Part shown: in pieces, positions 1 through 64,000 of the stretch
Numbering within the stretch: the first letter of the stretch is position 1
Layout: every line of letters begins with the position of its first letter
From: Neoechinorhynchus agilis
Taxonomy: Eukaryota; Animalia; Acanthocephala
Direction: 5' to 3'
Assembly (NCBI GenBank): GCA_051530055.1
Contig: CM121342.1
Location: 12,663,480-12,727,479, forward strand
Length of the DNA stretch: 64,000 bases
Notes under the pieces: generated by a model
The model's database searches: none
What the model was told of the DNA's origin: nothing
What the model saw: the letters and a program-made list of their open reading frames with translations, nothing else
Position numbers and translations under genes: made by a program

Positions 1-3000
1 TTACTTGATTGGATAAAGAAACTCTGGAGTCACTGCTTTTTTGGAATAAAGCCTTAAAATCACTACGATTATACACCGATCAGAGGTTCACCCCACCTAC
101 TTTGATCATCAGTCACCTTAATCTTTCTAATGAACGACCCTCTGCATGAACATTGATAGATGAAGGAGTCTTGAATGTAAGCTACATAGATCGCGGATAA
201 GGACAACTCAAGTGCGCAAACTGCAGACGTTTTTGGTGCTAGACACCTAATCATTGTTTTAGGTGTATACTCAATAGATTGATCTCGAGATACCATTTTA
301 TAACCGTGTTCACGCCACATCCAAATACAAACAACACCGTCAACTGAGCCTGTAATGAAGTATCGATCTTTTAAGGCTTTTACAAAAGTCACGTGGTCCA
401 TGTGAGCATAGAGAACCTTTGATAGTTCAACTTTAGCAAGATGCGGATTATTTCGATTAATCTCAAAAATCCGAGCACTCATATCCCAGTAACCAACGAT
501 TACCAAATGAGATGAATCTATCATGGCACATAGCGATTGATTTGATTGACTCAACATATCAGTGTAGTTCTCTCATACACTATAAGCCTCGTATGTGAGA
601 ATCTTCTGATTTAAAGAGTTGAATAATCCACTGTTTAAGATAAGACGTCGATTCGTACACTCATTTGAATTGTTCAGAATAGGATCAGGGTTAATAGGTA
701 ACCGCTGTTCTTCTACTCCAGCAAAGAGTTGAGCTAATCTCTTTCCAGCCGATTGATTCGAATCATAAGCTGATGACGGATGATGATAAGGATTTATTGA
801 TAACTCAAGTTTTGAAGACAGCGTCAGGATATAAGGTTCTTTTTCAAGTAAAGTCTCGACGAAGACGATGGGCGTGGAAGACGGAAAACTGAGAACAGTA
901 CACGACTCAGCGTCACTTGGTTCGAATTCAAATGGACCTTTGTTTTGAAGAGATAAGCGCGGTGGATGTGGAACTGAAATGATTGGATTAAAGGATTTGT
1001 ATCCGAACTGGTAGTCTATCCATTGATGCAGTTGGCATGATGTAAACTGCGATTCAAGAGCGAACCGATTCAAGAATATAAACTCTTCCTTCGATGATGC
1101 CCATGGAGGTAGCTCCATTCCAGCAAGAATACCTGAACTGGTAAAAAATTGAGGAATAAGTTCACCATTATGACTGCAAGTCTGAGTGATGCACTTTGTC
1201 CAATAATAAGCAATGGACTGTTTTACCAAATCACACGGTTGATCCATTTATGCTATCTTTACTGGAGCATGACAGTAATTATAGGAGCCTGCATTCATCT
1301 ACCCTAACCGCTAAGCGCCTGTTATTTTCTAAAATCAGCTCAAAAATTAGACGAATTAACCTTAGTTCAAATTTAATGACATAAATCCTAAGCCTAAATA
1401 TGAAATGCATATTTTGAAATTTATATGGAAGGTTTACGATTTAGCTTTAATAATTGGTATTTTGAATCTAATGATTTACAACGATAAAAGGTATTTAAGG
1501 ATATACTTAAGTGTCAGCAAATTGTGATGGTGACTGAGAATGTTAATTGTCACTTATCAGGAAAATCGTACTAGCTTCACAATCGAACGCTAAGAATCAC
1601 CATGTTAAAAATAAAATGTACATTATATTCGCATAAAAAGCGAAGGGTAAAATAAAAGTGGACCAACTGTATTACATTCGATTTCAACCATTCATCGATC
1701 AAATCATAGTATTCCTCACTTTCTGTTTGTTCTTCATTCAAGCCAGGTAATCTGCTAAACGGTTTCGATAAATCTCGGAACGCATCTGGAGTTCTTAAGT
1801 TAATAGTAGGACTTTCATAATCAATTATAATCCATGGAAGTATTGGATAATGCTCAGTATTTTGCATACTCCTTTCGGAAATTGTGTTTAAAAACATCAA
1901 GTAGTCAAAATTGGAAACACGGTAATGCTGCCATTTTTCAGTCATTGCGGATCGCTTAAATAACAAATCAGAAGAAAAGAAGCAAGATTCTCTGCTTCGT
2001 GGAATACCATATCCGTCAAATAAACCGACGTCCGGCAACGCAGAAACAACTATTTGACAATAATCAGACTTTGAAAATTTAATTAAAATTGAGCCTGTTT
2101 TTATTGGGAAAATAATGTTGTAAGAAAACAAATGTACTTACTTGCAGAGTCGTAGAATATCTCAAGCGCATCCTTCGAATGCTGGCAGGATCTACTTAAA
2201 ATCATCGTTATTTGATCGAATTCAATGTGCTTAATGCATTCGGCGTTTTTCTACAACTGTATTGATAAGCAGAATAGAAGAAGATCAAACAAACTTTATC
2301 TTTTATTAAGATACTGTTTTCATTAATCCAAATAATAGCGATGGTCGTTTTGAACGGCTCTATCAGATTGCAATAACTACAGTATTTTACGAGTCCGTCT
2401 AAAATGTCGAAGCAAATATATGAGATTGACGACTTATGACTCCATTATTAAGAAAAAATAATTTGAAATTCCATAAAGAAGGTAAACAAATTGCCATTAA
2501 ATAGCGTTAATTTTTCACAGTCAATTCAATAATCGCCATGTTTAACTAATGGCGAGTCACATAAAGGCTATATATTCCTAACTGTAGATTTCGCAAACTT
2601 TATTTTCCAACACTCATATCGTTACCACTTCCGAAAATCGCATAAGATGCATATTTTAAGGCTACGATCATTTCTGTGCTAAGTAAGAGCAAATACTTTG
2701 TACTTAATATTCGACAAAAGCGGAATAGGATTTTGATTTGACGATAAGTGTGGTTTTTGATTGATAATCAGGGAACGAATACGCACCATTTAAATGATTC
2801 ATTAATCCATCGTTCATTTGAATATTCATAAAATTCGACATTTCAGTATACTTGTTAATAGTTTTTCCTAGATCGGGCGGTAATGGATTAACGGTGGATT
2901 TGATGGTATCACACGTAACAAAATCGAGAAAATGTTCATTTATCCCGAACTTTGTGGTCCGCTCATTAGCTAGCATGGTACATTGATCAAGAAAATCCCG

Positions 3001-6000
3001 GTGTTGTCGATCGAGGTCTGCGTTTTGCTTGTTAAAAATGAAATCGGCTTCATTTGATACTCGACTTAAATTGTTTCTATAGTCCCAATCAAGCAACCTG
3101 CCTTCGTTGACTAGGGCAACAAACGCTGCTCCAGCATATTTTTGAAGAGCAGCTTGCCATTCTTGTGAACAAAGTAGCATCACAAGCGCTACGCTGCTAT
3201 AGTTGTGAGTTTTCAACGACTGAAGACCTATTTAAGTATCTTTACAGCAAATACAATAAGAAGGGTGGAAGCTAACCTGTTTTAAATAGATCTTGCCCAT
3301 GAGTACTTAGCAGAGTGTGATCGAGAAGATGTGAATATTCAATAAGTATATCGTTTATAAATGATCCACAAATGCTAAACGTCTTGTCGATTCCAGACAA
3401 TGGTTCTTCAAAGTGATTGCCGGAGCATGATTTCGTGCTATCAGAAATAATACGACGATATTTCGAAACCATGAGTATTGAAAAGAAATAAAGAATAGAA
3501 AGAAGCATTGAACGTGCTTGTTTTGAGTCTCCAACCTCTCTGTATATCAAATTCCTGAATCTACATGTGTCCCGACCACAGACTATACCGTCCCGTTTAC
3601 CAATTATTCTCATGTACGCATCCATTAATTTTCCTTCTCTTAATAGATCAACCAAATCGACTAGAAGAAGGTCAGATGGGTCATTAATGTTGTCGTAGTG
3701 AGCATCGGAAACATTTTCGCCCTCGGAATGAGACAATCTCTTTAAATGAGCACAATTCCACAGAGCATTGAAGATATAGAATCTTAGAAATTGCCGAATG
3801 ATAATGCCGGATTCTTTTTCTCGTTCCTTTTCAACTTTTGTAAACAGTGCTGTATTTTGAGTGCTCAAGAGGCACACGTCAACCAACGGAGAAAGGAGCT
3901 CAATCATGGATGCGATTGCCTCTCGACTAAATTCTTTGGATTCGCACATTTGAGTTATGTCTTTATCTGTGTCATCAACGAATGCTGCCAAGATTGTTAT
4001 AAGTCCTCCCTGAGGAGCAATGGAACCTATTAGTAGCTCTATCATCACGCTAAGAACATGAATTACGTTCAATGCGAACGTGCGATTGGTATTAAGTGAC
4101 AAATATTCGCTTAGATCGTCAGCCTTCACCAGATCATCCGAAATTAGGCGAAAAATCAATCGATTGATAGCATGATGCTGACTACTCAACACAAATTTAA
4201 AATTGCCTCTAGGTTTACCCAATTCCTTTTTTTGATGTTGACATTTCAGGTTATTGATGACTGACATTGTATCTATCCATACCCTCCAACCAGCGACTTC
4301 GTACTTTAGTGCCTGATAAACCAGTGTTGATAAAAGTTTATGCAGCTCGCCATTGTCAGCTTCTTCGTTGAAATTCATAAATGAACTTATCGTATACTGC
4401 CATATCCCAATTCTAAGTATGGCACGACCGTTTTCCGGGGTTTGTACACATAGTAACAAAAGATAATGGATGAATTCGTTAGACAGCTTTAAGCGAACTT
4501 CATCGAGTGAGCCAGTTTGAAATAGGCGACATATAGGGACCACCAACTCTATAAATACGAGCAAATGAAATTTGAAAACATTGGACGAGTTCACTGACCT
4601 CGATTTTCAATCAGCGCCTTGGTCGGCATATGATCGATTGCACGAGCATCAATATTTTGCTCAGTTATTGAATCAGTCAACATCTAAAGAAAGGGTTGTT
4701 ACTCATTTTAGTCAAGAACGACATTTGAAATGGGAAGAGGTCAAGAATTCTTAAATTCGGCAACAAAAACGGTGTTTATGCCGATATTACAATGTGTACC
4801 TAAACACTAACATCTAATGGAAGTTACTCAAAGCCAACTCCGTTCATGTACAAGAAAAATTCCAAAAAGTCGACCATACGAGAAAATACGTTACCGCCTC
4901 TGATTGAGGACCACATGCACAAATATGCTACTTAGCAATGATTTTCTCCAAAACTAACAATTGGTAATATTTGAATCAAACATTGATTTCTTTGAATTAA
5001 GCTGGAAACACTTGCGTGGTCGCTATAATAAATTGTAGAGGGATGCGCCAGATTATGTACAATATTGCGTTCATATCAAATTGATGAATTATAATAATTT
5101 TTCTGTTAAAGTGTGCTTTTCGAAAAGTTCTTGATAGCGATAAAAATGTCGACATTGAACCAAAAATTTAAGAATATAATCGAGCTCACCTGAAAAAGTA
5201 AATAAGTCGCATCAGTAAGAAATTTGCCTGACTCATGCTGACTTTTACCGTTGATCATCCGCACTAAAAGACTGAACAAGTAGCTGGAACCAATAACATT
5301 CTGCTTCCGAGCAATTGTACTTCGTTTTAGAAACAATCCAATCACCATGATGGATTTAATGAAGATCGGGGGACAGGGTTGTCTATTCAAAATTAGCATT
5401 ATTGTTTTGATAGCGCCAGTGGACTCAAAAGCCGGAACAATTGTCTTCGGCGAATCACAAATCGCGTCGAAAATAAGTTGAACAATATGCTCAATCGCTC
5501 GGTCGTCTTGTCGACTATTGGCTGATTCGCAAAGTGCAAGAACAGCGTTTAGGGATCGATGGCAACTCTGCATACAGGAACAACAGACAAAATATCTTAG
5601 AGAAAGAAGTTGAAGATGAATGATTTCTGGGTCCATATCGATATTCATACTTTCTCTGTGAAAACAGCGTAGAAGAAGGTGCACAATATGAGATCGATGA
5701 TCGGACTCGAAGGAATCTAATAGTTTAATTGATCGAGCATCTAATATCATTGAAACGATTGTTTGATAGATTTCTTTTTGAACCGATTTCCTAATCTTCT
5801 GCTGCACAACTGAGTTCAAAAGACATTCACTCATTACAGAGAATAAAGTGAATTTATAATATTCACTATTCTCGTCCTTTTTTATTATCATGCTGCAAAG
5901 TTTAATAAGCGCCCGTATTCCCAAAAGCTGTTCATTGTTTGAAAGCGCGATAATAGATGCACAAATCAATTTAAACCCTTGAGAACCTTGGAATTGATGG

Positions 6001-8333
6001 CCGAAATTGAAAGAAGCATTTAAAAGTGTGACGTAGATGTTTATAAGTTCCAATGAGAAAGCTGGATTGGTTATATTATTAATGTGAATCCTCATCAGCA
6101 ATTTTAAATTTGATTGGTTTGCATGGAGGCAGTGATATATAGACGAGGATCGTACTCGTATAATATCAGGCGACATTCCAGTGAGCTGAGCGTGTTGTCC
6201 ATTTGAGAGGAAGGAGAATGCTTTATGGTGAGCAGGTAGCATTTGTAGAAGAAGACTGTCCTCCATGCACGAGGAATTGTAAGCGAAAATAATTGATTGG
6301 TATGGATTCCGATTAGATACTGCCTTTTTGAAGAATTTAGAAATTAATATGGAGATCATAAATACCTTTTTTTGCAATCGTGGTGGAGTCTGATTATTTG
6401 GATTCAGTTTAAATTCAAGAATACCCTATAAGAGCCATGAAAGTGAGGGGTTTCTAAATAAAAATCAAACCCTATAACCAGGACCGAGATCATAAATATG
6501 CTTAATGATCTCTTTCTCGAGACATGTTGAGAACATATAGAATGCCGATATGGCACCTATCAATGAATCGTTTTCTTCATCGCATTGTGCGCCTGGTAGA
6601 GGCAACGAGCATCCCAAACTAATTCTATCGATTTTTTCGATTGATACATGCAGCATGGTGTTTATTGTGGCTCGTCCCACATGTTCGTTGTTGAGGTAAC
6701 AATCAATTGTCGACTGATTTGTCCATTGATTAGAGTTGTGGTTGATTGTTAATAGGTACCACTACAAGGAAATTAATGATTTTCGCAAAACGATACGTTC
6801 ATCACGAGCAAACTATATTGCTTGCAGGAACGTATCTCAATATTTTTTCCCAAATTACACATTAATAACTCAAAATTAGTGAGGGCATTTCTTAGGAGTT
6901 TCTACATTTGATGCTGATTTCAAATTCAATAACGGTTTCTTGTGGCTTTTGAAACCGCAAACCAGAGTGACAGCGGGTAAATGACATTCTTATAAATGTG
7001 CTTTTCAGGTAGTAAAAATTGCTTTGCATATCTTGGATGATACATATTTCAGCTTCGATTGGCACATTTCAATATTAGCTGCCGTAAAATTATGAATTCG
7101 ATGAACTAAAGTTAATCACTCTTCCTTAATGATTTTAATAATCGCAACAATCATTTACCCATTCAATCTTATAGCGTTAATACTATTAATAACCAAGTAA
7201 AAATCGAATGAAGGAGACTAGCCGCACCGGGAGTTTTAGGACTAAATGAATGATTTAATGCGAATTCTAGATTTCCATGATCTAAACACTAAAGTACTAC
7301 GTTAATCAGCAAAGTATAGTATATCATCTAAAGTTTCGATCGTTTAAAAGCAAGACGCATTATACCTTTCGAGGTATCAATTCCTTTTGTATACAAAAAT
7401 TCAACAATTTGGTATTCCTTTTTCGCCGCCTGCAATAATAGAAAAGGGTAAAGCAATTCCCAAATATTCTGCAAGCATAATCCACTGCTTTTGCTGAGGC
7501 GAATCTAGATGAAATTTTATTAATAGCTTCCTCGGCAAAGTTATAGAACTTACCTATAAACTATAGGTTTTACATTCTCAAAAATCCAATCATTTGGTGT
7601 ATCAACGAGGACCCAAATGCAAAACGCAAATGTCATTGGAAGTGATTTCAACGCAGGAAGTTTAATACCAGCACCTCGTCTTCCTGTAAATAGAATATAA
7701 TCGTTCACCACATTTGCATTAGCGGCAACGTTCAGGAGTCGAAGGCATTCAATGTGTTCAGAATTAAGCAATGCCTCGAAATGATCCTCCGTGCAATTAA
7801 TTTTTAATATCTGGACTAATATAGACTTCGCATGCTTTCGCAATTCATCCGAACATCCCCGCTTGAAGTATCGTACAAGGCATTTAAATATATTTAGATT
7901 CTTAGAAAGTATCCAAGCATTAGCCAATGTCCGGTTTAAGCACTGATTTAATTGGTCGAGAAAAGATACCTTTAAGCAAAAAATAATACGTTGGTGGTCA
8001 TAAATGCCATAAAATCACAATCACTTACGTACCTGAACATTGAGAGCTAAAGCTTCCAATAAACCCGATGAAATATTTTCAATTTCCCCTTCATTTACGA
8101 TCAATTGTGGTGAGTGTGACGAATCACCTTTTTCGATTCGGGGAAATGCCTAATGATTTCTTGAATATTTTTGTACATTTGAGAATGCGTACCGCTCCAA
8201 GCATGACCCTGGCTGTTTCATATGGATTCCGACTTTCCTTATGACTAACGACATCGCAAAGGAGGTTGTCCACTGTACAGACGACTTGAGTCAAATGTTC
8301 AACTGTCTTTTCAACATTCAGCGCAATTGCCAT
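1..8333 (-). CDS. NBEA: Neurobeachin/LRBA-like BEACH-domain protein (multi-exon: ConA-like, DUF1088-like, PH, BEACH, WD40)
   Basis: Motifs in order on minus strand: LCSQEWQAALQKYAGAAFVALVNEGRLL, GWRVWIDTM, WQHYRVSNFDYLMFLNTI..YPILPW..FRDLSKP, ELIPQF..LPPWA..ALESQFTSCQLHQWIDYQFGYK, GYWD. Many joins resolve as GT-AG introns (e.g. 6324-6365, 6426-6470). ATG 8333 and stop 1-3 are inferred; the BEACH domain is divergent and some joins are unresolved. Confidence 0.9.
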
Positions 8334-9295
8334 CCTAAGGGACAAATCATTAGCGGTGAGTGTGGAGCGATGTGTGGCATTAATGACTTACAAGTTTGGT
8401 AGCGTTGAAGTGTTGCTTGTATACGCATTCTCGCTTACTCAGCGTCAGTTAGAAAGTCATTTTTAAAGGAATGAGAAAAAGATGTGTGTACGCATTTTGC
8501 CGAGTCTCAATTGCTGCAATGTAGTAGATCATGGAGAATTCCACTAAAGCATGTGAACGCAATTTTTTATGAGTGATGCCCACTATACGAGCACCGTTCA
8601 GTAGCTATCGTGAAATTGTTCAATTTATGTATAAGTATATCAATATTTCAGTCCAAGACAGTGAAAAGACCCGAGATGAAAATTTGGCAGTTTACCGAAA
8701 AAATTCTATTAGCAAAAAAAGGGTGCAACATATTTAAAAAGCAAAAATTGTTCTTTTACACTATGAGCATTATAATCAATGAAATATTGACATTGCAACT
8801 GAGTATAGTGGCTAGCAGACAATTATACGCTGCAGCGCAGGATTGAGTACTTATAATTCGCTAAATGTATTCCTCTGATATTCGTTAGGTCATAATACGA
8901 TTACATCCATTCCGATAAGAAATGTTAAGATTACTAAGGTCGATGAACCACTTAGTTTACGGTTAAAAGTACGGCACTCGAGAGATATCGACGGCAAAAG
9001 GAAAATCACGTGGAACAAAAATTATTTTAGACTTTTTTATAGCGAATTATAATAATTTATTTATTTGTGAGCCATAAACACGGTATTTCGGGCCCAAGAA
9101 TTGAAACCTCAGCCAGTTTCTCTTAAAATGATTTTTCATTTTTGCTCAGTATATGGACCATCGCATATAAAAGTCGCGATTTTTTAGGGCCCATCAAATT
9201 TTATTTGTTAAAGTATAAAACGTGCAATCACCACCGTCCGCAAAATTGGAGCTTCTCTCCTTCCTCGGCTGTATTTCGGAACCTCGATAATCAAT

Positions 9296-10341
9296 TCACA
9301 GACCCATGAAATACAAAATATCCTCAGCCATAACTTTAATGACCAGGATATATAGGATATGCTCGACCACTCTAAGCAGGGAAACTGAACTCAAAAAAGT
9401 AACTGACGTACTAAGAAGAGGTTTTCCTGAATGGGTCTTAAAATTGGCAAGGAGACGAGCACGTGGTATCGCTTCTAACAATGTAACCAGACTAAGATCC
9501 GAAAATCGCATATTTCTGGGGATCAGATTTGTGGATGACACAACCCTGCATTCAGATTGCTTTAAATCCTGATCAAAATTTCTCAAATCAATGAAAAACG
9601 AACGTCGGCAAAACCCCTGATGGACTCTCGAAGTAAAAACAACATCTAATATAACCAAAGAAAAATCGTGTCCATGCCAACTTAAATTGGCAACTAATTT
9701 CCTGCTTTATTCTGGTACAAATTTATCCTTCGCGAATCCAAGGATTAGTATTCTGTATTCTGACAAAACGAGATTTGATTACTGTTTGCAGAATTTGTCA
9801 TACTTGATTCCACATTGTCAAGAATAAAATTCATTAGAACAGCAATGTCCGAAGCATCGACACGGCGCATGTTTCTCCCTCGAATTATCGGCGTTGAGTA
9901 TAATGGAGCTTTTCGACGAGACTCTGGATCACGCTTCGCTGCACAAACTCCGGTTTTCTCGTTCCTTTGGAAAATCGATTTACGATCTGAATTTTCTGTT
10001 TTTTTTGTGTGCTCAGTACTATTTGGTGACTCATATTTTTTAGGACGTGAAAGTCTATCGACTAATTTCTGAATTTTCGGAGACAATGGTGCATCTCGAT
10101 GAATATAAATCTCAGTTTTAATGCTTTTTCTTGTCGTTTGCTTTGGAAGAGAAGGGTTTACACTTCTTCTACTGACATTTGTCTCCTGATTCGAGCATAT
10201 ATAGTTTTTTCTCCAACGTGCTTCCTTTGCTTCAATCGCTTCTACCAATTTTTGGTGCCGTTCTCTCTCCAACGCTTGCTTGCGAGCTATAACTCTTTCC
10301 ATTTTTTCATTGTAAGTACTTCTGGTCAGTGTTCTGTTCAT
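9296..10341 (-). CDS. Possible MAP7/ensconsin-like coiled-coil protein (3' exons uncertain)
   Basis: ORF 9745-10431 from ATG 10341: charged coiled coil MERVIARKQALERERHQKLVEAIEAKEARW, then a basic S/P-rich region with KLVDRLSRPKK. Family call is by resemblance only. Confidence 0.35.
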
Positions 10342-11050
10342 CCTTAAAGAAAAAAGTGTTCGATTTATCAAACTTAAAAGTATCAAAATGACTGCTAGTG
10401 CAACAGCAGCGCAGGTGCAGTAACACGACAACGTAAATCAATTTTTTGGTTGCACTATAACGTTTCGTTAACGGGAAACGGTTAAAGTTCGAATGGTTAA
10501 TGCACAAATACTTTGTATTTCCGATATTATTGATTATATGACGAGTTTGAAGATTTTGTTCGAAGCTCAGTTTAACGACCTTTCGTAACATGGAATGACT
10601 TGAGACACGCGAACAAAATCACTGTCTGAACTTAAAAAAATAGATCCTTGGTAAATTAACGGTTTTCTGATGATGTCACCCTTCTGTGCATTTTAGTTGG
10701 CCTTTTAAATCCAAAGTATTTCAACCACTCGTCTTACTCTTATTTGAAGAGCAATTAAAGGAAATCGATTATTGCATTCTCTACTAAATATGCTCAACCG
10801 AAGTCAAAATAACACCTTCGAATGACCAGGAAATGATCAATTATAAGATAGCTATGAAATGAATTGAGTGCGAAAATCCATACGAAATCTAGATTGTAAT
10901 TTTCTGGCACACTGGGCGGACTGATTTATTTTTCGTCGGCAAGATAGTTGACTTTCCAGCGAATAACTTAACTAAAGTCCATTTATTGATGTTAAAATCG
11001 AAAAACTTATACCGGGCAAAACTGGCGACGCTTGTACATTCTGCAGCTGG

Positions 11051-11183
11051 GCGGGGGTGGTCAAGTGGACTTGTGCTCTGGATCCCCCTTTCAGGGTCAA
11101 AGGGTTCGAATCCACGATCGCCGATGACGCATAACCAAAGGGGACGAAATACAGCTGGAGGAAGGAAACTCGCTGGTACAAAC
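11051..11183 (+). mobile_element. tRNA-derived SINE family A, copy 1
   Basis: A-box-like TGGTCAAGTGG and B-box GGTTCGAATCC, followed by body ..AACCAAAGGGGACGAAATAC.. shared with three other copies. Confidence 0.75.
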
Positions 11184-11299
11184 TTATAACTGTACGGTCA
11201 TTGGCATTGAACGCAGATCAGTGATTCCCTCGCCGTGGCTTAGCCGGTTGCGTTTCTTCGATTTTGGTGTATGGCATTGAGCGCAGATCAGTGATTCCC

Positions 11300-12342
11300 T
11301 CACCAAAACCAGTGGGCTGTATGTCCATAATTCAGTTGTGTGACCTCGGATCACTGCACCGTCCTCCTTAGACCAATTGTCCCTCCGAAGCGACAGTCCT
11401 CCGACCCTTTCCCGATCTTGAATAAACGTGAGCATCACTCTCACTCCTTCAACAAGGTAAGTGATGCCCTACCCGGAATCCGAAGTTCTATATGCAGCAA
11501 CGACCCGTCTGAAGCCATGGCGGCATTGCACAATACTTTAGTCCATTGCATGTCTTTCCCTCGGAAAATGATTCGTATGTCGAATCGTGATCCACCATGG
11601 TTTTCACCTTTACTAAAATATCTGCAAGACAAGGTGAAAAAATCCTTTCGCTCCCGACATCCCGATTACCCAGAACTCCACAAGAGATTCACTGAACGTG
11701 TTCGTCACCGTCATCCCCTAATCGTTCCTGGTGGTCAGCCTTTCGCCAATCTGCATAAATGTCAGCTCGAAAACACCCTCAACTCCATGAACGCTATCAT
11801 GTGCCCTTCCAAATCTTCCACTGACACAAGCGTCGTACGCCCCTGCGATGATTGTAACCATAGGTCCTGTGTTCCTCATTCACGCGTCTCCACTCTTGAG
11901 GTTCTCCTACTCCTCAAAAAACTACCACGTACATCATCCCCTAACGCTCCGATTCCCAACTGGGCCATTCGCATCATCATTTCCTTAATCTTTGAGCCTC
12001 TAGCTCCTATCATCAATTCTAGCTTGCGTTTCCTCGGAGTCAGCCCACACGATCTAGCACATTTCTATTGGTCCCCGCAATCTCATATGCATACCCAACC
12101 TTTTGCAATTTATCCACCCATCAACTGCGCTTGCTTTCCTCTCTAAATAAACGAGCCTGCAAAATTTTCTCCAAGGACCTCCCATCAATCGAAGAACACC
12201 TTTCCAAAATCTTCGATAAATACATTACCTCTCTGCGTTCCCTTCCATCTAAATTTCTCCCGTTCATCTCGCCAAGGGAACCCGTCCGAAATACGCGATG
12301 TCCGAACAGATTCTTTTTTTATTTAACGAGCTTACAAGTCTG
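11300..12342 (+). mobile_element. Decayed LINE fragment (L2/CR1-like)
   Basis: Endonuclease end SDHCTVLL, DPPWFSP, and RT-associated LIFEPLAPIINSSL; frameshifted, with the internal RT largely deleted. Confidence 0.7.
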
Positions 12343-12441
12343 ACACATACACATGGTTATGATCTTCATATAGAGTTGATTGGTCTTTCTTTTTTCTTTT
12401 CGATATCTTCTTATTCATTTGGAAGCCTTTCGGCTTAACTT

Positions 12442-12632
12442 ACACACCTCTGAGGTGCTCAGCCGCACTCGAAGGGGCAGTGCCAACCCACTTTTTTGTG
12501 GGCCTATCGGCGATCTCAAAACCTGACTCTTCCAGCAGCCTCGTACCCCAGTGGAACCCAGCGACCGGTGGCGTTGAACCATCGACATACCGAGCACATT
12601 ATGAACGCGCACACCACACGGCCACTGGGTCC
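12442..12632 (-). mobile_element. tRNA-derived SINE family B, copy 1
   Basis: About 190 nt closely similar to 44296-44492; the minus strand begins with a tRNA-like head (CCAGTGGCCGTGTGG ... GGTTCAACGCC). Confidence 0.7.
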
Positions 12633-13491
12633 CCGAGCAGATTCAATCCGCCTCTCGCTCGCACCACACTATATAAAAAATAATTTTTTGCCATCGCATA
12701 ATCAACCCATGAGTCTACGGCCTGAATCGGAGGAGAGACTCATGTACATGCGGAGACTTGTAGCTCATTCCGAATTACAATCTCAATCAAACAGCACGAA
12801 TCCAAAGATACATGGTTCCCGTGCTTGTTGGTGTCTGAAATAATAAAAAAACGTGTTATTATTATAAACAGGGATTCGGAGCACAAGTCCGCTAGATCAT
12901 CTCAGCATAACTGCGAAATGTATAAACTAAATGCATATGTTATTAGTTTGAACACCCAGGTAAAGGGGCTACGTTCAATGATGAATACGATCCGCAAATC
13001 TCAACTGCTCATGATAAAAATGGAGACTGGAAAGTATGAGCATCAGTGGCAGGAAATTTACTAAAAAAGGACTGTTCAACCGCATACGATGAGCAGAAAA
13101 GTAGTAAAATGCGAAATGATTCAACTGAGTTTATTGCGTGGGTCGTAGAAATTAGCCAAGACTTTTATCCGACAACGAAAACCCTTTATGTAACGATAAA
13201 AAATTGCATCAATTGATTGACCTATAGATTTCTATCAAAGTCGGCAAGTTAGTCTCGAATTTTAATGTGATTCCCTGCCAAGTGCGAACCCAATTTAAGC
13301 ATTTAGTTTTAATATTCCTCTTCAAAACATTACTTAAGACACACAAGGTTCCGCGCAACGCTTCAGAGAAGCTCATACAAAGCGCTATAAAAACGAGCAT
13401 ATCGCTTTTTCAAGGTGTCGCTTTACAAAATATATCGAAACACTAATTGGTAGCATACGGTCGCATTTGCTTAAAACTCTTCTTCGGTATA

Positions 13492-14897
13492 TCACACAGC
13501 GTAATATGTATCCATGCCAATCGTGGTCTTTATGTTCATCATTCTGCTAATATCATCATCATCATAAATTCCAAGTTGGATTCCGACCCTCCTGCATTTT
13601 GCCCTAACCTCTTCTTCGACCAGATTAAAGCACATTACGAGGAGTGAGAGTCCAATCATGAGATATATCGCACACAGGACTAATTTTCCCTCAACTGCTG
13701 ATTTTGTATTGATCTCATCGACATCATTCACGCCATCAACAGTTTCTGAGTTTGTAATAGGACTCAGTGAACGACCAGGAACGAAATCACCTAGTCCGAT
13801 CGTCGTTAGAGTGATAAAGGAGAAGTAGAATCCGTCCAGTAGCGACCAATTTTCCCATTGAGAAAAAAGGAATGCCCCGACGAAGATATAGCCAATTAGG
13901 ACAGATGTTCTCCATAAGATATGAAGAATTTCTGCATTAGAAGAAGCATTGTGACGGATATTGGCACGGAAACAGTTTGGACATCATGAGGTCTTTCATC
14001 GGACGATTCAAAAGCACTTAAGGGAACATTATAAGCAGCACTAGGATATTGCCGTTGAGCATCCGCAAAGCTCCTCTGCATCCAACGTCGCCTTCTTCGT
14101 TGTGAAACCATGCGACAATATGCACAGCATATCCGAGAATAGATAAATCGAAATGAATCGGCCATTGTTGAGCCGATATTCGCCAGAAAGATTAAGAACA
14201 GCGGAATCCCACATGAAGCATAAAAGATCGTTAAGACCCGTCCGGCTGTCGTTTTGCACGTTATATTGCCATACCCTAAATTGAAGGGTTAAGGGTGTCG
14301 GTGATATCAATATCTATCGATAGGGCGGCTATCGCAGCGCAGAAGATCGTTAATCATTAGGATCAGGTCTTATCTTAAGACAACCGCTGACATATGGGTC
14401 TCGGGGCACCTAGTACCACCCACCAATTACCCACCTATTGATGTAATAACGGTTACGGCATACAAAACAGCCCCAGCAGTGTTCCATTGCTCGTTCATGG
14501 TTGTTGATTTCGAACCTCTTCTGCCACTCATTTCGAACTCATGTTTAGATCCTAAATATCCTCTTTGTTTCACTGCTCTTATGATTCCATCTTGATATTT
14601 CAAAATCTCTTCCCTTGCCATTGCCGTCCAATTCCTTTCTATCAAAACGAGATATTTGTTTGACTGGGTTAATAATTGTTGAACGACGGCGTCCAAGCTC
14701 TGTTGAACTTTAGCAAGATCATGTCGCTCAATAGGAGACTCGATTGACTTAAAAATGAAACCACCACCGATCGAGTATGCAATCACGATTAAACATAGTC
14801 CGATTCGAGAGAAAAAGAAGGTTGTAAACGAGCAACACATTTTGGAATAAACAGGATTGATTTTTTTAACTGGTCTATCGATCTCTTCATCGGGCAT
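13492..14897 (-). CDS. Two-pore-domain (K2P/TWiK-family) potassium channel
   Basis: Two pore loops, TVITSIG|YGN (GT-AG intron 14276-14434) and FITLTTIGLGDFVPG; four TM segments. M3 is interrupted by a 41-nt non-GT-AG hairpin segment at about 13895-13940. Confidence 0.92.
13895..13940 (-). other. Non-canonical 41-nt hairpin interruption in K+ channel M3
   Basis: Hairpin GCAGA-AA-TTCTTCATA/TCT/TATGGAGAA-CA-TCTGT between CTAAT direct repeats; removal gives VPISVTMLLLIGYIFVGAFLF. Confidence 0.8.
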
Positions 14898-17800
14898 AAC
14901 GTGATAAAATTCTGTTTATTTTGAACAAAAATGAGTAAGATATGTGTGATTGTAGTCTGAACGAAGATGATGGTGGTGGTCGATACTGCCAAAATATTTG
15001 ATATTCTTCACTGACAAGGCACTCTTAAGACGGAAATAGATGGCATCTCTCAAGACGCTCCCCAATTATTTCCGCAATGCCTCCAGGAATAAAGAAACTG
15101 ATCGCAGACAGCTGTCAGGGCAAGATGTGGCACTACTCCGAGCACTAGAAGTTTCATTCTTCCTTTTTACCTCGGTTGAATAAGTTCACAGCACAAAGGC
15201 TTCCGCCAAAAATCTTTAATTAAATTCAAAAGAGTACAGACGCAAGGAGACGATGGCAATATTAAAAGCTTCAAACAATGATGGGAATGACTAACTGGCA
15301 TCTCTGTCTGCCGTTTGCTATCCCCACGAAGAATGATAATATAATGGAATGTGTAGGATGCAAAAAGGAGTCACAAAGTAGTGAATTTCGTTTAACACTG
15401 GAGACGCACACAAATAATAAGTAACTTAAACAGGCACAGATTAAAGAACCTTCGATCGCTAAAATTAAATAAATCGTTCTTGTCCGTTTTTGATAAATGG
15501 ATATTAGGCACAGAAAACGCCTAAAGATAACATGCACTTTTAGTTGTGAAAACGAGATATTCTCGGCAAGATAAAAATTATCGTAAGAGAATCTGAATTC
15601 AGCACGCCGACGTTGATTCTAAATGGCTAAAATAACTAGGACTATCTCCAAAATTTCAATCAACAACATTTTAATAAAGGAAGCGCTACCTCAATGTTTT
15701 CAAATTTCTTATGCTCAATTAAAGTATCAATCTTTTGTTGTGGACATTTTTAATGTGGAATTCTCAAAAGTATAGCCGAGATAATTAAACAGCTATTTAT
15801 GTATTCAATAATCGATCAACAGTAAATGTTTCTCCTTCGCTTTCTGCCCTTTCAAAGATCATTATTAAATACCTTTGCTTCCAGAAGAGAAGCCACCTTT
15901 TTGCTGCATCGATTGACATTTAACCTATCAATTCCAGCAACTCCTTAAATGCTGTTTCCTGTCAGTTTCCTTGCCCCTATCCGTCTTTGTCAACCATCCA
16001 ATAAGGTTACTTTACAGGTGCGGTTTAGCCTAATCCATCACAGCGATGCTTATCAACAAATAACAATTCGCTTTTATACCACCATCAGGTGCGATTCTAG
16101 TTTCGCAATTTGTGAGTTTATTAAAAAAATTATTGAGAAACTAACTCTATTCTAAAAAGGAATGGTTCCCTTTTAATTTTGCAAGCGAACTTCGATCGAA
16201 TCCCAAAAATGTATTTTCTGAATAGTAAAACAATTAATACGATCTTTAAGGGTCCAAAATCTCAATATTGCATGTTCAAAGAAGTGTCAATAATTTGAAC
16301 TTCTTCCCATTGTCGCTTTAAAAAACCCATCAATTTTGTTTGATTTTTGCAATAAAGATTGCGTTAGATTTTTTCTTTTTGAATCCAAAATTATTTAGTT
16401 AAAAATTTTAATGCGTAACTCTTAAGAATCAATTTCTTACAAAAAGGTAAAAATGCTGCAATTATTTCCATGAAGATTCCACAATTATCGTCATAGACAG
16501 TTCGACAACGCCTCCATTTTAAAACTATGGATTGATATTATCTATCTGAGAGGTCTTAACTCAGCTACGCTTCATTCTTTCATTTTTAATTGAATTTCGT
16601 GCATTTACAATACATATTTGCTCCCCGAACAAGCGATGCTTCGTCAGATCGCGATTCATCTTCTCAGTCAGTAAATTCAGTTGCATCATATGACTTTGCT
16701 GACTAGTGTACATGATGTAAGAGATATTATAAATGGTAAGTTAGGTGCCAGGATAAGCAGTCTTAATTTATCCATGTCTCACAAAATGCTCGATAGGTTT
16801 ACTTTATATTCCGTTTCCGTTGTGAATTCATTTTCACAAGTCAACTCTATCTTCTAGGAATGGTTGAAATTGAGTTTCCAAAGCAAGAAATTTAAACGAA
16901 GCTTTTTGTAAGGCTTGGAAGTGCTCTGATGAGATCATTTCTCTTTAAAAATGTTTAAATCTCTCATTCTTCACTCACGAGATTTCATGTCAAAAATTCA
17001 ATCCTCATTTTCGCTTTCCCTAACCGCTAAAAAATCTTTTTAGGGATTCCAAATGATTAAGTAATCAACCTCAAGACATCGTTCGCTCAGCCTTATTGCG
17101 GTTTAAAAATAATGCTTAAAGTTCGGACTAATCCATTGACATTATCCGCTGCAAAGAAATCATATTTTTCGTAGCATAAATATTCAAGATTTTCCAATGG
17201 TTAAGGAACGGTTTTTATACGTCAATATATAAATGAAAATAAATATCCCGTTTCTCAGCGGTTTTATGCCTACCGCCCTTCGAGAAAAATTCGGTTAGTG
17301 TAACAGTTTCCGTGTGTCACTGATTGGGATCACTTTCTGCTTTAATGTCTACTTTTATACTTACTTCCAATGTTTTTCGTAAGTTACATTTTGCACTGGT
17401 TTAATTTTTATCAAAATACGCATACCTTTTTATTTATACCATCCTAAATAAGTTTAGCAATTATTCTACATGAAAAATTCGTGATTCAGAACTTGCATTG
17501 CACTTTGAATCCAATAGTTTTTCATTCAATTGATCCACTTACTACCAATAAAGACTCAAAGGCTTTGTAAGTGCGCATGCATCATCTCTCAGTACAAGTT
17601 TTAAATTCACTAGCTTCAAGTTGTTCTTAGTTCGATCAATTATTATTGCTTAAAATTGTCTACCACGATAAATTATTCAAATATGGATCTAATTTCAACT
17701 TGGGTTTGTAGAATAGATTGCAGGCGAGCAGATAGGGGCGAGGATCGGGATGCTTGATGGCGGTACTGATAGAAATTGGGTTTCTTTTTAAGAAGGGAAC

Positions 17801-20683
17801 TCGCGTAGTGATGTCTTTGTGTATGTTGATATCCTACATCAGTTGACGAAAATGGTTAGTCTGATAAAGAGAAATCACTTCCATTGTGAAAATGTGCTCG
17901 AGGGCCTGTCACATGTCGACAAACAAGAGTATTCATTCCATTGTTGTTGTAATGATAGTATCAAAGACTACAAGTTGATCCACATGTAATTGCTGGCGGG
18001 AGCTGATTTGTATTTGAGTGTTCTCGTTTTGACTGGCCAAACTCACAAAATGAAAACTTGTTTAAGGCAAAATGTATACCATGACTACTTTTAACTTAAA
18101 TAACCCTTATAAATTACTCGCAACCGTCTGTCTCACACAAACCCTTATCGTAAAATCATATATTTGTCTTTTGTCAGCATGAATAGGCGACCTACTTTGA
18201 AGCCGGTAGTAGATTAGACAACTCTAAAGGGAATATATTCAATAGCATATGATGTGAATTCGGATGTTAGAAGATTTAAGCGATCTTATCACTTCTCTTT
18301 TTAATAGTGTTTCTTCGAATTGGACATATTGTAGCACATTTACCGGGAGATGTTTTACATCGGCTTTCATCAACACTATATTCTGCATTTCCTGAATTTG
18401 ACGAAGTTGTTTCATAATTGAATATCGGTACACCTTAATTGCTACTAGACAAGAATGTTCTCGAGAGATGCGAATGCCTAACTGGACGGTACAATTTACC
18501 TACTTTTGTGATACATTAACTTGGTCTTCAGTAAAGAAAGCACTTTATTTGTCGAGCTTTCAGCTCCAAGCTTGAATTCCTAATCCAGCGTATGCATAAT
18601 AATGACTTGAGATCAATAGTCAAATGCTAGTCACATAAAGTGGCGTCATATAGAGCTGCCTATTACTGGGTCTTCCTATAATCCTAAAATATTTAAATCA
18701 TACGCAGTGTGGTTCACTTTTTATAATTTTAAGCTATTTTGTAGAATTTTGAAATAGTTTCGAAAATAAGAACCATATTGATTTCAAGAAATCACTAACG
18801 AAATTCAGGAATTGATCGCTGATAGTAGAAAGGTAAGAAAACGCTTTACCGGGCGAGCTGCAGCAATCCCGTTGTTTTCCCAAAAGGCCTTTAAAATTGT
18901 TATTGGTGTGAATTTCTTTTGTTTATGCTTAAATTTAAGCTAGCTACCATTTCACATTACTGATTCAGAAGAGTAAATACTGTTTGTAGTAACTAAGCAG
19001 AAGTATGATTTATCAGTGTTATTATCCAAAGTTTATATCATAGCGAAAGCCCGCGTCTTGTGTTTCTCGAGTTCAAAACATGGCACGTTTCTTCAAAGGG
19101 AAAGTCTTTTGTTGTTTTGCCAGGAATCATCCAACAAGCTGCTTTTTGTTTTAGGCGCTAATTTGAGCGCATTTTGCATTTAAAAAAGTGTTATGAGAAA
19201 TATTTTAAATTTATAACACCACGTTATTTTATTATTTTGTTGAACAGCTCATCTTTGCTCAATTTTAAGACATTTATCTCACTCCATGCTTTGATCAAAT
19301 TAGTACAATTTTAGGTGCTGTATGCTTGATCGTGTCGCTAATTCTTTTGACTAGCCAGGATTCTGTAATTAGCAATCGTCTTGCATATATTACTGGAAAA
19401 GAAAGCTTCTCATTGTCGGAATTCGCGAAGTGAATTCATGATAGTTCGTCTTTTCCACTCTACAGTGGTTATAAAATCTCATCCGGGTTGATCGAGTCCT
19501 GTAGATTTATGGCGACTGTGTAAAACTGCGTACGCGGAGTACCTGTCAAAACGGCATAAAAATTCTAGAAAATGTGAGACTTGCTTCTTTGCAAAATGCG
19601 TTTTTATGTCAGCTTAAAAGGCTCATATTTATGCTAGAAATAGTTATGCGTATATTATTCATTTATTTTAATCTTAGAAACTAAATTTAAGTTCACAATG
19701 TTCGTGGCACTCATTTACATTTAGGGTAGATTTGCGTTAAGGAACATCACCGCTGCGATTGAAAACCTTAACGTTTTTTTCCAACGAAGCTGATCGTTGA
19801 TTGTTAGCCGTAATTGTGTCACTATCATGGTTCTTCACTAGATAAACATATCTATGAGAGATGATTAACTAAACAATGTTGGTGAGACGTAGCTCCATTG
19901 GCTTAGATTTCGGTCAATGCCTAGTATTTTGCTATTTTTCATATCAATATTTTTTACGTTTTATCAGATTTCTTGATTAGAAAGGTGCACTGAAAATTCG
20001 TAGACATGGGCTGCGCTTTCATAGTTTTTTTGTCTGAAATCTATGCTCGATTAATTTCTCTTTATTGACACTCTCAACCAAGCTCCTCCGATCAATGACC
20101 TTCTCTCTTTTGTCTTCAAGATTTATTGTTTCGTTTACTTGCGAGACAAAATAAATATCGAGTTGATCTATGCACATCTACCGTGTGCATACGCTCACCG
20201 AAATACTTGTTGTCCATGCCTCTATGGGAGCTCTTCTGATTCAAAGCAAGGACCGTGATTTTGCAGAATTATACAACCGTTGGAAAATCCCAGAAAATTT
20301 AACTCACAAATTATAGACTGATAGATATTCTAAATTAAATTATATGGTTACTCGTTCACGTGCACAAGAACAACAATTTTTAAGAACAAAATACCAAAAT
20401 TTTCTGAGCTAACGTTTCCGATGTGATCCATCTTACCAGATTTATCTTTTAATCTCACATTTCAGAATTTGAGACCTTCTATTGCCCTAGTCGTTTTATA
20501 TAATAATGGAAATGTGTGATATAAAAACGTGAGGCTTCTATTTTATTGTAACAATGACCTTAACGTCGTGCCCTATGATCTACTCATTTTGTCTTTTAGG
20601 TTTTATATTGTTCGATTCATTTTCGATCTTGCGCCGTCACAACTCAATCTCGTTTCAGAAAGGAGTCTTCTTTGTGTCCTAAT

Positions 20684-21648
20684 ATGTATTGGCGTTCATG
20701 GAGAGCCTTACGCTCATCTGGAGCAGCTGGGAACGATCATAGATCCCGGCAAGTTCAACCAACGACAGCTCCTTTAACAAAATTCGTCCTATTTACCTCC
20801 AATTGCTTGTTTTGGATTATTAGTATATGTCTCCTTGTATCCGGCCTTTATGCATGGATAAAAAAGGGAACCCTCTATAACATGGGTCGCCTAGTTAGTG
20901 ATCGAACTCTTTTTTTCGATCCTGCTTGGTTTTTGATTATAATGAGCACAGTAACGGCTTTGGTAACATTGATCGGGTGTGTAGGTGTTCTTCGTGAAAA
21001 CAGCCAGTTTCTTTTGGTTTACATTTGGCTAGTATCGATTGCTTTCACGGCCGAAGTGTTGACCATAGCATTGGGTTATTTATTTAAGAATGAGGCCAAG
21101 AAGCACGTCGGAAGTGGAATGATGGAGTCGCTTAGCACATTAGTTCTCATGTTCTAAGAGTCCACGAAGAGAATTACTGTCTCAAAAAGTATCATGATGA
21201 CGAAGATCTTCAAGATCTAGTCGATTGGGTTCAAGCTAGTTGGCTTAAATGCTGTGGCGTCCAAAGCTACAGGGATTGGGAGATCAATGCATACTACAAC
21301 TGCTCATCCGCAGTTCTAGGGAACGTTATGGCGTGCGGGGTTCCACATAGTTGCTGTCGACTTAATGGAACTGAGACCACCGTGGTCGTAAACCGACAAT
21401 GCGGATTCGGTAAACTCCATGAACCGGTCGCCCAGAAATTGAACTTATCAATCTACATTGAAGGATGTCTTAACAAACTTAGTCAATGGTTCGAAGATCG
21501 AGCCGTTCTTCTTATGTGTCTTGCATTGGTAATTGCGGTAATTCAGCTGATCGGCATTGGATTTGCTTATTCTTTAAGAAGTAAAATAGGTGAACAGAGG
21601 AGAAGACATTTGTTGCGAAATCGAAGGTTCGGTAATGAGAATAACTAA
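20684..21648 (+). CDS. Tetraspanin, TspanC8 subgroup (TSPAN5/14/17/33-like)
   Basis: KFVLFTSNCLFW, GCVGVLREN, YHDDEDLQDLVDWVQASWLKCCG, DWEINAYYNC, GVPHSCC, EGC. One 50-nt interruption at 21131-21180. Confidence 0.92.
21131..21180 (+). other. Non-canonical 50-nt hairpin interruption in tetraspanin
   Basis: Arms ACATTAGTTCTC (21137-21148) and GAGAATTACTGT (21169-21180); in-frame TAA at 21155. Removal gives GSGMMESLKKYHDDED. Confidence 0.72.
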
Positions 21649-22329
21649 CAAGAAAATGGAAGATAATATGCGTCCGAGTGAGATTGATAGAACCTGACTT
21701 CATAAAGACAGCTTGATACTGTTTACGAGTGCTAGAACCCGTGACAAAATGAGCGGGTTTACGGTCCCAAAAATGGAATTCGCCAAGATCAGTCATAGTA
21801 CATAGTTAGCTATTATTTCATTTTAAATTCATGTCTTAGAGCCTTTCGAAATGCGTCTCTTTTCGCATTAAGCGATCCAATATTTTTTGAATGGATCCGC
21901 TGTGTTTGATTTTTGTATACTGCAAATATATGCTTCGATTTATAATTTTGAGGGCGTATGGTGTAACACTATCGAGGAATTGTAACTCGAAGATATGCCT
22001 GAAAAATATGAATCGATTTGCAAATAAATCGAACAACGCTTATCTGATATTTGGATGCTGTAAAGAAGTTTATGAATATATTTTGTATTGTGATTGAACA
22101 AATAAAGGTTAGTTGTAATAATTCAATATTTCGTCCGCCTCCTCGGACTTTTTCAGGTCTAAAGCTTGCTCAGGGTGGCTTTATTCTCAGTTTTAGCCTG
22201 TAACCTGACTTATCTGGCTGAAATGTGTCACGATAGGGAGAGATTTATTCGAAAAGTAAGGACGTGATATGGGCTTGCATAACTAGTTGTTGGTGATTAG
22301 CTATAGTCTTGCTAATTATTGTTTTCCTT

Positions 22330-25200
22330 TCAATGTCCAATCCATACATTTCTTCTGTCGGCCCAATCGAAGGTATGCGCCCAAGCGTTAGGAAGATTTT
22401 TTAGAGCAATAAGGAAGGAGCTTTGGAACTTGATCCACTGTTCTGGCGGACTCTTCCGTGAACGCCCAGGCATTCCATACCGTCAAAATAGCTTTGTTGT
22501 TCAGACCTAGGCGGCACGCTCGCCTTGCTTTGGCGCCAGCAGTTTTTACGAAGCGTTTAAGTTTCATTAGATCGGGATAAGTGAGAAATTAGCGGTGAAA
22601 GTATATTTCAGGACTGTGAGCATCCTTGTCGAAAAACTTATAGAACGCCTCCTTTAAAGCAGATTGCTTAATGACAGAACTGGATTCGATTGACATTTGC
22701 GATTAAAATGGAGTAAGATCTAGTCCCATAAGAGCCAGCATTTCTTATAAAAAGGACAAAAGCGCGAGCGCCCTACTTGACGAATGTCGTAAGTTCATCT
22801 GCATATAGAGAAATATTCTTGCAAACATTGCGATTTTGAACTATATATTGCGTTGCCAAGCAGAAAAAGATAGGAGACAGGTAAGTTTTAGGGAACTCCT
22901 TTGGGCTGGAAAGAGGTTGTATGAAGGGGGTCGACTTGGAAAAAAGACTGAAATCAGGGTATTATTAACGCGAACAATAATATTGTAGGGATAGTTAAAA
23001 TACTGAATTTTTTATAGTCAAATGCGATTAGAAGATTTGTATAGCACGGGTCGGAATAAAAATTATTGGCTATTTCCTGTACCGCGGAATGTACAGACTT
23101 GTTTGGTAAAAATCGTGGCATTGTGGGTCAATGCATTGATGCTCCAGTGCAAATTCCAAGATAAAACGGGCTAAAGTTCTCTCGTAAATGAAAACAAAGG
23201 AATTCTGGACGCTATTTTACTATGTTTGTTTTTAAGTAAGAAGATCCGCTTAGCTAAATTGATAGTGGCCCATTCTTGAGGAAGCGCCCCAGGCCATAAC
23301 GAGGAAACTAATGTTACTACTAGACAAAACATTAGTGGCCTTGAAAGAAGCCGAGGCATCATTCGTGGAGAATTTATTTTTCGAGTTCCAATGCCTGATA
23401 ATGTAATTGGGTGACAAATCTAGTCTCCGTCGTTTAAGCGGCACATAGAAGTAAGGAGAAACACGGGAGCCAGCGGATTAGATGGTTGAAGCCTACAAAA
23501 TTTAAATTTTGACTTGCTCAAGTCAACCAGGAATTTACGTTTAACCGAACGACGTCCTCATTCTTTGTCGGGAACTAATAACTGCTACGATTGTAAGTGA
23601 ACTCATCTTAACTAAATTGCTAAGCGGAGCATGAATTACATTGAGAATGTTATAACAATAACACGTTTTATTGGATCAGGGAAAATACAAACCACCAAAC
23701 CATGCAATGCAGGTACATAATGAAACTTGAAGTGTGTAAGTTGCTGGTAGGGCGCTTTTCGTGCTTTACACCCGAGGTAAGTGGGAGAGGAGGTCAGTTT
23801 ATGTGCAAGAAAGGTCTTGCGCGAATTGAGAATGTGATATGCAAGAGAGTTTTGAAGGCGGGGGAAATCAGGATTGCATGCCTGGTATCCTTTATTCAAC
23901 TTTATTTGGAGCATTTTCAGAAAGGCGACATCCAAAGTGGGTCTCAGCTGGAAATGTGAATGGTTTACCTAGGAATAGTTGTAATCATGCGAGAGGAGAG
24001 TATATTAGTTAGAGAAAGCATAATCTCTGAAGGATTGGGGTGAAAAATAGATTTTCAGTGTGAAGAGAGATTACGCGAGACCAATTTTGTAAATGCGAAT
24101 ATGTGTTGATCTCTCTCAGCCCAGACCGTAAGGGGGAATGACCGTACACGTCGAGAAGGATTGAAGGAAGAGAGGATAATTGCGCAATGGTCTGAGGATG
24201 AGACTGGATGCAGTTTTATAGCATCATTGTATTTGTGAATCTTAGTAAAGATTTTGTCGAAATGTGCGGAGTGGCGGGTAGGAAATTTTACTAACTCGAC
24301 GAAGTCAAGGAGAGATAGTGATGTAGGAAGATTATTGAAATCACCAAGAATGATTAGATGCTCAAGACCAAGAGAGTGGAGATTTGCTATCATTGCATCA
24401 ATCTCCTGTGATGTCATTTGTAGATTGACTGAAGGAGGACGGTAGATACCGATAATGGTTAAAATTCGGCTGCCTGTGCGAAGTTTGAGAGAGAGAACGG
24501 TAAGGCACTGAGGAAGGTCGAACCGAATGAAAATGGAGACCACATTCTGCGCGTTTGTCTCTGTAAGTAGAAAGAAGTAATGCGATGTCGGAATTGAAGG
24601 AGTGCAGCCATGTTTCCACAATCACCAAAATGTCTGTGTTGGTGGCGGAGGCTAATAGCGAAAGATGATCTATCTTAGGCAACAGACTTTTTTTATGTTA
24701 GTGAAAAGAATGAAGAGAAATTTTTGCTTGAAAGAACTTAAAGGAGGTGGAAGAGTTCGATGGATAAGTTTCTGAGCGGCTCTTGAGTTCGCGGTAATGT
24801 TTGACTCTGCCAATGTACGGCATGGATTTTCCGTGGTATCCAAAAATTTACAGATGAGTTCTGATCGTAGATTTTGACTGGTGTTAAGTTATTGGAGGGG
24901 AGAGTAGACGGTTGTGAATAGGCGAATGATGGACGGAATTCACAGTTTGAAGTGAGGGGTGTGGTTATATTCGGTATGGTAGAGAGGAATTGACGAGCGA
25001 GGAGCTATTCTGAAGGAAAGAAGATGCGGTGTTTGGCATATGAAAGTAGACAAGGACGGGATTTTTTAGGGTTTTTGTTGGAGATGCGGTGGAAGGAGAC
25101 CGTGGAAGGGAGGAGAGCGAAGGATTCGGGAAAGAGTTGTGACAATCCAACAAATGATAAACCGTACGGTTGAGCAAACCGATTTCGTCGGCTGAGTTTG
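22330..25200 (-). mobile_element. Decayed LINE (L2/CR1-like) with APE endonuclease and degenerate RT
   Basis: DILVIVETWL, IIGIYRPPS, IILGDFN, PTRHSAHFDKIFT, SSDHC; the downstream RT is broken by stops and frameshifts. Boundaries approximate. Confidence 0.75.
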
Positions 25201-25217
25201 TACATTTCGTAGTTGTG

Positions 25218-25379
25218 TAGAGGTGGTCTAGTGGACTTGTGCTCCGAATCCCTTTTTCAAGTTCGAAGGGTTCGAAACCGTTACTGCTGACGGCGCACAA
25301 CCAAAGGGGACGAAATACCGCTGAAAGGAGGAAACTCACTGATGGGTCCCGCCTCCTGGAAGTATCTGAGGATCCGGAG
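25218..25379 (+). mobile_element. tRNA-derived SINE family A, copy 2
   Basis: TGGTCTAGTGG ... GGTTCGAAACC head plus shared body ending GAGGATCCGG. Confidence 0.75.
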
Positions 25380-26269
25380 AGATATACGAACTCCCAACTG
25401 TTGTTCGTCAGAGTTTATGTTGTCATATCACTTCTCTGATGTAAAACATAAGATTCGACCGTTGAAAGTGCTAAAATAATTCATAATAAAAAGGAAAGAG
25501 TTGTAGAAAATGATGTTAAGATGATGAATGTAGTGTTTGCTAAGATCTAAATTGTATAAGGAGGTTATTACGGGAATCCCTGAAATGAAGATGTTATGGA
25601 ATGATATCATATGACATTGTTGGCTGCTGTTTAGCTGCTGAGGTGATTTTTTTAGGAAAATTGGTTAGTAAGGGATCGATTGATTGGGGGTAAGGATAAG
25701 AAGTAGAAGTCTTGCGATTGAAGGCTTTTTGCGGATGCAATCAGAAAAGTGAGGAGTTTGAGGAATGTTCCACTGCCTTTTTTTTGGAATCGGAGTGAAT
25801 AGATTCAGAGGGATGAGTTCAAGAGGCAAGCGTTTGATTGTCTCGGTTTGAATGATGTTTAATACCGATTTATCGGACTGTAGCAGTGTAAATTTGCGAT
25901 GCTCTAGCAGAACAGAAGCCGCACATGAAATTGCGTAATGGTAATCTTTCTTTAGCGTTGAGAGTACTTAAATCGCCGTCACAATTGGGCAATTTTCTTC
26001 GGAGCAAGCAACGTTCAAGGGGCAATAGAGTTACGCGATTGCGTTGGTTGGGCAAATGTTAATGTGAATCAGATATTTGCTTGTGAGCTATTTACGACGT
26101 TGGTTAGCGATACGACGTTAATTGATTTGACGAGCCTCGTGTGAGGATAATTCATCAACTCGTTCGCACAGCACCCAAAGTTGCGGTCCAATATTGGCAA
26201 TCTCTGCTTCAACATTAGAACCAAAAATGCAGCTTCCTAGAAGACTGAACCGGTGTAGAGTGATTAATT

Positions 26270-26953
26270 CTATCCTAGGGGCAAGGGCGCGGTCTTTATG
26301 TAATCGTGGTCCGATTTGTTCAAATCTTGCGCGTGGTTTTCGATTTCCCAATCATCCCATTGTTGATTTTTCATCGCCGACAATTTATTCTTGTCTGCTG
26401 TACTTTTTAATGACTTGTATTTTTCTGGCCTGCACGACTTTTTCCTCGTAGATTCAATGTTTGTCGAGAGGTCCTTGGAATCCGAGGATATGATCGCAGT
26501 TCTTCGCATGGCTAACGATGTACTTCCACGGCTTAGTGATTTTCTAGTTTGTTCAGCGGTCTTTATGCAACTCCTGTCGGAGTTTTTCAAATCTTGCGCG
26601 TGGTTTTCGATTTCCCAATAATCCCATTGTTGATATTTCATCGCCGATAATTTATTCTTGTCTGCTGTACTTTTTAATGACTTGTATTTTTCTGGCCTGC
26701 ACGACTTTTTCCTCGTAGATTCAATGTTTGTCGAGAGGTCTTCGGAATCCGAGGATATGATCACAGGTCTGTCCTTGGTCAACGATTTACTTCCACGACT
26801 TGGTGATTTTCTAGTTCGCTCTGCGATCTTTATGTAATCGTGATCCGATTTGTTCAAATCTTGCGCGCGATTTTCGATTTTCCAATCATCCCGTTGTTCT
26901 ATTTTCGATTTGTCGTCTTTAATTAAAAGATAAAAACTGTTCCAATATTGCAC
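26270..26953 (-). CDS. ORF of unknown function built from a 267-bp (89-aa) tandem repeat, about 2.3 copies
   Basis: Unit starts at 26295, 26562 and 26829 (TTTATG.AA); W..WEIENHAQDL..SD..IK.AE.TRKS.SRGS repeated in frame. Confidence 0.4.
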   Translation of the reverse strand: MQYWNSFYLLIKDDKSKIEQRDDWKIENRAQDLNKSDHDYIKIAERTRKSPSRGSKSLTKDRPVIISSDSEDLSTNIESTRKKSCRPEKYKSLKSTADKNKLSAMKYQQWDYWEIENHAQDLKNSDRSCIKTAEQTRKSLSRGSTSLAMRRTAIISSDSKDLSTNIESTRKKSCRPEKYKSLKSTADKNKLSAMKNQQWDDWEIENHAQDLNKSDHDYIKTAPLPLG

Positions 26954-28819
26954 TTTCCTTTTTTCGTGCTTAAAGTATCTATGAAGACGGTAAAAAAATC
27001 TTTATCCTCCTTTACTAACTTGAAGACCTTAGTGATTTATTCTATGAGGCTAAAGTTAAAGTATCGATGAAGACCGTCTCACTTTGCTGACGTCACCTCT
27101 GAGCCACTGTTTCGAATTCGAAGCTCTTCGGAAAAAGGATTTCAGGTTATTTAAGAGCACATTTCGCCAAGTCCTCGCTTGACGTCATCGCTCTCGTCTT
27201 ACAAAAAAAACCGGCGCTCGTTATCGTAAATGGAAAAATGGTCGCTAATTTTCAAAGTTAGCACTTTTTGATGATGATGTAATGTTTACATTTAAAAACG
27301 GATTAAAAAAATTATAAAAAATCAAACGTTTCGAATTCTCCGAAAACTTTTATTTTAAATTAATCATAACGATAGAGCAAGCGATTAGGAAGTTTACAAG
27401 AATGACACAAAAAAAGATTACTTCCAAAAAATTTATTTCTATAAGATTAACACGCAGCGATTACTCGTTCCCGTTTTCTCAAAAGTAGTTTATAAAAGGC
27501 GTTGATTGATTAAGAACGATTTTTAAGGGCTTTTTAGAAGAGTATTTTTTCATTCGCACGAGCAACATTTTAAAAACCAATCAGCATGCAAGGAATAGCA
27601 AAACGCGATCAGTAAAAGCTAAGAGCAATTACGCAAGCAATAGATTAAAGAAGGCCTACGCGGAGGCCGAAAATTATCAAATAAATAAATTATTATGATT
27701 CGCTATAAAAAAGTAAATGATTAAAATCTTTACAATTATGCATAAATGCAAGTCGAAATGTGTTCAAAAAATTTACTTTTACATCCTTTCTTACCCCCAG
27801 CGCTATTTAGAGTTCCGCTTTTTTCCATTACGTCACGTCTGATAATCGTGGACATAAAATCAATTATATTTGCCACTTTTAAATCAATTGAATATTAGTA
27901 ATCATTTAATCCTTTGCCCACGTCTTAAAATCATACAACTAAACGCTTGTTGTTGGGTGCAAACTTCGCTTTATATGCATCTTACGAGCAACTTTTTATC
28001 AAATGACACTTTCCGCGCGTCTCTCTCTCGTCGTCGTCGACCATCATCCTCCGGATCCGTCATCCACCCCGGATCCGTCATCAACTCTGAAGTGATCACG
28101 AGGACCCAGAGTTACATGGGTCCTCTTCTTAAACAAAATAAATAAAACGTGTTGTTGAAATCCTCTTTATTTTTTAGTTAACATTATTAAGAATTCTATC
28201 TCGCGGATTGGCTAAAATACTATAATTAATTTTTAAACCAAGGAACCCTTTTGTTCTCGTTAAAAGCACGCTTAAATAGTTTTTGAAATGTCGAATGGAC
28301 TAAGAATGTCGCTGTGAAGATTATCAGCAAGCATGATTGGACCACAATTAAAAATTCAACAAAGAAAACTCATTTTCAATTTGGTGCTCAGTGTGGACAT
28401 TAATTTTATTCAGCTGATTATTGCTTTAGTTTAGCAAAATAGTTTGATTAAAACGAGTCAAATTAGAGACTTTCTTAACATATGGTATCGTTTCATGAAG
28501 AATATTCTGTCCATAATTTAGATGGTACTTTATTAAGTACAGAATTTATATTAAACATCACTGCTCTGGGATGAATCTTTGTGTAGTCTTGTAAATCGCG
28601 CTCATTTATTAAATGCAGAAGTCATAGAAAGATGCTTTAAAGCACACCTTCTATCAATTTTCAATCGAAAAATTTCATCCATTTAATTCAGTTTCCGGCC
28701 TGTTTTTTCGTGTACGGATGTCCTTCTTTGCATCTACAATTCTCTTCTTTGTAATCTCGACGCACACCTTTATTTATCTCTCGACTCATCCAAATAGATA
28801 TTCATACTCAGCTGTCGGA

Positions 28820-29660
28820 CGAGATCTGGTGTCAAGCGTCTTTGCCTGTGTCGTCCGGCGGTTGGGGTATCCGAAAAGCAGCCGGTATTTCCCTGCAAAC
28901 TCATATGAGACCGTATGAAGCAACTCGCAAAATAGTTCAGTGTTTTCTTGGCGAGGATTACAGGTTGGATGGAGATTTCGTGGATGCTCTTAATCTTTGG
29001 CTTAGAGATTCAGGCAGCGAGCAGGTCCCCGTCAATGGTTGCAAACAATCAATTTGCAACTCGTCACTGGTAGTTAGAATTCATAGCTCTTTAAATTCAG
29101 ATTCTCGTGACTTGGTGAATTGAACTCGGTTGGCGGCAGCCTCTACAAGAGAATCGGGTGCTTGGCTCAGTGCTCCTTCTCTCCGACGAGACAGTAAGGA
29201 TCGCAGTGTGCACATCCCATCGCTGCCGTTGCGGAGCGACCGAGGAACCATCTGGACGCGGTGGTCTCGTCTGCTGGCAATCAGGAGGTCCTGAATATTG
29301 GTGAATGAGTCCAACCTTTTAGAGCCGAGCAAACTTTGCCGACTCGATGACCGTAGACCGGACGGTGTCACAGTATTCCCGTGGTGAGAAGATGCCATTC
29401 GAAGCCCGCAACATAAAATTTACCGCTGTTAAACCGTTGGGGAGGAGCATCCGCCGCAGAAGATCGCAAAAAGACCAAATGCAGAGACCTTATTCGAAGT
29501 CATTATTTCGTTCCCTTTGCTGTCGACACTCGGATCGTTTTGGTACCGCAGTGCAGGACTGACGATCCGAGGGCAGGAACATTCCTTCTGCAAAACTTAA
29601 GTCTGACTGTGCAACGTGGGAACGCTGCATCTGTCTATTCGACCTTTACACCAGGAAAGC
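28820..29660 (+). mobile_element. Degraded 3' fragment of CRE-clade RLE non-LTR retrotransposon
   Basis: PVSSGG.GIRK, ESGAWL, HRCRCG, QRGNAASV remnants, similar to the element at 52860-55650. Confidence 0.7.
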
Positions 29661-30963
29661 AGCTGAGTGATACAGAGCGGTGGCGTGAATGTTGGTAAAA
29701 TTTGGTCGAGATAAAAGTAACATTCATGTTAATTCCGAATCAAAAAATCACATTTCGCAGTTTATTCGCAATACAATTTCGAGACAAATGTCTCTGTTCA
29801 TTGATATCAAAAGATAAATCGATTGGAAATAGAATCGGTTGATCAAATTTCAAAATAATTGTTTTAGCTTGTACCATTTTTCTACAAATCTACGCCTAAC
29901 TGAAAGTTCAACCCTGATATCCAACAAAATCACATCATTTTCATTAAATGGGGATTTACTATTTGGTTAAAACCGCTAGCATGCTTTTTCTTCCGTGCAA
30001 GGGTTCTATAAAGGAGTTTTACCGATTTAAGAAATTGTGTTCGATTAATTAAGTTGTGACGTTTTTGCGATGTCATCGTTGTTTTCTACTTGCTGTCGTA
30101 TTTTCTTCAACTTTATTAATTTTTTCTTGTTTTATTTACGTTGTTTTTATTGGAAAGATTTCACAACCTTCAATTTATGTTTTCTCGTCCTTTTAAGTTC
30201 TTTATGGCATACAACTTTGCAGTTTTTGTGAGCTTTCGAATGGGTTTTTCATTTCTCGTTGTAATGCTTGTTAGTTACAAAGTGTAATTTCTTGGAAATC
30301 GAAATCCGATGTCACCATAAAAACGATTATTTGTATTTTCGATGGATCCAATCAATCATTAGTGCCTTTTCACCTCTCCCATTAATGTGATTCTCGATTT
30401 CACCATTGTCTTGCGCTGCATTGGTCTTTCAATTATTGAAGTCCGCTAGTTTCTTTTGTTTCTCGAATAAAAAGTTTAAAATACGACACTTCTGTGGAGA
30501 TTTAAGAACATCTTTAGCCAAATACAATTTATAACTATAGCATTGATTGATGAATTCTATTTTACCCAAGTTCTATGATTTCTATTCACATTTCGTTTTC
30601 TCGGTATTGTGGATATCCTTTTGCCACGATCGACGAAATGTTCGTTAACACTCGCTCTTTGTAACTCGTGGTTGCCTTTAAAATAGGGAACTTTATTGAA
30701 AAATTGAAAGACCCAAATACCTATATTTAAAAGTACTGTCGGATTTTTCGCACTTGCAGCCTGCTGCATAAATACCCTCATTGCTCTCGAAAAGTATTTT
30801 GTTTATCATCCCTTTGAAGAAAATGTGGGTGATAAATTATACCTGATTTTTCAGGTGATTAAATCTAATGTAATGCTAGTCAAATCATCTAACTTTTTTC
30901 AATCATGAATTTTTATGATAAAATCGACTAAAGTTAACATTTCTGTATATAAATCCAATTCAG

Positions 30964-31443
30964 ATGTCCAGGTCACCTTCATCCTCACCACATCGTGGAG
31001 TTCTTGAATCGAAAATCTCAACCGAGATTGGTTCAGCCGAACAATCAATTGACCGTGAAAAAACGTGTCCCATGCTTCTTCGTATGTTCTACTCGATGAA
31101 TGGACGGCACCATTTCCGTTCAGAGTTTGAGCGGGGCGCTACTCCCTCCAGTGAACTTCAAATCTATACGTGGATGGACGCAACCTTAAAGGAATTGATG
31201 GGTCTCATCAAAGAAGTCCACAAAGAAACGCGAAGAAAGGGAACAACATTTAATTTCTCCGTGGTTTATCCAGATATGCGAGCTCCGATTTATCGGTTGA
31301 GAAGAATAGGAGAAACGGTTAGCGGGCAGTCAGGACCGGATGATAAATGCACTCTCCGATCTCGTGGCTTCGTCATTGGAGACTATATAGACGTTGCGAT
31401 AATGATTCCAAAAGCACCGCCGGTGCCTTATAAACGACAGTGA
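30964..31443 (+). CDS. SAP18: Histone deacetylase complex subunit SAP18 (intronless)
   Basis: IDREKTCPMLLR, ELQIYTWMDATLKEL, GDYIDVAI. Confidence 0.96.
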   Translation: MSRSPSSSPHRGVLESKISTEIGSAEQSIDREKTCPMLLRMFYSMNGRHHFRSEFERGATPSSELQIYTWMDATLKELMGLIKEVHKETRRKGTTFNFSVVYPDMRAPIYRLRRIGETVSGQSGPDDKCTLRSRGFVIGDYIDVAIMIPKAPPVPYKRQ

Positions 31444-31599
31444 ATCTTTAATTACTTGCGTGTGATATTGGGAAATAAAACTAACTGTTGTCCATCGCAC
31501 ATCGACCGAAAAAGGGATGACCGGTCCTTCCTTAAGAAAACTTCTGATGAGGACTAATCACCACGAGGATCAGGAGAATTATCCAAAAAGTGCATTATG

Positions 31600-32070
31600 T
31601 GCACTCGATGTCAATTGGACAATGAAGATGGAAGACTAAGACCGAAGGCAGCCTGTATGATGAGCAACGTGGTATAGCGGATCACATGCGGCAATTGCAT
31701 GGACCAGGGGAAATCCTGCAGCTACATCGGAAAGACGCAGCGGAGGCTACACCAGCGGATAACTGAGCATTTCTGTAATGCACGTAACCCGCACGCACCG
31801 TCGTACGTGTCAGCACCGTTGGGCACCCATTTTGCTAGCCACCACAATATTGTTAGCCCAGCCTTGGGGGTGGGGGTTCTCTACAAGGCATCTGATCCTG
31901 TAGACCTTTTGCATTGCCGAGGCTCTGCTTATTGGTCGTGGAGTAGCAGGGTCAACTGATGGGTCACTCAATCGGAAGGATGAATTGTCAGACAGTTTAT
32001 CACTTTTCTGACCTTTCCGAGTGAGGGAGTCCCCGAAGAAGCAGTGAAGCGGCGAAAATTCGGACAAAAT
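31600..32070 (+). mobile_element. Penelope-like element 3' fragment (GIY-YIG endonuclease plus terminal region)
   Basis: C..C..SYIGKTQRRLHQRITEH..LGTHF..HH, followed by a hammerhead motif. Confidence 0.75.
32029..32065 (+). ncRNA. Minimal type I hammerhead ribozyme (Penelope-associated)
   Basis: GTCC-CCGAAGA-AGCAGTGAAGCGGC-GAAA-ATT-C-GGAC: stem I GTCC/GGAC, core with U4-to-C variant, palindromic AATT stem III, UC cleavage site. Confidence 0.6.
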
Positions 32071-33085
32071 AAAACATCGTACTCGGGAACGTTTTGGAAA
32101 AATCTATATTTTGGTTATCGCTTGAGTTTTCCGAAGGTTCTGTACCGTTTCTTGTCGTCCGGCTCAACTGTATATGCAACAATACTGATTTAAAATCGAT
32201 AAGTTTTTAGTTATAAACTTTGGTATTGTTGAGTTTTAAAAATGAAACGAGGCATCTCATGAAGTATAGGACGTTATTTCCCACTGCGAAAACGTTGATA
32301 AGGGCACAAGATTGTGCCGAGATATTGGGCCTAATAAAATACTTCAATTTTTATGCCATAAAAAATCAGATCTTTCCAAAAATCAGCTATGATTAATACC
32401 TTTTAAAGTTAATCATTTCGGTGTTTAGCACCTTTCTCAATGTTACCATTGCTCCAACGACGCAAAGTACTTTTGCATAGGTGTAAAATGATTAAGGTAT
32501 GACTTTTTACAAGATTGCGCAAAACGCATACTGACTTAAGTACCCACTAAACAGGTTTAAAGGTAACTTGATCTTTACCTTCACGATTTATTTCTTAATT
32601 TTTCTGGTCGTACTAACATTTTTGAATTTATTATTTTGTTCTTTGAAAAGTTATGGAAATCAATTAAAGTTGCGAGAATCGAGTCTACCGATTTGTTTTT
32701 AAAGTTGTGTCAAGCCTTATGAATTTAGTTTAAATATTAGGCAGCCCAAACCTGGTGATGAAATAGGAGCGCTTGAAAATCAATTTCAGTTATGAAAATT
32801 ATTTCTATATGTAACCCAATTTTTTTTACTATCAATAGTCAACGAAGTCCATTATCTCAATTCATATTCTTTAGCGTCCCTGAAACTCACACAGTCGATT
32901 CTTAAACAATTTAAATGCAATAAAAGTTCGCCGCCTGTGTGTTTTCAATCAATTTGAGTTAAACCTCGCAAATTTAAGCTTTCTTCGAATTAAATTTGAT
33001 TCTCTGTTGATTTCATATTTTTTTAAAGTATTCTACTATAGTAATAAGTTGCTCATCGATCCTGATTAAAGGTCGAATTGCTGAG

Positions 33086-33800
33086 ATGTCATTGACGAGC
33101 TGGACAACCTCAACAATGGCATTCTTTTCTTTTGCTATATCGATTGCTAGTCTTGTGATGTTTTCAAAGCATAAGGACATCGACGGTGGACTTTGCGCCG
33201 TTTATCTCGGTAATATTTCGAATGAAAACCCAAATCAACAATTTGCACAGGCTTGGTTGGATTGTGCTTGTATGTGTTTGGTCATTTGCATTGCAAAGAT
33301 TATTGGAGCCAAAACATTGAACGCAGGCTGAGAGCGTTTAAATACGCAACAGGAGGGATATTTGCAGTGTCAGTGGTTGCTTCAAGCGCATATGCTACAT
33401 ATGGCTCTTCATGCTATAGATGTAAGTTTTTAATACTGGCTCCGTTCCATAATGTTTTAATATTTGATCAAACTTTTATAACTATAAATTCCCTTGTGTT
33501 GGACCGAATTTAAAAAATAATGATCTGTTGAAAAGATAATAAAAATTGGCGAATCAGAAAGAAGTTCGTTGTTAATTTTATAGCAGCAACATTTATTTCA
33601 CCTATTTAATATATAATTTTTTGTATTCTCCACGGCTTCAACATTACATTTTAAATTTATGAGGAGTCTACTTCATCGTCCAAGTTTATCCGTTTAATAT
33701 CATGATATTTTCTTTACATGTTTTTTGTGTTAAGAATACCTTGCATTGAATAAAAGGCCCAGGATATCCACAGCATTTCAGCCTGGACAATTCTCAGGTA
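33086..33800 (+). CDS. HRG1/SLC48A1-like heme transporter (3' exons uncertain)
   Basis: Removing a short GT-AG intron (about 33210-33250) gives GGLCAVYLGLVGLCLYVFGHLHCKDYWSQNIERRLRAF..FAVSVVA, resembling HRG1 QDYWRTWLKGLRGF..FSAVS; a later exon gives ISAWTILS. Confidence 0.55.
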
Positions 33801-34793
33801 AAAATTTTAATTGCAGGTTAAAGCCTGCTTTTACAAGTTATTTTTAAGCAGAGTTGTTATTTAACTTCAAATTTAACTTACTAAGCATTCCTTCTGATCA
33901 TGCGTTAATTTCCTACTAAATACTGTTAATTTTTCTTAAATTTGCACTTTTAGAAAAAATTATACGGTACAAAGTTGGCAAATCTTAGGAAAACTCACAC
34001 AGCATACATTTTCAGAATTGGAACAAAAGTATCCAAATGTAACAACTATTGTGGAACGGAGGTAGTATATTATTTCTTAAATTTCGATTATATTATTATA
34101 ATCAAAAGACAGGACAACGTTTGGTCACATAGCATTTCTTAAGAGCGCATGCTGGATGTTTTCGGGTTTAAATTCAATTATTCTGTACAGTTTATGCAAT
34201 GTGTGTATAGATGAAGCCGAGTTTGAATTGAGAATGCAATAAATTGCTTGTGTGGGAATAAAATATATTTTTGTGACTATATCATTTTAATTTCTTTGAG
34301 ATGAAGTGATCTTGATAGCATTGCGCTTTTAACCAGCAGGAAGATTATTATTTATACTAAATTTTAGCCTGTTTCGTATTCTTGCCATTGGTATTGGTCT
34401 ATCTAAAAAGGAGTAGCGATAATTACTATTTTTTGAAATGTAAAAATCAGCACTTATTAATTGAGCAAAAACTTTCGAAATCTCGCAGTAATTTAATCCA
34501 TACTTGTTCAAAAATTCATTGTTTTAATGATGCGAATTTAACCGTTATTTTTCTACAAGAAAAGCGTCGGCAATATCCTATGAAAATTGAATACGCACCA
34601 TTGATTAGCATCAATAAGGTATTAAAAACTAAATTTTGAAATTAATGTGTTTCTATCGATCATTTAAAACTTATAAAAATATCAATTTCGTATAAATCAA
34701 ATAAATTAAAGTAATGTCCATTGTAATGGGTTATTTTAATCATAGAACACTGATTTGTGAAAACTAGATGAACAAAATTTTATTCGGAAAATA

Positions 34794-36179
34794 TTATTGC
34801 TTTTCGGGTGCGTATGCGTATCCGAAGTTGTAAATTTGACCATTTTCGCGAAGCTTTCTCTTGGCGCGCATCCTTCTGTTCTGAAACCATACTTTTACTT
34901 GTGCTTCTTTAAGCCCAAGTTCCTTTGAAATCTCCGCACGACGACTCCTACTTAGATAATTATTATAATGAAATTCCTTCTCCAACTCCGTTAGTTGAGC
35001 AGTAGTAAAGTTTACCCTCACGTTCTTTGTTCCACAATATCTTCCTTGGTTATCGTCTAAATTAAAGGAACATCATTAAATTTTCGATTTTTTTTATCAA
35101 ATTCTATCAATTAAAGGTCATAGAGATTAAGATTCCGACCAAAATTCTTTGTAGCAGATGTTAATAAATCACAATATTAATTTGTATGTAAGATCGTACT
35201 TCTTACTAAATGTGCGGCTTCTTTGATCAAGCAATAAGTTAATCTACGAATTTGGCATAAATTGCACATCATTGCAGATTTCACATATAGCTAACTTTAT
35301 TTCTTTTTAACCTTTAGAATTTTATCCTTTATTATAAAAAAAATTATTGCAACTTGAAGCAACTAAAAATAAATTTTTACACAAAACTCTCGGCAAATCA
35401 GTTTTAAACTTTCCGGGATTATTCTTTCACGAAATCCTATCAAAATACATTGTTAGCGACATGCAATCAAATTTTTTGGCGCAACATAAATCTCTAATTG
35501 CTCCAGATATATAAACAAATTCAAGCATGCAAAAAGCTTTGATGCATGTTCTTATTTAGAATTAAAATTACATCTTAATTTTTTAAACAACAAATTATTA
35601 TAATATTGTGATTTATGGTTTAAATTTTGAGAATTTTGTTAATTGCATTTTTTTATGATAACTAGACGCTGTGATATGTTCTCACAGATTCATTTCGAGG
35701 CATTTTTACGTTCAATCCAATTTGCATCATTGTCTCGTATTTTTAATTATCTACATGGGATGCGTGATCAAATTTTAAGATACTCTGCTATAAAAATATG
35801 AATAATTGAAAAAATCAATAGTGTAATACATTTTGTTGCAATAAAAAAGTAATTTAAGGTTTCGTTTAAAAATTAACATGAAATACCTACCTTTTGATTT
35901 AATTTTTTTACTTGCTGTTAGCCACTTAAAATCTCCTGTATTGAGAGATCGAACAATCTCATTTCGTCCGTCATCAATTTTTCGTTTATCTCTTGATCTA
36001 AGTGACGGATTACAGCAGCATGGATAGTAAATATTTTGGAACTTGGCATAATTTGCATGTTGCTGGAAATGTTGAAAAGACTGATGAGGTGCCGAAGTAG
36101 ACTGAGCGATTGTGGCCGGAATTAAGTTTGAAAAATCATAAACTGACTTAGACTGATAAATCTGCTGAGGATAATACAT
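34794..36179 (-). CDS. Hox1: Hox paralog group 1 (labial-like) homeobox gene
   Basis: Exon 1 35891-36179 with hexapeptide-like DFKWL; GT-AG intron 35057-35890; homeodomain [41 protein letters not shown]. Confidence 0.8.
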
Positions 36180-36570
36180 AAGCGTTTTTTAAGATTCGTC
36201 TCAAATAGTTAGCAGTACTGTTGGATATATAACGAAATCGGCGTACGCATATGTTACGCATTTATAACAATGCATGCTGCTGATTGGCCTTTGCTATTTG
36301 GCTTATCATGCCGAAAATACATCTTCATAGGCGGTGCTTGTCAGCTTTGCCAAGATTGTTTGATGGATTGGGAAGGTGTGGGTATTGTCAATTGCGGGCA
36401 ATTCTCAAGAAAGTGCACTGCATCTTATGCAACAAACATAATATTTATTATCATTTTTAACGAATGCAGAATCGGCTCTGGACCAAAAATTGCGTTGTGA
36501 TTGGCCAAATTATAAGCATGTTCTCTAGCAACCTAAATACTAATTAACGGCTTGTTTATGGCGGAAAAAT

Positions 36571-36628
36571 TGAAGGAATTTATTAAATCCGATATTTCGG
36601 GACATATCGGATTTAATAAATTCCTTCA
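36571..36628. repeat. Perfect 25-bp inverted repeat with 8-nt loop
   Basis: TGAAGGAATTTATTAAATCCGATAT-TTCGGGAC-ATATCGGATTTAATAAATTCCTTCA. Confidence 0.9.
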
Positions 36629-36927
36629 TGTTGACCCAAGTCGAAATCGATTATAAAACAAAACAATGAACGCCATTGGTTCGGCTGATTGACGATATAT
36701 TAACATCCCGCAGTTGGCGTTTAATAGATATGAGTTCACGAAACATTCAAAATGCCGATGTCAAAATATGGCGAGTAAGTTTCCTGCATGCACTATGCTC
36801 AAATATTATTGGACCACGGTGTTGTCATACAAAAATATCAATTGATCGTCAGAAATGCAACGAAATCATCTTATTTTTAAGCTTCTATATCAAATAAAAG
36901 TTTGCCGATCACTGAAAACAAATAAGA

Positions 36928-37689
36928 TTATTCAAATGATTCATCGACAATCGTTTCGTCACTCGAACTCTCAGTGACCTGATCTGAGCCGCAACCTTTT
37001 GATTTTCCTCGTCGTAGACCACGATAAACGTTGGCTGCCTCGCGTATTTTTTCCATGTACCAATCGATAAGCGTGTCACTTTCTTCAATTTTATCATTTG
37101 TAGATTTCTCTACAGATCTAGCAATATCGATAAACATATCACTGGAATTTCTAACCACTTCACTCTCATCCTTTTCAGTTTCAATCAATTTTGGCAACCG
37201 ATCGTCCGATGGTTTGATAGCCTCATTAAGAAGATTTCGCATCATCAAAGATGGTTTGGAAAATACAAAGAAGTCATGGATGACGTACTGTGAGTGCTCG
37301 TCCATTACATCGACTCCACTACTGTTGGCATACAGCTGAAGAAAATGTTTAAAATGCACAGCAAGCTTTTCGGTTCCTCGAAAATAAACGCTGATTTCTA
37401 CTTGAAAGCTTCCCCATCCATATTCTTGAACCTCGTATGGCGAAGTCCGACACACTCGTGTTGGATTACTGTAGGATTTGTGCAAATGAAATACGACTCG
37501 ATCGACATACACTGATAGGTCCTCGTTTGGCGTATCGGAACGGAGAAAAAGTTTCCATCGGTGTGTATATTGGTTTTCGTTGTCTTCAACAAGTAATTCG
37601 CGTCGTTCGTGATCTTTAATGAGAAATTGAGCAGTATTTCCGTATACGATGGGGCGAAAAATTCGGTCCGATAAATTCAAGCAGCACAT
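36928..37689 (-). CDS. YEATS4: YEATS domain protein, YEATS4/GAS41-like (intronless)
   Basis: RPIVYGNTA, YTHRWKLFLR, VVFHLHKSYSNPTRV, PYEVQEYGWGSF; C-terminal coiled region. Confidence 0.9.
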   Translation of the reverse strand: MCCLNLSDRIFRPIVYGNTAQFLIKDHERRELLVEDNENQYTHRWKLFLRSDTPNEDLSVYVDRVVFHLHKSYSNPTRVCRTSPYEVQEYGWGSFQVEISVYFRGTEKLAVHFKHFLQLYANSSGVDVMDEHSQYVIHDFFVFSKPSLMMRNLLNEAIKPSDDRLPKLIETEKDESEVVRNSSDMFIDIARSVEKSTNDKIEESDTLIDWYMEKIREAANVYRGLRRGKSKGCGSDQVTESSSDETIVDESFE

Positions 37690-39144
37690 TTATCTGCGTT
37701 TAAAAGAAGGGTAATGAAGGGGGTTAAACCGTTCTTATGGATTTAAAAAATAATGCTTAAAAAAACAAAATTAGTAATAGCGAAAAAAATATTTGCTTTC
37801 CGGTAGCGAGACCTCATCACAACTACAACTTTGTAAATTTGTTCAGAGAACTAGCAGACGAATTCATCAATTAATTTTATTATTTTAAAGTACCATAATG
37901 GTCCAGTTTTTATCACCAGGAAATATTATTAGAAAAATTGTAAAAATCAGGAAATAAATTTCAGATCATTCAATTTTTTTATGTTAATCCACGAGTATAT
38001 TCTGTACTTTCGTGTAAATAAAATTTCTTTTAGGACGAGAGAGCAAAAAACTAAAAAATGCTGCGAACAGATTTTTCAATTTCCATATAAAATTTGTGCA
38101 GTCATGAAAGGAAAATTAATTTGCATTACAGACCAGCGAATAAATTTTTTACCTAGAAATCGTTCTTTATCTCCCACGTGCATTTCAAAAAGTAAAAAAG
38201 CAGACTTATTTTACATGGATAATTGATGCATTGAGCAGCATGAACATTCAAAGCTATCAAATGCGATTTCTCACAAAAACATTTTCGAAATTTTCACACT
38301 AAATAATGAATCTGTATTTTATTGGTCGCTCGTTGCATTAAAATTAAATTTTATCATCCAGTTCCAACGTAGATGGTTTAAATGTTTAAAGTAAACAAAA
38401 CCAAATAAGCACAGTTTCGCAAATTCTATCTTAAGAAAAAATTCGATAAATTGATCAATACAAAAAGTAAAGAAATGCGGATAGATTAACAAGATATCGA
38501 ATGCGAAATTGTTTTTAAGAGCACATATGCACATGGTCAGGTCATTAGAACTTCAATGATATATTTGGGTTAGAAGGAATCATAAACGAATGAACGGTAC
38601 ATTTAATGTGAAATATTTCAAATTATGTTTATAATACTTCGTAAGGTTCAATCTTAGGCTGAAATAAGCAAAGAATTTAGGAAAAAGTAGTGAGGATTAA
38701 GCAAGAACAAAGTATGGAGAATTATAGCGTAAGTTTTAGATTAAAATGAAAAGTAAGAAACTATGCATAATAATAGAAAGAGATCCAAAACTCTCTAATG
38801 ATTGCAAATTCTAGCCAACAGATGAATCGTCCGCTCAGTGTAATACAAACGACAAAATAATCAGCTAAGTAATACTGACAAACAAATCGATTAATGATGC
38901 GCAAATTCTGGCTTTCTTCCAGAAAAATCCTTAATTTCTGTGTTTTAGAACGATGAGGTTTAATCTCAAATATTCTTACAGCAGCTAATTAAAGTCGCTT
39001 ATCAGCTAATTGCCGCGTTTTGATTACTGTGATTGGTCGAATGCTTTGAAAAACCCAGGAAAGTCAAAATATTGAATTATGGTAACACTAAGCCAATGGA
39101 AAAATTTTACGGCCTTGAATAGGAATGTAAAGTTTTTCACAACG

Positions 39145-39300
39145 TAGAATTATGGGATAGCACAATCCTAGGAATGGTATATTTATTTAAAATACTTCAC
39201 GAGGTAGCCTCGCCTGACAAAAATACTTTAATAGGGGTTACCTCGTGAAATATTTCAAATAAATATGCCATTCCCAGAATTATGCTATCCCATAATTCTA
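39145..39300. mobile_element. MITE-like foldback element, about 62-bp arms
   Basis: Arms 39145-39206 and 39239-39300; outer 18 bp perfect (TAGAATTATGGGATAGCA). Confidence 0.8.
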
Positions 39301-39498
39301 ATTGGATTATTAGGAAGGATTTTCTACTGATGAGTAAACTGGAGTGCATATGGAATTCTAAAAACAATGCTAACAAGTTTTTTAGAATTTTTATATGCGG
39401 CTCAGCCGGTAGGTAGTCTTTTTATAGATAATTTTTTCCATACACGGATGAACCAATTTCGTTCTGGAAAGCGCTAGTCTGCGTTCAATGCCCCAAGA

Positions 39499-39660
39499 CC
39501 CGGATCCTCAGATACCTCCAGGAGGCGGGACTCATCAGTGAGTTCCTCCCTTCAGCGGTATTTCATCCCCTTTGGTTGTGCGTCATTGGCGGTCGTGGAT
39601 TCGAACCCCTTGACCCAAACTGGGATGAGGAGCTTTAGCTTACTTGACCACTTCAGCGCA
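39499..39660 (-). mobile_element. tRNA-derived SINE family A, copy 3
   Basis: Minus strand GTGGTCAAGT..GGGGTTCGAATCC plus shared body. Confidence 0.75.
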
Positions 39661-40096
39661 CTACGAAATGTACAAGCTTCACCACTTCAGCATGGATAAG
39701 CTTTCTGATTTTTTTAGAATTTTTATATGTGGCTCAGCCGGTTTTCGGTGGACGGTGTGTCCATTCGGCCGTGCATGGAAAAAATTATCTATCAATACTA
39801 ACAAGTACTTTCAAAGTTTTCAATAGTCGTCAATGGGTTTCATAAGCGTGCGCTGGTGAGAATTATCATTTAGCATTTCTCAATCAGTATGGATTTTGTC
39901 AATTATATACCTTTTAATCATCAAGATAAAATACTTCGAGGTTTACATATTTTTTGAATTGATTGATATTTCACGAGGAACCTCGCTTCATCAGTCATTG
40001 TTTGTAAGTCTTTAGAAATTGAAGAGACTACAATGACTAATTAGGCTTCCTTGTTCGAAATATCTCAATTAGCTAACCAAAGGAGGATTATAATTT

Positions 40097-40305
40097 ATGT
40101 TTTAATTCGGCGGAAAGAATGAAGTAATTTATTGAATCCGATTGATTTCGGCGCAAAATCTTGTACGCCTTTTTCAAGGTTGTTGCGCAAGTTAGTTTGT
40201 TGTTTATTAGCTTGCGAAACAACCTTGATGAAAACGTAAATGATTGTGCGCCGAAATCAATCGGATTCAATAAATTACTTCATTCTTTCCGCCGAATTAA
40301 AACAT
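40097..40305. mobile_element. Foldback element, about 95-bp arms
   Basis: ATGTTTAATTCGGCGGAAAGAATGAAG... mirrored by ...CTTCATTCTTTCCGCCGAATTAAAACAT. Confidence 0.85.
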
Positions 40306-40333
40306 GAACAGTTCAATCTTCAAACGTTATAAT

Positions 40334-40556
40334 TTATCTAAAATCTTTATCTGATTTGTTTGCAAAAGAGATACTCCCGGTCCGCCAGTCGTCGAAACCT
40401 ATAGGTCCTCGAGGAGGACGGCTTTGACGCTGACCAAGGAAATAGGACATAGACTGGTGAAAATAACAAAGGATAATCGCGAACCAATGTTTTTGTGCCA
40501 AAGCAAAAGTCTTGTCGTTCACCGGGTAAATGCCGTACTCTAGCTTGAATAGACAT
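40334..40556 (-). CDS. Possible small two-exon gene 50 nt downstream of DPH5
   Basis: ATG 40556; a candidate 31-nt GT-AG intron joins ORFs 40347-40559 and 40334-40522 (MSIQARVRHLPGERQDF..RPPRGPIGFDDWRTG). No family recognised. Confidence 0.3.
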
Positions 40557-40606
40557 CAATATTATTTTCTCCTGTATTGTTCTCGTCGCGTGCTAATTCA
40601 CAAAAG

Positions 40607-41900
40607 CTATTTATTAACAAGTTCAAGCATTTCTTGCTCAACGTGATGAAGTTCAGGAGCAACGATTATAAGACTGTGAAGTGGACCACCTAAACTAAAG
40701 TCTTGAGCCATATCCCAAAGTGTCTTCATCACAAATCTTTGCTCTGTTTGATTGCAAACTCGAAGTGCAGCTACACATAGCCAATCACATAATGATGATG
40801 ATGATGATTGCTGTATATCGATTTCAAGGATCTGTTTAGCAGCCTCCTGACAAGTCATGAAGCTGGTTGATCGATTTGCTTTAGCTGCAGTAATTCCTCT
40901 AATTTCAAATAAAAAAGTTGTCTTGTCGATAAACACTAACTTTGAAGGGACTATGGACCAATCAATTTCGTTCATCCTAATGTCTAAACAATCTCACAAA
41001 AAATGATTGGTCTCGTATATAGAACTCACCCAACAGACAAAGAGTGTGAAGTCCACTCTCTCGATTGCGCATTATTTTCGCCAGGAAACTATTCGGTTTC
41101 CAAGTTTCAGTCCATAGCGGAATGGAAACGGTTTCCCCAAATCTGTATAGCTGGAAAGTATGCTCCATGCGCAAAAGCTGCAATTTCTTTAAAGATACGA
41201 ACTTGAAGTCCACAACTTGCGATGGCGTTAATAATGGAGGCATTGTGCACCACTTCACATTTTACACACACTCTCAAGTGATCAATCTCGAATAAATTTT
41301 ATTAAAATAAGAAAATGTGTTGGTCGTGATTAAATTTGTTGTTTCAGCCTTCGCTCGGCATGGACCCCGACGAGGCGAAAATTTCTTTATTATAAAACGT
41401 TCTCAACCGGACGAAGACCAAAAGAACAGAAATAAAAATATTGAACAACGGTTGCCGCAAACGAAATTGACCACTATTGAGCGAGTATCTGAGCTTTTTG
41501 TGCTCTAAGAAAAAGGTCACAATGTGTCGTAGCAGCGAACGGATCTCCAACAACTAAAAATGAAACAGTACCATCTCCTCGAGCTTCGTTCAGGATGACA
41601 TCTACACATAAAAAACTCAACAAAAAAACTCACCTTAATGAATTACCTGAATTATGCTCGACCATTTCTCTATCTGCCACAATAACCCCTTTAACACCAT
41701 ATTCAGTTTCCTTTTAAATGGTCGTAAAACACGATGGACGATGTTGAATAAAAAGAAATTACAAGATCTGAGATCGAAAAGTTTGGCATTATGGACGTAT
41801 AAGCTTCCAGGAAGATTTTATCGCTCTTTTGGACATACTTGAGACCACGAACAGTTATGTCATCCGGGCAGCCTAATCCTAATCCAATGAAATAAAGCAT
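40607..41900 (-). CDS. DPH5: Diphthine methyl ester synthase
   Basis: [71 protein letters not shown]. Five GT-AG introns (41711-41762, 41602-41646, 41151-41202, 40984-41029, 40899-40940) plus one 223-nt non-canonical gap. Confidence 0.96.
41263..41488 (-). other. Non-canonical 223-nt interruption with terminal inverted repeats in DPH5
   Basis: Arms 41266-41290 and 41462-41488; in-frame TAG at 41474; no GT donor available. Removal gives LRAQKAQ(I/V)KCEVVHNAS. Confidence 0.82.
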
Positions 41901-42419
41901 TCTTATTTTATCTTCAATAAATCTTGAACGGAAAATTGAAGGATTTTTTAATATGTGAAAGTGGAAAAAATTATACATCCAAGAATCACTTTAATTGGAA
42001 TTTTTTCGTCCAGTCACGCTGGACTTCTTCACCCTCTTGAATAACCTTGATAAATATTAGACTTAACAAACTCCTTCATTTTTTCCGTCATTAAAAACAA
42101 AAGAATGCCTTAAATACGAACTTTCATGGACTGACACATTAAGTGACGTAAAAAAGACATAAAAGAATGAAAGACGGAAGAATAGAGTCTAGCAGTCACG
42201 TGTATATAAACGAAGTGCGACGAATTCTTCGTTCTGTTTCCCGATAGGTCGATGGTTGTTTTGTTCGCTTTACTGTTGTGAATTCAGCCTTGTACATAGG
42301 TGCGTTTTCCCACCACTCGGGAATGGGTGTAATTTCTATGGCGATCAATCGAATGTAATTTCCACTCCAGTAGGAATGCAAAAAGCTTTTGCATTCCTAC
42401 TGAAGCTGATGAAGCAAAA

Positions 42420-42573
42420 TAAAATTGAGGGTGCTGACTACTGGGCAGTTAGGTCCGTGAACTCTAGGACACCGATAATGTACCTATTAGCCAAGGTACA
42501 CAAATGTCCGTTTAAGTTCAGACCAATAGTTGCGGCTCAAACATCATTTTGCGCAATTTCTACTGTTAATTGA
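42420..42573 (+). mobile_element. Penelope-like RT N-terminal fragment
   Basis: TPIMYLLAKVHKCPFKFRPIVA resembles the Penelope P..Y.LPK.HK...RPIV motif. Confidence 0.6.
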
Positions 42574-43340
42574 GTGCAGAGCTATTTATTCAGTTTCATA
42601 TAATTATTTTTATCTTTTAGTTGGTTTCGAGTTCGTATATTGAAATTAGAAGATGAACGTGACTGTTTCTTTTTTGTGATAACTATTCGTTGTATTCTTT
42701 GGAGAAAGAGATTGTTTATCGATATGTATCCTAAAGTGATTTTTTCGAATTTTGCACCGATCGTTTGGCATCGACTGACGTGATTATTTTTAGTTAAGTA
42801 GTAAAAAGAGCGCGTTTTAGTTATGGTAGCAAATTATCGCTTTTGGATTTTTCTACTACTTTTAAAATGATTGAAGGTTTTCTCTTTTGTTAAACCATTA
42901 AATTTTATTTGTTGATTGAAATTTGAATCACGAATCTCAATATTTCTCATTGGCTCGAATGTAGATTCTTGTGATTTGCACGAAAACTCAGCTTTCTATT
43001 GGCTGGGGCATGTTTCAATCGTAATCTCATAGTTTAGTTGAGTATCAACTGAAAGTTCATCTAAGTAATTTTGGATTTATTTTTTAGACTAAACAGAATA
43101 CTGACTGGCCTTTTATTCAGTTTTAAGGGCCATTGTTGTGAAAGTGGATGATGGCAAAATATATTATTTTTTGTCTGAAATTTTAAACATCATTTGGATC
43201 ATTTATTTTGCAATAATCATTGACGAGGCACTTTACGAAAGACACAATTCTCTTGCGAATCCTAGGAGCGACAACATATTATTTGCTTTCGATTGTTCTT
43301 TCAAGCGATATTTATTCGCTCTTTTTGGTTACAATCAGAT

Positions 43341-43524
43341 TTATAGTTTCAGTTTTAATTAGCGACGTTTGATTCAGAAATAGATTTATCTTGAAAATTT
43401 TTCGGTCCTTTCGTTGTCTGCAAACAATTGGCTGGAGAAGGCCGACGAAAAGGCCGACGAAAAGGCCGAAAATTTTCAAGATAAATCTATTTCTGAATCC
43501 AACATCGCTAATTGAAACTATAAT
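43341..43524. mobile_element. MITE, same family as the lamin insertion
   Basis: Inverted arms TTATAGTTTC..TAGCGA..TCAGAAATAGATTTATCTTGAAAATTT / AAATTTTCAAGATAAATCTATTTCTGAA..TCGCTA..GAAACTATAA; shares GAAGGCC.ACGAAAAGGCCGAAAATTTTCAA with 57917-57950. Confidence 0.85.
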
Positions 43525-44295
43525 GAATAATTTCTTTACAATTCAAATTTATCTTTATACATGAACGTACGCCGTACATATCTTTTTGATGAATTAAATT
43601 CCAAATTGGTTTGTGTGTGCGTTTTATTACGCCTATAATTATTTTTTGTGCAGCTTTAACGATATATTAAAAATGACGGCATATAGTACGTATTCAAAGT
43701 CAAGAAAATATAAAAATTTCAAAAATATGCTATTTGCTTCTATGGTTAATAATCGTATTGGTATTTTTTACGTCATCTCATAGCATTTAAATTAGCTGGA
43801 TACAATTTGAATGCAAAATTTCAATCTAAAATTCTGCGTTACTCATTTTCGTAATGCGCATTGTAAAAAAGTTTTGCGATTGTGAGAATATCCAGTCGAA
43901 ATCATGTCTTTTATGTTGGGTGACCTTGGTAAGCTCCTTTTTTCCAAACTGTTCTCAAATTTGTTCTGATGGTCAAACAGACATTCTCATAGCTGCTTAT
44001 ATCCAGCGTAAAAAATTAAAAGAATTTATTGATCTCAATATTTCGGCGCACAATCTTTTTGTACGCGTTTATCAATGTTGTTTCGCGAGTTGACGTTGAA
44101 GCTCCGTACTTCCAAACAATTTTGAAGAAGTCCCACACGTAGAGAACGAAATATTGAATTACTTCGCCTTGTAAAAATGAACTAGGAAGGAGCTTACAAG
44201 TTTGTCTCGATACACGCATGGTTATGTTCTTCATATTTTAGTTGATTGGTCTTTTCGACATCTTCCTTTTTCGGCTTGACTTTATCATTCACTTT

Positions 44296-44492
44296 CACAC
44301 AACGGAGGCGCTTAGCCGTACTCGAAGGAGCAGGGCAAACCCTCTTTTTTGGGGGCCGATGGGCGATCTCAAAACCTGACCCCACCCCCTTCCAGCAGCC
44401 TTGCACACCCGTGGAACTCAGCGACCGGTGGCGTTGAACCTTCGGCATAACAAGCGCATTGAGAACGCGCACACCAAACGGCCACTGGGCCC
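44296..44492 (-). mobile_element. tRNA-derived SINE family B, copy 2
   Basis: Minus strand GGCCCAGTGGCCGTTTGG...GGTTCAACGCC; homologous to 12442-12632. Confidence 0.7.
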
Positions 44493-45020
44493 AAATGAAC
44501 TGTGTACAACTATTCACAATCGCCTATTGTGGTAAGCGAAGGTTGTATTTTTTAAGATCACGTTTTATTTTAAAAAATGGACACTTTCACGCGTTTTTGT
44601 AGATTCCTGAGCTTAAGTTGTAAGACGGCAAAAGCTAGGAAATAAAGATTTTCCTTTTTTGTCATCACAACAGCCTTCGCTTTCATGCGTGCATTTCCCA
44701 AAAAAAATGGCTGGAAAATCTTAGTATTTCACAAGATTTTTTAATAAGCAAAGAAGAGGTGTAACAATTGAGGAGCAATTTTATCAATGAAGATATCTCC
44801 AAGTTTTTTGCAGTACGCGACATCGAAAATGTTTGATAAAAAAGCATTTTTAAATGTTTTTTACTTGCAAGCCGGTTCTATTGATTCTGATTTGTGTGAT
44901 CCCTTCCTCAGTTTCTTTAGTTTTCCTTCTTGTCACGTATCCACACCGATCTCTTACATCAGAAAAGTGATTGAATCACTTAGACTCTCAAAAACACACG
45001 GTAAAGAGTTTGTGCATCCC

Positions 45021-45162
45021 TCCGGATCCTCAGATACCTCCCGAGGAGGCGTGACTCATCAGTGGGTTTCCTCCCTTCAGCAGCAGTTCGTCCGCTTTTG
45101 GTTGTGGGTCATTGGCGATCGTCGATTTGAACCTTGAAACAGGGATTCAGGACTTGTGGCTT
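45021..45162 (-). mobile_element. tRNA-derived SINE family A, copy 4 (5' degraded)
   Basis: Shares CCGGATCCTCAGATACCTCC...CATCAGTG...TTTGGTTGTG with the other copies. Confidence 0.7.
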
Positions 45163-45444
45163 CATGCCAAGAAGGAAAAACTAAAAAGCCGAGGAAGGGA
45201 TGTCCTAAATCAAAAAAGCATTTATGAACTTGCACGTATAATCCAAGGCGAGTTCTCTGTATGTAAACGTTTAAGTAGAATCGTGTTATGTGTACAAAAA
45301 AGAGCATGATCACCCATTAATCACGTTGTTTAAAGTGGACACCGCGCCAGATGATATAAGCTGTTCATGGCATGTTGAGTTGTTGACGAACTGGATTTCG
45401 AACGAGCGCTCAGGTTTTAATGCTCGTTACCGCACGCCCAGTGA

Positions 45445-48276
45445 TTATCTATTTCTGTTATCCGTTTCTATATTGGCGGCAGTTGATCGATTATCGCGTG
45501 CGGCGGACGCTGGGTGATGGTATCCAGCTCTCATCCTCCTCGCTCGTTCCTTTTGTTTGAACCAAAGTTCGTGGCATTGGTGATCGTCAGGAATCACGGG
45601 AAGAGGAATATGATCTGGATCGACATTTTTGAGAAACTCCGATTCAAGGGCACCATGAGCACTTTGTCGAAGACTAGGTGTCCATGTGAGTAAATGATCG
45701 AATAGATTGAGAGCAGGTTCAGATAGGTGATGAAAGTCTTGTCTCAGTCGACGCATGTACTGATTTCGAAGTCGGAATTTGTTATAGTTTGGAAGTCCTT
45801 CGATGTTCCTATAAGCCCAGGGTCCAATATACGGACTTCCGCACAGTTTCGAAATCGCCTCAAGCAATCCAAATTCATCGTTCGCTCTGAAGAGAGGCCT
45901 TCGAACAATCAATTCTCCCATGATGCATCCGCAGCTCCATATGTCCACTGGAGGACCATAGCATTCCTCGCCAAATGCTAGCTCCGGCGCGCGATACCAC
46001 AAAGTGACGACTCGATTAGTATAGGGACGAACAACTCCAATGGCATACACACGAGCCAACCCAAAGTCCGCAATCTTTATTTGGCCGTGCTTTGTCATCA
46101 AAATATTTGAGCACTTGAGGTCTCGGTGGATAATGCCTTTTTGATGGCAATGGTCGATTCCAAGCAAGATCTGCTTCATCAATGAAGCAACTTGTACTTC
46201 GCTGAATTCTATGAGGCCTGAGGAAATGAGACCACAGAGATCGTGATCGCAGTATTCGAAGACCAAGAAGAAGCTGGTAGCCGGGCGTTGACCATTCAGC
46301 ACGCTTTCCTTATCCGGATTGCGGTACTCGGCTGTTATGTTCAGAAGATTCACAATGTTCGGATTTCGAAGTTGTCGCAGAATGTGTATCTCACGGATTG
46401 TATTGATATGGAACCCTTCCTGCTCGTTATCGCATTGTACCCGCTTCATTGCAACAAATCGAAAATCAGTACTGTCTATCGCTTTGTAGACTTTCCCATA
46501 CGTACCTTCGCCTATCTTATGCAATACCCTATATGAACATAATGAACGCTCACCGAAGTCGTTCTTTCGAAAACGAGATGCTCGCTTACTGCAATCCGGT
46601 TCATCCTTCAAAGAATGTTCAATGAGTTAAATCACGAACAAAAAATGTGGATAATCTCAAAAACGAAGAGGATAAATTCCTCCACTAGCAGGTTAGATAA
46701 ATAACTCGTTTCATTTTAGATTTATGGTCATGTGCAGCTCGAGTTCTTGTAAAATGACTTAAAAACCTTTTCCCAAATGTATGCGCTCTGAGAATACGCG
46801 CACTCACTAAAGTACTAGAAGATTTGATTTCAAATTAATTCTTTTTTAAAAAATTTTCATCGTATGTCTCTGAATTTAATCGTAAAATTTTGTTTTAGAA
46901 AGTACTACCAAATTTGTTGAAATTTCTCAAGTTTTGCTCGTTTTTTGGCGATCATTTGAAGAATGATAAAGAGAAATGATTTCTGGATTTGGAGATGTGG
47001 TGATCACCGGATGCAACATATTGAATGGAATGATCTCTCGTGGGTCCCCTAACATCATCAGTCATCTAAAAAGACTTTCCCGAACCTCGAGGACGATGAT
47101 CCTGCTTACCCGAGCCATCTTTTTCGATGATAATTCAATATGTTTTATCCGAAGACCACCAAATTTCCAACTTGATTAGAAGAATGTCTTGCAAAGGCGG
47201 TAAGAAATCTTTAACAAAACCCATTGCTCAGCTTAGTTAGAAGCTCCGGCGTCTCAAATGGTAAAACTTTAGTTTTTAGAAAAAGAAGATGGCCACTGCA
47301 TCTCCCCCCTGCCTTTTCTGAATGACCCTGACCGACGATATCGAACCACTTGAGCACCACTTGTTGCCTCGAGGAAACGCGTTGCTTCACGGCATCCGCT
47401 CTTCCAACAACCGTCGAAGCATTGAGTGGCGTCGTTCTCACCAATTGTCCTCCACAGTCGTCGTTTGCTTGTCCATCTATTCTCAATCGTTTATTAGATC
47501 GGAATTCGGCATCGGAAGTCACATTTATATTGTCATTGTGCTGCTTCTCGAATTCATTGACGGAACTCGACTTTCTTATGCGGTCCTCAGTAGCGTCTGC
47601 TTTCAAGGATGTTGGTTAGTCTCAGGCGAACAATTAGAGGAAAACCTACATTCCTTTTGTTTTTCTCTCTTCAGTCCAGCTCGTTCCGATGGACACAAAT
47701 GGCTTTTGGCGGAAATTGCATACCTATCAAAAGAGAAGTTGAATGTCATTCTAACGTCAAAGTTTTTCTTTGAAGGGCTCACTTCTTCAGTGACCGAATT
47801 CTTCCTTAGTCTGGGCAATGGTCATTCGTGTGCACGCGCGTGTGTATTCGTAAAGGAATTTTAGAAGGGTTTTTGTATGTCACGATATGAAAAGGTCTTT
47901 TTTTTGTGTCCGCGAAACTGAACATTGTGTCATCTCGACACAAAAGAACGCCCATCGATTTCGACCGAACTAACCTTTTTGTTCGAACATTGCGTTCGCC
48001 GTTCGCCGTTCGTTTCGAATTACGTCGATAGTCGTCCTTCGCAGATTCATTACTTGACTCAAACGAGTCATCTTCCTGGCTAGAACCATCATCGACATAA
48101 AAGGTCCGTCTTCTTTTGTGCTTACGATGATGACGGTGGTGCGGAGAAGAGGTGGGGCGGTGCTTGCGTGATTTGTGATGCTCCGAGGCGGGCTGAGGCG
48201 TGGCCGGAATCTCGCCTTCCGATAACTGATCCTGTGTATCGCTCCCTCCCGCCGCTGCTGCTGCTGAATGGCTCAT
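45445..48276 (-). CDS. CDK12: Cyclin-dependent kinase 12/13-like
   Basis: IGEGTYGKVYKA, EGFHINTIREI, HRDLKCSNIL, DFGLAR, PYTNRVVTLWYRAPEL; basic/RS-like N-terminal exons (HHRHHRKHKRRR). Middle exons unresolved; CDK12 versus CDK13 not separable. Confidence 0.85.
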
Positions 48277-49082
48277 TCTCTCAATACGGTCAAAATGGGC
48301 GTAACAGCGGCTCAATACGACGACGGTGAAGCCGAAGAAGCGGATGCTCGAGAAACGGGCGTTTGTCGAGTACGGAAGAATAGGAGTGCACGAAAATGAT
48401 TCGCTTCTGTTTGCAATCGATAACAATTCGCTCATATCGATTTCAATCAAAAGGTCACATGCGTATCGTGGAAAGTTCGAAGCTTGCGCTCTCTCTATTT
48501 GACCTCGTAAATCAAAATCGCTCTTGGAAATTTAAACAATAAATTGCTTTGCTAGCTCTCGATAGAGCTCGGTACTGAATCTCATACTTCATCGTCATTG
48601 CACCATTTTAGCGTCAAATTATGATATGGTCAAAAACAACGGCTTAATCGATGAATTTTTCCATATACCCGAACTCTACTTATACCGCCGCCTTTTTGAT
48701 CGATTTTGTCCATAATATCTCTTTTGAAATCATTTAAGATCCTATTTTTGCTCTGTATCTAAAAGTATTCAGCATATGCTGCCTATCTTTAAGAGCCATA
48801 ATTATACGGTTCTGTTTTCATATTTGATCACCTTTTTTGAAATGAATCCAGTATTGGTTTAATCTTTTGCCATCTTTCTTATGAAAAAGCTTTGAACTTC
48901 TGTTGTTATAAAGAGAATCAGAGATTTTGCAGCGAAAAAAACGAAGGTCTACAATGCTTAAGAGATCAAATATTAATCCATTAAGAAATGAGCCAATTAA
49001 ACTGATATTCGAGCGCACGCTCAGCCAGGTTACTTATTACAAAACCTTTTGTTTTCAATTATTTTTTTACAACGATTACAAT

Positions 49083-49230
49083 TTATTCATGTGAACTTCT
49101 TAACGTTGCCAGTATACTGGCAGCGTTCCCTCGCTGTATCGCAATTGCGATTCGTTGAGCGAGGAAATTTCTAGAGCGCGGTTCCCCCGTCATCCTTTTC
49201 GTCCTTCGTCCCAATTCGTCGAAAGAATTG
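49083..49230 (-). mobile_element. CRE-clade retrotransposon 3' fragment
   Basis: TGEPRSRNFLAQRIAIAIQRGNAASILATL. Confidence 0.75.
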
Positions 49231-50099
49231 TTCACCCACACAACGACGACCATTATCCATAGTCTAATTTTTGCCTGTTTCCTACTGTAAAAATTTGTGC
49301 ACCTTTGCCCTTGGGTTTTAGAGCGAAAGATAGTTCGCATCTTCCAATAATTTAAAAGCCAAACTTCAAATCGCATGCTAGCATTTAAGGACGCGTTCAA
49401 TTTAATTATGGTTAAGCCCGTAAACCTATTTCTTGTTGCTAAAACTGCTTTTGTCCGTTTTTTTCATTTGAAACGTCGAAACTGTCCTGGATGCTAAAAT
49501 ACTGCCCTCTATCGTAAACCTAAAGAAACAAATGAGCGAGGATAGGACGATATGCAGGGAATGTTTGATACAGGACTAAGGAAAGACCTAAATGCTCTTC
49601 AGAGTACAGAAAAAGTATTGGCCGGAGCGGTGCATAGAAAGTCGGATTTTTACGTCATGGATGGCCCATTTGCCTTATTGGCCTAAGGGCGTACGTTTTC
49701 GATGCCAAAATTTATCCGTAGATTCATTAAAATTCACTCTCTCGATCTGAAGATGTATTCTAGAGTATAAAATGTTCGTTACAAAAGCTCATGTTTTAGG
49801 ACCGAATATTGAGGTAAGGACATCTGATGCGATGATGATTTCGTTGACTTGATATCATGCGTTATTAGAGACACCTTCCATATGCAAATCGCTGCGATAT
49901 GTACAATGTTTATCAATATTTGCCACTTTTTCGGTAGAAGAGCATCTAAAATTTTCAAAATTTGCACAGCTGATTTTCCCCCGCTCACCGAATGCCTTAA
50001 TAAAATTTTTATCAAGCAAGCAAAACGCCTCTCTACCCTACCACCACACTTTTTACCAAATTTTATTTCCCTTTTCAAACGAGCAGAACACTCATAATC

Positions 50100-51250
50100 C
50101 TAATTCGTTTCACCCTCCCATACCTCGCACCTCCCTATATCTACGCTCCTTTTTCCACGCTGCCCAAAATGAACCTGAGGAAAGTCCCAATTATTTCCGC
50201 TTTCCGTCCCAATTTTTCGCCGTCCGTCCCAATTACTTTCGCTTTCCGTCCCAGTTACTCTTGTTCTGACGCCTTCCTCTGCATCTACGATACGCTTGTG
50301 CGCCCCCCAATCATGTGCTTCCTTTGGCCTCCCAACCTGGCAACTCGCTTGGATTTCCTCTTTCCTCTCCAACCGCAAACAATATATTCAATGTGGAACT
50401 TCTTGCTCCTCTTCTCTACCCATATTTAAAGGGGTCCCCCAAGGCGCCGTACTTTCCCCTCTCCTCTTTGACATTTTTCTAAATGACCTTCATCCCCTCA
50501 CTCCCCCTACCAAATATTTTCTCTATGCCGATGACCTCACAGTCATTACCATCGCATCTCCGTCTATCTCCCTCTCCACTACCATGGACGAGCTCAACCA
50601 TCTAATTTCCTCGCTCTCCACCCTAAACCTCTCCCTAAATTTATTTAAATCTTTTGAGTTTGTCCCCCACATTTCCAAACGCAACCTTATCCCCGCGCCT
50701 CTCCCTCTCCCCATCCAACGCTCCTCTTCTCCCCGAATACTGGGCGTGATTTTACAAGAAAACCTTAAATACCCAAAACGCTTCACTACAAGATTCAGAG
50801 TCAACATTACAAAAAAATCAATCAATTTACAAAGCAAACCCTCGTCTTTACCTCCTCAAATTCCTATGGCGTCTCGGCGTTTCCCCTAAACACCTTGCCC
50901 ACTTTTATCTCTATGCCATCCTCCCTATCCTTACATACGCTTACCCCACTTTCCTCGCCCTTTCCGCCAATGCTCTCCATTCCCCCGAAACCTTGCACAA
51001 GAGAGCGGCGAGAATATGTGGGAATTCACTTCCTCCCCTCGACGCCCACCTCCACTCCATTTTCTCCAAAAACGCCCTCCCTCTCCTTCAACCCCCTCCA
51101 CAATTTTCTTCCCTCATCTCTAAATACTTGTCTCTAGTAAACACCCTTAACCCCCACCTTTTTCATCCCCTCTCGCTCGTACCACCCTCTACCAAAAATT
51201 TTTCTTCCCTCAAGCCCAATCTTCCCTTAATAACCGGAGAACAAGGAAAG
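50100..51250 (+). mobile_element. Decayed LINE RT fragment (L2/CR1-like)
   Basis: WISSFLSNRKQ, GVPQGAVLSPLLFDIFLNDL, YADDL, RILGVIL. Confidence 0.85.
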
Positions 51251-51480
51251 ACTCCTAATCTGCCATTCTCCGGTATAACTCCAAAGACAAATCCCACCTC
51301 CCTGCCTCAACATCCGACATCCAGACAACTTCAGTAAAGATAGATGCTGACAATTGTATGGATCGTTTTTCTAAATCAATAGAACGTGTTTATTTTAACC
51401 TCACAAGCTCTCCTGTAAAAAATATCCACCAGCCCGACCGCATATTCCCACCCGCCCTGACTCGTAATCCAATCCAAACG

Positions 51481-51960
51481 ATTTTTTAACAACTGAGTAC
51501 TTGGGTGTGGGCGGACAACCCATTAACATCTATAACCACCCTTTCCTTCTCTTCGTTATTTATGAATTTCTCCCCGAAAAGAGACTGAGCAGAAACTAAA
51601 ATAACCTTTTCGGCATTACATGCCATGTCCATATGCACACCTCTCCTATCATCCGGAGGATCATGGGGTTTGGATAATCCCAAAACACTAAAATCGACCG
51701 GAGCGCATTCTTCGACAAACAATTTTTTAACAACTGAGTACTTGGGTGGGGGCAGGCTATCCATTAACATCTATAACCACCCTTTTCTCTTCGTTATTTA
51801 TGAATTTCTCCACAAAAACAGAAGGTGTAGAAACTAAACTAACCTTATCCGCGTCGCATTTAATGTCCAAATCCGCACCTCCACTATCATCCGGAAGATC
51901 AGGGGGTTTGGATAATCCCAAAACATTAGAATCGACCGGAACTTTTTTACGCATAACCTC
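51481..51960. repeat. About 240-bp tandem duplication
   Basis: ATTTTTTAACAACTGAGTACTTGGGTG at 51481 and about 51722; minus-strand ORF fragments of unknown family. Confidence 0.8.
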
Positions 51961-52859
51961 ATCAAGTATCTAGTGAAACTTGTAAGCTTTGAGCGGGTCG
52001 TTTTCTTATTTTTCCATCGCAGCAGTACCAAAACATTAGCTGTTTGAAGATTGAATTGTTCATGTTGATTGTGCCGATATATTGGAATCAATAAATTCCT
52101 TTTATTTTTACGCCAGATGCAAACCCGCTCTTTCCTCCGCATCAATTCGCATTTGAAGGATTGAGCAGTAAAGAAGAAAGAGCGGAGATAAAGCGCTATG
52201 CAATTAGCTGAAGGATGGAAAATGTTGGGGCGACGTGAGTGTTGTAAGTGGTGGACATATAAAAGTATTTAAGATCTTTGGATGAAATTTGAAGGAGCCA
52301 AAGGCACCTAAAAAGATATTTTTAATAGAACCTTTATGTAACGAAATTGATAGATGATTGATAAAAGTATTTAAGATCTTTGGGTGAAATTTGAAGGAGC
52401 CGAAGGCTGTTTTGCTTGTGTAATATTTTCAGGAATGAAAGTTTGATCAAAAGAGTGATATAAAGTGATTCATTAGGCATTGCCACATAAAGATCAGCGA
52501 AAATGATAATAATAACATTTAAAAACTTACAAACAACAAAATCGGTCGAATTTTCCTCCGAAAATAACGCGCTTTTGGAAAACATTGCCTAAAAACTTAC
52601 AAGCACTGGAAAAGGTCAACTTGCAAGCAACGCTGATTTCACGTGCAATAACGGCTTATTGTAGCTTAACAAATACTTTTCAAAAGAAGCAAGTAATACC
52701 TCTAAATAAAACCCGAACGTACAAGCCAAAATCTACAAGCAATCGGCATGCCAACGATTCCACCGCCGTCCCCTCGCTCCACTCGAGACTTAACTATCTC
52801 AGCAAACCACCATTCGCCGCACGTCGCACCGCCCACGTCCGACGCTGCGCCTCAACGTG

Positions 52860-55650
52860 CCACCTGTTAATCACGCGGATCACGAGAGGACCGACGCTGC
52901 AAATTCACAAAATCAACTTTGGTCCAAACAACCTGTAGAGAGCAAGCGGCAAACGGAAATTTCAAGTACTCTGGGAGGTGAGGTCAATGCTGCCCGATAT
53001 CTGAGGGTCTCAACACATAATTGCCCGGTCTGTGACAAGCAGATCAAAATTACGAAAGGGGGAGAATTTTGGACTCACGGCCTAAGGGATTCCCGATGTG
53101 TTGGTTCCGGCCTTCTGCTAGCAAACTGTGCTCCTCAGCTCAATGAACCTCGTCAGAACATCCAAACCATCGTCTATTGCACCCCTTCGTTGCTGGAGAT
53201 CGTGCGCCTTTTGCCCCGAAACATCCTGAAGCAGATCCCGAAGGGCGCTCGATTTCAGGTAGCGAAGAGGTATTCAGCCCTGCTGAGCGACTGTCTCGAG
53301 ACAAATACCTAAATTTCTTGGACACGCCTTTTTGCATTCCCGAGACTGGTACTTTGTGCTGGAGTACCATCTGACGAATCCCCTGCTACCCTCATCAAAA
53401 GCCGAGTGTCCTCCTTCGACAACTCGTTTGGAGAGGTCATACGCAAAGATTGCGTTTTTAGGTAAGATTTCTCAAAGCCACCGAATCCGGGCCGAATTTC
53501 AACCCGTTCAATGACCCAGAGAGTGTCTTCTAAACTCGCCGATGGTGATGTGAGAGGCGCGATTCGCATTCTATCATCCACCAACGAATTCGCAAGAGAT
53601 GACGCGAAAACTCTCCAACTTCTCAGAGAGAAACATCCTCCACCCACTGTCATCTAGAATATTCGTAGATGATCCCCTCGTGCACCCCGTTAGAGTTTTC
53701 GATTGATGTAATTCTCGCAAGTGGGTCAGCACATGAACTCGACGGGCTTCGGCCTCAGCATCTAAAGGACATGATGTCCTTCTCCGTAGGCGATCCATCC
53801 CATGTTCTCCTGAATGCCTTGACTCGGTTAGTCGGCGTTTTCTCTGGAGACATCCTGTCCACCAAAGCGGTCGAATGGTTTTTTGGCGCTTCCCTCTGTG
53901 CTTTAGAAAAGAAGGACGGTGGGATTCGTCCCATCGCGATTGGCTCTACATTGAGACGATTAGCAGGGAAAGTGATTTCTAGGCGAGTCTCAGAAGGTGT
54001 TGTTGAAATTCTTCGTCCAGTTCAACTAGGTTGCTGCACACCTAGCCATATTCCACGCACTCCGTACTTTTGAGAACGCCATACCGTGTGTGATCCTGAA
54101 ATTATATTTCCGGAACGCCTTCAATTCCGCTAATCGCGACTCGCTCTTAAAAGCTGTCAGAGAAACCGCATCGGAGGCTTACGGGTATTTTAGAAAGGAG
54201 ACCCGTTAGGTCCCATTGGTTTCGCATGCGGAATTCAATGCATGGTACCTGGACGATGCTACGCTAGGAGGCGATCCCCAGATACTTCGTGACCTGGAGA
54301 AAATCAAGATGGGGACAAGCAATCTGAGCATAGAATTGAACACAGAAAAGTGCGAAATTCTATTCCGTAACATAGAGAGCGGCCCTGCAAAAAAAGAAAT
54401 ATAGCGCGACTTTGAAAATGTTGCACCCGGGATATAAATGATCGACTTAGACCGGCTTAAGCTTTTTAGCAGTTGCGTCTTTGATGGGAATGTAGAAAAC
54501 TAAATTAACAGCCTTCTAGCGAAATTATCGGTGCTTTGAGATAGGGTTTGTAAGCTTGGATCACACAAGGCTCTGTTCTTGATAAAGAACACCCTCTTCA
54601 TCCCCAACTTCCTTTATGTTCTACGCACTGCGCCGGTTTTCAAGCACATGGGTGAGCTTGGCAAGCTAGATAACAGATTGAAGGACTGTCTTGAGCAAGT
54701 TTTAAATGTCCAGCTGTCAGAAGAGGCATGGCGGCAAGCATCCTTGCCTGTATCTTCTGGCGGGTTGGGCATCCGGAAAACAGCAGTTATATCCCTGCCC
54801 GCATCTTTTGGACTCACATGAGGGAAGCAGAAGCGCAGTTCAGCGCATTTTGAAATCTAATTGTCATCTTGATAGGCATTTGAAGAGACCAACTCCGATC
54901 AGATACCTGTGAATGGCCAATAGCAATCTGTGTTGGATCGACCTCTCGTTGTCCGTGGGCAGTCTCCGCTAGAGAATCAGGTGATTGGTTGAACGCGGTC
55001 CCGCTGGCATCTGCGGGTACTCTCCTCTCCAGCGAGGCAGTACAGGTCGGAGTTTCAATGAGACAAGGACTACCGATGTGCCATTCCCCACCGTTGCCGC
55101 TACGGTGCAAATGTGGATTCATCGGGACGTCATGGTCTCATCTGTAGAAAATCAGCCGGCAGATTCGCACGACATGCCGAAATTAACATGGTGCTGAGCC
55201 GGGCACTTGTTACGGTACATGCCCCCAATATTTTGGAACCTGCCAACCTCTGTAGGGACGACGGGCGTAGATCTGATGGGGTGACCGCATTTGCGTGGCG
55301 GGAGGGTAAATGTTTCCTCTGGGAAGCCACTTGTGTCGATACACTTGCAGCCAGTAATCTCAAGTTCTCGGTGGTTCAAGCTGGAGGTGCAGCGAGCGCT
55401 GCGGAAGGATGGAAAACGGCAAAATACCTCAATTTAGCCCAGGCCCATGTGTTTGCACCTTTTGGGGTTGAGAACTACGGATCTCTTGGTAGCGAGGCTC
55501 TTTAACTTCTGAAGGATCTGAAGCGACGCCTTCAGGTTACAACCGGCGATGCAAGGTCAGGTCAATACTTGGTTCAAAATATCAGCATCGCCGCGTTGAG
55601 AGGCAACACTGCAAGCATTCGGACGACAATTGAGGACGAGGACGGCTAGG
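52860..55650 (+). mobile_element. Near-full-length, degenerate CRE-clade RLE non-LTR retrotransposon
   Basis: CPVC..H..C knuckle; DGLRPQHLK; KKDGGIRPIAIGSTLRRL; GDPLGP; WYLDDATL; LNTEKCE; GGLGIR; C-terminal CCHC and RLE (RHAEIN..RRSDG..WEATC..PFGVENYG..RGN). Many stops and frameshifts. Confidence 0.88.
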
Positions 55651-56099
55651 CATATAACAGTTTGTGAGCGAGCGCTAAAATAAATACATATCGATTGCAA
55701 AAAAAAACACGTTTATTGTTTAACAAACAAATATAGAGGATAGGACCCATGTACCTTTAGGTTCTCATAAGCACTCGAGTTAAGAGTTGTTCAAAAAAAT
55801 TCCCTATCAGCAATTACGTTGTACTTAAAAAGATTCAGAATTTAAATTGTGCATTCGTGGACCTCACGGATAGGTGATGTAACTCCTCAGACTGAAGAAT
55901 ACGACGCCGCGAGTTCGAACCTCCAGTCACAATGGGCGTTTCAACCTCATCCATTCGTAGATGACAAAACATGCCCTAAATCACTTAAAGGGAAGGCATT
56001 TTCTGCCGAATTGGTTTCTTGAATGCTAAATTCGGCAAGTGGGACCTTCTACACTAAACAATCTTCGAACAAGAATATGAAATCGATAAAGATTTTTGC

Positions 56100-56240
56100 A
56101 AACACTTAGGCCATATCCCAAAGTAGCAGGTGTATTCCTGCGACAAAATATCTCGCTCGCAATACAACGAGGCAATGCTGCTATCGCGATAGCGACAGCT
56201 GAAGAAGGAGAGAAACTCCAATTTTGCGGACGGTGGTGAT
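56100..56240 (+). mobile_element. CRE-clade retrotransposon 3' fragment
   Basis: AGVFLRQNISLAIQRGNAA..AEEGEKL, same subfamily as 62500-62744. Confidence 0.75.
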
Positions 56241-56736
56241 TACACGTTTTGTACTTTATTATGTTCTTAATATATATCCCAAAATTATCCATCAAGAGAA
56301 AATTCCTCAGGGTTATAAAGCTGGAGCCGTGGTGATCATAATCATAGTAGCGATCGAGAAATAGCTCTATTCCATGAAATATTTCCTATCCGAGATTACG
56401 ATCACCACATCACCACTGAAGGAATGTTGAAAAAAGAGCAGCGTTTGAAGCTTCGAACGTAAGGTTTGCGGCGTAACAAGGAAGAAAATACGAGTGCCAG
56501 GACGAGAAAATAGGATTACAGACGACAAAATGTATTACTGGGCTTTTTCGCGACTTTACTGTAGAGATTTCTAAAATTACTTCGGATGTACATTTCATCA
56601 CGTTCGTTTTAATACGCGATCGCTACATTGATTTAAGTTTGCTAAGCATTATTCTTGTTACATAGTATCAACTTTGTGTTCGTTAAACATTTTCTGAACT
56701 CTTTGCATTAGTTTGTGCCATATTTTATTTTTAAAG

Positions 56737-58666
56737 ATGAATCACGAAAAGTCTCGTTTGACTGAAAAACCTGTACAACGACAGCCTACTTTGAGGCTAT
56801 CATCATGGCACCAAGAGAAGGAAGTTCAGTTACAAGGCTTAAACGATCGCTTGGCTGTTTACATGAAGAAGGTAGCATTCCTAGAAGAGCAGAACGCCGC
56901 TTTTCGAGAGACTTTAAAGTCTTATCAAAACGAAACGGTCTCAGCGAAATCACAACTGCGAAAAATATACGACGATGAAAGATTAGTGCTACGATCATCA
57001 CTGGACGATCTTCATAGAGAAACTGCAAAACTAAAACTGGACAATGACCGCATTTGTGAGCAGTACGAGAAAGTAAAGAACAACGAACGCGAGAAAGACG
57101 TTTTGCTCGACGAAACAGACGAAAAAGTAACGGATGCGGAATTTCGACTGAATGAACTTCAAAGGAAATTCAATGAATGCGAAGTTCAATTGGCAACTGC
57201 GAGCGAGAAATGGAAAATAAGCGAGAATAAAATGACCGAATTGACCGTAGAACTCAATTCTTTGAAGGATGCGCTCGATCGTGAGATTGTAACGAACGTT
57301 GATCTCGCAAATCAAAACCTTTCCATAAAAGAGGAATACGAATTCTCTCAAATTGTATCAGATGCCGAAAGCTCAGCGGTTTCAAAGAGCGTTGTAGATG
57401 TAGAAACTTTAAGAGAAATAATTGTGAGACTAACGAAATCTCTTTAGTGCCACGCTGGTAATCTCACATTTGTTTAAAATAGAAAATATTATGAATGAGC
57501 GTGTGAACATGAGTTTTCAGGATCAGCTGAGCCGATTGCGGAATGAGAGTAAAGAGAAGCTGGAACTTTTAAGGCTCGATTCGGATCAGAAGACGGCGAT
57601 GAGACTGGGAAAGGAACGCGAGCGAGCAGACCGCGCCGCTGATTCGTTGCGAATTATTCAGGAAAATTACAAATTGGCAAAGTATCGATTAGGGGAAACA
57701 AAACGAGAAAAAGAATCTCAAGATCGCCGTCTCGGTAAGCTTTTATCCACAGTGTCAAAGTTGGAGCATCAGATCGGACAATTAGAAACAGCTAATAATT
57801 ATCGTAAAGAAATTAATCATTATTGTTTCAATTTCACTTAGCGATATTCACTCAGAAAATTGATTTATATTGAAAATTTTCGGCCAAAAACTTACAAACA
57901 TTGTAGATCTGACTGCAGAAGGCCAACGAAAAGGCCGAAAATTTTCAATATAAATCAATTTTCTGAGTGAATATCGCTAAGTGAAATTGAAACTAATAAT
58001 TATCATTCTTTGATACAGGAAAAGGAGATTGAAAGATTAAATATCGCAATCGCAGAGTTTCAGGCTAAATACGATGATCTTCTTCAGGTTAATATAACAC
58101 TCGATCGGGAGATTTGTACCTATAAGCAACTCATGGAAAGCGGAGAAGAACGATTGAAGATTGCTCGGAAAAGAACGTTCTCGGATGAAGATGAGGAGCA
58201 GTCGTATGTTTCGTTGGTTTCGTCTGTAAAGACCGAGGGTGCCATTGGGATCAGTAGTGCTTCCGAAGAGATGGTGAAAATCACAGGGAAATCGGATAAG
58301 CCTGTTTCTATTTCTGGATGGCAGCTGAAGTGGTTCGATACAACAGCAACAGACGAAGAACTTCTTGTTGCGTTCAAATTTCCACGAAATTCTACGATTG
58401 ACGGTGAACTTTGCGTGTATTCGTTCAACTCCGGTCCGCGAGGCGCCTTTCGTTTAAAACAAAGAAGCTGGCCGTGCAATGATAATCCGCACGTTTTGGT
58501 TTTAGAAAACGACAAGGGATCTGTGGTATCGAAACTAACAGTTTGTCATGCAAGCGAAGAATGCTTTGAGCCCGAAGTGAAAAAAGAACGGGATTATGGG
58601 ACGAACGAACAAAATGTTACTGGAATTATCAAAGAGAGCATCTTAATTTTGAGGGGAAATATATGA
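56737..58666 (+). CDS. Nuclear lamin (rod, NLS, lamin tail domain); C-terminus may extend to about 58742
   Basis: LQGLNDRLAVYMKKVAFLEEQN, LDREICTYKQLMESGEERL, NLS RKRT, tail ISGWQL..FKFP. Interruptions at about 57418-57520, 57816-58007 and possibly 58611-58709. Confidence 0.92.
57816..58007 (+). mobile_element. 186-nt MITE-like insertion in lamin coil 2 without GT-AG ends
   Basis: Perfect 61-bp inverted repeats 57825-57885 and 57933-57993; ATCATT direct repeats 57816-57821 and 58002-58007. Removal gives LETANNYRKEINHSLIQEKE. Confidence 0.85.
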
Positions 58667-58820
58667 TTTTTTCGAAATTTCCTGCTCATGCGATTTCATA
58701 ACATTTTTTAACTAGTTCACTGGGAAGATGTTTAGTTCTTGATGCCTCTTTTTCATCCTTTTTATCGCTCCTTTCCTATACATTTCAAAAACAATTTATC
58801 GTCTATTCATTTCCTCTGAG

Positions 58821-60560
58821 TCATGGGCATTTAAGGACTTTGACAGTATCTGTGTCCCCCAGTCCCATCCTGGCATTAAACACAACCACGACAGGGTCTC
58901 CACTTTCTAGAACTCCATTCCGTTTTGCTTCCTTAATTCCGAATTCTATTCGTTCCCTTGAGCCATCCAAAGTTGAATCGTCGTCAATGATCGTGGACGC
59001 TTGTTTATCGCATATAACCGCTGAAATTCCTGGTGGCTGAAAGCCACCCATTACCGCGGAGATGATTCCCCTGTGTAGTTTCAATTGTCGTGCGACGTGA
59101 TTTGACTGTGTCACCGCTACGATTACGGCTCGTGGTCTATATTTACTCAGCCGTATGGCACCGGCTCCTGTGCAAGTGCAGACTAATATCGAAGGTGCAA
59201 ACACTCTGAATGACGCTTCGACTGCAGCTATAGCGATTGCATCAGCCGGTTTCAGAGGAGGTTTTGCGAAGAATCTAAGGTCATCAAAAGCCTGTTTGTA
59301 AAATGTACAGGATTCTGCCTCACGTGCCACTTGGTGCATCAAGTATACAGCTTCAGAAGGGTATTTCCCTTTTGCAGTTTCTCCACTCAGCATTACACAA
59401 TCCACTCCATCCAAAATAGCATTGGCTGTTGTAGTCTGATCTAGGAATCAAGATGCAACCCTAAATTAAACTAAATTTACATCACTCACTTCAGCTCGCG
59501 TCGCCCTCGGATTACTTGTCATCGATTCGAGCATTTGCGTTGCACAAATTACCGGTTTACCAACCAGGTTACATTTGGCAACTATCATTTTCTGTGCCAC
59601 AAAAACCTTCTCCGCTGGAATTTCAATTCCTAAGTCACCTCTGGCTACCATAATACCGTCACTCATTGCAATGATCTGGTCGATGTTTTCAACGCCATCC
59701 ATACTTTCAATCTTTGCAATTACTTTGATGTTGGTTTGTCGACTTCCCGGGAGCAAGTACCTCGTGTATTGTTCCAAAAGCCTTCGGATCTCTACGATTT
59801 GTGCTGCGTTATTTATAAACGAGGCAAAAACAAAATCAAATTGGTTCTGAACAGCGAATCGTAAGTCATTCTTGTCTTTCTCACTTACAGGGGGTAGTTC
59901 CAGAGATGCGCCTGGTATATTAACTCCCTTTCTACTTGTTAATTCACCGCCTTCCTCAATTTTACAGTCGACGCCATCGTCGTATACTCTAACGACTCTA
60001 AGCCGCATCAAACCGTCGTTTATAAAAATCAACTGATTGGGCAGTACAGTCGTGGGCAATGCTTTATAGGTGACAAAAAGCACTTTTTCATCACTGTTTT
60101 GCTCGTACTTATTATTAACTGTCAAATAAATGCTTTCACCTTGTTTAAGCATCGTCGGTTTCCTAACTTCGCCCGTTCTAATTTCTGGTCCTTTTGTGTC
60201 CAATGCTAAAGCAATCGTTTGTGGCATGTGCAACTGTTTTAAAGCTTCCCTCAAATTCATAACACTCTCCGTATGATACTCATGACTTCCATGAGAGAAA
60301 TTAAACCTTGCTATGTCCATGCCCGCGATAATCAACTTCTTTAAGTCCTGAACGGAATGGGATGCAGGACCCAAAGTGGCTACTATACTCGTCTGGCGCC
60401 GAGTTATCTTTGAATCGAGTTTCAATTTTCGCTGATGATCCAAATTATTACTTGATTCGTATTCGTAGGTGATTTCCGATCTTAGAGTCGACATTCGTCT
60501 TCGCATCAGCGCCCTTTTAACTTGGGCGGGTAAATTCGTGTGGGTATTAGTGGTGCTCAT
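58821..60560 (-). CDS. PK: Pyruvate kinase
   Basis: [72 protein letters not shown]. One 51-nt gap at 59427-59478. Confidence 0.97.
59427..59478 (-). other. Non-canonical 51-nt hairpin interruption in pyruvate kinase
   Basis: Arms 59430-59445 and 59460-59475 with a 14-nt loop; contains in-frame TAA and TGA. Removal gives RAEVSDVANAILDG. Confidence 0.8.
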
Positions 60561-61772
60561 TCCGAACGATACGGTAACGTAGACCGAAGATGTGTTTAGG
60601 AACAAAAATCATGGGAACCACTTGTGTGTAGAGGATATATAGTATTTAATAGTAAAAAAGAACACATTGCTCTCTAGTCTGAATCATCATCGTTAAAAAA
60701 TGGCCAACTAAAACAATGGCGGAAATGAGTCATTGAACAATGTCAGAGGAAATCGTCGTTCTCGAGTTCGTCATTTTCATTGAGGTTTTTCAAATTGAGC
60801 AGTCTGTTAAAAGGTAGAGAATCGAAAGTGGCGACGCCATCGGGCGCATTTGCACTCTCATTGTAGTCGAAGAGTTCACGTTTTTTTGACATCACTTGTG
60901 CCAAAAAGTCCATTTCACGCTGAACATTTATTGCACTTACGATGCATGTAATCGCAAAGGTGTAATTGGTTTAACAAACAATTATTCTTTTGTTATTTAG
61001 ATCGCTTGTTGACACCCGAGGGAGATCGTTAAAGACGAATACATTTCGAATGATTGAACCGGTCATTGTCAACCCAATTGTTTGTAAGCTTCTAAATATG
61101 TGAATTCGTGTGACCCGAATGCAATACTCAATATAAACAATCATTCGTTTGTCTTTAAAATACCGAACACGCGGGAGACCGGGGTTCTATCCCCGACACC
61201 AAGCCAGCCAGCACGGATTTTATGCGAGCTGCGACGAGGCGGATACTTAGTTAACTTGACGGACAGATGGATGATATCTAACAAGGAGCTAGTAAAGTAG
61301 GCTTAACAAGCCGCAATGAGATTCCGCCTATTCAAGAAACTCAAATTAATCATAAAAAAGAATGGAGAGGCATCATAACTGGACGGATTGATGTTGTCTA
61401 ATCAGGAGCTGGTGTGTGTCTTTAAAAGTGTGTAACTATTAAACGCAATGAAAACGTGAAACTTTAACCATATTTGGTGTAAACTTTTTTCGCTCGCTCA
61501 ATTCTTGTCTCGCATCTCCATCTTCAACGCTTTTAGTGATTATCCGCACCATTGCACCCTATTACGATTGCCCAACTTTATAGCTGAATAAATATTACTC
61601 TTTTGACCAATGTGTCTCTTTAAGTAGTCTAGTTTCCATTCATCCAACTTTTTCTCACTACTAAATTCATCTTTTGCTTTCAAGCTGGAACAGAGTACAA
61701 GCAACCTCGTCGTTGTCTTTGTAGATAAAAAATATAATATTATGGAAAGCCTCTTTTCCCAACCCCCTCATG

Positions 61773-62064
61773 TTTATTCCAGATTTATTATCGAACGGAA
61801 AATGGGTGTTTTATTTGTTTATTGCTTCAAATTTTCGACGCCTTGCGTCTTCGTCAGGAAGCTTTTCTTCGGTTGTCTGAAAAGGAATCAGAGGAGGGCA
61901 ACGCTGTCCGTCAGCTCATCCCTTGACGGACAGCGTTGCCCTCCTCTGATTCCTTTTCAGGCAACCGTAGAAAAGCTTCCTGACGAAGACGCAAGGCGTC
62001 GAAAATTTGAAGCAATAAACAAATAAAACACCCATTTTCCGTTCGATAATAAATCTGGGATAAA
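61773..62064. mobile_element. Long foldback, about 141-bp near-perfect arms and 10-nt loop
   Basis: Arms 61773-61913 and 61924-62064; loop GCTCATCCCT. Confidence 0.9.
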
Positions 62065-62499
62065 AAATATCTCAACGTTTTACTAGCTCTTTGGTTACAA
62101 TGTTGTTTCTATAAATTCCGAAAGCTACTCTTCGTTAAATCTAGCATATATTTTGGTTTTTACTGTTTGCAAACGTATATCCGACTGTCTTTTTGACATA
62201 AATTACGGCTAAAATTAACTATTCTAAAGGCTGAACTTTTGAACATGGAAATCTATACATGCAAATTACCCAGTGTTACTGAAGGGTTTTTATGGATCTT
62301 CTTAGACTGATGCGGGTTTTTTTGTGATTGCTGAGTCAGTAACTATAAGAGCCATGGTGCGAGGACGATGAAGAACAGATAAAGGAGAGAAATGCATTTT
62401 AGATGAACAATTAATAGAGTTGCATGAAGAAGAGAGCTAAGAAATTATTTGCGTACAATGTGGCAAAGGTTGTTTGATTTAACCAAAATCAGTTGCTTG

Positions 62500-62744
62500 T
62501 AAGTTTTCTACAATTTGCTCACTATTTTGTCCCCTTTGGGGTAGAGACGTATGGAGCGCTCGGCAGCTCGGCACTCTCTCTGCTCAAGGATCTCTCGAAG
62601 AAATTGAGAGAGGCAACCGGAGACTCAAGAGCAGGCTTATTTCTTCGACAAAATATCTCGCTGGCAGTACAACGGGGCAATGCTGCCAGCGTGATGGCGA
62701 CGGTCGAGGAAGGACAAAAGCTGGAATTTGGTGGGAGGTGGTGA
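62500..62744 (+). mobile_element. CRE-clade retrotransposon 3' fragment
   Basis: FVPFGVETYGALG..GDSRAGLFLRQNISLAVQRGNAASV. Confidence 0.85.
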
Positions 62745-62749
62745 ATGTT

Positions 62750-63115
62750 TAAATGATTATCAAATATATTATTTTTCCCCATTTCATTTGAAGACAATGA
62801 TTCTTTGTTTTTAATTGTAGAAAACTTACAAACAATCGCTGAAGAAGATCCGAGATAGTGGATCGAAATATCCAATAAAATCTTTATTTCATTTATCTCT
62901 CCTATCGACAAATAACAATGAATTATCTTTTCAGCAAAATCAGTTACAAATGGCTTCATTGGGCCAACATATTTAAACAAAAGGGTCCGAAAAAACTCTA
63001 TACTGTTTTGGGTGTAAACAAAAACACTGATCTTTCCAATATACGATCGCTTTTGTTCGCACTTTCTACTGCAAGGATATTGCGCTATATTAATCGAAAC
63101 GAGCGATTGAAACAA
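62750..63115 (-). CDS. Possible exon(s) of an unrecognised gene
   Basis: Open frame with helical character (PFVTDFAEKIIHCYLSIGEINEIKILLDI); other short open frames near 60775-60975 and 61540-61690 may belong to it. Confidence 0.25.
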
Positions 63116-64000
63116 ACGACCAAAGCTTAAATTACTCGCCTCGGACGACAGATCGCAACCGATTCGAATGACATCATCGAATCCAAAACAGTGATTTCTT
63201 CTAAAGGACCTCTATGTTTTATCTGGATCAGATAGGCGTCAAGAAAAGGCTAGTCAATCGCTAGAACGCCGAGTCCAGTTATGGTTGCAAATACCACTAC
63301 GGCGAAGCAGGGTTGAACCTTTGGTAGCATTGTTCCTCACCTTTATTGCCACTATTTTTACAACAAAAATCAAGTAGTTCAATCAAAGGGCTATCAAACT
63401 TAATTCGGATAAAATTAGGATACATCTTTTGAATTTCTCCAATAAGAATTGGTTTACTTTGCACTTTGCAGTAGAATGTCGAGTTGCATTCCGATTGAAA
63501 ATTGCAAAATGACGAGCCTCGTGTGAAATTTCTTTATTTCGATTTTCATTTTTCATTTTGTTTCCAGAATCTAACAATTTATTCTGAAAACGAGACAAAT
63601 ACGACTTTTAATTTTTTCATTTCCTCACATAAACCAAAAAGCGTGAAATATGCGCCAATTATTTGCAAAAAAATTAATTCGACACTTATTTAGTTTAACG
63701 GGAAGCAGGTTGCGATGCTCGAAATCATCAACACAGTCTAACGATTGTTTGGTGATTTTTGCGTATATTAATGTTTCTTCGCTGAATTGCACTAGAAGTC
63801 ATTGTTTGAGCAACGTTGAGCAAACATCGAACCAAAGAGCGATAAAGATGATCTCTGATTGGCTATTGTCTAAAAGGCGAAATTATATTTTTGCTACCGA
63901 TAATATGTCTTTCGGTACATGAGTTGGTAGGTTTAGAAACGACCTACGACGTTGAGCAAAGTATTCAGACTTCTAAGACTTTAGTTCGCTTTGTTATATA

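Follow-up and report, generated by a model that had tools for sequence, protein, structure and literature searches.

Exact RNA-level removal of two small non-GT-AG inserts from pyruvate kinase and lamin transcripts of the acanthocephalan Neoechinorhynchus agilis

Inserts interrupting five conserved genes

The window, by which we mean the whole 64,000-nucleotide stretch of DNA that was analysed, contains conserved genes for a K2P channel, a tetraspanin, DPH5, lamin and pyruvate kinase (PK), each interrupted by a segment that contains a stop codon or shifts the reading frame. A preliminary description had listed one such segment per gene, of 41, 50, 223, 186 and 51 nt, respectively. All five were found in place with these sizes except for the lamin segment, which measures 201 instead of 186 nt; lamin also carries a 70-nt insert (lamin-70) absent from that list. 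The 201-nt segment is treated separately below, and the five inserts considered together are those of K2P, tetraspanin, DPH5 and PK plus lamin-70. None of the five can be placed with GT-AG or GC-AG ends. When end-to-end folds were compared with dinucleotide shuffles to give hairpin z-scores, hairpins exceeded the shuffles in four of the five (PK, lamin-70, K2P and DPH5). Roughly half of the interruptions in the five genes are non-canonical.

In the K2P channel gene, a 41-nt hairpin insert lies between CTAAT direct repeats (13895..13935, minus strand), interrupting helix M3 and causing a frame shift. Removal of these 41 nt is needed for the reading frame, which is all that defines the junction, and six placements are possible. 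The hairpin (z = −4.69) has a CAG...CUG closing stem and is the minimum-energy fold also after the addition of 25-nt flanks. The same gene contains a 159-nt GT-AG intron (14276..14434, minus strand), whose removal restores the TSIGYG selectivity filter and whose closing stem is of moderate strength (z = −2.05). The 50-nt insert of the tetraspanin-5-like gene falls within the part coding for the large extracellular loop (21131..21180, plus strand, with 21134-21183 equally possible). Without these 50 nt, the protein aligns gaplessly across the junction with seven tetraspanin-5-like homologs, and the insert's hairpin is not above chance (z = −0.41).

The 223-nt DPH5 insert (41263..41485, minus strand) has inverted repeats at its termini, imperfect and about 25 nt long, together with TA direct repeats and a terminal stem of 14+5 bp (z = −2.86). 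Its removal makes residues 124|125 of PDB 3i4t_A contiguous, and the junction is indel-free against seven of eight homologs, P0123 being gapped just after it. Four ordinary GT-AG introns of 45-52 nt in the same gene (41711-41762, 41602-41646, 41151-41202 and 40984-41029, together spanning 40984..41762, minus strand) served as controls; none has an end-to-end hairpin exceeding shuffles (z = 0.01, −1.45, 0.01 and +0.84, respectively), and a 291-aa DPH5 ORF results when all four are spliced out along with the 223-nt segment. The earlier statement that GT-AG introns lack a terminal stem is thus correct for these four introns but not for the 159-nt K2P intron. Similarly, inverted-repeat ends had been attributed to every listed segment, which agrees with the above-shuffle folds of K2P, PK and DPH5 and with the perfect arms of the 201-nt lamin segment, but not with tetraspanin.

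The inserts have TA or Y-A direct repeats as well as inverted ends, and all five can be slid to a U|A...Y|A placement, tetraspanin via its alternative 50-nt placement with the protein unchanged, as expected from TA target duplication. None of the five has a related copy within the window, where only the 201-nt lamin element has a family. The inserts contain no polypyrimidine tract, and the short ones (41-51 nt) are of the same size as local GT-AG introns (45-52 nt).

Removal of the PK and lamin-70 inserts from RNA

At the PK insert, lamin-70 and the 201-nt lamin foldback, poly-A RNA contigs from two single worms (X2 and X10) were examined alongside DNA contigs of X1 and raw WGS reads of X8. 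The RNA contigs differ from the window by 0-5 mismatches across 2.2-2.6 kb including flanks, indicating an origin at this locus rather than at a paralog.

The PK insert (59427..59477, minus strand; hairpin z = −2.68) splits an SDV|ANA motif, with the Pfam PF00224 profile running to position 301 on one side and from 302 on the other. These 51 nt are skipped in the RNA contigs of both X2 and X10, and the junction read in RNA is single and exact (59426|59478). By contrast, the insert is kept in DNA, as contig 4 of X1 runs unbroken from 57993 to 61051 and the X8 raw reads contain 0 joints. On the gene strand, the ends of the excised segment are AA..CA, or AA..AC after a 1-nt slide, and a consensus GTGAGT donor located 12 nt upstream is unused. 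Lamin-70 (57410..57479, plus strand; hairpin z = −2.95) is likewise skipped in the RNA contigs of both worms with a joint of 57409|57480, its ends being UA..AA, AA..AU or AG..UA within 2 nt of sliding, and its removal restores the frame to give a continuous lamin ORF. At neither site is there an RNA-compatible placement with U2-type GT-AG/GC-AG or U12-type AT-AC ends.

Both joints are at full local RNA depth in both single-worm runs. The RNA depth dips cover exactly 51 nt in PK and exactly the skipped length in lamin-70, indicating that there are no retained-intron contigs for either. Each run gave a single junction per site, as read from assembled contigs, which drop rare variants and hide minor isoforms and low-level retention. 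These results show that removal of the two inserts occurs at the RNA level, efficiently and at a single junction. It is likely that inserts of this class are non-canonical introns that are kept in DNA and excised from pre-mRNA at one exact junction, restoring frame and motif.

Two other accounts bear on the same reads. Translational bypass of the T4 gene 60 kind was rejected for PK and lamin-70, since their mRNA is without the segments, and an assembly artefact is countered by the presence of the segments in two independent DNA sets (contigs of one sample and raw reads of another); that inserts stay in mRNA to be crossed by ribosomal bypass or frameshifting, or are assembly artefacts, is barely conceivable. 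Programmed, IES-like DNA elimination, by which somatic DNA would lose the inserts and RNA would be transcribed from the processed copy, is very improbable. Given that acanthocephalan adults contain much germline and embryonic DNA, a small deleted somatic fraction could escape reads at 10-35x. However, no joined form of PK or lamin-70 was found in the X1 contigs or X8 raw reads, which excludes DNA excision at these two sites within the limited power of whole-worm DNA at modest depth, and PK, lamin and DPH5 are housekeeping genes needed by germline cells, which keep the inserts.

The preliminary description had also proposed that removal is guided by structure. The data do not establish this: the tetraspanin hairpin is not significant, and with 25-nt flanks on each side the PK and lamin-70 hairpins cease to be the minimum-energy fold. 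These two observations, and the closing stem of the K2P GT-AG intron, also weigh against the overall reading favoured here.

A segregating MITE in lamin and the status of the other inserts

The lamin foldback (57792..57992, plus strand) is a MITE insertion in coil 2, 201 nt long when a single copy of its 12-nt direct repeat CTAATAATTATC is counted, with perfect 61-bp arms at 57825-57885 and 57933-57993 and a hairpin z of −19. It differs from RNA by the 201 nt between the 12-nt direct repeats, and the joined (empty) form appears both in RNA and in both DNA sets, with a depth of 145 for empty versus 88 for filled in X1 contig 4 and with 14 joined reads from 13 starts in X8. In addition, the RNA carries the SNPs of the empty haplotype at 57748, 57759 and 57775. 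The foldback was therefore rejected as an example of an intron, and the assembly holds a minority allele with the MITE at about 26-38 % (X8 SNP counts and X1 contig depths). The X8 depth over the MITE (240-700, versus about 15-35 in flanking bins) indicates a high-copy family, and an intergenic relative at 43320..43570, with no strand assigned, sets the family's outer end (GTAAAGAAAT...). Taken together, the foldback of 201 nt belongs to an abundant MITE family, of which it is a young member that remains polymorphic. Of the earlier claims, departure of the inserts from transcripts alongside GT-AG splicing thus holds for PK but not for the foldback, a haplotype-specific insertion, and restoration of conserved motifs by exact removal holds for PK, tetraspanin and DPH5 but not for the foldback, which is allelic in DNA.

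That one of the five originally listed cases is exactly a haplotype-specific insertion, with a minority allele in the assembly at that place, raises the possibility that the K2P, tetraspanin and DPH5 inserts are no introns either, but likewise haplotype-specific or else lesions of gene copies in decay. However, these inserts look old, with imperfect stems and no relatives in the window, while their flanking ORFs are intact, their motifs conserved and their junctions zero-indel. Furthermore, the comparable small inserts of PK and lamin-70 are fixed in both DNA sets and gone from RNA. We regard this possibility as improbable, and the K2P 41-nt, tetraspanin 50-nt and DPH5 223-nt inserts probably share the fate of PK and lamin-70. 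Such introns would be short or mid-size inserts in coding exons, usually with ends that pair with each other, and probably derive from TA-target MITEs by decay. The lamin MITE would represent the kind of insertion from which they could arise.

Comparison with known systems and possible excision routes

In C. elegans and in human cells, mRNAs are freed of DNA transposons by SOS splicing (Zhao et al., Nature 2025, PMC12779559). It acts at the RNA level independently of the spliceosome, requires AKAP17A, CAAP1 and RTCB, is triggered by paired inverted repeats and does not use GU-AG sites; it is imprecise, generating many isoforms that are mostly out of frame, acts on recent insertions and has been described as a buffer rather than as a source of fixed introns (PMC12779559). 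The present system is likewise found in an animal and involves exonic, non-GU-AG insertions that in PK and lamin-70 are gone from mRNA yet present in DNA, and its flanks suggest TA, at which Tc1/mariner elements insert. It differs in that a single exact in-frame junction is read from the contigs, and in that the inserts are small and old, lie in essential genes and appear to be fixed. The imprecision of published SOS splicing, set beside the single junction here, counts against an SOS-like route, as does the GT-AG-intron size of the short inserts, a length that a spliceosome less strict about intron ends could equally handle.

Nonconventional introns of euglenids have variable non-GT-AG ends joined by a stem a few nucleotides inside the junctions, and follow a code of 5'-N3-CDG...CH'G-N5-6|R with a purine at the exon start (PMC12501133, PMC3935182, PMC11282704). 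They share with the present inserts the variable non-GT-AG ends, slidable short direct repeats, the lack of a polypyrimidine tract, a suspected MITE origin and the co-existence of GT-AG introns in the same genes. In euglenids, they leave as full-length RNA circles once conventional splicing is over. However, euglenids are protists, and their code does not match PK (N4/5-UAG...CUA-N5/4) or lamin-70 (N4-6-AAA...UUU-N6-4), fitting only the candidate K2P intron (N3-CAG...CUG-N5|A).

In the tunicate Fritillaria borealis, > 90 % of introns are non-canonical, with MITE-derived introns that bear TIRs and TSDs, a dominance of AG/AC and AG/AT ends, and excision by the U2 spliceosome (Henriet et al. 2019; PMC13326754). 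There, a YAY triplet precedes the 5' site and forms the last three intron bases (PMC13326754). Fritillaria resembles N. agilis as an animal with non-GT-AG ends, possible 3' AC/AT ends and failing GT-AG-built gene models, although here roughly half, not > 90 %, of the interruptions are non-canonical, as counted in five genes. It is a serious, if not the favoured, possibility that an ordinary U2-type spliceosome with permissive end recognition excises the inserts, in parallel with this tunicate. The RNA-proven introns can be placed as AA..AC (PK) and AA..AU (lamin-70), ends like the Fritillaria 3' classes, and the short inserts are sized like local GT-AG introns. A working spliceosome is indicated by polyT-AG acceptors in use, such as the canonical one just before the lamin ATG (56725..56737, plus strand; loose RNA end at 56737), to which a leader absent from the genome at that place is joined. 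However, the Fritillaria signature of YAY with AG/AC or AG/AT is absent from the RNA-proven junctions, where the upstream triplets are GUA or UGU in PK and CUU, UUU or UUA in lamin-70, and the last three bases are ACA or AAC and AAA, AAU or AUA, respectively. Permissive U2 splicing would also have to accommodate inserts without a polypyrimidine tract, the ignored perfect GTGAGT donor upstream of the PK insert and the 35 of 41 nt of the K2P insert held in a stable hairpin.

Provided that the class is real, it is a nearly even prospect that the paired ends are recognized and then cleaved and ligated outside the spliceosome, by a precise and constitutive route resembling SOS splicing (AKAP17A-CAAP1-RTCB); besides permissive U2 splicing, a route like that of Euglena is a further candidate. 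More tentatively, and with considerable doubt, acanthocephalans may have turned hairpin-sensing, RtcB-type transposon excision into a precise constitutive second intron-removal system, by which MITEs could insert into the coding exons of essential genes, segregate there, as the lamin allele does at about 30 %, and become fixed as introns without acquiring splice signals.

We found no paper describing this RNA-level insert removal, and introns are unmentioned in acanthocephalan genome papers. In this genome, gene finders built on GT-AG will produce broken models of PK, lamin, DPH5, K2P and tetraspanin, and tallies of 'missing' conserved genes drawn from acanthocephalan genomes merit a recheck by splice-motif-free mapping. 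With 74 single-worm RNA libraries in existence, the polymorphic lamin MITE is a convenient test case. Larvacean tunicates would be joined by a second animal lineage whose gene interruptions in large part ignore GT-AG, here with ordinary GT-AG introns adjoining non-canonical ones in the same genes. Were removal SOS-like, these introns would be the first fixed ones to depend on that route, tying transposon buffering to intron origin.

Two inserts present in DNA and absent from mRNA

RNA and DNA were compared over 56400-61400, which contains a lamin gene (+ strand) and a pyruvate kinase gene (PK, - strand), with two poly-A runs (X2 and X10) for RNA and, for DNA, the contigs of one set (X1) and the raw reads of one WGS run (X8). 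According to the N. agilis genome paper, 74 worms were used singly for poly-A RNA, and pooled worms for DNA, with Hi-C scaffolding. Matching public runs, namely numerous small RNA runs of a single study together with WGS and Hi-C data, fit this data set. The DNA depth was ~10-35x from whole worms, and the RNA side of the junction test consisted of assembled contigs from the two runs, not reads. A 51-nt segment of PK (59427-59477, - strand) had been described as a coding interruption requiring removal, and it was indeed cut from the transcripts. A joint from 59426 to 59478, skipping these 51 nucleotides, was carried by contigs from both RNA runs (2278 and 2631 nt in length, with 0-4 mismatches per aligned piece), and the RNA depth loss in the PK bin was exactly 51/167, indicating that the insert is kept in no RNA contig. 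By contrast, a single X1 contig covered 57993 to 61051 without a break, PK insert included, and the joint was not found in any X8 read. On the gene strand the skipped segment reads AA..CA (AA..AC if moved by one base), and the residues immediately before and after the joint fall on positions 301 and 302 of the Pfam PK profile, respectively. A perfect consensus donor, GAA/GTGAGT (59481-59486, - strand; slashes mark junctions), sits 12 nt upstream of the insert, unused and kept in the mRNA. Lamin and PK are convergent (58543-58904), and the 2278-nt X2 contig spans the lamin end and PK, gapless save for the 51-nt skip; their 3' UTRs therefore abut or overlap.

Lamin possesses an insert of its own, lamin-70 (57410-57479, + strand), which was missing from the preliminary description. 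A joint from 57409 to 57480, skipping 70 nt, appeared in both RNA runs and in neither DNA set. Its possible ends are UA..AA, AA..AU or AG..UA, and the lamin reading frame requires its removal. Being in DNA, not in mRNA, and each with one exact junction, the PK and lamin-70 inserts are introns in an operational sense, and they are without every standard terminal signal. DNA-level excision, assembly error and ribosomal bypass were excluded for both. So was an intact paralog, since neither DNA set contained the joined form.

A segregating MITE in lamin and leader-like sequences

A '186-nt foldback' in lamin had also been proposed as an excised insert, and this proposal was not sustained. The actual difference is 201 nt (57792-57992, + strand), skipped by a joint from 57791 to 57993 and flanked by two copies of CTAATAATTATC; the foldback arms are perfect and 61 bp long. 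The joined (empty) form was present in RNA and in DNA alike. In X1 the empty-form contig 4 had a depth of 145, versus 88 for the contig entering the insert, and 14 raw X8 reads with 13 start points had the empty form. In the RNA, all three SNPs of the empty haplotype (57748, 57759 and 57775) were present at full depth. Given that the filled allele amounts to ~26-38 % by X8 SNP counts and X1 contig depths, the assembly displays the minority allele. The lamin transcripts seen derive from the insert-free allele, and the foldback is therefore a segregating MITE insertion, not a demonstrated intron.

The MITE family is abundant, as indicated by an X8 depth of 240-700 across the insertion versus ~15-35 in flanking bins, and there is also a diverged copy at 43.3-43.6 kb. 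In the lamin copy (57792-58016) the 82-nt left end (GTAAAG...) is complete, whereas the right end stops 21 nt short of that of the family; the 12-nt direct repeat flanking this copy is unusually long. The lamin exon just 3' of the MITE, TAATAATTATCATTCTTTGATAC, matches the missing end at ~17/21 positions by eye. This arrangement may reflect either an unusual mode of insertion or a remnant of an older MITE that is now coding. The lamin C-terminus (...LILRGNI, 58600-58666) is without a CaaX box, a feature reported to be missing from every rotiferan and acanthocephalan lamin. In Pomphorhynchus there are two lamins, so the MITE allele could be cushioned by a second lamin gene.

RNA contigs of lamin (56737, +) and of a gene from 61001 (+) start exactly 3' of textbook polyT-AG acceptors, with unmatched leaders 5' of the acceptor ending AAAACTTACAAGCA and AAAACTTGCAAACA. 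Such leaders resemble products of spliced-leader trans-splicing, a process known from bdelloid rotifers; no literature report of it was found for acanthocephalans. The window contains 6 copies of a 14-nt leader-like motif, against an expectation of 0.31 (39999-40012, 52522-52535, 52592-52605, 57887-57900, 62494-62507 and 62821-62834). One of these copies lies in the lamin MITE loop (57886-57948), along with a GGCC-N8-GGCC stem-loop and an Sm-like site, AAUUUUC. Some 1800 X8 reads on each strand have 57900-57948 in common and then run into different, well-conserved flanks, and RNA contigs also contain this unit. The MITE may be related to an abundant small-RNA gene, possibly an SL RNA gene. Neither an Rfam scan nor a tRNA scan gave a match anywhere in the window.

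Inserts placed by homology and their hairpins

For three of the five sites in the preliminary description, namely K2P (13895-13935, - strand), tetraspanin (21131-21180, + strand) and DPH5 (41263-41485, - strand), support for the inserts as introns is homology-based. Without its 50 nt, the tetraspanin-5-like protein aligned gaplessly to seven homologs through ...MMES/LKKYHDDEDLQDL..., and the Pfam profile positions on either side of the junction are nearly contiguous. Taking 223 nt out of DPH5 joined residue 124 of 3i4t_A, a solved diphthine synthase chain, directly to 125, with a junction free of indels against 7/8 homologs and gapped just past it in the eighth (P0123); with four GT-AG introns (45-52 nt) also removed, a complete 291-aa ORF results. 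As judged from these alignments, removal would restore homolog spacing at both sites, as had been claimed. When the C-terminal piece of the tetraspanin was the query, a word-indexed search returned only homologs of <=44 % identity and no transcript-derived protein across the junction, and with DPH5 exon 4 as the query a full HMMER search gave no self match (best identity 80 %); these searches gave homologs for the alignments and no RNA evidence. The 41-nt K2P insert lies between CTAAT repeats within helix M3, the piece downstream of it begins at TASK-3 residue 170, and its size is set by reading frame only. The claim that no GT-AG or GC-AG intron fits was upheld, with no usable option at these three sites and the alternatives at each site being absent, too short or out of frame.

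Hairpin z-scores against 200 dinucleotide shuffles were -4.69 for the K2P insert (41 nt), -2.95 for lamin-70 (70 nt), -2.86 for DPH5 (223 nt), -2.68 for PK (51 nt) and -0.41 for tetraspanin (50 nt), versus 0.01, -1.45, 0.01 and +0.84 for the four DPH5 GT-AG introns and -2.05 for a 159-nt K2P GT-AG intron. The proposed contrast between hairpin-bounded inserts and GT-AG introns is real, with exceptions: the tetraspanin hairpin is not significant, and a moderate stem closes the K2P GT-AG intron. Unpaired nucleotides between stem and junction number 4-6 on each side in PK and lamin-70 and 3-4 in K2P, while the inferred DPH5 junction is at the very base of the stem; a fixed spacing was rejected, since it varies and five cases are too few for a rule. 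With 25 nt of exon flank per side, the minimum-energy fold keeps the K2P and DPH5 stems but not the hairpins of PK and lamin-70.

A neurobeachin-like gene (- strand) has an in-frame TGA at 573-575 between same-frame BEACH and WD40 parts. The TGA falls within the loop of a mini-hairpin (556-585) that has a 7-bp stem and measures ~27-30 nt, possibly a very small example of the insert class, although its z-score of -1.41 is unconvincing. The gene has a normal GT-AG intron at ~3224-3274. The 64-kb window is AT-rich, with many genes and few introns; SAP18, a protein kinase with its entire catalytic domain and a YEATS protein are single-ORF genes. Remains of non-LTR retrotransposons, decayed but with reverse-transcriptase and endonuclease domains, lie at 50300-55500 and ~24000-24600 and coincide with the blocks of strong GC skew in the 24-26 kb and 50-52 kb intervals.

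Junction context and possible routes of removal

All five inserts can be slid to a U/A 5' junction and a Y/A 3' junction: U/AAAUU..ACAAC/A in PK, U/AAGAG..AAAAU/A in lamin-70, U/AAUGC..GUCCU/A in K2P, U/ACUCG..GUGUGU/A in DPH5 and, in an alternative 50-nt placement with identical protein, U/AGCAC..GUCUC/A in tetraspanin. Such ends would be the expected remnant of a TA target-site duplication, its second copy having in some cases changed to CA, and the pattern points to an origin in TA-inserting elements with terminal inverted repeats. These inserts look old because none has a related copy in the window; the lamin MITE alone has one.

An ordinary spliceosome is active alongside, given the good GT-AG introns in DPH5 and K2P and the RNA contigs starting right after polyT-AG acceptors. 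We tentatively place a non-spliceosomal, structure-triggered route for PK- and lamin-70-type removal at a little short of an even chance. In SOS splicing, DNA transposons are taken out of mRNA at non-GU-AG sites upon pairing of their inverted repeats, requiring AKAP17A, CAAP1 and the ligase RTCB (PMC12779559). It is the closest animal precedent, but as published it is imprecise and targets new insertions (PMC12779559), in contrast to the single exact junction here. Euglenid nonconventional introns (PMC12501133, PMC3935182, PMC11282704) share a stem near the ends, slidable direct repeats and coexisting GT-AG introns; of the inserts here, only that of K2P, a putative intron, fits their CDG/CH'G code. 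Bulge-helix-bulge geometry for tRNA endonuclease needs the first intron bases paired with the first bases of the next exon; PK showed no such pairing on inspection, and this geometry was rejected. Removal by a permissive spliceosome is a possible but rather less probable route. In Fritillaria the U2 spliceosome removes MITE-derived non-GT-AG introns (PMC13326754), and AA..AC and AA..AU resemble its AC and AT 3' ends, while its YAY signature is absent at the PK and lamin-70 junctions. The remaining share falls to something else.

In a full-text literature search, non-canonical introns were not reported in acanthocephalans or rotifers, and introns are mentioned neither in the papers on N. agilis nor in that on the Pomphorhynchus genome. 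New here are the reassignment of the lamin foldback as a polymorphism and the RNA-versus-DNA evidence at two junctions, those of PK and lamin-70.
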